A stretch of 64,000 bases of DNA from positions 27,652,001 through 27,716,000 of the forward strand of contig OZ281496.1 of assembly GCA_965637545.1 (NCBI GenBank), written 5' to 3'. Position numbers and translations under genes: made by a program. Source of the DNA: Phallusia mammillata (lineage: Eukaryota). How positions within the stretch are numbered: position 1 is the stretch's first letter; each line of letters begins with the position of its first letter. Positions 1-64,000 of the stretch are shown here, in pieces. The notes under the pieces are model-generated. The model was given only the letters and a program-made list of their open reading frames with translations, was not told where the DNA came from and searched no databases.

Positions 1-1325
1 CTCTGTGAGATATTTCCCAAAATACACAAGATATCTAAAGAATCTTCAGAGGTACAAATGCACAGGAGATCACCGAACGAGCTTTTTCTTTTGGGCGGAG
101 GGAGGCATGTCATTCCACCGCGACTTGCCTCTCTGCCCCAATTTGGGCTTCGTTTCGTTACAACCGTATTGTTTGTGGGTCTATATGACGTACAGCACCA
201 ACATGACCAAACTAAATCAATTTCGTGACACCCATCGACCTGTGTTTTGGCCTTAAGATGACCGACACTACTTAGGCTTTGTTAAAAGTTGCTGCGTTTC
301 ACCTTCACAGTTCCTACTCAGTTTTTCCATTAAGATATTTTCCCATAAAAAGAACGTTACAAGCGAGAACAAAAATTTATATTCTCAAATAGTATTTTAT
401 AACTTGCATTTAGATACTTACTACAAAATACACATGACAGTTCAAAAACATAAAAGCAAATGTACCAAAGTACACTTAGTTCATTTGCACTAACGTTACG
501 CTATCATTCACACAAGGCCAATTGAAAACCGCAATATAGCCTACCAGCAGAACCACATTATACAGGATGTGTGAAGCTATTATCAACCACTTCAAAATTG
601 CCGAGTTCAATTAGCATTTTTTTCCTTGCACGGGAAACAATACAGCATGTTTGAAGAGACAACGCGACTGATAATAACGATCGAGTGGGTAAAGTTGGAT
701 GCACAGAAAAAATACTGACAAAAAACGAAAAGGCTTTGCCCATTTAGTCTACATTTTAAACGTCATAGACGCTTTTGGAAACATGAACAAAAACGTCTAC
801 GTCACACAAATCAACCAAAAAATACCCACAGTCACGGAATTAGTAGCAAATCAGACCACCGCATAATACACAAAAACTGATATCCTTCCTAGAAGCGGTG
901 TCTGTTTGAAGTAGTTTTACGACCGTGAAACGACAATGCAGTTTCAGCGCGTTTAATCTGAATCCACAAACAGTGTACTCCATAATATTTCAACTTTGTG
1001 TGGCTATTTCCAGCTTGATGATTGTTGTATCGTGCAATGGTCTTGGTGTGTTTTTACTTTACCGTACGGAATAAACTCAATAATAATTGAAAAAAAGGAT
1101 ATGCTTCAATCCACAAGAAGTCTCTCATACGCAAAAAAATCTTCACGGCCAAGATTGACATTTTGAGCGGTGATCTCTGGAATAGAACACAATTAGTTCA
1201 TAAGACAAAGAAATGTATGTGAAAACGTATTCTCATGACGAGAAATTATAGTACACCATGGTCCACAAGAGAGGTGGCACTGAGTCAAAAGGGATTTCCA
1301 GCATATCCAAGCAGAAAAGCATAGC

Positions 1326-1355
1326 TAAAAATCCAGCCGCGATGGGATTCGAACC
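1326..1355 (-). mobile_element. Fragment of the same tRNA-derived repeat
   Basis: Minus strand GTGGGTTCGAATCCCATCGCGGCTGGATTTTT matches the T-arm, acceptor and T-run of 18566-18638. Confidence 0.55.
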
Positions 1356-2551
1356 CACGGTTCGGTGCAGAAAGACGCACACTCGGCAATTAGTCAACTA
1401 TCAGTCTGCAACATAGTTACAAAACAAATCAGTCAGGTGACGAACGCTTCATTTAGACACGAAAGATTTTAATATTTATTTTTGTGGACGGTATAAAAGC
1501 ACGTTACAGAAGTCAGCTTACAAAGTCGGTGACATCAAACTTTCTGCCAGAAGGTACAAACATAGGATAAATAGAATATTTACGTAAATTAAAATTAATT
1601 TTCAAAATGAGGGCTACATTTTGCAAGGCAAAATAACATTTAATGGCTTCGACAATTGTGTTTAAAAGTGGTACTTGAGGACAGAAAAAAACGGTTTTGC
1701 TGTTGGAACGACAGCACAACAGTCTTTGTCTTATCAACTTAGACAAACAAAACAGTTTACCGACGATGTGGTAAAATATTCTTACGCGAAAAGCTTGTCG
1801 CAGTATCGCAGTAACAAGTTAATGCACATTTTCTGGGTCTAGTTTTCTTGGTATGGTATCGTTGTTTGTAATGTTTTTTCGGTATAGTCGGTAGTTGTGT
1901 AAAACGAGCAACGATATCAACTAAAGGTAACATTTCACAGTCAAATCGACGAAGATCGGACGTCAAACAAAGTTACAATTAGGCACTAACCTCTAGCTCT
2001 AGTGTAGAGATTATTAACTAGCATTACGAGAATGCAATGTCCGAAATATATACAGAAGGGAATGCTTGCAGGCTACTGGTTGATGACTTTTGAAGATTTA
2101 AGTTTAACAATGTGTACGTATTTTAGTACTAAAACTTTATGTTCGTTTCAAAAAATTGTGAAGTTTTCATAGATATTTGCATTTGGTCTGGACGGCTTAG
2201 TTTATGCGTAGCTGTCGCGCCGAAAAATTACGCAGTTACATATCGTATTTCAAGCAATGGAGCGACAAAAACAATGCTAACCTCGCGGCTTGCATCATCT
2301 CCATGGCCAAACCTCTGTATGTCAGTTGCAACAAACATAGCAGGTCCATACGGTAGAAAGTTATTCCCTCTCTTGAAACAAGGTTAATAGTATATGGCTT
2401 AAGTGCTACATGAAAATTATTGCGGAATAATAATCAGGCCCCTAACAGGTGTACACGTATGACTGCTTGCATTAAAAGAGAAAAAATAACTTAAAAATAG
2501 AGAATTAAGGCATGAAAACAACTTTATTTAATTTTCAATTTATACATTTAG

Positions 2552-2560
<9 letters not shown>

Positions 2561-2598
<38 letters not shown>
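2561..2598. repeat. (TG)19 microsatellite
   Basis: Perfect TG run. Confidence 0.97.
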
Positions 2599-2600
<2 letters not shown>

Positions 2601-2840
2601 GAGTTTTGTGTGCTACCTAGCAAGTGGATAAGGCAAACTAAAAGGTAAAAAGGGGAACAAAGACATTGTTGCGCAATGACACTAGGTGTTTATTATTTTT
2701 CAGCCATTATGTATATTGTGGTAATGGATTGGAATTATTGAGATTAAGATGTTTTCCATATGAGTTTGTGTACTGGATATTGGTATGTTTATTAATTTCT
2801 AACAATGCAAAGCAAAAAGTTTCAAGCATATGACTTAGAC

Positions 2841-3302
2841 CAGTGGTTCCCAACCTTTTTGTAGTCACGGACCCCTTTTATAAATTTTATCGGTCCGCGG
2901 ACCCCCAATGTAATTTAGCCTTTTTTCGTTCCCTGCTTTATACGTTATTATATACTTTTGTTTTTTGGGGGGCAGAATTTTAATCAACCTTCACAGTCCT
3001 TTAATCTCAATAAAGTTCTGAACTGTAGCACTCAATGCACTAAAAGAGATAAATTTTCTGGTGTACAGTACTTAAAACAAGGCACAAAGAATTCTATTGT
3101 TAATGTGTGTTGTGATGTCACAATGGAGGTAACAACCACAAGGTTTCCTGATCCAAGGGTTTGATAAACAGTTTGCATTATTTGGGAAACTAAAAATATT
3201 GTACTGTTGTAAATGCTACTACTAATGTTTGCCTTCACGGACCCCCTGAAACCATCTCACAGACCCCTTGGGGGTCCGAGGACCCCAGGTTGTGAACCAC
3301 TG
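2841..3302. mobile_element. hAT-type MITE
   Basis: TIRs CAGTGGTTCCCAACCT / AGGTTGTGAACCACTG; perfect 8-bp TSD ACTTAGAC (2833-2840, 3303-3310). Confidence 0.9.
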
Positions 3303-4020
3303 ACTTAGACAATGCTTCCAGCTTGCTTTGCTCCAATGTCCAAGCATTCAAATGACAGCATGATACCATTAGATTGCAATGCTAATATTTCATAATAAAC
3401 CACACTCTTTAAGTATATACTAGTTTAGTTGTTAGTATGATGTGGTGGCACATAAATAAGTCATAACATCAATAGTTAGTTACAATTAAAAAAGGTATGC
3501 AAACAATGGTAATGTTGAGGAGAACAGTTGATAGTTACCATAATTGTTTAGTTTTGGAAGAGCTTTCTTATTTTCTGATCATCATCAGCCTAATTGTTTT
3601 CTTGTCAAGTTAATTCCATGATGCTGAAGCAATTTAAAAATATATATCAGTGATTTTCAACTGGTGTTTGTGTGTATCTGTACAGTAAAAGGACAATACA
3701 GTATTTGATTTTGAGTAAGAGTGCTTGTTTGTTTTATCGTATCATTATAAATTTCGTATGGTGTCCCTAATATTTTAATGCATAAAGTGTTCTAAGACTA
3801 CAAAAGTTTTAAAAACACTGCTCTACATCACTATGCATTTGATAAACATTTATTTTTAAAACTTGTATTAATAGGAAGCTGGAACAATGTAATACAACGT
3901 TATAACTTAAAGATTGATTCAGCAAAATTAATTTGAATCAACTTATGAGTCAGAATATAAGAATGAAATCTGCACTATGATTAATTTTACATTCTTGCTG
4001 CAAAAAAAATAACATTACAA

Positions 4021-4083
4021 TACACTATTCATACAAAACACTATTCATACAAAACACTATTCTTATACACTATTCATACAAAC
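4021..4083. repeat. ~16-bp tandem repeat, 4 copies
   Basis: ACACTATTCATACAAA units. Confidence 0.85.
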
Positions 4084-4414
4084 CTTATTTTTATATGGCA
4101 CAAATATACCCCAAGGTGTCATGTTTGTTGTCCAGGAATAATGTAATTTGAGGATTGTGTATTGGATCATCTAAAAAAATCAAATCAGTGAAAAAATGCT
4201 TTATATTTTGCACTTTTAATGCAAAATAACAAAATTTTAATCTAAGCATAGTTTTGTTACTGCATTTCAGGGTAACCACGTAATTTTTTTACACTTATCT
4301 CAAGTAATAAACAAAACTGTGTTGAAAGAATTGAATGGAGCGTAAAGGTAAATACATGTTTACAACTGTCTTAACACTATAGATATAAGTTTTAAAATTG
4401 CATTTGAAACTCAG

Positions 4415-7400
4415 GGAGCAGCAGCAGCAATTGTTCGTTTGACGAAGAATTAAATAATGATGAAGAATTAAGAGTGGTAAGTTCTCATGTAGACACAAAT
4501 TCAAATACAACAAAACTGGTTTCAGTTCCAAAATACAAAAATGTGTGCTATGCTAAGCAAACCCAACTTATTCTTAAGCTTTTTTATGGATTGTTTGTTG
4601 TTTGAACAAGGTGCATTAAACCGGGTCACATCTAAAAAGCAGGTTCTCATTGCATACATGTAAAGTCGTTAATTGACAAAGCATGGAATAACATCAAACC
4701 TATAAATGCATAGTAAGTTATGTGTTGTTGTGTTTCACATTTTTTAGACTGCTTTGGCAATACCATGGTTAAGGTGGTATAGCCAAATTTAGTATTACAT
4801 TAGTGTTTAGTTTATACAACCCTGGAATTTCGTATCTTTGGAAACATTTTAAAAAGATACGCAAAATAAAGTAATTCCTGTTTTGATGTCAACTGATGTG
4901 GCATGTATCAACACCTACTTTGCTTTTCATTTCATTTGCCTTGTTCTATGTCATGAATTCCAAAAAACTCAACATTCGTTCATGTATTTTTTTTTCATGC
5001 ACCTTGTTGTCGTATGTTATTAATTCAATGGTGATATTTGCTTAGTCATTACATGTGGTAAACAGTGAAGTTTGACATTGTACACCTGAAACAGTATGCG
5101 CATTATTTCTAATTTGGCGTGACACAGAGACTACCAATTCTTGAAGATTAATATTGGTTTTAACCAGTAGTCATAAATAATATGAATAAATTACAGCTGA
5201 ATGAAGTTCCACACGAAAAGAATGAGGGAATCAGGTATGTAAGAGAAAAAAGGCATGTTGTATATTATAAATTTATACATATTTGTTTGTATGTATAGCT
5301 CTGGTGTACTTGGACATCACATGACCCAAAACAAAGAAACAGGAAGGGAAAAATTATTTCACAATGTTGGAGGTATTCATAGCATATATACAGTATTTAA
5401 TAAAACATGCAAAACCTGTTGGCCAATAAATAAATACTCCGACTAATAACTAAATATGTTTACTTGCATTACAATTGACAGTGGCTGTCCGGAATGACTA
5501 AAAAATTCTAATTTGTAACAGCTTGCCTGGATTACAAACTATATTTTCTCAACACATTGTGGCAGTTTAAAAACTAGCAATTAAGCGAGTTTAGTCCTTT
5601 AAGCATGCTTATTTTAAATGAAAAAGAAATGTAGAAATGGTGTGCACCCCTGCTGACACAACTTGCAATAGATATACATTAAATACATTTTGTAACAAAT
5701 GACTGCAGTTGGGATTAATTCAATGAATTAAGCTACCTGGATTGTCTGTAGTAAAGTATACAATTTGACACATCAAACTTATTTGTTTAAGGTGCAGTTT
5801 CAAAACCTACAATGAAACAAGAGACAACGAAGAAAAAAATAACTTCAACTAGAACTAAGTTCCAAGGTTATATACATTTAATTTAGACATATAACATGCT
5901 TATAACAGCAAAACTAGCTGATTCATTATGGATTGGTACATTTACTTGGTTTATAATATCTGTCTAACCATTTTTAATAGCTAGGGCAGAAAATCGGAAC
6001 AGTTTATTATTTATTTAAACCATATTTTCCTGGAATTCATTAACAATGTCATGCTGTCTGTACAGCTGTAACTCATCCTTTTCAAACCAAATTTTTAGTT
6101 GATTTAAAAAAGTTTTTTTTTCTTGCTATTCCCAGCCTTTGAAAATATCTTCAAAACTCCAGCTTCATTGAAAAAAGAAAATACTGAGGAACAAAAACAG
6201 CAATTAAGAAGAAAAGGTAGTTTATCAACATCTCGATGTGACACACAAAACTTGCACAATTGTACAATTGATAATACATAATGCACAGTTTAAACGCCAA
6301 CTGCTGTAGACTAAAGTCTCAGCTAAGAAGATACATAGTATATACAGTTAGATTTTTTTCAATCCTATACATTTCAATATAATAACTGATTAACTGGTAT
6401 GAGCCTGTAATTTAGTAGTCTTTTACACTTGTGTTTTATACTAATCTGGGTAATATTTGTTTAAACAGGCAAGAACTTGCGACATACTAATAGCATGGTT
6501 AATCTGCGCAATACTTCTCCTCGGAGTTCCAATTCTGCAGCAAAAGGTAAGAATGGTTTCCAGTATACATGTTAACCTCAAAAACTCCATCTAGTTACAA
6601 TTTCTCTTATTTTAGTGGAATAAATTTACTGTATAATCTGACAGGTGCAAACCGTACCTATAATTCCTGTGGTAAGGATGACAATCAAAGAGAAGATTTT
6701 TATGTCAGCATAAACACAGTACACGAGGGGGGCAGCAGGATGTATGAAGGTACAATATGATGTTTTTGCACAAATACACTATGTTACACTTTTATACTAT
6801 ATATATGTTACACCTTAACAATTTAGTAGATACAAGTCATCTGCTAAAATAGTATTACATCAGTCTGATAACATGGTATTACATCATTAATAAATAATCT
6901 CAAGTAAAAATCAAGTGATTAGCAGTAAAAATCGATTATGTTCTACAAATTTAAATGATAACTACTTTCAAACTAAACATGTTATTTTGATCACCAACTT
7001 TTTGCCTCGGTTTACAATATTATGTCATTTGTTTTATAGATTTGCTTTGTCAACAAGAAAAGTACTTGAAAGCCTTGAAGGTAACATATATATTGCAATT
7101 ACTATATCCTTGAGTGGTTAATTGCGGGAAAATATGCAAAATTGTTTTCCTATCTTAAAATGCAGCTAATGTCACAACTTCATCAAATGGAGTCAGACAG
7201 TAGAACACCTAAAACATCAGGAGCTACTTGCATTTCGTCAGGTTAGAACTAAATTGACCATTTCATTTTGCAAAATCTAGGATGCTCAGATAGAGCACAA
7301 CAGAACTTAGAAATCAGACACATATTCTAATCAATCTCTCACTTTTAATAACTAATAGAGCAGGGTCACAAAAGTGACAAAGTGTGGTAGTGAAGTGACA

Positions 7401-10400
7401 AAATGAAGTACTAATTTGTTCGTAGTGAAGTACTAGTTTAACACGTTACATTGCTTGTTGTTAGTTTCTTATCATGCCATTCTCTTAAAATACAGTCTAC
7501 TTTCACTAAACGCTCTGCTCTCTCCTTAAAATTAATCTCAGCTGGCACAAACGACTATTACTCAGAAAAATGTTGGCAAGACATTGCTACATGGAAAAAA
7601 AACAAGTAAATTGGCATGCGTCGTTTAAAAGGTTGTTGAACCCTGTTATTGATCCTTTTTCAAAGTTTGTTTGTCTGTGTTTTCGATTTAGAAGATTGCC
7701 GTCAACTAAATACTGAATCTCTTGTCTGTCCAACACAAACTGAATCTCTTGTCCATCAACTGAAAACAGAATCTCCTGTCCGTCAACTGAAAACAGAATC
7801 TCCTGTCCGTCAACTAAATACTGAATCTCTTGTCTGTCCACCACAAACGGAATTTCTGGTCCGTCCAACACAAACTGTATCCCTTGTCCGTCCACTACAA
7901 ACTGAAGCTCCTGTCCGTTCAACACAAACTGATTCTTCTGTCCCTCCACCAGATACTGGATCTCTTGTCCCTCCACCAGAAACTGTATCTCTTGTCCCTC
8001 CACCAGAAACTATATCTCCTGTCCCTCCACCAAACTCTGAATCTCCTGTCCCTCGACCAGATACTGTATCTCTTGTCCCTCCACCAGAAACTGTATCTCT
8101 TGTCCCTCCACCAGAAACTATATCTCCTGTCCCTCCACCAAACTCTGAATCTCCTGTCCCTCGACCAGATACTGTATCTCTTGTCCCTCCACCAGAAACT
8201 ATATCTCTTGCCCCTCCACCAGATACTGTATCTCTTGTCCCTCCACCAGAAACTGAATCTCCTGTACCTCCACCAGATACTGTATCTCTTGTCCCTCCAC
8301 CAGAAACTAAATCTCCTGTACCTCCACCAGATACTGTATCTCTTGTCCCTCCACCAGAAACTGTATCTCTTGCCCATCCAACAGAAACTGTATCCCTTGT
8401 CCGTCCACTACAAACTGAAGCTCCTGTCCGTTCAACACAAACTGATTCTTCTGTCCCTCCACCAGAAACTGTATCTCTTGTCCCTCCATCAGATACTGTA
8501 TCTCTTGTCCCTCCACCAGAAACTATATCTCCTGTCCCTCCACCAAACTCTGAATCTCCTGTCCCTCCACCAGATACTGTATCTCTTGTCCCTCCACCAG
8601 AAACTATATCTCTTGCCCATCCACAACAAACTAAATCTCCTGTACCTCCACCAGATACTGTATCTCTTGTCCCTCCACCAGAAACTGTATCTCTTGCTCA
8701 TCCACAACAAACTAAATCTCCTGTACCTCCACCAGATACTGTATCTCTTGTCCCTCCACCAGAAACTGTATCTCTTGCCCATCCACACAAAAGTGAATCT
8801 CCTGTACCTCCACCAGATACTGTATCTCTTGTCCCTCCACCAGAAACTATATCTCTTGCCCATCCACAACAAACTAAATCTCCTGTACCTCCACCAGATA
8901 CTGTATCTCTTGTCCCTCCACCAGAAACTGTATCTCTTGCCCATCCACACAAAAGTGAATCTCCTGTACCTCCACCAGATACTGTATCTCTTGTCCCTCC
9001 ACCAGAAACTATATCTCTTGCCCATCCACACAAAAGTGAATCTCCTGTACCTCCACCAGATACTGTATCTCTTGTCCCTTCACCAGAAACTGTATCTCTT
9101 GCCCATCCAACAGAAACTGTATCCCTTGTCCGTCCACTACAAACTGTATCTCTTGTCCCTCCACCAGAAACTGTATCTCTTGTCCATCCACCAGAAACTG
9201 TATCTCTTGTCCCTCCACCAGATACTGTATCTCTTGTCCCTCCACCAGAAACTATATCTCTTGCCCATCCACACAAAAGTGAATCTCCTGTACCTCCACC
9301 AGATACTGTATCTCTTGTCCCGCCACCAGAAACTGTATCTCTTGCCCATCCACAACAAACTAAATCTCCTGTACCTCCACCAGATACTGTATCTCCTGTC
9401 CTTTCCTCAGAAACTGAAACAGAACAGAATAACAATGTTCATGTTTTGGACCATCAGGAGTCAGAATCACTTTTAAGAGATGTGGAAGGTGCTGAAAGAG
9501 CATTCTTCCAAGTTCCAGAGCATTTCTTTGTTGATGTAACAAGGGAATTTGCAGTACGAACTGCACATGAAAATAGAGAAGTAACACTAACACCAGCAAA
9601 CATTTCACAACAAAATGAAAGACCTGATGACTTTGGACAACCTTTTCATATTGAACATCAAGCATTCGAACAGCAACACAGAAGTGAACCTGGGTCACAC
9701 ACTGCACCAAACCTTCTATTGGAGCCTGTTGTTGAATCTATGCAAGGAGAAGCAAGACAGCCCGTTGAAACAGAGCAAAATACCCAAACAACCAATCTTG
9801 CCACCCAGAGTAGAACAACATTTGAAGAACTACGAGTCAGCAGAAGAGCCAGTCCATTACAAGACTATACTAATGGCCAAATTCTTGCAGGAGGGCAACT
9901 TCCAGAGGTTCAAAGCCCATCTTCATCCGCACATGAATACGACATACCCCGCCAAGAAACAGGTAAGGTGGATAACACATTCTAAAATGTCTGCCTTGTC
10001 TTTAGAAAAAAAAAATATACCTTAGCGCAGAATACATGCATCCCAAACAACTGAGTGTTTGAAGTGAACAAAAGCACTTTCAATATATGTTAATTGCTGT
10101 TCAAATAATAACTAGGCATTTAATTTTGTTGCAGGTCTGAATCTGGAACAGACATTGGTGTTGCATGAATATGGCTACATGAATTCAGGTCTGTGATATA
10201 TATGAATAAAGGCTTTTGAAATAAAGGGAGTTTTTTGAAAATAAAAATGAGGCATGCACTTCATTACTACCTTGTTTTTGTTTAATACGTCAAATACATT
10301 GGGCCTTTTAAATTAAACAAGCTTCAGGTATAGAAATTAAACCAGCTTCAGGTATAAAAAGTAAACTAGCTTCAGGTATATGAAAAAGGGCCATGTTGAA

Positions 10401-11502
10401 TAGCAAATTCCCTCAAATACATAGTCGTAAATAAACGCTGAGTTGGAAACAAAAATACACCATCAAGGCTGAATAGGTGTTTAGAAAAAACATGCTTTGC
10501 TATTACAGTAGTAAAAAAACTCGAAAATAAACTTCATTGCAAAAAAGCTAATGTCAGTTAGATAGTTTTTTGTCCACAGTTATCATTTGCCTTTTAAAAG
10601 TTTATTTATGCGTTAATAGGTGGACCTGGACCTCCCGGGCAGCCTACTTTAAGAAGAGAACAAGGTTTACGGTATGTCCTATATTATGTGTTTGTAAACA
10701 TATCAAGTGCAAATGGTTGGCTTACAAATTGCATGTGCTTTTTTGTCTTGATTTTTTTAAATGTGCCCTTTTACTGCAAGTCTTGCGTTGGAGCAACGCC
10801 ACTTAAGTTTGTTATTACTCAAGGAAAACACAAGTGACCGAGATAGGATAAGGTGTGAACAATGAAGCATTTTATGTGGTGTAACATGTAACATTATATG
10901 TTTATTTACAGAGCACTGGGACAAGGACCAAGTTGGTTCGAAGAGAATTTGATGCCAATGCACTGTTCAAATGGAGTATGTATTTAGATCATATACATAC
11001 GAGTAAGATAGATTAATTAAACATTATTTAGTTTCGTCACTATCATACAGTTTTAATTAAAGGTTTAAAACTGATATCAATGTTTCAAGTCTACTTGTGT
11101 GTAATAAATCCTAATAGCTGAAACATTTGTTATCCACTGAAAAAAGCTGCTTGAAAATTAATTGACAAAAAATTACTGTGGTAATTGGTCAACCAGTTAG
11201 TTGGTTTCTTGCTACTATAACTTAATGCAAAATTTTACACATTTGCTTTTTTAATTAACCTTGTATTTTGTTACTTTTAGCACTTTGTGACTTTGGACAC
11301 AGGCCAAGAAAGATGTGTTCGATGTCAATTACCACTGTGTGTTGATGAAATAGCCACAGAGTCTCACATTTGTGTTTCTTTTCAGTGTAGACACTGTAAC
11401 AGACGCTTGGCAAGTTCAATGTTTGTCGGGCTATGTCCTATATGTCATAGTGCTTTGTGTTCTCACTGCAGTATGAGGAACGTTGTCTGTCCCAATTATT
11501 AA
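4415..11502 (+). CDS. Multi-exon gene (5' end not located): charged low-complexity N-terminus, giant Pro/Thr/Ser repeat exon, C-terminal Cys/His-rich putative zinc finger
   Basis: AG/GT-bounded exons with matching phases and no in-frame stops: 4415-4476, 5197-5234, 5299-5372, 5792-5866, 6136-6216, 6469-6546, (6645-6671 optional), 7040-7080, 7166-7241, 7692-9962, 10135-10188, 10620-10671, 10912-10975, 11281-11502 (stop). The end reads ...MHCSNGHFVTLDTGQERCVRCQLPLCVDEIATESHICVSFQCRHCNRRLASSMFVGLCPICHSALCSHCSMRNVVCPNY*. AATAAA at 11522-11527. Confidence 0.75.
7698..9400 (+). repeat. Coding minisatellite, 27-bp (9-aa) unit, ~63 copies
   Basis: Unit CCTCCACCAGA(A/T)ACTGTATCTCTTGTC = PPP(D/E)TVSLV, with variants HPQQTKSPV, HPHKSESPV and RQLKTESPV; lies within exon 7692-9962. 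Confidence 0.95.
10311..10382. repeat. 24-bp tandem repeat, 3 copies (intronic)
   Basis: AGCTTCAGGTATA core at 10320, 10344 and 10368. Confidence 0.85.
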
Positions 11503-14013
11503 ATACAAGGCATTATGTACAAATAAATATATTAACTGCCCCAGCTGATTTTAAACTGAAATGTATATTTAAACTAAATGATGCAAGCACTTATTTTATA
11601 TAATATTTGAAAGGTAAAAAATTTTTTTAAACAGCCGCTGTAATTGTGTTCTAAGTTCTCTTTTTTATGTGTATATATATTATTGTCTTCAAACTACGTT
11701 GGGGCATGTCAGGTACTTTGCTGTAAATAGCCAAAGCTGTTTCTTACTTATTTTTTATGGATTTTGTTTATTTATTTACTAACCATTTTTTACGGTAAAT
11801 TCACATTTCAATTGCAAATGCTTTAGGCTTTCAGCAAAAGTCGATATTACACACAGAACTTGGGAAGTATTTCAAGACAAGGTGATTATTTTTAAACTCA
11901 TCTCAGGCCCTGTGTTATAAAGTAGAAAACCTTAGCAAATTTGTGTCGATAAATGTGCTGTAAATGGTGCTTTGGTTTGTTACTGTATTATGTTTCTGTT
12001 GCAAATCATGTGTTTTTTGTAAATAAATTTGTACAGTAAAGTGCAAAGCATGGTTTTTGCTTTTTACCAAGTCGGCAGTGTAATGCAACAAGTAGCATTT
12101 AAAAAGTAAACCATAGCCTACAAAGTAAAAACCAATATTCTAATACTGTTGCTTAAGATAGAACAGCCAAAGTTTCTGTCAAAACAAAAAAATTAAAAAA
12201 AGTTTTTAGAATATGTAACATACAGGTCAAATTCCTTAGGATTTTTATTTGTCAACTGTAACAAAACAAACAGAATGTTTATCTCCTCCTACCTTTTTAA
12301 ACCTCCCTTTCTTAGCTTTTTTACTATTTCTTCACAATGTATTCCGCCACTTCCAAGTTCCCGGTGCGTCTCAACTTGAACTTGAAATGAATGGTCATGT
12401 GACTTAACAAGTTAACCACCAAAAAAACAATACGTAAGTAGCCTTTGTTCACAAACAAATCACCGAAATTTACAACACACAGGCTGTAGCAAGACAAGCG
12501 AGCTATTTCCACTACAGTCTGCAAACTGAACAATTTCTTCAGATAAACAATTCAATAGTACAGCAAGTTTGTGTTACGTAACATGAAAAACGAATTTCCT
12601 TTTTTAAATACAGAACTTACCTTATCGTATTTACTTGATTTACAGCAGTATAAAATTGGTTAATCAGCCCACCTAACTCAAATCAAATCAATCGCCGGGG
12701 ACACAAAAAATGTTACAAAAACACAGGAAAATACATTGGGCATTTTACTTTTAATTTACAAATAACGCCCCTTTATACCTCAAAGCTTAAAGTCTTACAC
12801 CATTAACAAATTCTCACAACAAGCTGGCAAAAGTCCTTTTGTGAGCACGTGAGCGGTTGCGACTTGCGACAAAATTCCTTTGATTTGATTCGCATTGCCT
12901 CTTCTTGTGCAATCTAGGTCAAATGTTGTTTCTGGCGTGGAGATGGGCTATTTTGAATTGAGTTGAGTTTGTTTCGCCCGGTGAAGCAGCACCAATGCTT
13001 TTAAATATTATCGTGATAAACACCATATCGTACACATATCTATAGGTTATGATAAAAATAAAGTGATATTTGTTTGTTTAAACAGAACGACAGTAAACAA
13101 CAGACGCTCAGCGCCGAGTCCTAGACCAATACTCCTGTCAATCAAACTTTTCCGTCTATTTATTCAGCTACAAAACGGATCTTGTACACGTTTAAAAGAG
13201 AGTAATTTAAGTGTATCCTATTAGACCTACACAAAAAAGAACAATTCCAAAAATGAAAACCCATGAATTGTATTTGTTTTTAACTGTTTGAAATCAAAAA
13301 GTAAAAACCAACTACTGTATGAAGAATGCAAAAAACATTTCATGAAGAATGTAACCACATAGGGTGTTTTTGTGCTGTCGATATACATATAGGATAAAAC
13401 CTATACACCTCAAATAACACGTATAATTACATACATATATAAACACTATATGATTTGACACAGGCTACTGTTGTACGTAAACTTTTGAAGGTAGGCTAAC
13501 ACTTGAGTGTTTCAAACCGAATCTAATTCAATGACAATAAGCAGTTGGAACAGGAATATTATCTTCCTGAGTACATTTTTATTTGTCCCAAACAGTACGT
13601 TGCAGCAAACGGGGTCTTATTTATCTACATCATACAGTTAAAAAACACTCATTTACTAATATTTAGTGTTTCTTCAAGCTTCATGTAAATGATAATGACG
13701 CAAAAAGTTCAAAAAATTAAAAAAGTATGTTACACTCGAAAAAGAGCGAAAAATGAAAGCAATATGTATAAAATGTAATTCAAACATAGCGAATGAAGCC
13801 GTTATACTAACGTACGTAGCTGAGTGTCTTTGATTGAAAAACAAAACAAAAGTATGCACTGCAGGCAGGTTGATGTTCCACTATATAAAATAGATAAACA
13901 CTAATGTGTAATGCTGAAGACGGGGTTGTTGATCACGGATGCGTTGTTATCAGTTTGTTAAACGTTCATCGAGAATCCGTTCATACTATTTATGCATCTT
14001 TTTATGTTCATCA

Positions 14014-17000
14014 TCACAGAAAACTTGCAACAAGTGGCAAAGCCACAGTTATCCACAAGGCGGCGCTGTTGACACTTGCTGCAGAGGTCGTTGTCGTTGG
14101 CGCAGGAGTTGTGGTCACTAAAATCAAACAAGAAGGATCGACTGTAAATAAGCTGGAAGTTGATTTTTTTTCTGTCATGTAGCATTATTTGAATCTTTAA
14201 CCGAGAGAAAAAATTGCACAGTATCGATCACTTCATAGAAGTAATGAAACAAACCGGAAAACTTGGTAAGAAACAAGAAAAGTGCTAATTACAAAACGAT
14301 GTAATTGTAGGCTAATGCTGCAATGTAGGATATAATTTGTAGCCAAATGTGACATTGTTTGTAAGCCCAAAGTTTTCTTCATGCAAAAGTTATTCGTGTC
14401 AAATTGCCAGCTTTCAAATTGCCCTTCGTGTATGCAAATCACACCACACTCAAGTTATAAAACCTTCATACTTCGCGGGCTACTGTGTGTAATGATGCCC
14501 GCACAAGCAAATGCAGCTGATGCATTTTCGAATCACCAAAAATCGAAACATTCTTCTTACCACAGGAAGATCCCGTATCTGTTTGTCCAGCCGGGCAGCC
14601 GCAATTGAAGCTTCCAGGCGTGTTGGTACACGAAAGATGAGATGGTGTGCATGGGTTGTCAGCAGAACACTCGTCAATGTCTGTTAACAAACATTTTGGG
14701 TGCAACATACGTGTTATAAATAGATTGTAAACCAATAGATCTTGTTCGAAATATTACCCTTAGCCTGAGCCTTTTTTGTTTGTTTCTCGTTTATTACGCT
14801 TTAGCCACTGTTTAGTTTTAAATGCTCGTACGTCGTGAAACATGTTTGTTTCAAATTATCACACGAGATTCAGCGTAAAAAGATGATTTCAAAAATATTC
14901 AGATTTTGCTTACCGGAACAAGATTGGCCATTTCCTGTAAAACCCGTGTTACATGTGCATGAAAATGTTCCGGCTTGGTTAGCACAAGCGGCAAAGGTAT
15001 TACATGGAACAGGAGTTTGTGCGCATTCGTCAATATCTGTACATACAAAGATGCTGTTTTAAACCATACGCAAGTTCTATGGTTTTGAACTTAGATAAAA
15101 TCAATCAAACCTTTGAGATCTACGAAGCTACATTCATAAACGTTTATGAACTATGAAAAGGAAATGAAGAGGTTTAAAGACAAATTAGGCGAATGTTGTG
15201 CTGAGGTTTTATCGCTTTGACAAAAGAAAACATTGCAAAACACGTACCGAGTCGGTAATAGCTCCGCACAGGTTGAAAAGGTATAAAGTTAACAAAAAAA
15301 GTGGATGATACATCTGGTAGACTAGAGTTCGTGAGTTAAAAATATCAAGTTTGTGTGTAAAAAAACCTTCATAACAAATAAGCTTGGACACCTGTGCAAG
15401 TGAATCCATCCCCTGTATACCCCGATTGACAAATACATTGGAAAGATCCCGCAGTATTATTGCAGCTTGCCTGGACGTGGCAAGTCGTTGTAGCGCATTC
15501 ATCAATATCTGCAATGGTCACATGTGATAAAATATTAGTAACGATTCTCTTGTAAAAACCTGGTGTATGCCGCAGTAGAATACTATCTGGAACACTATAG
15601 CTATTAACGCTGTAGCATCCTGATCTCTACATGTTGTTTTTGTCATTGCTTTTTATGTTTTAAGGCAATTCTGACAATTTCTAAATAGGCTACGTTAACA
15701 TTGTGTCCACAGTCGTTGCGGATTATGATTTAGGATTATCTTGATCTCATTTAACAAGTTTGTGACATTAGTATAAATCCATCCTTTAGCCAAACGTTTT
15801 CTGCACTGGTAAATGTGTGGGCGGCCAGTCAAGGTTTGAACTCACAAACCAACGAACACACCACGTCGTAATTGTAATCGGCCAGTCAAGGTTTGAACTC
15901 ACAAACCAACGAACACACCACGTCGTAAATAATTGTAATAGCGCAATGCTGTTACAAAATACACTAGATCATATTACAAACACAAAATTAAACCCGCCTG
16001 GACAGTTAGTTCCTGTGGGTATCAAGTTATGTGGAGGGTAGGCCGTCGTACTAGAGGTTACATTGAAGCCTGCGTTGCACACGCATTGCGCAAGAGAGGC
16101 GGCTGGACTTGTACAAGCTGCGTTGGTGCCACATGGATTGAAAACCGTGTTGCAGGGGTTCGGAACTGGCAAAACAAAACATTTGAAAATATAAACGGCA
16201 ATTGAAGACAAACAAGTAATTATAATTGCGAATGATCAATTTTGTGACTATGGATATTATAACTACGGAACTATTAGGGCGGTTATAGATACGGTAATGC
16301 TAATACATATGTACAAATGTAAATACTTTCGTTTATACGATTTAGACTACATCACCTTGCTAGTCCCAAAAACTTAAGATTAAAAGTATGTTTGCTGTGA
16401 AATTGTCACAACAGCGAAACGCCATCCCACCCAATGTACCCTTCGCACTTAATTATCTCCAAAGTTATTGTTGGACGTAACATTATACTACCTTACGGTT
16501 ATTTGAGACATGAGAAGCTTGGGCCAACACAATAAGACCGTGACCTCTACATGCTGTCGGTTAATGGGCGATAATGAAACAAAACGTGTATTACATCATC
16601 TCATTATTACAACACCACTTCATACCTAGAGGTCATATGTCAAAAAATCCCCGAAATGCAGACAACTTTCCCTTAATGTCGTCATTTTCAACAGTATGGC
16701 GAAACCAAGTTAGAAAAAGAGATAGAATACACAATATTTTTTACCTCAGTCGCAGAGGTATTAGGACTAGACATATACTTGGTGATGTGGTCGCACCGTT
16801 TGGGTGCAGAAATCCTTTGTAAACGTTAATTTGCTAAAATAAAAAATTCGAGCACTCCAATACGTATTTGTCCACCTGTCGGTATCAATCTACTTGTGAC
16901 GCTACAGACAGCTGCTAAGTAAATACAGAGGACCAACGACAAAGCCACCACAAAAGAGCCACCACCAAAAGAGATAATGCCAGCAACAAGCGTCTATGTT

Positions 17001-17924
17001 TTGCACAAAAGGGTGAGGGCCTTTAAAACGTGTCATAATGGCGCAATCAGGAAGTGGCTTGCTATTGACAATGTGGTTCCTGTTTTGCGAAGAATTTTGA
17101 CTTGCAACAGCCAACTCAATTGTATTTAAGACTAACAATCTATGATTAGCACGTTTGACGAGTATTTGAGCCATATAAACGGCAGTTTGAAGCCTCAAAG
17201 TCGTATAAAACAGGGTTCTAATTTGGCTTTGATTGGTGTAATTATCTTTTTTTCTTATTAGTTTTGATTGTACCAAAATTGTTCACTACTAGGCCTAACA
17301 TGAAAAAAAAACTATTTTGAATTGCCACATAAGGTGTTAACTGTCAATCAAAATCAAACAGCAGCATAAACTTACTCGTTTGGGCAGAATTTCCACATGA
17401 AGTTAGGCTCAGCAAGGCGTCGTCGGCCACTGAACGGTTTTGATAGGCAAGTGTGCTTGTCATCAATACTGCTGGAGTATCCGTGCTTCCAGGAATATCA
17501 TGAGTTACGTTGTATACGACTAACACTAGAATAAAAACAAACGACCAACAGTAGCACATTTAAAGTTTCCAACCTACTGTTTGTACAATAGCAACAAACA
17601 AATTGGTACCAAAATTGACCTATTTCGACTTCAAATTGACTTTTAAAACAGTAAAAAAATATAAAAAAGACCAGCAAAAGAAGGTCGTGTAACCGACTCA
17701 AACACATTTACAAAAACAATCTAACTTGTCTTTCATACAACAAGTATGTAAGAGGTAGTATGTAAACAACAAAGTGTATCAGTCTCACAAAGTGCGCTTG
17801 TGGTTAAAAGACAAAGTGTTAAGGAAATGTTAAACATACCAGCATTCGCATCGTTTGCATTTGAAGGTTGTAAAGTTGTAAAGCAGAACACAATCACAAT
17901 TGCAAGGTACGTCACCACCTTCAT
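14014..17924 (-). CDS. Paralog E: secreted/GPI-type protein, signal peptide + head module + 4 EGF-like domains + Thr-rich stalk + hydrophobic tail (~288 aa)
   Basis: Exons 17840-17924 ([28 protein letters not shown]), 17376-17525, 15998-16165 (GC donor), 15392-15508, 14914-15036, 14561-14680, 14014-14117 ([34 protein letters not shown]). All junctions phase 1; total 867 nt. DIDEC...C-x-C cbEGF motifs. Confidence 0.85.
15822..15928. repeat. 57-bp tandem duplication in an E intron
   Basis: CGGCCAGTCAAGGTTTGAACTCACAAACCAACGAACACACCACGTCGTAA at 15822 and 15879. Confidence 0.92.
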
Positions 17925-18565
17925 AGTGTTGCTTGATTTTGGTTGATTGGTAGGGAAAGATAGAGTACTGATTTAGGGTGTAGCAATTATTACTGCGGGA
18001 AACAACACACAATGATAGCATATATTGAAAAACGCGACAAGACTGAACTATAGCCAAGGCCAACTGCTGCCAACAGGCCTATACAGCTGCACCAAGCTTA
18101 AAAACAACTCTTTCACGACTAAAATGAATACGCCTGAAAACGAATGTTTAAATGAAGCTCTACAATTCGCAAACCTTTCGCTGAAAGTACTGACCAAAGT
18201 AATGCCTAGCAGCGCCTGGCATACGAAGATAAAAGCTTGAAAACGGGGAGAAATATAGGGGAACTCCCCGAAGCTCTCCCTGTTTTTCACCCTTGATCTG
18301 GCCTGGCGCAAACTCCGGAAACTGGTATTGCGCATTACACATCACGTGGGGATGATGTAAGATGCCACACACGGTTTTTTTTAGCGCCTTTGTGTAGTTT
18401 AGCGAGCTCCGAAACAATGGATGTTTAAATAACGTATTCGTAGCAGAAACTTCAACCTCCGTATAGTCTGTCACAGTACGCCAGGCCCATTGAAGGCGCT
18501 ATACCAAATCAGCCGGTCACCAAGCATTCACCACCATATGGCAAGGCGTAGGCTAGAAAAATCTA

Positions 18566-18638
18566 GCCTGCGGTGGGATTCGAACCCACGACAGGAGTCT
18601 TTCCGGGACTCGCGCTCTACCAACTGAGCTACACAGGC
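18566..18638 (-). tRNA. tRNA-like cloverleaf (pseudo-tRNA or SINE head), nominal anticodon GGA
   Basis: GCCTGTG TA GCTC AGTTGGTA GAGC GC GAGTC CCGGAAA GACTC CTGTC GTGGG TTCGAAT CCCAC CGCAGGC. All four stems pair, A and B boxes are intact, and TTTTT follows. C33 instead of U33 and no long variable arm. Confidence 0.6.
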
Positions 18639-19185
18639 CCAGTGGAGAATCCGCCGAAAGTCGAATCACAAGCACCGTTGCCTGCCTCGTTTAGTCTGGG
18701 GCTTTATTACGAAGATCTGTCTGCTGCTTAACTAACAAACTGCTGAAAACGACATTGCTAAACAAACTAGCAATACATTACCACGTTTAAAACACGTAGG
18801 CGAAGATGAAATTACTCAACTCTATAGTTCGTACCACGCTTTTAATTGACATCATGAAACGCGTAAGGCCTATTGGCTCCAAAGCGCAAACACATTCTCC
18901 ATACCTTTATTGTGTTGTGCCGAAATCGCACGTATCCGAAACAAAACGAATTTTAACGGATGTGCCTTATTAAAATCGTTTTGTGTAGGAATACAAAACA
19001 ACAGTGCCTTTGCACAGTATAACGCAAACATACATATTTTACAAACAAGCGGGCGTTTCAGATTTCTTGTTGGTTGGTTTCTTAACATACTACTCGGGTA
19101 GTCGATATTTTGCTTTTCTCTTGTCAGAATTTTTTTGTAAATAACACAATTGTTTGCGCAAAACAATGTGATACATTTTATTATA

Positions 19186-22100
19186 TCAGTAACATTCCGC
19201 ACAAAAAGGGACGAAAAACGCGTTTAAAGTTATCAAAAGAAACATAGACCCGATGTTGCATGTAGCAGAGTTACATTCAAAACCTCCAGGTTGATTTAGG
19301 CAAGTTTGATATCCTTCACAGTTGTGCTGATTCGTACAGCATTCGTCAACGTCTAAAATAGCAGTTATATAGGTTAATTTTCAATTTTGGCTTTCGTTAT
19401 CTGACTTCACATAGTTCTGTTCTATACACCGTTCTAAGACATCAAATCATCCTACAGGGCAAGGGATTTAGTCCCTTGACCAACCACTGTGGCTAGTAAA
19501 CGTTTTGCAAGGCTTTATTTCTTTCAGGAAAACTGTGACACTGTGCACAATATTCCATTTTGTCCATAGCGTACACAACACTACCTTTGTTTTTGCCTTT
19601 ATCGTTTAAACGGATCAGCAAGGTTACATAATTGTATGCGGTGAAAAGAGTCAGTAAAACATACTTTGCTTACATGGCATGCACGAAGGGATAAACGAGA
19701 GAAAAAGGGGTTTAAGAACTATTGCTTTGCCGTTAAAGCATTGGAAATTGGACAACTATGAACAAATTAAACATAGTGTTGTTCATACCTGAGCAGACCG
19801 TACCATTCTGTGAGTAGCCGGTCAAACAAGAGCAAGTAAAACTACCAGGTAAGTTGTTGCATTGAGCGTTTAAACCGCAAGGATCACTGGTTTCCAAACA
19901 TTCGTCGATATCTGAAAGGCAGAGGAATATCAGGAACTTAATGTGCTTTTATAGTTTGCAAAGCTAAAGAGATTTTCTTTCGAGCTTAGGGTAATTACAG
20001 AAGTGTATAAGGAAGTATAGGTTTCTTTGAAAGAGTGTTTGACAACTTGCAAAAGAACATAAAGCGCAATTAGAATACTCATCGTCCTATAAGATGAGTT
20101 TTAGTCGAAATTTGCTTTATAGAGCAGATACTAAAACAAAATGAAATGAAATTTTTTAGTCTTTAGAAATCATTTCAGTTTAGAACCCAAATAGTTGCGC
20201 CCGTGGTTAATATTTTAACTTGTACGCAAGAAGAACATCTTTATAACAGCGATGTCACCGAACACGCAGCATAATATACTTTAACGTACCTCGACAAGTG
20301 CTTCCAACAGCAACATGTCCGACAGAACAGCAATTGAAAGATCCCATTGTGTTTGCGCACAATTCGTCATTAGTACAATTATGAGCACCGGTTGAGCACT
20401 CGTTAAGATCTAAAACAACAAAAACAGCTTGGACACTGGAGAACGGAATAAAAAACGCTAAAAACAGAACCATACAGTACAGGTGACAAAATACAATACA
20501 ATACTGTCGTGGGTACGAATCCCACCACAGGCCATAGTAGTTATCTTATGCCGTGTCATATGGGAATGCTTGAGAGACCGCGGGCTTGTTTTGGTAATGG
20601 CCTCATATAGACCTTACGTGTTATGATTTATTACAACAAGGTGCCGCTATATAGTGAATTGTGTGTATAAATATAGTATGCATGCATACATGTCCCGGCT
20701 TTTTATAAATTTCTTAACATTCGGAAAATCTGCGCACCTTCGCAAAATTGCTCGCGCTGAGACACAGTATATCCAGAGGTGCAAAGGCAAACGGATCCGT
20801 TTTCCGTGCTTTTGCATCCAGGAAATCTTCTGCAGACACCTGAATCGCATTCGTCAACATCTACAAATGTAAAAACAACATATAGTTACTGTAAATGATA
20901 GTCAGTAACAGAAAAAAGAGCATATTTTCACTGAGAAAACAGAAGTCACAATGTTAAAAATTGAATCAGATTTGCGGTACTTGTGCTTAAAGCGGTCAGA
21001 TGCGAATTTTTGAACATTCGTATTTCACAAGTAGAGCCGTACTTAGAAAAAAATAAATACACTAATATGTTTTCATGTACAAATTTAAATGTTTACCTGC
21101 TTCCGAATCGATGACCGATGAAGTCCAAAATATGGCAAAGTTACAACAAAACACAAGGAGATATATCACTCCTCTCATTGCGAAGAAGTATCGCTTGACT
21201 TAATGTTCTGTAATCTGATATAGGAGAATACGGTACAACAAATTGATTAGTCAACTTTATACAGCCCTTCTCGTAATTGTTATTATGCCTGGCAGCAACA
21301 GCTTATCAATTGATTAGTCGGATGCGCTCTCAAAATAAAGCTAAAACATATTAATATTTTGGACTACAGCACTTTTTTTCAACTCGTCTACTCTTAAATG
21401 GTTACTGATTTATAGTATGTACAAATAACTCAATCTAATGAACAACTGATGCTTTCAATCTTCAAAAAAGTCATCAATTTTCATCACTTTCAAAATAGCA
21501 GTACCTTACTGATGATGGCATGAGCATTTGCCGAAACGTTTGATCAATAAAGCATGTCGCTTTTTACATCTATTTAGGCCGATATTTTCACCATTCAACT
21601 TATGAACAGATCCGTATATAGTGTCCCGCAGTTTATCTACTGATCTTTAGTTTGAGTACTTTAGTACTGCATACACTAAAAGTGTATACACTAACTCTGT
21701 GAGCTGGTTTCCGAACTACAGCTGCTCAAATGAGGTGCCTTAAACTTCGTGTAAAAACCTCTTTTGTACTAAATCGTGAACGAATCATGTTTATTTCATC
21801 CAGCTGTAACATTCGATCTCAAGCTAGCTATTAAAGTTATTTTGCAAGATGACGTCATACCACACATTTACATTCAAGAAAGCATATCAAAATAGTATAC
21901 CGTTTTAAACCTTGTTTTCAACTGAGTTTCATTTTGATTAAAAAGTTGTTTAAAAATAATCTTTTGATTTGAACCGGAATTAGGTGCGCCCCAGTTAAAT
22001 TGCGTTCGAGTCACGACATTTGGAAAGCAACAAGAGCTCCATTTTGAAATAAAAATTAATAGGTGTGTTAGCTTTGGCGCAGTATTGGTTGTCACCGAAC

Positions 22101-25100
22101 AATATAACCTGTTGTAGTAACACAAACAGACTCGAGACACATGTCAAAGTAATGCCCCATAGCAGATACCAAAGATTTATAAAACCTTCCGGAAACGCGC
22201 AACAAGCCAAAGAGAAACGCCACATGCAAACTTTCAGCTACTCAACACTAAGGCACTAGGCTAAGGAAAAACTACGCAATGTTTCTAGCGAGGTGAAATA
22301 GTAGAAGCAAAGTTATTAAACAACTATTCAATGCGGCGATTGGCGCGATGCCACTTGTACAACTGATATCTGGAAAACAAATAAACCTTTCTTACGAATA
22401 TATTAACAAAACAAGGCGGAAAGGCATCTAAAACCTGGTTAAGTTACATTGATTTAGCCCAGTGGTTCCCAAACATTTTTATATTTTTTTCAAAACGGTC
22501 CCTTTGCCATTATTTCGAGGGCTCGCGGTCCTTAAGCTTAAATGTGTATTTCATAAAAACGAAAGTTGATTGCAGGATTTTAGCTAGTTATGCAAAATTG
22601 CGCATAACAATCATCCAAAGACAGCATGTGACATCACAAACAAGACAAAAAACATTACGATTGTGCGCGAACAATTGCATTTTTAATAGTTGTCATTCAA
22701 TAAAGGCCATTGTTTAGCAATGGAGACAGTCGATTCACAATTCTACTTTGATTTAAACTTATTTAGTGGCACAAACTGACGCCAAATAAGATTATAGAAT
22801 TACTTCAGCTGCTTCGCGGTCCCCCCAAAAATGCCTCACGGTCCCCTAAAGGACCGCGGACCCCAGTTTGGGAACCGCTGATTTAGCCGGATAAAAAGAC
22901 ATCGGAATTCGGAATTAACATGACTGTACATAACTAAAAACAGGGCATTTTTGACATAAAGCCTGTTACGAGCCTAGTATTTCACAGTTTTATCATTTTG
23001 TTAATGTGGGTCAATCCTAACCCATTACACAGGCATTTGTTGTAAGAATGTGTGGCAAAGCAACCCTGCAATTCACATTGTCGGTCATTTAACTAAAATT
23101 TCCTGTATAATGCGGCTTTAAGAACACAAGATTTTATGCCATATTGAACATATATTTTGGAGGACGTAACAATGTAGATGGAAACAAAAATCTTGCGTAC
23201 CTGTGCACCATGTTCCGTTTCCAGCATATCCAGGATAAACACATTTACAAGAGAAACTACCGAGATGGTTAGTGCAAACTGCGTTAGTGTCGCAGTCATG
23301 ATTTCCGCTACTGCACTCGTTTATGTCTGCAAAATTCCATTAAGAAAAATTGGTTTGTATATCAATCACACAAATGTTAATGATAAAATTGTCAAAATAT
23401 TTCATTTAAACCTTTCAGTGTTCGTGTACATCAAATACATATATATATATAAGACCTAGTAGTTAAAGTAAAATACTAAGAAATAGACTCACTGTACAGG
23501 AAAACAGCAGGACAATAATCATGCTTGGTGCAATAACACAAGGCATATCTTATTAAGCATAACAAGAGCTATAGAGCTAAATAGTAATGCTGAATGAAAA
23601 CACCTGGCCCGTACATAGTCGTTTATGGCCTTACCAGTTTAACTGGCCACGGCTCGTATCATAATGTTAGGGAGACCTTATTCACCCAGCTAAGTCAAAT
23701 ATATCTTTACACGCTCACCTTCACATGTAAAGCCGTCCCCGGTAAATCCTTGGTTGCACACACACGACGTGTTACCGTTTACCGTTTCCATGGCAGCGTT
23801 CGCATGACACGAGGGAGCGGGTGTTGTGATTGCTGGAGCAGTTGGGCACTCCGAAAATACCTCTGAAAAGTAAAGAAGGTACATACATATGCTTTGGGTT
23901 GAGTTTCTATGATCCTAAATTTGTTGTGTACAAGTCTATTGCTTGTACAATTTTGGAATGTATGATATTTCAGTATTTTGCCATTGTATTCTATCGGTTA
24001 GGCAACAGTGTCCATGCAATTTCCCAAGAGTACAGCGTTGTAAGCAGGATTGGACTCGGCCAGAACCCATTTAAAAAACGTATTAGGCCCCTATGTTGGT
24101 GATATTACGACACAAACGACGTGAGTTTGAGGTTAAACTCGAATCAATCCCGCATTATTCAAGTCAAGTCCAAAACCGTACCTATTTACATGTAAAACCC
24201 TTGTAGAGAAGCAAAATTTAACAAACGTACTGTCAATGATAGCAGGGTAGTACAAAACACAAGTACAAAAAATATTTAGGCAAATACAAGTGTTAATATG
24301 GCAAACGTTGGTGTACTTACCAGAGCAGAAAGTACCGGTACCCCCAAACCCTGGATGTTTGCAGCGACAGAAAAATCCACCAGGATAATTTGTACATTCC
24401 GCCTCCAAGTGGCAGTTGTGAGTTAAATCGGTGCACTCATTCACATCTGTTAAGGACGTTACGTATTGTTAAAATGAAGGTAGCTCTCCAAACATAGGAA
24501 CTCACATCAGACAAAGCTTGCAAAATTATACACAGATATGACAGAGTGTAAAATCTGATATGGGCGAGTTTAAAATCATCTGAATCAAGCCCGTTTTTAT
24601 TAAACTTACGTCCGAACCCGACCAGAAACCCCCGGCCGAGTTACAGCTGTTGACTATAGTTTAGAGTTAATGAGTAAGAGGCAACACGAAATACGGCATA
24701 TACCTTCACATGTCGTTCCATCTCCAAAATAACCGTCCAGACATGCACAAAAGAAGCTGCCTACGGTGTTTGTGCATTCTGCCATCCGGTGACAAGATTC
24801 AGTCAGAGAACATTCATCAAAATCTGCACACATTTTAACAATTAGTTTAGTGTTTTTCTAACTAGGCGATGCGCATCCATGGATACGGTGGTGCAAAATG
24901 GTTGTTAGTGCAGCTGGTGATGAGAGATTGGCCTCATTGACTAGTGCTGGCATCCAACGGCACTCCAGTTTGTTGGGAGGCAAAAAAAAAAATTAAATAA
25001 GTAGGGTGTGCTTGCCAAACAGGATTGATAAAATTTAATACAAAATGTGACTTCATGAATTATCAACACTTTTATTTGGTTGCAGGACAATTAAAAAGAA

Positions 25101-28100
25101 AAGCGTCGTATTATAATGAACCTACAGTGATTACAAAGAAAAACATTGGCCAAACATATAAAGAGTAGTATCCGTGAACTTCGATGTGAAGTCCTATTTC
25201 GTTCACCTTCGCAGTGAGTTCCGTTGCCAGTATATCCAGTTCTACACGTGCACTGAAAACTGCCGTAGGTGTCGAGACAGTCAGCGTCGAAATGACAATC
25301 GTTCAACAAATCATCAGCACACTCGTTAATTTCTAAAAATCAACAAATTCATGTAACGCTGTATCAGATTGTCAAGAACTTTTGAAACTTCATGCGATTA
25401 TCGCAATATCAGACTTGTGATTAGGGCATCGTCAGGCGCTTTTATTTAATATTCTGCATTGTGATGTATAATAGTTATTGTGAAACTTAGCCATTTCATG
25501 ATTTCGACATTTGTTTCATTATTATAAGTAAGTATATTTAACAGATTTTACCGATCTAGACTGCATCCAAAAACGGCGCGAATCTACGGATCTAGTAATA
25601 TAGCATTGTACAAGTGAGAAAACAACTTGTCATTTCTTCTATAAATATCCATAATGAATGAGGGAACTCTAGTACACTGTTTTTGCCTAATGGACCATAT
25701 TGCTGTAAAGTCGATCATGCTTATTCAAAAAGTTTGATTTAAAGCATAAAAACAAATTATCGAGCAAAGTTTCAGCAAAACATTTTCGCACATACAAGCT
25801 TACACATAAGGAAAAGCCAATCGGAAAGCAGTCTACCGAGACGACGTACACAGTAAACGAGGCGTGACAAAACAACTTACGTTCGCAAGTTGTTCCACTC
25901 CATGAAAATCCAATAGCACAAGTGCACACGAAGCCGGGTACTTGGTTGACGCATGTTGCACTTTCATCACAATTGTTTGTGCCAGTTGAACATTCATCTA
26001 TGTCTGAAACATAACAAGGGGAAATATTAAAGTGCTTTCATGTAAAGAAATTAGGCTAACAAATGAATTTACATGTTGTTTTTGACCTAACTTTTGTTAA
26101 ACACGCATATCTTTGACAAAATTAACACTTCAAAGATTGCTTATGTGTCATATTTCCATTAGGCAGGTGTGCACAAAAATAAATAGTTACTATTTGTAGG
26201 CCAATAAAACTGACGTTTCTGAGAAAAGAAATACCAGATCAAGATAACAACGCTAATTGTTTTAAAATATTACAACAAAACTACCGATAACGAATAGGAC
26301 AAATTCACAGAAGACCATATCGTATTAAATGTACGTTTTTATGCTTACCTGTACAATTGTTGCCGTCTCCAGTAAATCCAGACTCGCAAACACATGTAAA
26401 GCTTCCTGTATTGTCTGTACAAATCGCGTTTGCGTGGCAGTCATCCAAGTCAGCCGAGCACTCATCCACATCTACACATAATATTGGTGTTCACCTTTGG
26501 CAGTAAGGTCGTTAAGTTACGGCCTGGTTTTAACAGCAATAGATTATTGCGCAATGTCGCGTTAAGGTTGTATGCTTGGGTCCCTGGCTAAAACTGGTAA
26601 AGGGGCCCTATCCATATACATTTATACATATAATTGTCGTTCAAAGGTTAAACACTAAAGAATACAGTTAATGTCGTAGGTACTATTCCAGGCCCGAAAA
26701 CACTTGTAGAGCCAATTTTTGCATCTTAATCACTTGCAAGTCGTACAAAAAGTAACAACATACTTGTACAAATAAACCCATCACCGACAAAGCCATCAAG
26801 ACAAGAACAGGTAAAGGCTCCCAAAATGTTGGTACATATTGCTTGGCTACTGCAGTTGTGTGTACCAGTGTCACATTCATGGATATCTGTGAACCAACGC
26901 CGACATAAAATGCAACGTTTAGGCGAAAAATTTTTTCCCTACATAAAACAAATGTCGGCCAATAACTTTACCTGTACAAGTTATTCCATCTCCATTGTAG
27001 CCCACTTTGCATGCGCAGGTAAACGAACCAGGAATGTTAGAACACACTCCGTTAGTCGTGTCGCAATTATGTGTTCCTTCCGTACATTCGTTGATATCTA
27101 AATTAAAAAGTTTTGTTATATTAGTATTCAAGGGTTGAAAACCGTTAGATACTCTTTCTGAAAAAAAAATGTGGTAGGTTCTTTTAAATGTAAAAGCCAT
27201 GGTATTCAAAAGTTTAAAATATGTACTTCATATGTGTTAGCTTTATAACAGGTCTGACGAACAAATATTACCAACGTTACTTGATTTATAAGTTATGGTT
27301 TGTCCGTATTTCAATAGCTTCCTGCAGGATCGTTAGTTCCGTAAGTCTCTTTTATGGTTCAGAATTTTCAGTTATATTGCCTTGTCTGACATGAGTCACT
27401 TCTAGATCGAAATTCAAGTCGAAGTTGTGGCAATAATTTTATATGGTGGCGCTTGGAAATACTTAGCGTTTAAAACTACTGTATTGTGCATGTGTAAAGT
27501 AACATACCGTCACAGACAATTCCATCACCGCTATATCCAGAAATACAAGCACACGTGAAGCTGCCTATCGTGTTAGTGCAAACAGCAGACTCACTGCAGT
27601 TGTCTGTGCCTGCGGTGCACTCATCAGTATCTGAAACCAACATTAAAAGCGTTGCAATGTCAATAAATGGTACCGAAATTTACTCATAGTTATATCACAC
27701 CTGTGCATGTTATACCGTCTCCTGAGTAACCTGTGTTGCAAGCGCAAGTAAAGCCGCCATCTGTGTTGGTGCAACTTCCATTTATACGGTTGCAGTTGTC
27801 AGTCCCTTCCGTACATTCGTTAATATCTATAATTGTACAAAAAATTTAAGTAATTGCCATTTACGGTTTGCATGCAACACATACACGATAAGAAAAATGT
27901 TAATACCTAATTACAGGATTCGGCACTTAGAATAACAGTTAAATTGATTTGTATAATTGAAGGAGACAAAAAAGTATAACACATCACTTGGTGACGTTAA
28001 TTTAATACCTTTGAACCTTATAAGGATCTGAATGTCCCCCCCTCCCCCAACCCCCCAAAACACACAAGTAATAATAAAACGCTATGCAACCTGTGCATGT

Positions 28101-30713
28101 ATATCCATCACCAACATAGCCTGTGTTACAGGAACAGCTGAATGATCCAGGTGGTACGTTCGTACATGTGGCACTTGTACTGCAGTTGTGACTTGCATCA
28201 GTACATTCGTTAATATCTTAAAATGTTTGGAAAAGATTAAACAGGTTTCAACGTAAAAATGTATCCACGACAGCAACATGTATTTGTTTTACACGATTTT
28301 TGGCATGCTTCAATTGCACAGTTGAGTCAACAATGTGGTATTATTGGTACGTCAAACGAAACGTATTTCAGAAGACTCCCTCATATTATAAATCAAATTT
28401 GCGTATCGTATTACAGTTCCTTACCTGAGCACGTAACACCGTCTCCACTATAGCCACTGTTGCATGCGCAAGAAAATGTGCCGGCTAAGTTGGTGCAAAC
28501 ACCATTGGTTGAACAATCGTTTGTTCCCTCAGAACACTCGTCAATGTCTAAAGTAAAATCAGCCAGTAATTCTTAACCTGTTTTTTCCTCAAAATATTTG
28601 CTTTTCAAATGTTTAAATGCCTATTGAAAATATATGTATCTACAAAACGACCACATTTTGTTCTGATTGGTTACCTAAAACACGCTATTTAACAATAAAA
28701 CAATATATTGAACAAATCTATGTATGCGCGTAGAAATGGAACCTTACCTGTACATGTTATTGGGGTTGCAGCTTCGTTAATCACAAAACCGCTGTTGCAA
28801 ATACAAGTGTACGAGCCATCGGTGTTCTGGCAAGCGCCATTTCCGCCACAGTCATATCCAAAATCTCTGCACTCGTCAAGTTCTGAAAATAAAGCAATTC
28901 ACATTTAACAAAAAAATAATACTGATAACTGTCGCTATACTTTATCAATGTTACGGTGCTGTCATTGTGCTTTAAAATAAACTCTTTTATGAGGTTTCGT
29001 TTCTGTGCGTGCTGTATAGGTAGTCCTGTATAGGTGGATTATGCCTATTGCTGTTTAAGGGAGTAATATGATGATGTGTCATTTTACCTTCGCAGTGCGT
29101 TCCATTTCCAGTGTTTCCAGTGGTGCAGTCGCAAATGTAACTCCCAGCTGTGTTAGTGCATTCAGCTAAGGTGTGGCAGGTGTTCAAGCTTGGGTCAGCG
29201 CACTCATTTATATCTGACAAAAAGCAAGTAAAATCAGTTTGTAGACATTGGCTTCATTGCTACTACGCTATATGCCACCTAAAGCTTAAGTCATTAGGAT
29301 TTTACGTTTTACGCGTTTTTAAATGCTTGCAGGAGTGAATGCAGCTGCTGGAGTGTATTTCATACATACTCGTTTTTTCAAGTCACCAGTTCAGTCTATG
29401 CTTGACTGTATTTTCTTACCTGTACAAATTTTGTCCGCTGACAGTTCGTAGCCCCGTGTGCAAGTGCATGTGTAAGATCCGGGAGAGTTCGTGCAAACGT
29501 CAGTCTGGTCCCCGCATACCGTGGAGTTTGTGCATTCATCAATGTCTGTAAAATAAAAAAGTGCAGTTATTACAAGGGTTTATGGTCATGAAAAAGTGAA
29601 ATTGGTGCATTGTTTATCAGAATATGGGATCAACTGGTAAACATTTACCCAAATTCCACCCTGGAATTCGACTCGATAGGAATTTTATTGAAGTGTAATA
29701 AAGAATAAAAGAAAACTAGTTGCAAATCAGAAATAATAATTCTCACAGAAATCAAATGAAAAATTCTTACCAGGACAATTCGTTCCATCTGGAATCAATA
29801 CATGTTCTGGTCTGTACGTTTGCGTACTGGCTGTTTGGTTAAATCCGGCCAAGCATTTGCATTGTACCAACGACTCTCCGAGGTCTGTGCAGTCAGCGTT
29901 GTCATGACAGGGATGGAAATTGGTCAGACAAACATCAGCAACTGTAAAATATGACAAAAACGTATGTTTGTGCAAATTTACCATAAAACAACTACTCCTT
30001 TGGTTCTAATAGTTTCCAAATGGAATTTGACATTCCATGTGCAAAACATTAAACAATCATCCAAGGAAATGTCCTAGATTCACTAACGTTCAGACAAATG
30101 GCAAACTTTTTTCACATAGTTTACCCTTGACTATAGTCAAGCGAAAAACCTGAACTGCGCGTAATTACAATTATTCAACAAATAACAGATTTGAATATCT
30201 CAACAACTTACAAAACATTTGTATGTTTGACTTAAACTTACTTCCGATTTGATTTGCAACATCAATAGCACGGTTTCGTGCTGTGATTGCTACTGTGAGA
30301 TTGAAGTAAACATTGTATTCAACGGCAGAAACGAACTCCAGGGCTGTGCCATTGCCTTCCTCTGGAGGCACTGTAGCTGTAACGTTGTAAACAACGAAAA
30401 CTGCAACGACAAAAACTTTTGTAAACGCAGCCAATGTTGAGTTTCACAACGGACACCAATACTAAACGCAGTGTTTAACAAGTCAAAAAATCCGCAACAT
30501 ATCACTTGACGTTTAGTCAAAAGACTGCTTTTTCATGAAATTTTGAGGAAATGCTTTTGTCGTTTGCGTCAATAGAAATCTTATACACGACTCCTATACA
30601 AAAGCACTACTAAGTCCTGTAAACTCCTTACCAGCGTTTGGATCCACGCCAAGGCCATAATCGAACAAGATCACAAGGCCAACGATAATTTGACTTATTA
30701 ACTTCAATAACAT
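19186..30713 (-). CDS. Paralog D: signal peptide + head module + 21 EGF-like (mostly cbEGF) domains + hydrophobic tail (~988 aa)
   Basis: 23 phase-1 exons: 30632-30713 ([27 protein letters not shown]), 30242-30400, 29771-29941, 29420-29545, 29088-29213, 28748-28882, 28425-28547, 28091-28216, 27701-27826, 27508-27630, 26972-27097, 26764-26886, 26349-26471, 25881-26003, 25207-25332, 24704-24823, 24321-24446, 23719-23862, 23201-23326, 20738-20860, 20290-20409, 19789-19911, 19186-19352 (...[22 protein letters not shown]). Sum 2967 nt, divisible by 3. Confidence 0.88.
20503..20600 (+). mobile_element. 5'-truncated copy of the tRNA-derived repeat
   Basis: CTGTCGTGGGTACGAATCCCACCACAGGC followed by CATATGG...GAATGCTTG...GACCG, which also follows the 18566-18638 copy. 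Confidence 0.6.
21420..21600 (+). mobile_element. Possible Penelope-like element remnant with hammerhead-like core
   Basis: CTGATGA-T-GGCA-tgagcatt-TGCC-GAA-ACGT-T at 21509-21540, followed by AATAAA. Confidence 0.5.
22460..22880. mobile_element. hAT-type MITE in a D intron
   Basis: TIRs CAGTGGTTCCCAAAC / GTTTGGGAACCGCTG; perfect TSD ATTTAGCC. Confidence 0.9.
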
Positions 30714-33303
30714 TTTGGTCGTACTGCTAAAATCCACCTCTGTAAAATCTCTCCTGCAGTTTCCTGAAAATCAATGCTGTTTACGGCTTAGTGAAAGGTG
30801 GAACTGAATTCTCACTTCTGTGGTCTAAAGGTAAGTTCACATTGAAAGCGCGATTATGGAATTTCTACTAATTAATTAACCATACGCGGCTACGTTTCGC
30901 ACAGGTGCTGAAGAAAGGGCAGTTTTATTGTGTCGTCATTGTGGTTATGAACAGTCTCGTACATACCGAAGCTATAAAAGCGATTCAATACCACATTACT
31001 TCATTTAGATTTCAATTTGCTCGAGTGTAACAGTAATGCACAACAGCAAAATACCTTTACATCAACGAAATCATGGTTTTAAATTCCGCCAGTCCAACCG
31101 TTTGCAAAGGAATGTGTCTTGCAAAAGTTTCTGAAGTTGCTGTTTCCGCAAGTCGCCGCAAAAAATCTCTAAACATTTTGCACAACAAATATATACGAAT
31201 ATTAGTTGCATTGAAATGTTAATGGTGGTTAAACTACGTCGCATCACAACGCACAGCAAGTGTAGGTAAGATATTACGCAACAGCGGCAACCTAAACAAG
31301 AGAGGTAGGCTTTATGCGCCATCTGTTGGAGACGAATTAACCTGCCAATTTCGCTTTATAAGGGTCTGGACAAGTGACAAAGCTTAACAATTATTTGGGC
31401 CACACAATGCTTCAGACGTTAGAGTTTAGTTAAATGTCAACTGTAGCATTATGACATGGCTTTTTTCGCTAGAAGGTTTTTTAATTGTGATTTAACGAAG
31501 TTGGAATGCTTATATAGCAGAGTTATGTTATCACATATGTTGCGGGGCAGCAAACTTCTAAACATAGGTTCAAATATTATTAAACACAGCGACACTGTGA
31601 AACACATAAACCAACCGTATTCAGTATGCTTTCAAGACAGCAAAGTAAACTTGCATCCTTTCGTGAATCGACCTTCAGGTCATTTCCAACATTGTGGTAA
31701 ACTCCTCAGAATTTTGAGTCAACACATAAAAACAGGTAACAGGACAACCTCTCTGAGCCGAGCCACTGCAATTTAAAGTGTTTGATGAGTTTGTTTACAG
31801 GCTATAACTAAGCTTAGTTTTGTATTTTGATTGCAAGATATGATATCTTACCTTTGCCACATACATTCCGTAACCAGTGTTTCCGACAATGCAAATAAAC
31901 AACAATAACATCCAGTTATAGTGTGTACTTAATCAAATGACTTCAATATACCCATTGTCACCTAACAGAAGTACATGTATTAACTACAAAACAACATAAG
32001 CACCATCAGCTGCTGTTAAATGCTGTTAGAAAGGAGCAAGTGAAGTCAGGAAGATTAACAAAAAGCGTTTGTTGCCTAAATCCGTTCAAAACGTGGAAGC
32101 CTGAAACCCCAATCAGCTGATTTGTGTTTTAGCGCGTTTTTCGAACGTAAAAAACGTCACAAACGTTCTTTCTTTGTTGCGCAAAGTAGTCTGGAGAGCT
32201 GGGCGCATTTGCTGGAAAGCATTTGTTGAAAGTAAAGGCTGTCTTTAACACCCTGTTTTACTGAATTACAGTTTTAAGAGCATAAAAAACTAAAATAGGG
32301 AACTAATGGCAGCCGAAAAGATGTTGGTTTAGATTGTGAAGGATTACAATTAAAACGAAGATATCGGTAAGTTTGGTAGTTGTAAGCTAATTTTTATTTT
32401 TTTTTGGCTTCTTGTAACTAAAAGTGTGATTGCTTTGTTAGACAATAGATAATGAAGTAACAACAAAACCTATTGTTGCGCAGCAGAAAGTACTGACAGC
32501 TTAATCGAGTTTGACAAAGTTTAAGCCTAATTATGTCTTGTCAGTCTATGTCGCCATTTTGTAAATTTCAACCTGCATCAAAATTGCAATGCGGTTTTAT
32601 TTTACAAAATAACATAGTGAGTGGCATTTTACTGTTTCATGCTTTATAGTTATTGCTCATGGAAATAAATTAGTTCCTGCAAATACATTTTTGCTTGTGC
32701 TTGTTCATTTAACACGCTTACCTTGATTAGTTAGAGAAGAACTTTTACTCCAGTTTAAGTTGGCCGTGTTGGTTTTGGTTTGCTAACATATGTTCATAGG
32801 CTGGAATAGGATTTAGCAAAAAACAAACAGCACGTTAGTAGATGAAAACAGTGAAGTTTAAATAATCCCTACTGCCTGAAAATCAGAACTTCTAAAAACG
32901 AAAAATCTGTATACCTGTAAACAAATACCTGTAAAATATTTTTAATTGCCGCCGTTGTGTGGCGGTTGGTTAATCTTGTAGTTGTAAAGAGAGGTTTATT
33001 GGTAAATTTTACTAGTGTTTAATACAACCTACTTTAATTCTTAAAAACACACACATTTAAAATACTTACTAGTAATATAGTTGTGCTTGTGAAAGGAGTT
33101 CCAGCTTGTTTTCAGAAATTGTATTTTGTCAGGTGTGGTTAGCGTGTAAGGTGTGGGTAGAGATGCTGGGTTTTAACAATTTCGTGTTTGTTTGGTTTCA
33201 GTCGTTTGTGTCTTTTGTGGCCAAATTCAATGTTGTTAACGTACAGTATGTTGAGGTGCTGTTATACGCATTTAGTACGGTACCTGTTTGTAGGCCTACT
33301 TAC

Positions 33304-36129
33304 ATGTACAGCTAAAGCTGTCAAAAGTAGAGAAGTTGTGGCATGAGCATGAAAAACTTCCCACAAGGTTGACACAAGTGGACTCGGAAAAGCAATTGTC
33401 CTTACCAGTAGCGCATTCGTTAATATCTACGCCAAATAAGATATATGTAAGTGTGTTTTACCTTTCTATGCTGGTCAGCCCTTTTATAATTTGCGTTTTT
33501 TAGTTACTACTCTACGTAAGATCGAGAACATACTTTTTATTTAATTGCTACAACAGTCTATTAGCAGTAAATAGCCATCTTGTTGCCTATACTGACCCAC
33601 ACAGGTGGATCCGTTCTCGACAAAGCCGTCGTTGCAAATACATGCCAGACTTCCATTGTTGTTTCTGCAAGTCGCATTTTCATTGCATTTTTCACTTTCT
33701 TCCAAGGTACAATTATCCGACGCTGTTCTGTAAATATTTTATTAATGACAGTGAACACTTTCCGACAATGAATTTTAGCATAATTTAAGCAAAATAAACA
33801 TCTTAATTAAAGCTTCATAAAATTATTTAAACGTTGCTCACAGGTTTGCAGGAGTTGCGTTGAAAGTTGCGTTTAGTGAAATTGGGATAATGCATGACAC
33901 GGAATAGGTGGATTGTGCTCCAACGGTTTTCGTTGCCCGTCCGTGGTTAGTCAAGTTCCAGTAGGTGGACATGTGAGTTGTGTTCGACTGCAACAAAACA
34001 TCTCATATATTTCACGCACGTAATTTTGAATGCTTTTGTCAGTTAAGTTGTTGTATATTTTTCTTGGTAAAAATTATTACTTAAACACCAAAAACATTTT
34101 ATTCTCGAAATTGCGAGTTAAAGTCAGAAGTTATTAAACGGTAACTTACGTCAGTGAGTCCGTCGCAACTTCCGCTAAACTTCCAGTAACCAGATCCATC
34201 GTCAGTTCCACTGCATGATCCCAATGTTATTGCGCTAACGTTGGTAACACCGTTGTTTGCAAAGAAACTGCTTAGTGCCCAAACTTCCACACGGTCGGAG
34301 AAGCAAGTAAAGTTGACTGGTTGAGCTGTAAACACAACAGCCTGTTGTATTTGATGTGGGTGTGTGTTCTGTCCGACTAATACTTCGATTAGCTTCTGAT
34401 GGACGCCTTAGGTTTAAGTGCTATATTTATTGGTAATTTTATCATGTTTGAATAGCTGAACTCAAAATGATTTCTGGTGGTCTGTTTGTTTAATTCCAAA
34501 AAATAGTCGAAAATCTAAAATCGGAAAGTACTAGAATTTACCTACCAATGATGTTGTCTCTTGGACTTAATTTACAGCCTGAAAATTAAAACTCACAGCA
34601 AATTGTTCCGTTTACTCCGTTTGTGGATTGGTCGACTAAAGAGCTTGGACACGCGCAAGTGAAACTTCCGTTCGTGTTTTCGCAACTTGCTGACAATGAA
34701 CAGTTTCCGTAATTTGTCAAACATTCGTTATAATCTAGTGGAGAAAAAATGTTTAATTCTTGACAGCAGTAGAAATTCTGACGGTCCTTTTAAATCAGTG
34801 GTACTTTACATTTTGCAAGATTTTTTTTGCAAGATCAAGATTTTAAAATGTTTCCTTGTATACCTCTTGCTGCTTACAATAACTGACAAGAGTAAGCCGA
34901 ATTGTAGTTATAAAAATGAAATTCACAAGAAAAACGATTAGTGTTTTTACCCACTCAGCGGAGTTGTTTATGTTTAATTCGAAGATTATTCTCATACTAA
35001 ACTTATACATACTAAGCATTTACTATTTTTCCATAACTTAAATCAAATAGCCACACCATATCTCGTACCCCCGGTTTTGAATTGCTTCAATGTTAGCTTT
35101 CTTTCTTGTCTTTTTAAATAATTGCAAATTTGGTCAATTATATGTCTTAACAACCTACCATCACCATGAAATCCGATCAGTCTTATTGACCCTATTGTAG
35201 GATTCCTGATCAAAACGGTGAATTGATCCGCATTGTGGGTTGTTTGATTAAATGAAACTGTTGCGATGACTTGCCTTATTGGATCGCTTAACACTCTTTC
35301 AGCAGTAACTTCGAAAGTGTTGTATGATAGATGGGTGGTTATTGAAATTACCTCAATAAATTCCATGATCTACAAAGTTAAAAATAAATCTCTCTAATAC
35401 CAGAAAATTTTATTTTTATTTGTGTTATCGTACATTTAGATAACCAGTGCTTTGTGTTACAACGTGAACGTACATACATAGTCTGGAAGCAAAATCTTAC
35501 CACAAGTTCATGAATAGCAATTGAAAATGCATGAGTCGGATGGGGATTAAAAAAACTTGGAAGTGAGAACACTGCACGGTAGTCGTAGTCATGTTGCGCA
35601 GCTGAAAAAAAATCCTTAAACTTTTAATCCTAAGGAAACCAATGTTTATGAATATACAAAAGTTTATTATTGACATGTCACTTTATACTATCTGCATGTA
35701 TGTTCCAGCTTTCAATAGAACCTAGGTTCTATTAAAGCAGGTCAGGGGCAACGAAACTTTTTTCACAGCGGTCCAGATATTTAATATTAAAAGCGATTGC
35801 CTTATGGCTTATGAACCCTAACGCATCCTTTCATAAACTGGAAATCGCAAAATGATTTTTAAATCGCTACATATTTTCGGACGCATTGTTTGCTTCCTAT
35901 AACGATAACTTATATATTACGCACAATACAGATTTCATGTTGTAGAGTAGATGGACAATACAAAAGGGTTTTGTTGTTTCAGATATTTTATTTTGACGAG
36001 TTCGTGTTTGGCCGACAGTACACAATGTTACCGGAAACTGTAAACGTCACCTGCATGAGAAAGCATCATAGCCAATCCAAGTCCAGCCACTGCCGCTTGA
36101 ACTGCCACCAGCAAAAAGGTACGTTGCAT
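33304..36129 (-). CDS. Paralog F: signal peptide + SEA-like + cbEGF + ZP-N-like + 2 EGF; 3' end unresolved
   Basis: Exons 36051-36129 (MQRTFLLVAVQAAVAGLGLAMMLSHA), 35501-35601, 35159-35369, 34597-34734, 34150-34325, 33842-33987, 33597-33727, 33304-33426. Phases chain 1-0-1-1-0-2-1-1 without stops. No convincing terminal exon found. Confidence 0.78.
33842..34325 (-). other. ZP-N-like domain in F
   Basis: Homolog of the B module: [19 protein letters not shown]...LGSCSG...GSCDGLTD|SNTTHMSTYWNLTN...YSVSCIIP. Confidence 0.6.
35159..35601 (-). other. Divergent SEA-like domain in F
   Basis: DYDYRAVFSL...|IMEFIEVISITTHLSYNTFEVTAERVLSDPIRQVIATVSFNQTTHNADQFTVLIRN; same exon phases as the A/B modules. 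Confidence 0.55.
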
Positions 36130-38990
36130 CTTAATAGGCCTCTAGTTTTTTGTTAAAAAAAATCGATCTGCAAAGAACATGAACATGATCTTCTTATTCT
36201 TCTAACTTATTCTCCTCATAATCACTATACACGTACTTTCTCTTCTTGGCAGTAAACACTACAGATGATTTTAGAGTACTTTTTAAAAATGCTGACCATT
36301 CTTTTGGTACGTTAGGTTCAAAATGCTACTAAAAGCTAACTTTTCTGTCATTGTATACATCGCTTTTTGAAGCATTGTCAAATCACAAAAAAGGTCCACC
36401 TCTTTTATTTTGCTACTCTTACATCGGCGCAACTGGAATTAGACCACAATCTGTGCTTTGCGTGATCAAATTGCCTTTTTCTTGTTGTATGTGATGTAAA
36501 TACTGTAAAGATTCGATTGAGCTGAATATATGGACGGAATGTTCGTTTCGTAAAAGTTTTGTCATGCCTATCCTTCTGGGGACTTTGTGCTTTTGAGCGC
36601 GTTAAATTTAGTTTCGGGACTTGTTGAAAGTTACATGCGTTTGAAATCGTAACCCTATATGCACATCAGGACGACTGAATCTCGTTTATTTAAAGTCAGT
36701 GGTACTCGTTTTTGCGCTCTTACACCAATAAGCTTTTTAAAATACGTAACTTAATATGCACATCAGGACGGCTAAATCTTTTTTTAGTTTTTAATTTTGT
36801 TTATTCACGTTAGCTACACCATGAAGGAAGTTAAGCAAAACGTTTTTATGTCTGATCATAAGTCAACACACATATGTTGGAATTCCTTTTTCCTTAGTGC
36901 TATAAAACCCGGTTAAAGATTGATTAGCAGCATGTACTGATGTTAACAACAAGGATTGTTGGCCTCGACATTTCGACGTCTGCACTGTTATTTATAATAT
37001 AAATGCTATCTGTCCGTAATGTTCCGGATAAAGCTATGATTCAACGACTACGCAATAGTCTCATATAAAATTAATACATGCTATTTTTCAGAATTGAATC
37101 TCTCACATTTGTATTTATTGTGAAATATTTATTGTACAATGTGAAAGTGTTCATGCACAAATGCACTTCTCAACTAGATCGCAACTAATGTTGTATGCCT
37201 TTTCCAAGCCCAATTGATAATAAAAACGAAAATTTTAAAGTCGGCTAAAATCCGGAAGATGTTTTCAATACAGCTTACGAGAGTAATTTTGTTCACTTAA
37301 AAGCAAAGATTTTTTTACGAACGAATATAAAATGTAATAGAGGTACAATGCGTTCGTAATATCAGGAGGAGTCCCGGAACGACGAAGCCTGGATGACGTA
37401 GTAGAAAATCTTGTGGTAGTGACCGAAATTGGTGACGTTGTGGTAGTACCTGAAAGTGTTAACAGCCATTTATACCAAAATGACTGCGACAACAAAGGCT
37501 GTTGTTACCTAAGGATTTCAAAAAAAGGATTTCTTTTTACAAAAAAATAAAAAAAAGTTTTTAACTTTTGTTTACCTTTCGTTGTCTTGAGGTGTTGAGT
37601 GAGGCTTTGGTCCACTCGAAGTATACTGTTTAGTTTGTTTGGAATAGGGATTTTGCCCAAATCGTTTTTGATTTCTTGCTTTATGGTGTGATGTTTTTTT
37701 AGGTCATCAAGCCACAGCGGCCATGTTTACAGATAAATATAAGCTATACTTATTTACATATAAATATACACCTAACCGTGTACCATTTGTTTCAATCGAA
37801 ATTTCTGTAATGAAAACTAAAAAATGCGTTGGTGGGAGAAATAGTCCCATAAAGTTTTTTTTAAATTTGCAACTTACCCACCGATTCTTCATCTTTTTTT
37901 GCAGAAACATTTTCTTGCTCAGGCTGTTTTCCGATGAAATGTAAATTATTTTGTGTGATTACACTGGAACTAAATGCGTGTTTGTTGTACATGTTTGTAA
38001 TTTGTATGTACGGGTTGTTTCATGTATTTTTGACGTGCGAGTATTGTTGGGTTGCTGTGTTTCAATTGGTTTGTACATGACAGATTACTATATACTTACA
38101 AGTACAGCTTATGTCGCTGCCAAAATAAGCAGAGTCACAAACACAGGAAAAGTCTCCATTCAGGTTAACGCAAGTCGATAGAGGAGAACAATTGTTTAAA
38201 GTTGCGTTATCGCATTCGTTGATATCTAGAACGGCAAAAAAACGCAATAATTTACAGAAATGCTTTACCAAAATATTGAATCTGTATGTATCATACAAGT
38301 AATATTTGATGTATAAAGGTGTATGTGAAAGTGCGTGTTTTGAACGACATGTATCCTATAGCATCATTAGTTCTTCATGCCTGATAGAATGCTGCTTTAT
38401 ATCAAAAAATTAAAAAAACATTTCATTTCAAACAAAAATTGTCAAGAGATCCATACAAATCAGTATTGTTTCTGTGTAAGTAAATGAGTTAACATGGACA
38501 TACCTGTACAAGTCATACCGTCTCCCGCAAAGCCGCTATTACAAGTGCAAGTGAAACTCCCATCAGTGTTAGTGCAAGTGGCCTCGATGTTGCAGTTGTG
38601 TAGAGTTGAGTTTTCGCACTCGTTAATATCTAGAAAGACATAGTTCTAATTTTCAGCTACAGAAAGTGCTTTATCGAACTATTCAGTCCATTTACGTACC
38701 CATGCAAATCTTGTCTGTGTTAAGTTGGTATCCTGCTGTGCAGATGCATGTGTAAGATCCAACCTCGTTAATGCATGTCTTGGTAGGTGGTCCGCATGTT
38801 GTTGTGTTGCCCTCGCACTCATTGATATCTGAGAAACAACTAAGGTACAAGTCACTTCGTATTAAGGTAATTATTAAACATTTTCTCTAAACTGTGTTAT
38901 GATGGGTTGTTATGAGAAGGATTTAGCTGTGTAATTGTAAGTGGAAACGTGTTTGCGAATATAGTTTTTCTTTTTAAGCACTTTCTAAAC

Positions 38991-39035
38991 CAGTGGTTCT
39001 CAACCGGGGCCCATGGCTCCCCAGGTTGGCCACTG
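38991..39035. mobile_element. Minimal hAT MITE remnant
   Basis: CAGTGGTTCTCAACC...GGTTGGCCACTG, 45 bp; no matching TSD. Confidence 0.4.
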
Positions 39036-39998
39036 GCTGTATTCCGGCCATGTGGTATTGGCTGTTTTTTAACGTGACCTACCTGTACAAGTAACATGTC
39101 TCCACTAAACCCAGCATTACAAGCACACACAATACTTCTGTTGTTATCTGTGCATGTGGAGTTGACGTCACAGTTGTTCAAGGTGTGCTGTTCCCGCATT
39201 CTTTAATATCTAATCAAAAAAGCAAGTCCCATTGGTATCTCACCATACCCCACATTAAAACACCCACTTGTGCAAATTTTGGCCGGGTTAAGTTGAAACT
39301 CTGCTGTGCAGTTGCATGTGTAAGATCCAATTTTGTTGGTACATGATTCGGTTTCAGGTCCACATACTGTTGTGTTTCCATGGCACTCGTCAATATCTGA
39401 TAAAAAGAAATCTTTGCAAACAAACTAACTTGTCAACCATCGGCGCGTAATTAAATGTACTTGCCCTAATTTTTTTGTCAGTAAATTAAGGCAGCTAAAT
39501 GATTGCATTTAAACTAGAATGCAGGACATTGATCACAGGCATTTTTAGCACTGAAATCAGTTGAATCTGTACTTTAGTTGTGTACCTTTACAAGTAAACG
39601 GATCCATTGTCGTATTTTGTAGGAAACCTTCGTCACATACACATGTATTGAAACCGATGCTATTAACACAAGTTCCGTTTGGCCCACAGTCGTATCCTGT
39701 ATCTACACACTCACTCAAATCTACAAAAAGAAATTGTCAAAGAAATGACAAACTGCTTTAAAATATATAACAAGTGGCACACTAAAACGGCATTGCAAAC
39801 GTTTGAAGTTGGTACAGGGACCACGATCGTCGTTTTTTTGGTTACCTGTGCAATTTATGCCACTCCCCATGTAGCCAGTGTTGCACGCGCATATGAAACT
39901 CCCAACGGTGTTGATACACATTGCATTCATGTCACAAATGTCGGTTCCAGCCAAGCATTCATCGATGTCTGAATAATTTACAGATGTATAGCTTAGAT

Positions 39999-40455
39999 CA
40001 GGGCTACTCAAACTTTCTTGCTCAGCGACCCCATTTTAGCACAGAAATTTCTACGAGACCCCTTGATGGGTATGCAAAGAAATACTTATATTTTAAATAC
40101 ATACCATTTAATGGCACCTAAAAAGTCTAAATTAATATCTAACTTGATACACAGTCTTAGTTTTTATGACGTCATAATCTCTGGTGTGACGCTTGTGTTA
40201 TCTGCCATTTTGCATTGTTTGCACTCAATAGGCATAAAAAAGTCTAGCGCATATGGTTGCTAGGCTTGTAATACTCTTTTTAAGTTCTACAAAATAAGTT
40301 TAGAGCAGTTTAAATAGACGGGAATGATGTTTAAACAATAAATGTACGCACGTATACCATTTACTGTGACTGACATAACCCATAATGTTTCGCGACCCCA
40401 AAATTTTATTACGCGACCTCAATTGGGGTCGCAACCCACAGTTTGAGAAGCCCTG
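39999..40455. mobile_element. hAT-type MITE in a C intron
   Basis: TIRs CAGGGCTACTCAAACT / AGTTTGAGAAGCCCTG; perfect TSD GCTTAGAT. Confidence 0.9.
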
Positions 40456-41949
40456 GCTTAGATCACGGAACGTAAAATTGTTTCATAACAAAGGTGGATT
40501 GTTGCCTTACCAACACATGTCAATGGGTCTACGGTTCCTTTCACTTTGTAACCGGCGTCACAGTTACAAGTATAAGAACCGACTTTGTCGACGCAAGTCC
40601 CGTGTGGGCTGCAATTGTATCCAAAATCCACGCATTCTTCAAAATCTGTACAATTGATTTGTATTTTTTTAACAAGCAATTTTAAAAAATGTTTCTTAAT
40701 TTCCAGTTACTCTGAACAAACCAAGTTCTTTGTTTCAAAGCACGCGTTTTAGCCTTACCTGCACATGTTACTCCATCACCAGTAAAGCCAGAATTGCACA
40801 TGCAAGTAAAAAAACCCTCCAGTGTTTTCGCAACTGGCATTGGCGTGGCAGTTGTTTAAAGTAGCGTCTGTACATTCGTCAATGTCTTCTACAAGTAACA
40901 AAATAGTTGCCATTTTCTTTTCGACAATTCCACAATTATTAGTGTAAGTGCTTTACCGACCTTCGCAAACCTTTGTCACGGTGAGTTCGTATCCTGTCCT
41001 ACAAATGCAAGTGAAAGATCCAATAGTGTTTGTGCAGAAAGCAGTTTGCGGCCCGCATACCGAAAAGTTTCCAGCGCACTCATCAATATCTGTAAAATAA
41101 GAATAAGCGTTTAAATCGCTTTGTAATGTTTCAAGTTTTTAGAATGCAATAAAAAGGATAATTAGTTATTTGAATGTCCAATCGAATTTCTTTTGTGTAG
41201 AAATAAACGTCACAATTTGTGTATTAATATGTTAACGTTATACTGTGTTGTTTTCTGCATAAAAAACATAACATCTGCTATTTTCTTACCCAAGCATGTT
41301 GTTTCTGGTGGCACGCATCGTTGCCGCAAGGGTGGAGTGTCGTAGAGCAAATGTCCGTCACTGCAATAATATTAAATTATTGTACCGGGCCTTTTTCGCG
41401 CTATAAAACTGGTTGAAAAATGAATACAAAGCATTTTATAACTTTAACCTACATAAGGTTTTATATACCCAACCGCTCTTGTACAAAATAATTAGAAATA
41501 TGAACAACAAACATGCTTACCCGCATTGGTGTCAATCTGAGCTGAGATGCAGCTAATCAAGGCCGCGCAGAACAAGGCAAGAAAAATCATAGACTCCATA
41601 ACCTTTTGTGCTTTTAAAACTCGGTAGCCTTGGCGAAAAAATAAATAATGCTTTAACTATTTTAACATAAACCTGACTGCAATAAGGTTTTATACCACAT
41701 ATAAATGTGATGTCAGTTGTTCACATTTTCTGCTGAACCTGGTCTAAATAAGACAGCACCTCGTTTGACCAAATTTGATACATACTCCCGAGTTTTTATT
41801 TACATGGGCGCATTATTTTAACAGTTGCTTTCCTCTTGCTTTGGTATTCCTTCACATTATCCTAATTGTCAAAAACCCGTCCACTACTTTTTTTGCTAGT
41901 GTTGTCTACAAACAACACTATACCTTTGTACACCGTCGCCGTTAAAGTT

Positions 41950-42170
41950 CTGTTGCCAACCTGACCATTGGTCCAACATGGAAACCTTTTCCACACGACA
42001 CCTATGCCTGTTTGTGGCAAATATTTTCCCACGACTGTTTAAAATACTCCCCGGACGTCTCGTGATTAAAGCTACACATCTTTTGTGATTGAAGGTGAAA
42101 TGTTGTGTGAAATTGAATGACTCTCCCAAAACGCTGTTTTGCAGAAGGTTGGTCGCGCGTAACCGTAAAA
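41950..42170 (-). promoter_or_regulatory. Conserved upstream non-coding block shared by C, B (55020-55265) and A (62820-63000)
   Basis: Shared ATTGGTC (CCAAT on the gene strand), TGTGG(C/T)(A/C)AATAT(T) and GGTC(A/G)CGCGT motifs in the same order. Confidence 0.5.
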
Positions 42171-43223
42171 TCTTAACAAGGTTAACTTTATAACATATTG
42201 AATAGATTGTTGAGACAAATTAAAGCTCCTGTGTTCTGGGGAAAAAATCGGAGCGATTGTATTTTATAAGTCAACATACATATTAAAATGAATAAGGTCG
42301 GTTAGGTATTAATTCGTCAGTATTCGCGTTCGCTGTAGATTGAAGTGACATTGACGTTGGGGGAATTACGGGGTTATGTAAATTTATGAGTACAATTCCC
42401 ATCTGACGATGTTTTTTTAATAACACCAAAAACAGATCTAATAGTTAATTGTGGCTTCGTGATCTAAACATTTAAACGTGTGCAATACGATGTATTGTAT
42501 GCATGCGAACTCTCTGTCAGTTATGTTTCAGACAAAGCAATAGTCTCATTTTTATTTGGTACTCAATATTTATCAAAATTACCACTCATTCTCTCAATCA
42601 TTATATATTGGAAACTTGCGCATCAAACAATTTCATGGAGTTGATTTTACGAGTAACATGATACAAAAATTCACACAAATATGCACAACAAGTGTTGTAT
42701 GCCTTTTCCAAGCCCAATTGACAACGATAACGGGAGTTTTAAAGTCGATTAACATGCGAAAGATGTTTTTAAAACAGCTTTAGACAATAAGGATTATTTA
42801 TGTGAAAACAAAAGTTTGCATGTGCATGATGCGGTCCTAATACCAGGGCAAGTCATTGAAGGATGAAGCCTGGATGCCGTAGTAGAAAAGCTTGTGGTAG
42901 TCACCGAAATTGTTGACATAGCTGTGTTGGTATCTAAAATTGTTCAAGGCAAAATTTGAGGTATGCAGTGACAAAAAAAGCTGTTGTGAGCTAAAATGTT
43001 AGATCAATGTGAACAAAGTATGAAGGTTGTTTGACAGTAAATTGCTTTTTACAAAGATAAATAAACATGTTTTTTGTTTTGTTTACCTGCTGTTGTCTAG
43101 AAGGGCCTTTTGATGCTTTGTGTGTCTTCACGAAGTGGTAATGGATGTGGTTTGTTTGTGAAATAGCGAAGTTTTTTCCGAGTTGTTGTTGGGTTTCTTG
43201 CTTCTTGGTGTTTCGTATTGTTA

Positions 43224-46200
43224 TCAAGCCACAGTGGCAATGTTTACAGACAAATCAAAGCCATGTTTACAACTAACCTTGTACCACTCTTTCAAAAAAC
43301 ACATTTTATTCAGAGTATCTGCGGTGCAAACTAAAAACGCTTTGGTGGGTTAAAAATAGTATTGTTTTTGCATTATTGTGGTTTAATTCACAACTTACCC
43401 ATGGATTTTGCAACTTACCCACGAATTTCTTGCGGGTTCTGTTTTCCGTTGATTGATTTTGTGTGACTTAGCTGGAACTAAATGCCTATAGTGTGTGTTT
43501 GTACGGGTTGTTTCATGTATTTTTGACGTGTGAGTATTGTTGGGTTACTGTTCTTGCATTGGTTTGTACATGTCAGTTTACTATATACTTACAAGTACAG
43601 CTTATGTCGCTGCCAAAATAAGCAGAGTCACAAACACAGGAAAAACGTCCATTCAGGTTAACGCAAGTCGATTGAGGCGAACAGTTGCGATCTCCAGTAA
43701 AACATTCGTCAATATCTATATTAAACACCAAGTCTTGTCATGAAACTATCCTTTTTTGTTATCGTTTATTAAAAATATTAAAGTCATGTTACAACCAATG
43801 TCAAATTGTTGGTTTTCCCAATTATTTATTTTAGGCACTGTGTCCTAAAACTGCTACGCAATATTTAACGTATGTATCACATACAAGTAATATTTGATGT
43901 AAGATGTATGTAAAAGTGCGTGTTTTGAACGACATTTATCCTATAACATCATTAGTTCCTCATGCCTGATAGAATGCTGCTTTATATCAAAAAATAAAAA
44001 AAATATTTCATTTCAAACACTAATTCTCAGGAGATCCATACAAATCAGTATTGTTTATTGTAACATGGATGAGTTAACATGGACATACCTGCGCAAGTCG
44101 TACCCTCTCCCGTGAAGCCACTATTACAAGTGCAAGTGAAACTCCCATCAGTGTTAGTACAAGTGGCCTCGATGTTGCAGTTGTGTAGAGTTGCGTTTTC
44201 GCATTCGTTAATATCTAGAAAGACATAGTTTTAATTTTTATCTACAAAAAGTGCTTTATCGAACTATTCAGCTTTATCGCCCTTTCATGTACCCGTGCAA
44301 ATCTTGGCTCTGTTAACATGGTATCCTGTTGTGCAGTTGCATGTGTGAGATCCAACCTCGTTAATGCACGTCTCAGTATGAAGCCCACATGTTGTTGTGT
44401 TGCCATCGCATTCATTGATATCTGCGTAACAATTGGGTATAGGTCACTTCGTATTGAAGTAAATATTAAATATTTTCTTAATTATGTGTTATGGTTAGTT
44501 GCTATTCGAAATTAGTGTTTAGTTTCAACTTTAAGCGCGTTTTCACTTTGCAAATAAGTTACAGTTATATATTTCATCAGACGTTGTAATCTTTTTTTTT
44601 GCTAAGGAACACTTTTTAGCGGTAACTTACCCACGCAGATAAGAGGGTCGGCAGTTTGGTTCACGTTGTAACCAGTGTCGCATATGCACGTGTAGGAACC
44701 GACGTTGTTAACACAAGTCCCATTTGATCCACATTCGTACCCAAGTTCTACGCATTCATTGAGATCTGTCAAGTGGTAAAAGATTTTGTGAGCTATTAGA
44801 ATTAATTAGATGGAGTCGTTTACGCTATTTTGTTTCCACAAAACACGCAGTTTGTAACGTTGTCTTACCTGTACAAGTAACACCGTCTCCACTAAACCCA
44901 GCATTACAAGTACACACAAAACTTCCACTGTTATCTGTGCAAGTGGCGTTCACGTGACAGTTGTTCAATGTGCTGTTTCCGCATTGGTCAACTTCAACGG
45001 TGAAGTTGAATGTCACATTGGCTGATGTTGGCATGAGGCATGATACTGGGTAGGTTAGGATTGTTCCAAAGACAAATGTAGCTCTTGGATCATCGTTGGT
45101 CAAGTTCCATTTGATGGAGATGTGTGTCGAGTTTGCCTGAAACATAAAGCATGGTTTAATCTTAAATTAATCTGTGTTTTTCGTGTTGCAATGTATTGTT
45201 AATAATATCGATTTCTCCGATTTAATGGCATCATCAGTTCTTATTCAAATAGAATTAAGGTAGTCTGAAAGCTTCAGTTTACAATGTTTTTCTGTAACTT
45301 GAATCATCTGTATTGAGCGCACGTTGGTGCAGGACGATTTCTGTAAAAGCACCGCGAGTTTACATAAGAATAAAAACGCGTTGTTATATTTTTTCATGCT
45401 AGTTTTGCGATGATGCTGATTTTGCCTTCTGTAAGGCGTATGCTACTTTAGTAAAAGTCGCTCGCCGGACTTCAATAATTTAATGAACATTGAAATCCAA
45501 CGCATGATATTTATAAAAATATTTTTTAACTTACATCAGTGATTCCGTCGCAACTTCCGCCAAACTTCCAGTAACCAGATCCATCATCAGTTCCACTGCA
45601 TGGTCCTAATGTTAATGCGCTAACGTTGGTAACACTGCTGTTTGCAAAGAAACTGCTTAGTGCCCAAACTTCCACATGATCGGAGAAGCAAGTAAAGTTG
45701 ACTGGCTGAGCTGTAAGAAAAAATACGTGGCAAATAGTTTGTTTTTTTCATTGGATTTATGTAGACACACGATTGTTTATAGTTTTTGGTAAACTTTCAT
45801 AGATTAAATTGACGAATTATCAGCTTTTTATTAATCATCTTTTTTCGTATGGATGATAAGTTTTTCTATTTCACATTTTTGTTTGTGTATGAACGTATGT
45901 GTTGCTTTCTTTCTTTATCAATAGTCAAATACGTCAAAAATTAAACTTACTGCAAATAGTTCCGTTAATTCCACTTGTTGATTGATCGGCGAAGGATGTT
46001 GGACATTCGCAGATGAAACTTCCGTTCGTGTTGGTGCAAGTTGCTGACACAGAGCAGTTGCCGTAGTTGCCGTGCGTGCACTCGTCGAAATCTTTACATG
46101 AAACCAATAATATAAGACCAGACTTGACGGATTCCCCTATTGTCAACCTTCTTTAGGGTTGCGCACTTTGTCGTTTAACACCTTTAAAGGTTAAATCGAA

Positions 46201-49200
46201 GATCTGAATAAACGATAATATGTTTTCATAATGCGTAAACCTATCCTAGTGTTTGATTTTATATCCAAACGCACCCCGGTTAAATGAGACTTTATGCTCT
46301 AGTTGTCTATTTTTATCGGTCCTTACCGTCACCAGTAAGCATTCCGCCGTCAATCATGATTGCCGATCCTGTATGACTTCTTAGCAGAACCGTGAATTCG
46401 TCCGCAGAATGGGAAGTTAGATTGAAAGCAAATGCGACGATGATCATACTCGGTGTGCCCATTGTCACTCGTTCTACCGTAACGCCAAGGGTTTGGAAGT
46501 ACAGGGAGGTGTCGTTCACAATTTCGCCAATGAAATCTTCCAGCTGAAGAAATAAATCAGGATAAAAAATCGTAGGATAAAAAGCAGAATAAAAATCCCA
46601 ATTGAATTCCAATGACGTTTGTGTGATTTTGAGTTACCAACAATTTGTTGGCTTGGTTTACTGTACTATACTCGCAACAGTTGGCAGAACTCACCATGTT
46701 TTCGATATCCATAATTGACGATGTCACAGATGTTGTAACCGAAATTATTGCACGGTAATGATATTCGTGTTGCGATGCTAAAAATAATAAGAAACTTGTT
46801 CATCAAAAATAAACCCCTGCTGTATGTTACCATTCTAATATTTCGCATTGTTTTATGGTCCAACTTAGAAGTTTACCTACTCAATTTGATTCATCAATAT
46901 CACACACTAATTTATGTTACGTAACCCGTAATGTGGGCTATGTATATAACACCACTGAAATGGGTAGAAAATTGCCCAAAAGTTATTATTTTTTTCATTT
47001 CAAATAAATGCGCAAGCAAATAATTTTTTCGATGTAAATACCCTGGCAGAAAGTTCCGTTTCCAGTAAATCCGTTGTTACATGCACACGTGAAGCTTCCA
47101 GGGTTGTTGGTGCATGTTGCGTTGGCATGACAACCGGGAGCTCCAACGCATTCGTCAATATCTGTTAAAAATGGAACATATATTACGGCATTAGTAAGGG
47201 TTACCTGGAGTCATTGCTCGATTGGTATGTACAAAAAGTAGTCACTATCGCGCCATATCTGGGAAAAAATGTTGGTTCTGATAGATGCTTCTTTACCTGT
47301 ACAAGTCATTCCGTCGCCCGTAAAGCCTGCGTTACAGGCGCATGTGAAACCCCCATTGATATTGTTGCAGAGTCCAACTCCACTACATGTGTCGGTACCG
47401 TCAGCACATTCATTAACATCTGTATCAACAAATACAATTCCACTCATTGTGCAGTTCTTTTACGACTAACATATATATGTTTGGTGTATTAGGAATATTG
47501 CAATAAACTTGAAGTCCAATATGCCGTATCTACAACAGCATATACATATTAACTCTGTTTATTCTCATGTCACTTTATACCTGTACAACGAGTACCGTTC
47601 CCTGTATAACCTGCGTTACAAGTACAGATGAAGCTGCCTATAAAGTTTGTGCAGCTTGCCTCAGTTGCACAATCGCCGGTTCCGATAAAGCATTCATCGA
47701 TATCTGAAGCAACATACACTTTATTACACACATATTTTAGCAATATGTTGGTGATTAGACATCCATCAGAAGTTGGAAAGTAACGCTAGGGGGCAGCTTA
47801 AGTTTCTATCAGTGTGCGTTACTGATGATAAGTCTAATTGTTCTTCAAAAGTTAAATGTTATTGCATTTTTGTCCAGGTTATTAAATGTTATTGCATTTT
47901 TGTCCAGGTTATATAGATGATAAATATGAAATCATTTGGCTTCATTACCTTTCTTCTCTTTTCATAGGTTTTTGCATCAAGTTGGAGAAAATTTACTCAC
48001 CGACACAAGTAATTGGTTCAGATGTTTCGTTCACGTTGTAACCGGTGTCACAAATACAAGTGTAGGAACCGACGTTGTTAACACAAGTCCCACTGGATCC
48101 ACAATCGTACCCAAGTTCCACGCATTCATCGAGGTCTGCCGAGTGGTAAAAATGGTATGTAACGATTTTGTTTACTTATCATTGCCAATTTACATGTGTA
48201 AGTTACCAAATAACTCTAACACTGTTCACTTGGGTGCTATCCTTAACCTGGACTTATCTTAAGCTGATTTTTGAGTATATGCTACATTTTTTTATCATAC
48301 ACCCAGCAGCACATAAGGCCACCTTTGGAGTTACCTATGCATGTCACACCGTCCCCACTAAATCCCACATTACAAGTGCAAGTAAAATCTCCTTCGCTGT
48401 CTGTGCAAGTAGCGTTGGCGTGACAGTTGTTTAAGGTACTGTTTCCGCATTCGTTAGAATCTGAATGAAAAGCACAAGGTTGGCAAAAATACTTCAGTCA
48501 ACTGCTTATATCAACTTACTTGTGCACACTTTCGCTGAGTTAAGTTGATAGCCTGCTGTGCAGTTACATGTGTAAGATCCAATCTGGTTGGTGCATGATT
48601 CGGTTTCAGGTCCACATACTGTTGTGTTTCCATCGCACTCGTCTATATCTGAGAAGAAATATGGGTTCTGTGCAAACTGGTTAGTTTCAAAGTTCTTTTT
48701 GTCTGATACTGACGTTGATTTTGCATTAAAAAAGGCGCCGAAACGAGAGTGGCGATTCTGACACACTTTGGGGTCTATTTGTCGCTTCGTTTAATAATAT
48801 ACCTGACAGAAACGTAATTTTTAGGTGTGTTCTATTATTATACCGCAAACAGTTCCATTAAGTCCATGTGTTGAGTGATCTGTTGCCGGGTCTTGGCACA
48901 TACAGAAAAACGAACCATTCGTATTTGTGCAAGTTGCAAGCGAGGAACAGTTGCCGTAGTTGGTCAAGCATTCATTGTAATCTAGTAAAATAAACATAAA
49001 ATACTTTTTTTCCGCAGTATTAATGTTTAACATAAAAAATTTCCTCATTTCCTAACAGCAGTCAGTTAAACCACATGCACCATTTGTGAAAATTTGTCAA
49101 ATTTTATTCAACACATTTAACAACTTACCAGCACCAATAAGTGTTGCGACGTCAATCAGTATGCCCGATGCTGTGTGATTTGTGAGCAGAACGGTAAATT

Positions 49201-52200
49201 CGTTCGCTGAGTGTGAGGTGTTATTGAATGCAAGTAGTGCGATGATTTCACTTGTTGTCCCCATTGTCACACGTTCAACGGTGGCGACAAGAGTTTGGTA
49301 AAACAGGGAGGTGTCGTTCACAATGTCGGCAATGAAATCTTCCAACTAAAAGCAAAAGCATTTTTTATCCCCTTTTCACCATTTGCCTTTGCGATGTTGA
49401 TCGTTACGCTTTTTGGTCCATTTCCGAATTTTGAGAAATTTTACAAAGTGCTTATAGATGTAAACTAATACAAAGTTTTAATAAACAGTGTCTTTTTGGT
49501 GATTTGAAAAAAAATGAGATTTTTTTTATATAGCCACCCCTTGGATCATGTTTGCGCCCCTGAAGCTTACGCTTCCCTGCATGATAATTGGTGTAATGAA
49601 GGGATCGTTTTGTCGAGTTATCACAATTGTGGTTTTATTGCAATTATTCATGCACAAATATACTTGAAATGCGACACTTACCGCATTTTTAATGACGACG
49701 TTAGATGAAGTCACAGCTGTTGCAACAAAGAAAACTGAGCGATATTCATACTTCAGTCGCCGGGCTAAAAACAAAGGGTATTTGTGTCATATCACTGCAT
49801 GCTTAATGTTTCGTTCTTTTGTGTAGTTTTTCTTTAACAGGAATAAACAGCAGTCTAAACTGTTCTATAACCAAGTGGTTTTATCTGCAATAAACACTAA
49901 CCATGACAAAACGTGCCGTTTCCGACAAAACCGTTGGTACAAGAACACTCGAAGCTTCCAGGGTTGTTGGTGCATGTTGCATTGCCATGACAACCACTTA
50001 TTCCAGCGCATTCGTTAATATCTGTTAAAGTGGAAGTATGGGGAAGTAGGGTGTTCAGTGCCCCAATAAATGCTTAATGAATCATTTTATCTCTAACATT
50101 TGATTGAGGCGGTCCTAAAGCAATGTCTTTGCGTCAGTTTTAATGTTTTTTTGCTTACCCGTGCAAGTCAAGCCATTGCCCGTGTAGCCAGTGTTGCAAG
50201 CGCATGTGAAACCCCCAGGTGTGTTGTTGCACATTGCATTCGTATCACAAGAGTGAGCTCCAGTCATGCATTCATCGATGTCTGAGTAATATACAAATCG
50301 TTACTTAGACTTCAGAAAAAAAGGAAAATATTTTACAGTAAAGTCTTATCATAGCTTTGTCAACTTTATTACCGAATGGAATGAAAGGGGCGACAGAAGC
50401 CAAATCGCACAACTTTACTGTTAAAGCAACAATCCTTGTTAAGCAACAAATACTTCTGTAGCTTAACCGTAACATGTCTGAAACTGAATTTCGCGACATA
50501 TTCTACATTTTTTTTATCATACAGCACATAAGGCCACCTTTGGAACTACCTGTGCATGTCACACCGGCCCCAGTAAATCCCACATTACAAGTGCAAGTAA
50601 AATCTCCTTGGGTGTCTGTGCAAGTGGCGTTGACGTGACAGTTGTTTAAGGTACTGTTTCCGCATTCGTTAATATCTGAATGAAAAGCACAAGGTTGGCA
50701 AAAATACTTCGGTCAACTGCTTATATCAAACTTACTTGTGCAAATTTTTGCTGAGTTAAGTTGGTAACCAGTAGTGCAGTTACATGTGTAAGATCCAATT
50801 TCGTTAAAGCATGATTCGGTTTGAGGTCCGCATACTGTTGTGTTTCCATCGCATTCGTCGATGTCTGAAAACAAAAGAGTTTTTTTATTGTTGTAATTTC
50901 TCTACTTGAATCAATGTCTGTTGTTTGGAGCTTGAAACAAACGACGCGTATAGTTGAACGGACGACTTAGGCTTGTTGTGAGTGAAAATATATATATCTA
51001 AATAAGTCTCTGCTACAAAGAACTGTTTTTCACACTGGTAAACAGAAATAATAAGATGAGTTTCATATATGTTTATATTTGGATGCAATTGTATTTTGTC
51101 CTGTTGCTGTTTGTTAAATTGGGACTAATAGTTGTAGGAAGGTACATTCAGCTTTGTGTGTTCATGAATCGCTTTTAGAGCGTTTTGCTGTTGCGTCACC
51201 GATAAATGCTATTTTTGCGCTTCCCCATGTAAGTAAGAGGAAACTGGCTATATGTCTGTAGTTCAAATTAAGTCTGACAACTGGTAAATGCTTCACGCAT
51301 GTCGTATGTTATGCTATTAATTCTACCGCAAATCGTTCCGTTTTCTCCTTCGGGCGACAAGTCTATTGCTGGGTCTTGGCACGTGCAGAAAAAGGAACCG
51401 TTTGTGTTGTTGCAAGATGCTAACGACGAGCAGTTTCCATGATTGACTAAACATTCGTCAATATCTAAAGAATAAAACAACAACAAAATATCATGCAATG
51501 CATGCGCTGGGATTCAAACCTTGGCCTTGTATTTGCTCGCATTTTATTTTTAAAGAAAACTCAAACGAGAATGTAGATTCAAATTATTACCTTATGCCTT
51601 TTTAAGAATTAATTAGTTGTAGTTGTATTGTATTTTTAGTTGTTTACCTTCACAAGTAAACGGGTCCACTGTCGTGGTTTGTTTGTAACCTTCGTCACAT
51701 ATACATGTATATGTTCCCAAGCTATTAACACAAGTTCCGTTTGGCCCACAGTTGTATCCAAATTCCACACACTCGTTAAGATCTAAAATAAATGTCGTGA
51801 AATCTGTTTTGATATCAATGGGAAGTGTCACAATAAATGCTTGATGAACCATTTTATCTCTCACATTTAATTGAGGCGGTCCTAAAGCAACGTCTTTGCG
51901 TCAGTTCTAATGTTTTTGTTTTGCTTACCTGTGCAAGTCATGCCATTACCGGTGTAGCCAGTGTTGCAAGCGCATGTGAAACTCTCAGGTGTGTTGGTGC
52001 ACATTGCGTTCGTATCACAAGAGTGAACTCCAGTCATGCATTCATCAGTGTCTGAATAATTTACAAATCGATGCTTAGATTACAGACAAACCTTAAAAGT
52101 ATTTTAGAGTAAAATCTTCATAGCTTTGATTTTTTAAACTTTATTACCATCTTGAAAAGAATAGATTAAAAAGAAATAAAACAAGTGGCTTATCGATGCC

Positions 52201-54096
52201 GCTTGTTAACCAAACATGTATGATCTACTTACCAACACATGTCAATGGGTCCATGGTTCCGTTCACTTGGTAACCGGTGTCACAAGTACAAGTGTAAGAA
52301 CCGACGTTGTCGACGCAAGTTCCGTTTGGGCCACAATCGTAGCCGAAATCTGTGCACTCATTAAAATCTGTAGAATTGTTTTGCGTTAATTCAAAGTTTG
52401 AATCAACACATTTGATTTTTAAAATAGTTTTACTGAAACCAATTAAACCGAAACGCACAAAAAGTTTGCAACCGAATTTAATATGCGCTTTTTACATGAA
52501 ATAATAGAAACAGATAAAAAAGAAAGAAACTAACAACAAACGCATAGCGGTATAAGTTGTTTAAAGAATACGTACAATTATTTTACCAGTTTTGTCAAAA
52601 GAAGAATATGATATGTATGTGATGCCCTGGTGTACAAACGGTTATGTTTGATGAACACCACTTTGTTGCTTATTTAAACGTTTTTCCGGTGTTTGAAACG
52701 TTGTTTGGTTTATGAAATTCTAGGTAATGGCCTATCTTGATTCGTTTCTACGTTTCAGTAGTTCCAAATCTGTGGCATTTAAGTTTTCTTTCCTTCTTTT
52801 CCCGCTGGCCCTTTGTTCAACAATGGCAAAGCAAACTACTGTTGTTGATTTTTAGCCTTACTTCCACATGACAATCCATCCCCAGTGAATCCAACATCGC
52901 AAGCACAAGTGAAAGATGGGTCGGTGTTAGTACAAGTAGCATTGGCGTGACAGTTGTTCAATGTTGCGTTGGCGCATTCGTTAATGTCTACAATGACAAA
53001 AGCCATCAGTTCATGAATTGTGTAAACAAAAGTGGCAAACGCCCTACTTACCAACGCAAACCTTAGCTGAATCAAGTTCGTAACCCGAGTAACAGGTGCA
53101 TGTGTAAGTTCCAGGAGAGTTGGTGCATGAAGCAGTTTGCGGGCCGCATACTGTAGCGTTTCTAACGCATTCGTCAATATCTGGAAAATATTATCAAGAG
53201 AAATACGCGTAACAATTAATTCATGAAATGTTTCTCGTACCCGTGCATGTTGTTCCTGATGGCACGAGTGCAGTGGTAAACGTGGTTGTGCTCATGTCGT
53301 CAAAACCAGAATTACATGTGCATTGTACCATTGAGGTATCAAAATTGGTGCATGTGGAGTCGTTGGCGCAAGGGTGGAGTGTCGTAGAGCAAACGTCGGT
53401 CACTGTAATAATTTCGTTTTGGATTATTATACGGGCTCAAACAGTAGTAAAAGGCGACATGCTAAATGATTTATATAACTAAGTCATTGCTCCTATCACA
53501 TTCTTCCTTAGCACGAGATGACTGCACAATATCTTGCAATTTTTATTGAATATAGGTTCAGAGTGAAAAATGTTTTGATTTCACTTAAGCAAAAAAAGAT
53601 ACTTACAGTTTTTGGCGTTACCACCAGCCAGTATGGCGCCCAGCGCATTCATGGCGATTGTAGAGTTTACGTAGGTTACAGTTTCAACAGTTTCGGTCGT
53701 AATGTTTCCTCCGAGACCATCCGATACGCTTCGTGTGAGATTGTACACAACGATAACTGTAAAAAATAATTGCGATGAAGTGAAGTGGATTCAACAAAAG
53801 CACAGCATTTCGGTTGTTGTATTTTAAACGATAGTCTTTTGCAGATTCTGATCCGAATCGATTGGAACGTTCAGTTTTAGATCGCAAACATTTGCGCTTC
53901 AAAACTAGTTAATATATAACAAAGCATTTTATAACTCAAACTTACTTCAGGTGTTATTTACATAAAACTGCATTCGCATGTAGCAATTAGGAAAAAATAC
54001 AAAAACATGCTTACCCGCATTTGTGTCAATTGTCTGAGCTGAGACGCAGCTAATCAAGGTCGCAGCGAATAAGGCGAGAAAAATCGTTGACTTCAT
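43224..54096 (-). CDS. Paralog B: signal peptide + head + 24 EGF-like + 2 SEA-like + ZP-N-like; last exons uncertain
   Basis: Exons 54015-54096 ([27 protein letters not shown]), 53607-53756, 53241-53402, 53052-53180, 52862-52987, 52233-52367, 51929-52051, 51648-51782, 51327-51464, 50736-50864, 50550-50675, 50159-50281, 49902-50021, 49682-49764, 49129-49345, 48844-48981, 48520-48648, 48335-48460, 48001-48135, 47581-47703, 47297-47419, 47042-47161, 46695-46777, 46327-46543, 45951-46091, 45535-45710, 44869-45136, 44631-44765, 44293-44421, 44089-44214, 43593-43715; frame continuous. Candidate last exon 43224-43330 is tentative. Confidence 0.85.
44990..45710 (-). other. ZP-N-like domain in B
   Basis: [58 protein letters not shown]|[36 protein letters not shown]: four Cys with ZP-N-like spacing, ~100 aa; assigned by eye. 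Confidence 0.6.
46327..46777 (-). other. SEA-like domain 2 in B
   Basis: 83-nt + 217-nt exon pair ([17 protein letters not shown]...[41 protein letters not shown]). Confidence 0.6.
47852..47911. repeat. 30-bp perfect tandem duplication in a B intron
   Basis: TTAAATGTTATTGCATTTTTGTCCAGGTTA x2. Confidence 0.95.
48288..50870 (-). repeat. Internal duplication in B: 48288-48655 matches 50510-50870
   Basis: Two EGF exons, their 59-60-nt intron and the flanks are nearly identical. Also 50080-50340 matches 51835-52110. Confidence 0.9.
49129..49764 (-). other. SEA-like domain 1 in B
   Basis: 83-nt + 217-nt exon pair homologous to A ([16 protein letters not shown]...[41 protein letters not shown]). 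Confidence 0.6.
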
Positions 54097-54235
54097 AATC
54101 TTTGTTGAGCTTTTGTTTGTTGTGTGTCAGTTTCATTTAGAGAAAATGTTCGAGCTTAGTTGAGCTTTTAGCGTTAACAGCTCTCTGGATTAAAGAGGAG
54201 CACTGGCAAAAAAATACTGCGTTAACTATGTAGAT

Positions 54236-54686
54236 CAGGCGTCAGCAAACTACAGCCCGGATCCGGCCCGCGAGGCCATTTCATCCGGCCCGCGACCACA
54301 TTTTTGTTTTTTCGGTCGTATTGATAACTTTGTAACATTCAAAAATTAATCTACTCCTTGAGAAAGTTTTCCTTTCGCGATATATAGAATTGATATTACC
54401 CAGTTTTTTAGGATTACAACGCCCAGGATTCATCCAAAGCCGGTTTGTTTCGTCACAAACAAAACTACAAGTGTTAATTATTCGCAAACATTGCCTCTTT
54501 TGTTACTTGTGACGTCATATACAAGCATTGCTCATAAGATGAAACTAACCTTACTGTTTAATAGTTTCATACCAGATTTTTAACAGGCTTGTAGAAAGAC
54601 CATTTCTTGGCGCCCCTTTAAAAATTTGTGCGGCGTTAGGTCTTGCAATCAATGCAAACGCAGTGAAAAACAGTTTGGTGCCCTTG
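54236..54686. mobile_element. hAT-type MITE, possibly composite, ~140 bp upstream of the B start codon
   Basis: Imperfect TIRs CAGGCGTCAGCAAACT / AGTTTGGTGCCCTTG; TSD ATGTAGAT versus ATTTAGAT (7/8); CGGCCCGCG subterminal repeats. Confidence 0.65.
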
Positions 54687-55819
54687 ATTTAGATGTACAA
54701 TTTTGGCGACAAAGGCCTAATCGCACAACTTTACTTTTAAAGCAACAATCCTTGTGAACTTCTGTAGCTTACCTGTGCAGGGAAAAATCTGAACTGATCC
54801 TAGCCTGAAAAAGACAACCCCCTTGATTGACTTATATTGTAGCACATTACATGTCTTTTCATAGGTTTGCGTTAAAATAAACCGGGTTGATGTAACGGAA
54901 TACCTTAACAGATAACACTCCCACTTTTCCTTACATTGTCATTTTTGGAAATCTGCGGTTGTCTCCAAACAACACTAAGCTTATGTCGTTCTACACCTTC
55001 GCTATTTAAGTTTGGTTGTCAATCTGACCATTGGTCATACAGCTACACTTGAAAATGGTACAAAGCTTCCTCCATACTGGATCTATGTCTGTCTGTGGCA
55101 AATATTTTTCAACTACTGTTTATGAAACTCTCTGGGCGTCGCGTGATCATAACACAACCTCTTTTGTGTTAAAAGATCAGCCACAAAGGCAAAGGCTGAA
55201 CGAAGTTGAATGGCTTTCCAAAAAACCCGTTTCACAGATAGTGGGTCACGCGTATCCCTAAATTTTTATCATGGGTAATTTTCTAAAATGTTGAAAGAGC
55301 GAAAATAACTTGAATAGATGATTGGGGTAAAAGAAGCTTCGGTAATTTTGAGGGAAATTCTGTCCGGATCTATTTTAAAAGTCAAGTTCTATGCACATTA
55401 CCATGGATAGGGTTGGTTGGAACTGAAGTCTGTTTGTTTATTTTTCCTGCATTATGAAGTGACGTATACTTTCGGGGGATTCTATACCGTGTGTAATTTT
55501 AAGCAGAATTCGTTTGACAATGCTCGTATTCTTTTATAACTTGATAACAGAATTAACGATTCAAGTTTGGCCCAATGATCTCGACATACAATGTTGATTT
55601 GAACGGACACAATATAACAATTTATCCACATCGTATCTTCCGTATAGCTATGATATGTTTGATTTACAAATACACATATCGGTCACATACACACTGGAAC
55701 ATACATTAATGCGAAAGCAAACATGATTTTCTACATTTCAATTATGGCTAGTCAATTACGGTTGATTTAGCACCAAATACACACAAACCCACATTACTAG
55801 TTAACAATTTCCGTCTCGT

Positions 55820-58800
55820 TTAAAAAACGTTCGTCAAAATACTGATAAATCCTAGCGCTAAAGTTAATTGGATTCTTCCCAACAAAAGTAGTCTCGTTGC
55901 GGTGTTGCTACTTTCTGTGGTTGTTGCAATCGTAGATGTGATAGTAGTGGTTGATAGAGTAGGAGTAATTGTTGCACTTGTGCCTAAAAAACCCGTTGTT
56001 GACCTGCTGCCACTTCTTTTGTGTGACAATAAACACTGACGGTTCTATAACCCACAGATATTTAAGATCTTTTTAGACCTAAAAAGTCTACAAGAAATGT
56101 GGATCCTTCATTTTGAAGCGCTGTTTTGATAAGCATTGTTGTTTAAAATCCATGTTAAATTAAAGAAACGGTATTGAAATGACATAACAAAGGCTTGTGG
56201 GACATTCAGTGCAACGCCTTCTTTTGTTGAAACATAACTATGGTTTTGTTTGTGTTACTTTGCGTGTGGTAAAGTGAGGCATTTTCGCAAAATATTTACC
56301 TTCACAAAACGTCCCATTTCCACTGAATCCAGCCATACATGTGCAACTAAAACTTCCTTCGCTATTCATGCAATCTGCGTTCTGATGGCACGTTCCGTCT
56401 AACGCACATTCATTGTTGTCTGAGAAAAAGTGTGATTTTAAAGTAAAGAGAGGATTGACTTTGAGCACGAAATATATTGTATTCAACGCGTTACTTATTT
56501 GTATAATTTGCAAATTTAATCAATGAGACAATGTCAACGCCAAATGTCATTGATTTCAATTGAATGGTTTAGTAGTTTATCAGTCCCAATAGCAACGATT
56601 TATTGTATTTGATCAAATTGCTTAAGGGTTGGTGTTCTTACCGGTACAGGTTTTTGGGTCAACGGCTTCGTTTACTTGAAAACCGGTGTCACAGGTGCAA
56701 GTATATGAACCGACGTTATCAAGACAAACTCCGTTCGGACCACAATCGTATCCGAATTCGACGCATTCATTAAAATCTGTAAACGTGATACATGTTGCTT
56801 TGATTCGCAATTACGCCTTCAATGGGTCTGGCGTATTATGACTTATCGATGAGTATGCCGTAATCGCTGGTCTGCATGGAATGGTGACAGCAGTATTGGA
56901 TGTATTCATTTTAGTTGTTGGTTTGGATTTACAATTTGCAATATAATGAGTGCAAAAAATGATCAGTGTCGAAAGTAACCTGGTTATATGACAGTCGTCT
57001 TATTTTCACCTGTACAAGTGACACCATCGCCAGTGTATCCAGTGTTACAGGAGCATATAAAGCTTCCATTTGTGTTGGTGCACATTGCTGATGCTGAGCA
57101 GTTGCCGTAATTATTGGTACACTCCGAAAAATCTGCACATAAAGCGAGAGTAATGGAGCGATATTTTGCATAAAGTGTAAAAAGTGAACAATGTCGAAAG
57201 TAACCTGGGGATGTGGCCTTCGTTTTTAGTTATTTTTGTTTATTTTCATCTGTGTTCTAAATCGAAAATAAGGCGATAGTAATAGAGCGAATGATTATTT
57301 GCCCACATTTTGATTTAGTACTGGACTTTTTGCTCAGTTACAAAGTTCGCACCATCACCAGTAAGCGATCCACCGTCAATCATTATAGCTGATCCTGTAT
57401 GATCCCTGAGAAGTGCGGTAAATTCGTCCGCAGTGTGGGAAGTTTGATTGAAAGCAAGTAGTACGATGATTTCACTCGGTGTGCCGCTGGTTACACGTTC
57501 AACAGTGGCGATTACAGTGTGGTAAAAGAGGGAGTTGGCGTTCATAATTTCGTCCATAAAATCTTCTATCTAGTTATACAAAAAGTCGTTTCTTCAAGTC
57601 AGTTTCATTGATTTCAGATTTAAACTGTTGCTAACTTTGTTCTAAATTTTCGACATTTACATTTTTTGCACTAAAGCAGTGTTTTTTTAACCTATTTTGG
57701 GCTCGTACTTGAGCTTTCATAAAATTTTCTCGTACCCCTTGTCTACAATTGTCGACGGAAGTAAATAAAATTATAATAATAGGAATTAAACTCAGTGTAT
57801 TTATAACTTGGGTGTTAGAAGCATACATGAAAACAGTGTTGAAAGTAGTACAAAAATAACCCGTTCTAGTAATATAACAAAGTGACTTGTTACGCATTCT
57901 TTACAAATATGTCTAAATACCATATAACTTCATGTCGTGCCCCCTGCTTTAATGCTTTGTACCCCCGAGGGGTACACATAACGTTTTATTCGGCCTATCT
58001 GTTTTGACTTGGTACCGTTTAGTTGGCAGCATGATGAATTTTCTTCTTGAGCAATTGTCATGCACCACTTACCGCATTCTCAATAACGGCACTTGATGAT
58101 GTTACTGCAGTTGAAACTGAGATCACGGCGCGGTAGTCATATTCCAGTCGCACAGCTAAAATATAACAAATTCAAATAGGCTTTTTCATGACATTGCTTT
58201 ATATTCCAAGGTGTGTCGTATTTGCTGGTCTGCATGGACGCTTTAGAACAGTGGTTTTTAACCTATGGTACGCCGCAGCTTCTCGGGTGGTACGCGCGAA
58301 GCTTTCTATTAAACTTAATTAAGTCAGTTGTGAAATTGTAGCTTCACTGACCCAACTGATCAGTGTTTGGACATTCTTCTGAAATTGCTAACATTGCTAA
58401 CTTTGCTGGTTTCATAAATATGCTAGTCTGGTCCTGAAAAAATAGGCCTCTTGGTCCGAATCATTGGTTTAGGTGGTACACCGGGACAAAAAAAGTCGGC
58501 AGGTAGTAGGCCTCAGGTTAAGGACCCCTGCTTTGAAACAAATCCATACTTGTACCTTATCTAAGATCCCATTCCGTGCTAGTTTTATACATGCCAATCA
58601 TGTGACAGTTGACGAAACAACGGTTGTTGCTGTGTAACCAGAGTGACAGTTCCAGATGCCTTTCTGACATGTTCAAGCCAGAGTTGATAGTCGGGCCGGA
58701 CTTTTCTGGCCGGATTCGGGCCGGTTTCGGGCTTAGGTTTTTTCAAACAAAACGGGCTTGATTCGGGCCTGACTTTACACTCGGTGTCAATATTTAAAAA

Positions 58801-61800
58801 AATGTACTGTTTTTAACTGGTTAATGGCCTGTTGCTGGACACCTAAAGTCAAACAGCCCTCAAAAGCCTTGTTCGAGACCAATTGTCTATTGTGTTAGTT
58901 GTCTTGGTCTTTTCGGCCTGTCAATCAAACTTTCTGGCCTTGTCAATCAAACAAAAAACGATTCGGGTTCGTCCTTGGTTTCGGGCTTGCATTGTCGGGT
59001 TCGGGTGGGGTACGGCCTCCAATTTCAGGCCCGTTTGGAACTCCGGTTCAAACCACTAGCCACAATGTACAGGTGTAAAGTCCCCATTGTTTTCATTGGA
59101 CTGTTGCGTTACCACAATCATGTTTTTGAAAAGCACTGACCCTCGCAAGAGATGCCGTTTCCGGTAAAACCATTGTCACACGAACAATCGAAGCTTCCAG
59201 GGTTGTTGGTGCATGTTGCGTTGGCATGACAACCGTGTGCTCCAGCGCATTCGTCAATATCTGTGAAACAACGAGTGACGTTGTGGATTTAACATGGTTT
59301 TGTCGAAGTATCGTATCAATATTAAAGATAGATCCATGGTTGAAGCTCAATGTTGTTGGCTGGCCGACAAACAACATAGCCTATGTCAGGGATTCACATC
59401 CTTGGTACATAATTTTGTCAAAAGCAAATAAAAACATTAGACTATGGACCGCAGACATATGTGTCATTAGTTGATGCGGACGCATTGGTCTGCTAAGCAA
59501 CTCGGCGGGCCGCGCAACCTTTGTTGAATCGCGTTAAACCCGCGGGCAATAAGTTGTACACCTTTGGCCTACGCCATATGCTATCAAAACGGTTGGTACA
59601 ATCTCGGTTCTGCCGGCCATTCTTAAACTCTTTTTTGTGATAAGAATAGCTAAATTTTGACTTAAGAAAGCTGTTACTTGGTACATTATGTTGTTGAATT
59701 ACAATATATTTCTAACATTTTTTGTTTCAAGACGGCATTTCTAACAGTCTAAGCAAGTCACAATGTTATAGACCGTACACGGCTACAAAACAAAACATAA
59801 AATAAACCATTGTGGCTACAACTGGTGTTTTCGTGTTTTTGTGTGATTTCATGTTTTCCCCAATCGCTTAATTTGTTTATAGATGACCGAACCGCGCCAT
59901 ACGTCAAGTGCCGGTTTTTAATTCTTTAAGTTTTTGTTTCAATTTGCACATTCGTTGATTATATTCGATATATACCATTGCATAAAAATATACAAGTTGC
60001 TTGTGGCTTTTTTTGTAACGACGCACTTTTGCCACCTATAGTTAAAAAGATTTTACCTGTGCAAGTCATTCCATCCCCCGAGTAGCCAGTGTAGCAGGCG
60101 CATGTGAAACCCCCAAGTGTGTTGGTGCAAATTGCGTTCGTATCACAAGTGTGAGCTCCAGTTATGCATTCATCGAAGTCTGAATAATTAGAAAACTTGT
60201 GGTTGATAGGTAACAATCGTACTACACTGCATTAAATATCGAAAGACAGAGCGTTTATCTGCACGCTTTCCTTTGAATCGTGAAAAAATTTTTTGTTAAC
60301 AAATCAAAACTGGATTGTGCGTTTATCTAAAAACGTTTATCTACTTACCAACACATGTCAATGGGTCCATGGTTCCGTTAACTTGGTAACCCGCGTTACA
60401 GGTACAGGTGTAAGAGCCAATGTTGTCGACGCAAGTGCCATTTGGACCACAATCGTATCCGAAATCTACGCACTCGTTAATATCTGAAAAAGTGGTTTAA
60501 AGAATTCGTCAGACAATTGTTTTTTGCGCATTTGGTGGTTTGTTGAGATGTGCTTGTAGGCTAGCTATATATCTCAACGTTGGGTCTTCTTTTTTACGTT
60601 ATTATTTATAAATATTGTCTAGTTAAATATGATTGCAAGAAATATTACATAAAAAAAATTGTGAAGTAACATTGTAAGAAAGTGGCATTTGTCTTCATCA
60701 GCCGATGTAACATCTTGCTGTAAAATTGATACTTTACCTGCACAATTTACTCCATCACCAGTAAAACCTGCATCACAAGCGCAAGTAAAAGATGGGTCGG
60801 TGTTGGTGCAAGTAGCATTGACGTGACAGTTGTTCAATGTGGCGTTGGCGCATTCGTTAATATCTGAAACGACAAAAGCCAACAGTTCATATTTTGATGC
60901 TTCATGCAAACAAAAGGGCAATGCAAAACTTACCAGCGCAAACCTTAGCTGAATTAAGTTCGTAATCCGTATTGCAGGTACATGTGTAGGTTCCAGGAGA
61001 GTTGGTGCACGAAGCAGTTTGCGGGCCGCATACTGTAGTGTTTCCCGCACATTCGTCAATATCTGAAAAATATCATTGAGCGGTTTTAGGCTTAAAAAGG
61101 TAACAGAAGTATTTTACTACAGTATTTAAATTTCCTGTGGAATTTGTTTTTTTTTAGTAGGAATATGCGTATTTGTTTAATTTTTTCGTGTTTGTTTAAG
61201 GTTGTTATAATAAGGCCTATACTGGTTATTAAAATCCTTTGGTATATTTTTTTATACGCCGTCGTTTTCTTCATAAAAAAATCGCATCTATCTTACCCGT
61301 GCATGTTGTTCCCGATGGCACGAGTGTAGTGGTAAACGTGGATGTGCTCGAATCGCTGAAACCAGGGTCACATGTGCATTGTACCATCGAGGTATCAAGA
61401 TTGGTGCATGTGGCGTCGTTGGCGCAAGGGTGGAATGTCGTAGAGCAAACGTCGGTCACTGTAATATATTCGTCTTTGATTTATATATAGGCTTAAACAG
61501 TAGTAAAAGGTTGCATGCTAAATTATTTACAAACTAGTTTCATTGGAGTAAAAAAGGTACTTACAGTTTGTGGAATCTCCACGAGCCAGAAGGGCTTGTA
61601 GGGCATTTGTGGCGATTGAGAAGTTTGTGTAGGCGACAGTTCTAACCTCTTTGGTTATAATGAAGCCTCCAAGACCATCCGGTGTGCTTAGTGTGTGGTT
61701 GTACACAACGATAACTTCAAATAATTATTAAAAAAAATAAGTGAAGGTAAACCAACAAAACGCACAGCGTTTTATTTATTTATCTGTTCTTGTCGTTGTA

Positions 61801-62305
61801 TAAACCAGTGGTTCTCAAACTTTTTTTTTTTTTGCGACACCTCTGGAAAAGTTTCTTTGACTTGCGACGCACCAGCAAACAAAAGTTAATGAGGAAACTT
61901 ATTATTAAAGTTGTGTTGATTGATACAGCAACAAAAAGCCACGAAACGAAACTATTCTGCGACGCCCTTGTAAAATTGTAACGACGCACCAGGGCTTCGC
62001 GATGCACAGTTTGAGAACTAACTGCTATAAATGATAGTCGCTCACAGATCTATTAATTGGAACGTTTAGTTTTTGGATGAACGCTGACGAACATTCGCGC
62101 TACAAAACTAGTTGGAATATAAATACAAAAATCAGTGTTTCATAAATTAACTCTACAGTAGGTTTTGTTCATATATCGCCGCTCTTTTACATAACAATTA
62201 GGAATATGAACAACAAACATGCCTACCCGCATTCGTTTCAATCTGAGCTGAGACGCAGCTTATCAAGGCCGCACCGAACAAGGCGATGAAAATCATAGAC
62301 TTCAT
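55820..62305 (-). CDS. Paralog A: signal peptide + head + 9 EGF-like + SEA-like + Thr-rich stalk + hydrophobic tail (~621 aa)
   Basis: Exons 62227-62305 ([26 protein letters not shown]), 61565-61714, 61297-61458, 60934-61062, 60738-60863, 60349-60483, 60057-60179, 59141-59260, 58073-58155, 57353-57569, 57010-57132, 56642-56776, 56300-56419, 55820-55983 ([54 protein letters not shown]). Sum 1866 nt, divisible by 3. Confidence 0.88.
57353..58155 (-). other. SEA-like domain in A (two exons, phase 1-0-1)
   Basis: [28 protein letters not shown]|[72 protein letters not shown]. Alternating strand/helix pattern of ~100 aa fits SEA; assigned by eye. Confidence 0.6.
57677..57990. mobile_element. Truncated hAT-type MITE
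   Basis: Left end CAGTGTTTTTTTAACCT and GTACCCC...GGGGTAC subterminal palindrome; right TIR not found. Confidence 0.5.
58249..58530. mobile_element. hAT-type MITE in an A intron
   Basis: CAGTGGTTTTTAACCT / AGGTTAAGGACCCCTG; TSD CTTTAGAA versus CTTTGAAA (6/8). Confidence 0.7.
58679..59045. mobile_element. MITE with CGGGC(C/T)-rich subterminal repeats
   Basis: Ends CAGAGTTG...GGGCC / GGCCCG...GAACTCCG; TSD GTTCAAGC versus GTTCAAAC (7/8). A related fragment (GAATCAAGCCCGTTTT) lies at ~24575-24640. Confidence 0.7.
61806..62024. mobile_element. hAT-type MITE in intron 1 of A
   Basis: CAGTGGTTCTCAAACT / AGTTTGAGAACTAACTG; TSD GTATAAAC versus CTATAAAT (6/8). Confidence 0.75.
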
Positions 62306-63804
62306 TACGTTAATTCTGCGGTGTCTACTGATTCTCAGTTTCTATTAGAAATGATTTTAATTAATTTTCGTATAAAGTGGCACTGTTTATTAAAAGAAAC
62401 AAAACTGTTGTTTATTCAACTGTAAAGATAGAAGCTCAATTTGGACAGCTAATCCGTGTAAACGTTATAAAGTAAAGCTGCTTATACACTTGATATAATA
62501 TGTCACACTTTCAAACTGTGGCTGATGCAAGTTGATTGTTAAATCTTGAGAGGACACAAATGGCAACAGATATGGTTAATAGTGTGAATTGCATGACTTG
62601 TTTTCTATTTTAACAAGTAGCGGGACGCCTGTTTTCTTCAATACTATGTTGGCTAACTTATATACATCTCAATTGCTTTATCACTGTTACCATATGTGCT
62701 ACATTACTGCTAAGTTAAAATACAACAACACAAACAGTCTGGTATATAGTTTGTATTAAGCATTAGAATGACCTCAACCTGCCTTTTATCAAAGTGTGTG
62801 TTTTCGTACCCTTCACGTGTCTATTTATTGGTCGGTTTACAGACAAAGGTTGTTATAAAACAGATTGTCAACCACACAACACCTGCAACTTTCTGTGGTC
62901 AATATTGTTTTATTGAATCAAAGCCTGTTTTCGTGAGCTATGTATGAACAAATGGACCCAAACCCCATTTTGTTGAGGTTTGGTCACGCGTGCGTTTCAT
63001 TAACTTCGCACAGAAAACAAACAACATTGGTAACATTGTTTTTCCTAAACGTCATGGACACATATCTCGAATAAATTAAATTTTTAGTCTTTGCAACTCG
63101 AGCTGTTTTTTTTTTAAATTTAAGGATACGAGCATCAGTGTAATTGGCTCTGAATTAGTTTCAAATATTTTCACGTTTGTTGGACCTTCAAATGTATTTG
63201 CTTATCCGAAAATATCGCTAGTAAGACTCCTCTTTGTTCCGTGTTTTGTGTGATTATGCGAAAGCTACCTAACGAAAGCTGTTCGAAAAGTTCTAACACA
63301 TCACCTAATCGTTGTGAGAATTGGCACTTTGTATCACACACCCTATATCGGCCATCAGTGTTTATTGAGAACTCTTCATTAGGAGTTTACATACCTACAG
63401 TTTACTTAGAAAATAAGTTGTAGGCGTTTTGCTGTACAAATGCATGTGAGGGTTAAACCCGATGTTGTACAATGTAAAAACATTAACGAATATGAAAAAC
63501 GCGCAATACAAAATGTTACGTCGAAAAAAACAAAAACAATTTTCTTCATTAACAAATGACAAAAAATACTTTGTTATTCAAGTAAGTTTCTCGTTCAGTA
63601 GTAGTAGTAAAAAAACATGAAGCCAATAGATGATAACCGTGTAGTTTCCAGACAGTGAACACGGTTTCAGCCGTAGGTATAACTTGTTATTTCTAACAAA
63701 CTAGGGTGCTGTTGGGTGACTACGCTACCCAATACGGCCTGTTTCGCGTCACCAGCTGCACTGATGGGACCTTATAGATTCGAAACAGTGTGCATTGTCT
63801 ACAT

Positions 63805-63910
63805 CAGTGGTTCCCAACCTTTCGTGGACCGTGGCCCCCTTAAAGTAACTTTTTGGCCTCGTGGCCCCCTTCAAGTTACCATGTAGGACCTGTGGCCCCC
63901 TTAAAATGTA
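63805..63910. mobile_element. Left part of a hAT-type MITE
   Basis: CAGTGGTTCCCAACCT followed by three GTGGCCCCCTT repeats; no right TIR seen. Confidence 0.6.
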
Positions 63911-64000
63911 GATAGCAATCTCGCGTTGGAATGCGGTATAAAATTTTGGCCCTAAACAGGTCTAATAGAGTAAATGAGCATGATAAACCTCACTGCAAAC

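What the first reader, a model, noticed from the sequence alone, without database searches (positions are those of the whole stretch)
14014..62305. Six-gene tandem cluster of modular, probably GPI-anchored EGF-stalk surface proteins of very different lengths
Seen: six co-oriented genes, each with its own signal-peptide exon ending in (N/H)A plus a phase-1 junction. EGF counts are 4 (E), 21 (D), 3 (F), ~10 (C), 24 (B) and 9 (A), with SEA-like and ZP-N-like modules mixed in differently. Almost every exon is a phase 1-1 cassette, so modules can be gained, lost or skipped in frame. Established: EGF/SEA/ZP combinations typify uromodulin, UMODL1 and the ascidian vitelline-coat protein HrVC70 implicated in self/non-self recognition. 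Inference: a birth-and-death family presenting a variable head at different heights above the membrane, a candidate recognition system (gamete, allorecognition or mucosal). It lacks the TB, NL, DSL or ZP-C domains that would make it fibrillin, Notch or uromodulin.
Basis: partly seen in the sequence, partly recalled or inferred. Interest (0 to 1): 0.85.

Follow-up and report, generated by a model that had tools for sequence, protein, structure and literature searches.

The report
Sea-squirt EGF-rod surface protein genes
A sea-squirt chromosome carries a row of seven related genes (part of a family of about 17) for sugar-coated, rod-like surface or secreted proteins made of 3 to 24 calcium-binding EGF beads with a fast-changing tip; the family is real and I found no description of it, but nothing yet shows what it binds.

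Summary

Corrections:
- "Gene D" contains a terminal exon with a stop and, 1.1 kb on, a further family-type signal exon. The stretch therefore holds seven units (A, B, C, F, D1, D2, E).
- Gene C lacks the head exon and has three damaged exons, so it is probably decaying.
- A GPI-type hydrophobic C-terminus is present in A, D1, D2 and E only. B would be secreted, and F's 3' end is unresolved.
- The "ZP-N-like" label has three weak but concordant supports. "SEA-like" is only compatible with the data (an alpha/beta sandwich). Pfam recognises neither.

The window is part of a ~185-kb cluster: 12 family-specific EGF0 exons on this chromosome and 2 elsewhere. Other first readers flagged the same cluster in neighbouring windows.

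The N-terminal head exon evolves at dN/dS 0.8-2.0 against 0.19-0.41 for adjacent EGFs, but not significantly above 1.

No RNA, polymorphism or orthology data could be obtained, so a recognition role remains a hypothesis. Verdict: a lineage-specific modular surface-glycoprotein family, a new variant of a known kind.

The parts
55820..62305 (-). Gene A. Signal, head, EGF0, cbEGF types a b c d b, alpha/beta module, cbEGF d c b, Ser/Thr stalk with hydrophobic tail (14 exons).
42794..54096 (-). Gene B. Signal, head, EGF0, 23 cbEGF, two alpha/beta modules, one ZP-N-like module, Ser/Thr terminal exon without a hydrophobic tail.
37265..41599 (-). Gene C, probably decaying. Signal exon, no head exon, EGF0 with a frame-breaking deletion, 8 intact cbEGF plus 2 type-b EGF exons with indels, polar tail.
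33304..36129 (-). Gene F. Signal, divergent alpha/beta module, cbEGF e, ZP-N-like module, EGF g, EGF f. The 3' end is unresolved (read-through gives a stop after 2 codons).
22272..30713 (-).
19186..21178 (-).
14014..17924 (-). Gene E. Signal, head, EGF0 (GC at the donor), cbEGF d l m, Ser/Thr stalk with hydrophobic tail.
62227..62305 (-). Signal-peptide exon of A (ends ...ETNA, phase-1 donor).
54015..54096 (-). Signal-peptide exon of B.
41521..41599 (-). Signal-peptide exon of C.
36051..36129 (-). Signal-peptide exon of F (ends ...SHA).
30632..30713 (-). Signal-peptide exon of D1.
21097..21178 (-). Signal-peptide exon of D2 (ends ...IDSEA).
17840..17924 (-). Signal-peptide exon of E.
61565..61714 (-). 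Head exon of A (49 aa, starts IVVYN-x-T, no Pfam match, fast-evolving).
53607..53756 (-). Head exon of B.
30242..30400 (-). Head exon of D1 (52 aa).
17376..17525 (-). Head exon of E.
61297..61458 (-). EGF0 exon of A: a non-calcium EGF with a Ser/Thr-rich loop before the sixth Cys. This is the family signature exon.
53241..53402 (-). EGF0 exon of B.
29771..29941 (-). EGF0 exon of D1.
15999..16165 (-). EGF0 exon of E (approximate 3' border, GC at the homologous donor).
58073..58155 (-). Alpha/beta (SEA-class?) module of A, exon 1 (phase 1 to 0).
57353..57569 (-). Alpha/beta module of A, exon 2 (phase 0 to 1).
49129..49764 (-). First alpha/beta module of B (exons 49764-49682 and 49345-49129).
46327..46777 (-). 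Second alpha/beta module of B (exons 46777-46695 and 46543-46327).
35159..35601 (-). Divergent alpha/beta module of F (exons 35601-35501 and 35369-35159).
45535..45710 (-). ZP-N-like module of B, exon 1 (Cys 1-3, phase 1 to 0).
44869..45136 (-). ZP-N-like module of B, exon 2 (Cys 4), fused to a type-b EGF (phase 0 to 1).
34150..34325 (-). ZP-N-like module of F, exon 1.
33842..33987 (-). ZP-N-like module of F, exon 2 (phase 0 to 2). The next EGF exon, 33727-33597, restores phase 1.
55820..55983 (-). Terminal exon of A: Ser/Thr stalk plus a 17-residue uncharged hydrophobic end (GPI-type).
42794..42933 (-). Terminal exon of B: Ser/Thr stalk and a polar end (no anchor signal).
22272..22369 (-). 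Terminal exon of D1: hydrophobic end followed by a stop.
19186..19352 (-). Terminal exon of D2: truncated EGF plus a hydrophobic end.
14014..14117 (-). Terminal exon of E: Thr/Pro/Ser stalk plus a hydrophobic end (GPI-type).

Best explanation
WHAT IT IS
The stretch is one part of a ~185-kb tandem cluster of a gene family for which no relative outside this genome was detected, in a sea squirt (ascidian). On the minus strand it holds seven co-oriented units: A, B, C, F, D1, D2 and E. Each unit starts with its own signal-peptide exon.

WHAT THE SEQUENCE SHOWS
- In A, B, D1 and E the mature protein begins with a 49-52-residue N-glycosylated head.
- The head is followed by a non-calcium EGF with a Ser/Thr loop (EGF0).
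- Next come 3 to 23 calcium-binding EGF domains, one per symmetric phase 1-1 exon.
- Some members insert a ~100-residue alpha/beta module and/or a ~105-residue four-Cys module of ZP-N type. Each of these is a two-exon block that is 1-1 as a whole.
- A, D1, D2 and E end in a hydrophobic peptide with no cytoplasmic tail. B ends in a polar tail.

WHAT IS INFERRED
- The cbEGF array forms a calcium-stiffened, heavily N- and O-glycosylated rod, of roughly 10 to 70 nm depending on the member.
- The rod is held on the cell surface by a GPI anchor in A, D1, D2 and E, or released in B.
- The N-terminal head, and perhaps the inserted modules, is the binding end.

HOW IT EVOLVES
The family grows and shrinks by duplication, loss and shuffling of in-frame exon cassettes. 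The EGFs are under purifying selection and the head evolves at about the neutral rate.

MOST LIKELY ROLE
Pericellular adhesion or recognition glycoproteins. Partner and tissue are unknown.
For: - Strand-exclusive EGF array with canonical phase 1-1 splice borders.
- Pfam EGF_CA hits and calcium-binding / hydroxylation consensus in 56-57 of 62 exons. There are 79 N-glycosylation sequons, and 31 EGFs carry the O-fucose consensus C2-x4-S/T-C3.
- Seven homologous signal exons.
- Terminal exons that stay in frame with the preceding EGF. Mean hydropathy of the last 17 residues is 1.6-2.0 in A, D1, D2 and E, against 0.07 in B and -0.7 in C.
- Intergenic spacers of 1.1-2.2 kb, including the one between D1 and D2.
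- The family extends over C3:27.668-27.852 Mb with 12 EGF0 copies, plus 2 on C1.
- Recurring EGF types in a fixed order, and intragenic duplications at 86-87% identity.
- Head dN/dS 0.8-2.0 against 0.19-0.41 for five neighbouring exons at similar dS. The odds ratio for non-synonymous versus synonymous changes is 2.2-6.1 in all ten pairs.
- ZP-N-like module: atlas features next to ZP-N / CUT_N clusters (0.92), and the top Foldseek hits are ZP2, ZP3 and UMOD ZP-N domains.
- Alpha/beta module: helix-strand-strand-helix on the large exon. The top VIA hit is the SEA-fold IA-2 ectodomain, and the MUC16-type SEA domain is also listed.
Against:
- Pfam SEA, ZP-N and ZP models do not hit the cluster.
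- Both structure models are of single exons at low confidence (pLDDT 66 and 57), and all fold matches are below significance.
- GPI signals were judged by eye, without a predictor.
- Head dN/dS is not significantly above 1.
- C is damaged, F has no resolved 3' end, and E needs a GC donor.
- Symmetric phases would allow read-through fusions between neighbouring genes.
Confidence: 0.7

Rival explanations
1. The family is a structural or barrier component, such as a mucin-like glycocalyx, tunic matrix or basal matrix, rather than a recognition system. Under this reading the cbEGF rods and Ser/Thr stalks build a hydrated coat, and the head changes fast only because it is weakly constrained.
For: - Head dN/dS is about 1 and not significantly higher.
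- Glycosylation potential is heavy: 79 N-glycosylation sequons and Ser/Thr stalks.
- EGF-SEA-EGF cassettes occur in membrane mucins (my own knowledge) and in the nematode attachment protein MUA-3.
- Other tandem surface-protein clusters in this genome show the same fast-head pattern without proof of selection.
Against: - Eight head positions, including two N-glycosylation sequons, are invariant across seven copies. The head is therefore a folded, used part and not a spacer.
- Large differences in length and frequent cassette turnover are unusual for a matrix building block.
Confidence: 0.3
2. The family works in gamete interaction, either as egg-coat or follicle-cell proteins or as GPI-anchored sperm-surface proteins. 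That would be analogous to HrVC70/CiVC57 or to the sea-urchin 63-kD sperm protein.
For: - The layout signal / EGFs / SEA-class module / GPI-type tail matches the sea-urchin 63-kD GPI-anchored sperm protein.
- EGF arrays plus ZP elements typify the ascidian vitelline-coat proteins.
- Half of the EGFs carry the O-fucose consensus, and fucosyl glycans mediate ascidian sperm binding.
- The tip evolves fast.
Against: - There is no ZP-C, no transmembrane helix and no vWF domain, so the genes are not VC70/VC57 family members.
- There is no expression data at all.
- Homology to the sea-urchin protein was not tested.
Confidence: 0.2
3. The units are not separate genes. Long read-through transcripts run through several of them and use the symmetric exons, with the signal and terminal exons skipped or used alternatively. 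In particular D1 and D2 form one gene.
For: - All junctions are phase 1, so the last D1 EGF exon (w23326-23201) could splice in frame to w20860.
- The Botryllus fuhc locus shows splice variants that link two neighbouring genes.
Against: - Every unit has an ATG-initiated hydrophobic first exon of conserved design and, where resolved, a terminal exon with a stop.
- The spacers are 1.1-2.2 kb, and a tRNA-Ser gene lies between D2 and E.
Confidence: 0.08

Closest known systems
Sea-urchin 63-kD sperm flagellar membrane protein (Mendoza et al. 1993, PMC2119707; its SEA module is noted in PMC2150771)
   Same: Signal peptide, calcium-binding EGF domains, a SEA-class module and a GPI anchor. This is the same overall layout as gene A, and it was itself described as related to uromodulin.
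   Different: It is a single-copy 470-residue protein with few EGFs. It has no head/EGF0 unit, no ZP-N-like module and no tandem family. Sequence homology to the present genes was not tested.
Ascidian vitelline-coat proteins HrVC120/HrVC70 and CiVC57 (PMC9265791)
   Same: Ascidian secreted proteins with 12-24 EGF repeats encoded exon by exon, with a ZP element, polymorphic, and implicated in sperm binding and self/non-self discrimination.
   Different: Those proteins carry a complete ZP domain and a transmembrane helix, and CiVC57 also has a vWF domain. Here there is no ZP-C, no TM and no vWF. The EGFs here are of the calcium-binding type, and some members end in a GPI-type signal.
Uromodulin / UMODL1 (vertebrates)
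   Same: EGF (partly calcium-binding) plus ZP-N, GPI-anchored. UMODL1 adds SEA. Uromodulin ZP-N structures are among the best fold matches of the ZP-N-like exon.
   Different: Uromodulin polymerises through a full ZP-N/ZP-C module with a consensus cleavage site, and no ZP-C exists here. The domain order and EGF number differ. The UMODL1 architecture is recalled from my own knowledge.
C. elegans MUA-3 / MUP-4 (PMC2150771)
   Same: Very long EGF arrays (52 in MUA-3) interrupted by SEA modules in an extracellular rod.
   Different: They are transmembrane proteins with LDLa and vWFA modules and an intermediate-filament-binding tail. They are single genes with a mechanical attachment role.
Fibrillin / fibulin / LTBP cbEGF arrays
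   Same: Tandem calcium-binding EGF domains with the hydroxylation consensus, each on a phase 1-1 exon, forming rigid rods (established knowledge).
   Different: No TB (8-Cys) or fibulin-type C-terminal module is present. The proteins are small and many members are membrane-tethered.
Botryllus fuhc-sec (PMC3691228)
   Same: An ascidian secreted EGF-containing polymorphic protein. Its locus was first read as one gene and later split in two, which parallels D1/D2.
   Different: It has only two EGF domains, a different architecture and no GPI signal. No homology was tested.

Membership tests
Calcium-binding EGF (Pfam EGF_CA, PF07645) | Six-Cys EGF with N-terminal D/N-x-D/N-E-C and C-x-D/N-x4-F/Y-x-C. 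| tested here: met
   Pfam EGF_CA E=1.7e-9 and 3.8e-9 on single exons. 56 of 62 and 57 of 62 exons carry the two motifs.
SEA domain (PF01390) | Match to the SEA profile. | tested here: not met
   No hit on single exons at E up to 10. No hit in the cluster in a genome-wide six-frame scan. A profile search of PDB sequences found no SEA domain.
SEA domain (PF01390) | Beta-alpha-beta-beta-alpha-beta sandwich of about 100-120 residues. | tested here: inconclusive
SEA domain (PF01390) | G/SVVV autoproteolysis motif between strands 2 and 3. | tested here: not met
   The corresponding loop reads G-T-x-S-E-I-I-V or variants. A non-cleaving SEA is not excluded.
ZP-N domain (PF23344) | Match to the ZP-N profile. 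| tested here: not met
   No Pfam hit on the exons. None of the 19 genome-wide ZP-N hits lies in the cluster. hhalign against genuine ZP-N first exons of this genome is weak: E 0.019, probability 2.5%.
ZP-N domain (PF23344) | About 100 residues, four conserved Cys, immunoglobulin-like beta sandwich. | tested here: inconclusive
   The two-exon unit has four Cys in about 105 residues, and its intron lies where genuine ZP-N genes of this genome are also split. Atlas features sit next to ZP-N/CUT_N clusters at 0.92. The first-exon model is beta-rich at pLDDT 57, and its best PDB matches are ZP2-N1, ZP3 and UMOD ZP-N, with E about 1 and TM up to 0.57.
ZP-module proteins (uromodulin, VC70/VC57, egg-coat ZPs) | A ZP-C half following ZP-N, with a cleavage site and a membrane anchor. 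| tested here: not met
   None of the more than 150 genome-wide PF00100 hits lies in C3:27.65-27.87 Mb. In B and F the ZP-N-like unit is followed directly by EGF exons.
Fibrillin/LTBP; Notch and its DSL ligands | TB (8-Cys) domains; LNR or DSL modules. | tested here: not met
   An inventory of all Cys-rich open segments on the coding strand leaves only off-frame or intronic noise outside the EGF and ZP-N-like exons. No HMM scan for these models was run.
GPI-anchored proteins | An N-terminal signal peptide plus a C-terminal hydrophobic peptide, with no cytoplasmic tail, preceded by small residues. | tested here: inconclusive
   Present by inspection in A, D1, D2 and E and absent in B and C. F is unresolved. 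No GPI predictor was available.
GPI-anchored proteins | Release from membranes by PI-PLC. | not testable with these tools
   This is a bench experiment.

The most novel reading that the evidence does not exclude
The cluster is a polymorphic self/non-self or species-specific gamete recognition system of ascidians. In this reading the fast-evolving N-terminal head provides specificity. Stalk length (4 to 24 EGFs), optional ZP-N-like and SEA-class modules, and anchored versus secreted forms tune where the head is presented. That would make it a third kind of ascidian recognition locus beside Themis and VC70.
Probability: 0.1. Interest if true: 0.8.

Novelty: new variant of a known kind. Interest (0 to 1): 0.45.

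Why it matters
Ascidians are the closest invertebrate relatives of vertebrates and rely on germline-encoded surface molecules for self-sterility and innate recognition. Only a few such loci are known (Themis, VC70, fuhc).

This cluster adds a well-delimited family that I did not find described. It combines domain types seen in uromodulin, egg-coat proteins and the sea-urchin GPI sperm protein, in a new arrangement.

It is also a clean natural example of protein-length and domain-content evolution by symmetric (phase 1-1) exon cassettes. It shows internal block duplications, a gene pair that could easily be read as one gene, a decaying copy, and anchored and secreted versions side by side.

If expression proves to be gamete- or blood-cell-specific and the head polymorphic, the locus would become a testable recognition candidate. 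If not, it is one more lineage-specific glycocalyx family in a genome that has many.

Tried and rejected
1. RNA evidence. No run recorded as RNA holds the locus. Local scripts on the closed machine kept reading the whole window file.
2. An exhaustive HMMER search of 1.84 billion representative proteins with the large module exon gave only two bacterial repeat proteins at E about 1e-4. Pfam shows these to be unrelated (CHU_C/SprB, Calx-beta), and I rejected them as chance hits.
3. Pfam on all non-EGF exons gave nothing. Profile searches of PDB sequences gave nothing.
4. I tested whether the head exon is a half copy of the alpha/beta module. hhalign finds no relation, so this idea is rejected.
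5. I looked for intron-less copies of the modules that could be folded whole. None exists.
6. Foldseek and the atlas structure search of the module exon gave only generic ferredoxin-like folds.
7. I searched for a hydrophobic tail in another frame or a further exon of B, C and F. None was found.
All searches were run exon by exon, by reference.
9. The search for homologous proteins was not used. Its length window (0.55-1.75 times a 50-70-residue exon) cannot see full-length relatives.
10. Literature searches for an ascidian EGF/SEA/GPI family found no description.

Full report
**Observation**

The window is AT-rich animal DNA with no gaps. A strict six-cysteine EGF pattern occurs 62 times, and every match is on the minus strand. 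A splice-aware scan shows that each core sits on its own exon with a polypyrimidine-AG acceptor and a GT donor, in phase 1 at both ends. Exon lengths are 117-141 nt and always a multiple of three. The split first codon usually gives the Asp of D-x-D/N-E-C.

Pfam calls these exons EGF_CA and EGF_3. Of the 62 exons, 56 start x-D/N-E-C and 57 carry the Asp/Asn hydroxylation consensus. 31 carry the O-fucose consensus C2-x4-S/T-C3, and there are 79 N-glycosylation sequons.

**Gene units**

They share one design: M-K/R, a hydrophobic core, (I/V/N)-D-x-(N/H)-A, then a phase-1 donor.

A scan for all such mini-exons found a seventh at w21178-21097, ending ...IDSEA with a GTAAAC donor. That exon has a strong acceptor, is in frame with the preceding EGF, and encodes a hydrophobic end followed by a stop. 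The 1.1-kb spacer equals the other intergenic spacers of the cluster (1.1-2.2 kb).

I therefore read D as two units. D1 has 17 EGFs. D2 has 4 EGFs and no head or EGF0. Because all junctions are phase 1, a D1-D2 read-through splice would stay in frame and cannot be excluded. The Botryllus fuhc locus is a precedent: two tightly linked genes first taken as one, with linking splice variants.

**Architecture**

In A, B, D1 and E the signal exon is followed by three parts:
- A 49-52-residue head exon that starts (I/L/F)VVYN-x-T and has no Pfam match.
- A family-specific EGF0 exon, a non-calcium EGF with a Ser/Thr-rich loop before the sixth Cys (EGF_3, E=1e-6).
- The array of calcium-binding EGFs.

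The EGF exons fall into recurrent sequence types with a fixed order, where M is a non-EGF module and an asterisk marks a damaged exon:

| Unit | Order of EGF types and modules |
|---|---|
| A | a b c d b [M] d c b |
| B | a b c d c e a b d b [M] e a b c d d b [M] e [ZP-N-like] b c a b f |
| C | a b* c d c a b* a b f |
| F | [M] e [ZP-N-like] g f |
| D1 | a h c d d d d d d b i h d j (five-Cys EGF) d |
| D2 | k (atypical) l (truncated) |
| E | d l m |

**The non-EGF modules**

M is a unit of about 100 residues on two exons (83 + 217 nt). The exons are separated by a phase-0 intron with a conserved strong donor, so the unit as a whole is a 1-1 cassette. The ZP-N-like unit is built the same way. 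In B it is 176 nt plus an exon fused to a type-b EGF. In F three exons of phases 1-0, 0-2 and 2-1 sum to a multiple of three.

What is M?
- Pfam, a profile search of PDB sequences and an exhaustive HMMER search of 1.84 billion representative proteins gave nothing. The two bacterial hits are chance.
- The 70-residue exon folds as helix-strand-strand-helix at pLDDT 66.
- M is therefore an alpha/beta sandwich that is compatible with SEA, but it is not shown to be SEA. The classical G/SVVV cleavage motif is absent.

For the ZP-N-like unit:
- Pfam is silent and hhalign to genuine ZP-N exons of this genome is weak.
- Three leads nevertheless agree. The unit has four Cys in about 105 residues, with an intron where genuine ZP-N genes of this genome are also split. 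Language-model features sit next to ZP-N and cuticlin-N clusters at 0.92. The best PDB matches of the first-exon model are ZP2-N1, ZP3 and uromodulin ZP-N domains, with TM up to 0.57.
- I rate ZP-N at about 75% and SEA at about 55%.
- No ZP-C, TB, LNR or DSL module is present.

**C-termini**

A, D1, D2 and E end in a hydrophobic peptide with no cytoplasmic tail. In A and E it follows a Ser/Thr(-Pro) stalk and is preceded by small residues, which is the form of a GPI-attachment signal.

B's terminal exon is homologous to A's stalk but ends polar. C's is similar and also weak. For F no stalk or tail exon was found, and read-through after its last EGF stops after two codons. "Probably GPI-anchored" therefore holds for four of seven units and rests on inspection only.

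**Integrity**

- C lacks the head exon. Its EGF0 has a frame-breaking internal deletion, and two type-b EGF exons carry indels. One of these is a +1 in a T7 run, which could be an assembly error. C is probably decaying, although skipping the bad exons would keep the frame.
- E's EGF0 has GC at the donor.
- A, B, D1 and D2 read through cleanly.

**Family and evolution**

The window is G000:C3:27,652,001-27,716,000. The family-specific EGF0 exon occurs 12 times on C3 between 27.668 and 27.852 Mb, on both strands, and twice on C1. Head, M and ZP-N-like exons recur in the same interval. Counting the units without EGF0, the family has about 17 members.

Other first readers flagged the same cluster in adjacent windows. 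Follow-up agents' reports on other loci of this genome call it a sea squirt, probably Phallusia mammillata.

B contains block duplications at 86-87% DNA identity, and B and C share 650-1000-nt stretches that include introns.

I compared five close paralogues: A, B and three genes outside the window.
- The head exon is 51-65% identical to A, against 75-93% for the signal, EGF0 and EGF a-d exons.
- Nei-Gojobori dN/dS is 0.8-2.0 for the head and 0.19-0.41 for the five adjacent exons, at similar dS.
- The excess of replacement changes appears in all ten pairs, which are not independent, with odds ratios of 2.2-6.1.
- A bootstrap shows dN above dS only marginally, and in one pair only.
- Eight head positions, including two N-glycosylation sequons, are invariant across seven copies. 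The exon is therefore in use, but relaxed constraint and diversifying selection cannot be told apart.
- Other clusters in this genome show the same pattern, and earlier follow-ups reached the same cautious verdict.

**Mechanism**

Shown:
- Secretory signal exons.
- Arrays of calcium-binding EGFs with the full calcium-binding consensus.
- Dense glycosylation motifs.
- Anchored-type and polar C-termini.
- The cassette structure of the exons.

Inferred from established knowledge of cbEGF arrays (fibrillin, roughly 3 nm per domain):
- A stiff rod of roughly 10 nm (D2, E) to 70 nm (B) that carries the head at its far end.
- GPI tethering in A, D1, D2 and E, and secretion of B.

What the proteins bind is unknown. 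I commit to pericellular adhesion or recognition glycoproteins as the most likely role. The main rival is a structural or glycocalyx role. A gamete-specific role is the most interesting sub-case.

**Comparison with known families**

The closest described layout is the sea-urchin 63-kD sperm flagellar protein: signal, EGFs, a SEA module and a GPI anchor shown by PI-PLC release.

The ascidian vitelline-coat proteins HrVC120/VC70 and CiVC57 share EGF arrays and a ZP element, but they have a full ZP domain and a transmembrane helix. The present genes fail that membership test. MUA-3 shares EGF arrays interrupted by SEA modules, but it is a transmembrane attachment protein. Uromodulin and UMODL1 share the domain types but need ZP-C. 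I found no paper that describes this family.

**Limits**

- No RNA evidence was obtained.
- No allelic data were obtained.
- Full-length homology searches and whole-domain folds were left out, because joined models were not to be submitted.

**Verdict**

This is a real, large, modular family of surface or secreted glycoproteins, with no relative detected outside this genome. It is a new variant of a known kind, and a recognition function is possible but untested.

Noticed in passing
window 7649-9985 (+ strand): A 778-codon open frame on the opposite strand. It holds 21 tandem copies of an 81-nt unit (7712-9416, 85% matches) that encode Pro-rich nonapeptides (PPPETVSLV / PPPDTGSLV / PPPNSESPV). 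A unique acidic C-terminal part follows, with a stop at 9985. This is a separate gene of unknown function.
   Followed up: partly
window 18564-18639 (- strand): A tRNA-Ser (anticodon GGA) gene lies in the spacer between D2 and E.
   Followed up: no
G000:C5:7,786,000-7,824,000 (- strand): Two giant open frames (2295 and 5606 codons) made of EGF-like repeats of about 39 residues, hit weakly and repeatedly by the EGF0 probe. This looks like an intron-poor mega-repeat gene.
   Followed up: no
G000:C1:6,534,337-6,534,817 (+) and C1:6,685,884-6,686,358 (-): Two family members (head plus EGF0 exons, about 50% identity) lie on another chromosome, outside the main cluster.
   Followed up: no
window 55029-55265 and 41924-42172 (- strand): The spacers upstream of the B and C signal exons are homologous to each other, so the duplication unit included the intergenic or promoter region.
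   Followed up: partly
G000:C6:3.93-4.00 Mb: At least seven tandem genuine ZP-N / ZP-C hits on one strand: a separate tandem array of true ZP-module genes.
   Followed up: no
window 15999-16000 (E, EGF0 donor): The position homologous to the GT donor of the other EGF0 exons reads GC. This is either a rare GC-AG intron or a splice defect in gene E.
   Followed up: partly

What the first reader, a model, noticed from the sequence alone, without database searches (positions are those of the whole stretch)
53607..53756. Unrecognised ~50-aa N-terminal head exon that diverges faster than its neighbour
Seen: directly after the signal peptide, A (61565-61714), B, D (30242-30400) and E (17376-17525) carry a Cys-poor module with consensus V(I/F/L)VVYN-x-T...Y-x-N...A..A...L..G. 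It is followed by an unusual EGF with a ~20-aa C5-C6 loop. Hand count for A versus B: 30/50 aa identical in the head exon versus 45/54 in the next exon; the head has 20 changed codons versus 7 synonymous changes. I do not recognise it as a known domain. Inference: a membrane-distal, diversifying ligand-binding tip.
Basis: partly seen in the sequence, partly recalled or inferred. Interest (0 to 1): 0.72.

Follow-up and report, generated by a model that had tools for sequence, protein, structure and literature searches.

The report
Orphan sugar-coated cap on EGF rods
Four neighbouring sea-squirt genes for long EGF-repeat surface proteins each start with a small, real, cysteine-poor 50-residue piece that matches no known domain and changes about four times faster than the EGF repeats, but nothing yet shows it is being driven to diversify or that it binds anything.

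Summary
The stated coordinates are exact phase 1-1 exons with canonical splice sites in genes A, B, D and E. All four lie directly after the signal-peptide exon and before a non-calcium EGF with a 22-25-residue C5-C6 loop.

The four heads are homologous (0 of 500 shuffles reach any pair's score). They share VVYNxT and YxNx(S/T), two N-glycosylation sequons, plus two Ala.

No known domain was found:
- Pfam, PDB sequences, Foldseek, VIA-align and the ESM Atlas gave nothing.
- A profile search of 1.84 billion proteins gave only repeat-protein artefacts.

AlphaFold2 gives a modest hairpin-plus-helix model (pLDDT 68).

For A versus B, head dN is 0.32 against 0.085 for the next three EGF exons, at similar dS. 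Head omega is 0.79 (95% CI 0.35-1.77), so it fits relaxed constraint and positive selection is not shown. Head omega does not differ from that of the neighbouring long-loop EGF (0.67).

Gene F has lost the head exon and crippled that EGF, so the two behave as one dispensable unit.

No RNA evidence was obtained here. The scan already reported the same kind of head in the adjacent window (s1-403114). "Ligand-binding diversifying tip" remains a guess. The joined head+EGF model was not folded.

The parts
53607..53756 (-). Gene B head exon (the finding): 150 nt, phase 1-1. It encodes [51 protein letters not shown] and carries three N-x-S/T sequons.
   Evidence: AF2 model
54015..54096 (-). Gene B signal-peptide exon ([27 protein letters not shown] plus the first base of the Val codon).
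53241..53402 (-). Gene B EGF1 exon: a non-calcium EGF with 22 residues between C5 and C6, Ser/Thr-rich.
   Evidence: EGF_3 25.7 bits; EGF_Mua-3 21 bits, below threshold
61565..61714 (-). Gene A head exon, 59% identical to B.
61297..61458 (-). Gene A long-loop EGF1 exon.
   Evidence: EGF_3 29.2 bits against a 28.5 cut-off
62227..62305 (-). Gene A signal-peptide exon.
30242..30400 (-). Gene D head exon (159 nt), the most divergent copy. It keeps VVYNxT and YxNxT.
29771..29941 (-). Gene D long-loop EGF1 exon (25-residue C5-C6 loop).
17376..17525 (-). Gene E head exon.
15998..16165 (-). Gene E long-loop EGF1 exon (24-residue loop). The donor reads GC rather than GT, so the 3' boundary is less certain.
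41281..41599 (-). Gene F 5' end. The signal exon (41521-41599) is intact. The head exon is removed by a deletion of about 450 nt. The EGF1 exon is cut to 71 nt by a 91-nt internal deletion that breaks the frame unless the exon is skipped.
55823..56044 (-). Gene A last coding exon: a Ser/Thr-rich stalk, then a hydrophobic tail and a stop (GPI-signal-like).

Best explanation
The head is a lineage-restricted N-terminal cap of a tandem family of sea-squirt calcium-binding-EGF rod glycoproteins. It has not been classified before. It is about 51 residues long and probably folds as a beta-hairpin plus one amphipathic helix. Two N-glycans are held at fixed positions (VVYN-x-T at the start of strand 1, Y-x-N-x-S/T at the hairpin-helix junction). 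It works as a two-exon unit with the following non-calcium EGF, whose long Ser/Thr-rich C5-C6 loop is found only at that position. The unit sits at the far end of a rod that in at least two genes ends in a GPI-signal-like tail. A small core is under purifying selection: the hydrophobic first strand, the two sequons and the small residues on one helix face. The remaining, presumably exposed, positions drift at about the neutral rate. The result is a glycan-bearing tip that differs between paralogs and between haplotypes. Shown here: exon structure, homology, invariant sequons, rate pattern, and absence of detectable relatives. Inferred: the fold, glycosylation, packing against EGF1, the anchor, and any binding role.
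For: - Four in-frame, canonically spliced exons lie at the same rank in four paralogs.
- They are homologous beyond chance, and the invariant columns are dominated by two sequons.
- The five AF2 models score pLDDT 59-68, with strands at 2-11 and 19-28 and a helix at 31-43.
- The helix segment shows periodicity of hydrophobicity (permutation p = 0.03) and of conservation (p = 0.05). The head is 41-52% hydrophobic, unlike a Ser/Thr/Pro linker.
- Head dN is 0.317 (CI 0.19-0.48) against 0.085 (0.05-0.125) for the next three EGF exons. dS is similar (0.40 vs 0.30). Omega is 0.79 against 0.28. For the head against cbEGF2+3, Fisher p = 0.03.
- The long-loop EGF occurs only directly after a head, 4 of 4 times among 66 EGF exons.
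- Gene F lost the head and crippled EGF1 together.
- A and E have GPI-like tails.
- In run X2 about 42% of the depth at B's head exon carries N17S plus T19I, which removes the middle sequon.
- No known family matched.
Against: - The fold model is only moderately confident and rests on four sequences. The strands show no alternating pattern.
- The head's nucleotide identity between A and B (0.73) is the same as that of the flanking introns (0.70-0.74). Most of the exon could therefore be unconstrained filler.
- No RNA run held the locus, and all contigs laid on it were genomic. Splicing and expression of these four genes were not shown here.
- Glycosylation, GPI anchoring and head-EGF1 packing are all inferred.
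- The rate estimate rests on one paralog pair and 49 codons.
Confidence: 0.5

Rival explanations
1. The head is a largely unconstrained spacer. The exon is kept only because it holds the reading frame, a hydrophobic stretch and two glycosylation sequons that help secretion or shield the N-terminus. The rest is neutral filler with no binding role.
For: Omega is 0.79, or 1.04 without the invariant columns. Exon identity equals intron identity. In contigs from other runs the head exon differs from the reference by 6.4% (8 of 125 nt), within the 5-7% seen for mainly intronic pieces (table 8). Gene F does without the head. No homologue was found outside this cluster.
Against: The frame, length (150-159 nt) and splice sites are preserved in copies that share only 31-44% of residues. 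The head is 41-52% hydrophobic and its helix segment shows amphipathic and conservation periodicity. AF2 gives a consistent hairpin-helix. F may simply be a dying gene.
Confidence: 0.28
2. The head is a diversifying recognition determinant. Its surface is under positive or balancing selection for gamete, allo- or pathogen recognition, like the variable regions of ascidian vitelline-coat EGF proteins.
For: Its dN is the highest in the gene, and omega is about 1 once core sites are removed. A haplotype variant with two replacements removes a sequon and partly matches paralog A. The genes form a tandem multigene family at the cell surface. There is ascidian precedent: HrVC70/HaVC80 EGF repeats vary between individuals (PMC9265791).
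Against: The omega CI of 0.35-1.77 includes neutrality, and P(omega>=1) by bootstrap is 0.27. N/S counts do not differ from those of EGF1. There are no expression or tissue data.
Confidence: 0.12
3. The head is an oligomerisation module. Two beta-beta-alpha units pair their hairpins into a four-stranded sheet covered by two helices (a ferredoxin-like half-domain dimer), joining rods at their tips.
For: The first strand is hydrophobic throughout (I/L/F-V-V-Y) with no alternation, which suggests both faces are covered. The weak structural neighbours are mostly ferredoxin-like or ACT-like halves.
Against: The best Z is 3.6, which is noise level. No dimer was modelled. An N-glycan at N5, next to the hydrophobic stretch of that strand, might hinder strand pairing (my inference).
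Confidence: 0.1

Closest known systems
Orphan head exon on EGF rods in the adjacent window of the same genome (scan finding s1-403114)
   Same: The same genome and the same chromosomal neighbourhood (about 5 kb beyond this window). It describes a Cys-free 37-50-residue head directly after the signal peptide of EGF-repeat surface proteins, some with lipid-anchor-like tails, and no known domain.
   Different: These are different gene copies. I could not read those sequences, so homology of the heads is assumed, not tested. That note reports transcription; I found no RNA evidence for the copies in this window.
Ascidian vitelline-coat EGF-repeat proteins HrVC120/HrVC70, HaVC80 and CiVC57 (review PMC9265791)
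   Same: Ascidian secreted or surface proteins built of a signal peptide plus 12-24 EGF-like repeats, one repeat per exon. They vary between individuals and take part in cell-cell (sperm-egg) recognition.
   Different: As described in the review, HrVC120 goes from the signal peptide straight into EGF repeats and ends in a ZP domain. CiVC57 starts with a von Willebrand factor domain and ends in a ZP domain plus a transmembrane segment. Neither is described with a Cys-free head or a GPI tail.
EGF domains with extended C5-C6 loops (Pfam PF25478 EGF_Mua-3; PF12947 EGF_3)
   Same: The exon after the head has the six-Cys EGF pattern. It reaches the EGF_3 cut-off in A and D. In A and B the Mua-3 profile covers it end to end, long loop included.
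   Different: The Mua-3 match is below threshold (21-23 bits against 27) and is absent or weak in D and E. This concerns the neighbour exon, not the head.
F-G hairpin of bacterial Ig-like repeats (He_PIG/PKD) and plant-type LRR units
   Same: Local motif resemblance: Y-N-[LV]-T-x-x-V-S-D-G to '...GVYNVTVTVSDGTD...', and NLTxSxxDxLG to the LRR consensus. This produced the only profile hits.
   Different: The hits are sums of 3-15 short partial matches in repeat proteins. The head is a single 49-residue unit, about half the length of an Ig-like domain, and has no Pfam match.

Membership tests
Any Pfam-A family (head exon) | Match to a curated profile at or near the gathering score | tested here: not met
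   None of the four heads matched any family at E <= 10.
SEA domain (considered because G/A-[SV]-V-V-V... resembles the post-cleavage strand) | An alpha/beta sandwich of about 110-120 residues containing the G|SVVV strand pair, detectable by profile | tested here: not met
   The head is 49-52 residues with beta-beta-alpha only. There is no Pfam SEA hit. There is no profile-profile similarity to the gene's own internal Cys-free module (hhalign probability 0.1%).
Ig-like He_PIG / PKD repeat | A seven-strand beta sandwich of about 80-95 residues; Pfam PF05345/PF00801 match | tested here: not met
   Only the hairpin motif resembles it. The He_PIG protein P0006 scores through 7 partial stretches. 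The head has no Pfam hit.
Leucine-rich repeat | Tandem 20-29-residue LxxLxLxxN units forming a solenoid | tested here: not met
   Eight of the ten profile hits are LRR proteins matched by 3-15 short stretches. The head has one such stretch and no tandem repeat.
EGF domain (neighbouring exon) | Six Cys in the C1-C6 pattern; Pfam EGF/EGF_3 at the gathering score | tested here: met
   The six-Cys pattern is present in all four copies. EGF_3 scores 29.2 and 29.1 bits against a 28.5 cut-off in A and D; B scores 25.7 and E 17.8, both below the cut-off.
Calcium-binding EGF (neighbouring exon) | N-terminal D/N-x-D/N-E/Q-C consensus | tested here: not met
   EGF1 starts TDVC / ADVC / PNPC, and EGF_CA scores below threshold. 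The next exons start DIDEC / DINEC.
Ascidian vitelline-coat EGF-ZP proteins (HrVC120 / CiVC57 type) | C-terminal ZP domain after the EGF array; gonad expression | not tested
   The architecture is taken from PMC9265791. The one candidate non-EGF chunk I scanned (45529-45747) gave no Pfam hit. No expression data were obtained.
GPI-anchored surface protein | C-terminal small-residue omega site, short spacer, hydrophobic tail ending at the stop; release by PI-PLC | tested here: inconclusive
   Tails of this form are seen for A (55823-56044) and E (ending near 14017) by sequence inspection only. No predictor was run and there is no experiment. B's tail was not identified.

The most novel reading that the evidence does not exclude
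The head plus the long-loop EGF is a new composite fold. It forms the polymorphic, glycan-modulated specificity determinant of a tunicate-specific multigene recognition system (gamete or allorecognition). Paralogs and haplotypes would differ mainly at the exposed face and in sequon number.
Probability: 0.1. Interest if true: 0.7.

Novelty: new variant of a known kind. Interest (0 to 1): 0.36.

Why it matters
Long EGF-repeat surface proteins are common, and their specificity usually lies in a terminal non-EGF domain. Here that terminal piece is a small, apparently tunicate-restricted module with no recognisable relatives. It has two fixed glycan sites and an otherwise freely changing surface. 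If it proves to be a binding tip, it would give a handle on what this large tandem family recognises in an animal group known for self/non-self discrimination at fertilisation and fusion. If it is only a glycosylated spacer, the family is an ordinary lineage-specific expansion. On present evidence the second possibility is nearly as likely as the first.

Tried and rejected
1. Profile HMM of the four heads against 1.84 billion representatives gave ten hits with E < 1e-3. All are repeat proteins (8 LRR, 1 TPR, 1 He_PIG) matched by 3-15 short stretches, so I rejected them as artefacts. No self-like hit appeared, so the library's representatives do not carry this head.
2. A word-index search with the 69-residue stop-free chunk around B's head found no candidate. 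It only sees proteins of 38-120 aa.
3. ESM Atlas by features: the best score was 0.89, below the useful range.
4. Structure searches with the head model found nothing above noise. Foldseek PDB best E was 1.4. VIA-align wide best Z was 3.6. ESM Atlas by shape gave short generic matches. PDB sequences gave E >= 0.35.
5. I tested the idea that the head is a half copy of the genes' internal 74-residue Cys-free module, or SEA-like. hhalign gave 0.1% probability. The internal module has no Pfam or PDB hit and folds poorly (pLDDT 48), so it could not serve as a bridge.
6. I tested the idea that the head's faster divergence merely reflects a different gene-conversion history. EGF1 alone has a low dS (0.14). 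Pooled over three EGF exons, however, dS (0.30) is close to the head's (0.40), so the excess is mainly in dN.
7. RNA evidence: no listed holder is on record as RNA. The four runs laid were genomic contigs, and some contigs on EGF1 carry paralog-A-like letters. Allelic dN/dS therefore could not be computed.
8. Folding or searching the joined head+EGF1 (spliced) sequence was left out, because a joined model has no reference.

Full report
**What is there.** The window is animal DNA of about 38% GC. Earlier notes of this scan call the genome a sea squirt, Phallusia-like; I did not verify the species. All 66 EGF-type exons lie on the minus strand and belong to tandem paralogous genes.

The finding's coordinates (53607-53756) and the three other stated copies (61565-61714, 30242-30400, 17376-17525) are exact exons:
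- each has a polypyrimidine tract and AG before it and GTAAGT after it;
- the lengths are 150, 150, 159 and 150 nt;
- all are phase 1-1 with no stops.

Each follows a signal-peptide exon ending ...[D/E]-x-N-A plus the first base of a Val codon. The mature junction is N-A-V-[I/F/L]-V-V-Y-N-x-T.

Each head is followed by an EGF exon with 22-25 residues between C5 and C6, which is unusually long (my background knowledge: about 8 residues is usual). That exon reaches Pfam EGF_3's cut-off in A and D. It lacks the calcium-binding consensus that the next exons (DIDEC, DINEC) carry.

**Is the head a real, homologous module?** Yes.
- A vs B share 29 of 49 residues. E is 36-44% identical to A and B. D is 31-33% identical to the others.
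- All six pairwise global alignments beat 500 of 500 shuffles (z 4.3-16.6).
- Nine columns are invariant: V2 V3 Y4 N5 T7 Y28 N30 A34 A37.
- Two of the conserved motifs are N-glycosylation sequons, each preceded by Tyr: YN-x-T and Y-x-N-x-S/T. Extra sequons come and go (B has 3, D has 3, A and E have 2).
- Frame, length and splice sites are preserved at 31-44% identity, which itself shows selection for a translated exon.

**Is it a known domain?** I found none.
- Pfam gave no family at E <= 10 for any head.
- A profile of the four heads against 1.84 billion representative proteins gave ten hits with E < 1e-3. All are repeat proteins (eight LRR, one TPR, one He_PIG Ig-like) that score through 3-15 short partial matches. 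They reflect the local motifs NLTxSxxDxLG and Y-N-V-T-x-x-V-S-D-G, not homology.
- The word-index search, PDB sequences and ESM Atlas features gave nothing.
- A 49-position profile can only see fairly close relatives in so large a library. 'No relatives' therefore means none above roughly half identity among the representatives.

**Fold.** AlphaFold2 on the four-sequence alignment gave pLDDT 67.7, with all five models between 59 and 68. It predicts strands at 2-11 and 19-28 and a helix at 31-43.
- The helix segment shows amphipathic periodicity of hydrophobicity (p = 0.03) and of conservation (p = 0.05). The two strands show no alternation.
- The head is 41-52% hydrophobic, unlike the Ser/Thr-rich stalk at the C-terminus.
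- Foldseek against the PDB (best E 1.4), VIA-align against 48,161 chains (best Z 3.6) and the Atlas shape search gave only generic hairpin-helix matches.
- A lone beta-beta-alpha unit with a fully hydrophobic first strand is unlikely to stand alone. It probably packs on EGF1's long loop or on a partner.
- I did not fold the joined head+EGF1 sequence, because a spliced model has no reference. This is the main gap.

**Rates, A versus B** (Nei-Gojobori with codon bootstrap).

| Exon(s) | dN | dS | omega (95% CI) |
|---|---|---|---|
| head | 0.317 | 0.401 | 0.79 (0.35-1.77) |
| EGF1 | 0.097 | 0.144 | 0.67 (0.20-2.93) |
| cbEGF2 | 0.088 | 0.281 | 0.31 (0.10-1.04) |
| cbEGF3 | 0.068 | 0.645 | 0.11 (0.02-0.30) |
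| EGF1 + cbEGF2 + cbEGF3 pooled | 0.085 | 0.303 | 0.28 (0.15-0.52) |

- The head changes its protein about four times faster than the EGF exons at a similar silent rate.
- Its N/S ratio differs from that of the two cbEGF exons (Fisher p = 0.03) but not from EGF1's (p = 1).
- Without the nine invariant columns omega is 1.04.
- Nucleotide identity of the head exon (0.73) equals that of the flanking introns (0.70-0.74). The EGF exons are 0.84-0.90 identical.

This is the signature of a small constrained core in an otherwise near-neutral exon. It neither shows nor excludes positive selection.

**Variation within the species.** No run on record as RNA held the locus. The four runs I laid are genomic contigs.
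- In run X2, which holds 93% of the stretch's sampled words and may be the assembly's own sample, about 42% of the depth at B's head exon carries 53705 T>C plus 53699 G>A and 53698 C>T.
- On the coding strand these changes give N17S and T19I, which together remove the middle NIT sequon. The new Ile codon equals paralog A's.
- A contig from another study (X3) differs from the head exon at 8 of 125 positions. That is within the 5-7% seen for mainly intronic contigs (table 8).
- Some contigs on EGF1 carry paralog-A-like letters, so cross-laying prevents an allelic dN/dS.

**The head and EGF1 as a unit.** The long-loop EGF occurs only directly after a head, 4 of 4 times. Gene F keeps a closely similar signal exon. 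It has lost the head exon through a deletion of about 450 nt spanning the end of intron 1 to most of intron 2. Its EGF1 exon is cut to 71 nt by a 91-nt deletion that breaks the frame unless the exon is skipped. Because all exons are phase 1-1, F could still encode a head-less rod, or it may be decaying.

**Position on the protein.** Gene A's last coding exon and a chunk at the 3' end of gene E are Ser/Thr-rich and end in a hydrophobic tail followed by a stop, which looks like a GPI signal. If so, the head is the membrane-distal tip. This is inference from sequence alone.

**Reading.**
- Most likely (about 0.5): the head is a lineage-restricted, glycan-bearing N-terminal cap that forms one unit with the long-loop EGF, with a conserved core and a freely drifting surface.
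- A mere glycosylated spacer is the main rival (about 0.28).
- Diversifying recognition (about 0.12) and tip-to-tip oligomerisation (about 0.10) remain open.

**Comparison with what is known.**
- The nearest thing is this scan's own earlier finding in the adjacent window (s1-403114): the same kind of Cys-free head on EGF rods, reported there as transcribed. I could not compare sequences.
- In the literature, ascidian vitelline-coat proteins (HrVC120/HrVC70, HaVC80, CiVC57) are EGF-repeat proteins involved in sperm-egg recognition. As reviewed, they begin directly with EGF repeats or a von Willebrand factor domain and end in a ZP domain (PMC9265791). I do not file this family with them.

**Verdict.** 'Unrecognised domain' is supported. 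'Faster than the neighbour' holds for protein change but not for dN/dS. 'Diversifying ligand-binding tip' is unproven.

Noticed in passing
window 41281-41599 (-): Gene F keeps a signal exon closely similar to A's and B's. A deletion of about 450 nt removed its head exon, and a separate 91-nt deletion cut EGF1 to a frame-breaking 71 nt. The gene is either a head-less isoform produced by exon skipping or a decaying copy.
   Followed up: partly
window 46322-46543, 49124-49345, 57348-57569, 35154-35363 (-): A second Cys-free single-exon module of about 74 residues ([14 protein letters not shown]...ERVTxGT...[15 protein letters not shown]...DG) is embedded between EGF exons in genes B (twice), A and the gene at about 35 kb. 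It has no Pfam or PDB sequence hit, AF2 gives pLDDT 48, and it shows no profile similarity to the head.
   Followed up: partly
window 53698, 53699, 53705: Variants carried by about 42% of the depth in run X2 and also seen in run X3 change N17S and T19I in B's head, removing the NIT sequon. The new Ile codon (ATA) matches paralog A, which hints at shared polymorphism or gene conversion.
   Followed up: partly
window 53433-53518: A contig from run X5 replaces this 86-nt stretch of B's intron 2 with 47 other letters. Paralog A has a larger gap at the same place in the A/B alignment, so this looks like an indel polymorphism.
   Followed up: no
window 55823-56044 and a chunk ending near 14017 (-): Ser/Thr-rich stalk followed by a hydrophobic tail and a stop (GPI-signal-like) at the 3' ends of genes A and E. 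A similar Ser/Thr-rich stretch without a clear tail lies at 42797-42943 and 37385-37459.
   Followed up: partly
window 51271-51513, 48824-49051, 45937-46152, 34589-34789 (-): A distinct EGF subtype with a 16-residue C5-C6 loop (C-x-C-Q/P-D/T-P/S...G-x-N-G-T-I/V-C) recurs inside the arrays.
   Followed up: no
window 48242-48659 vs 50462-50875; 50057-50373 vs 51824-52148: Gene B has internal segmental duplications (86-87% nucleotide identity including introns), so the EGF rod is growing by recent multi-exon duplication.
   Followed up: no
window 15998-16000 (-): Gene E's long-loop EGF exon appears to end at a GC rather than a GT donor (CCAG|GCGGGT), so its 3' boundary is uncertain.
   Followed up: no
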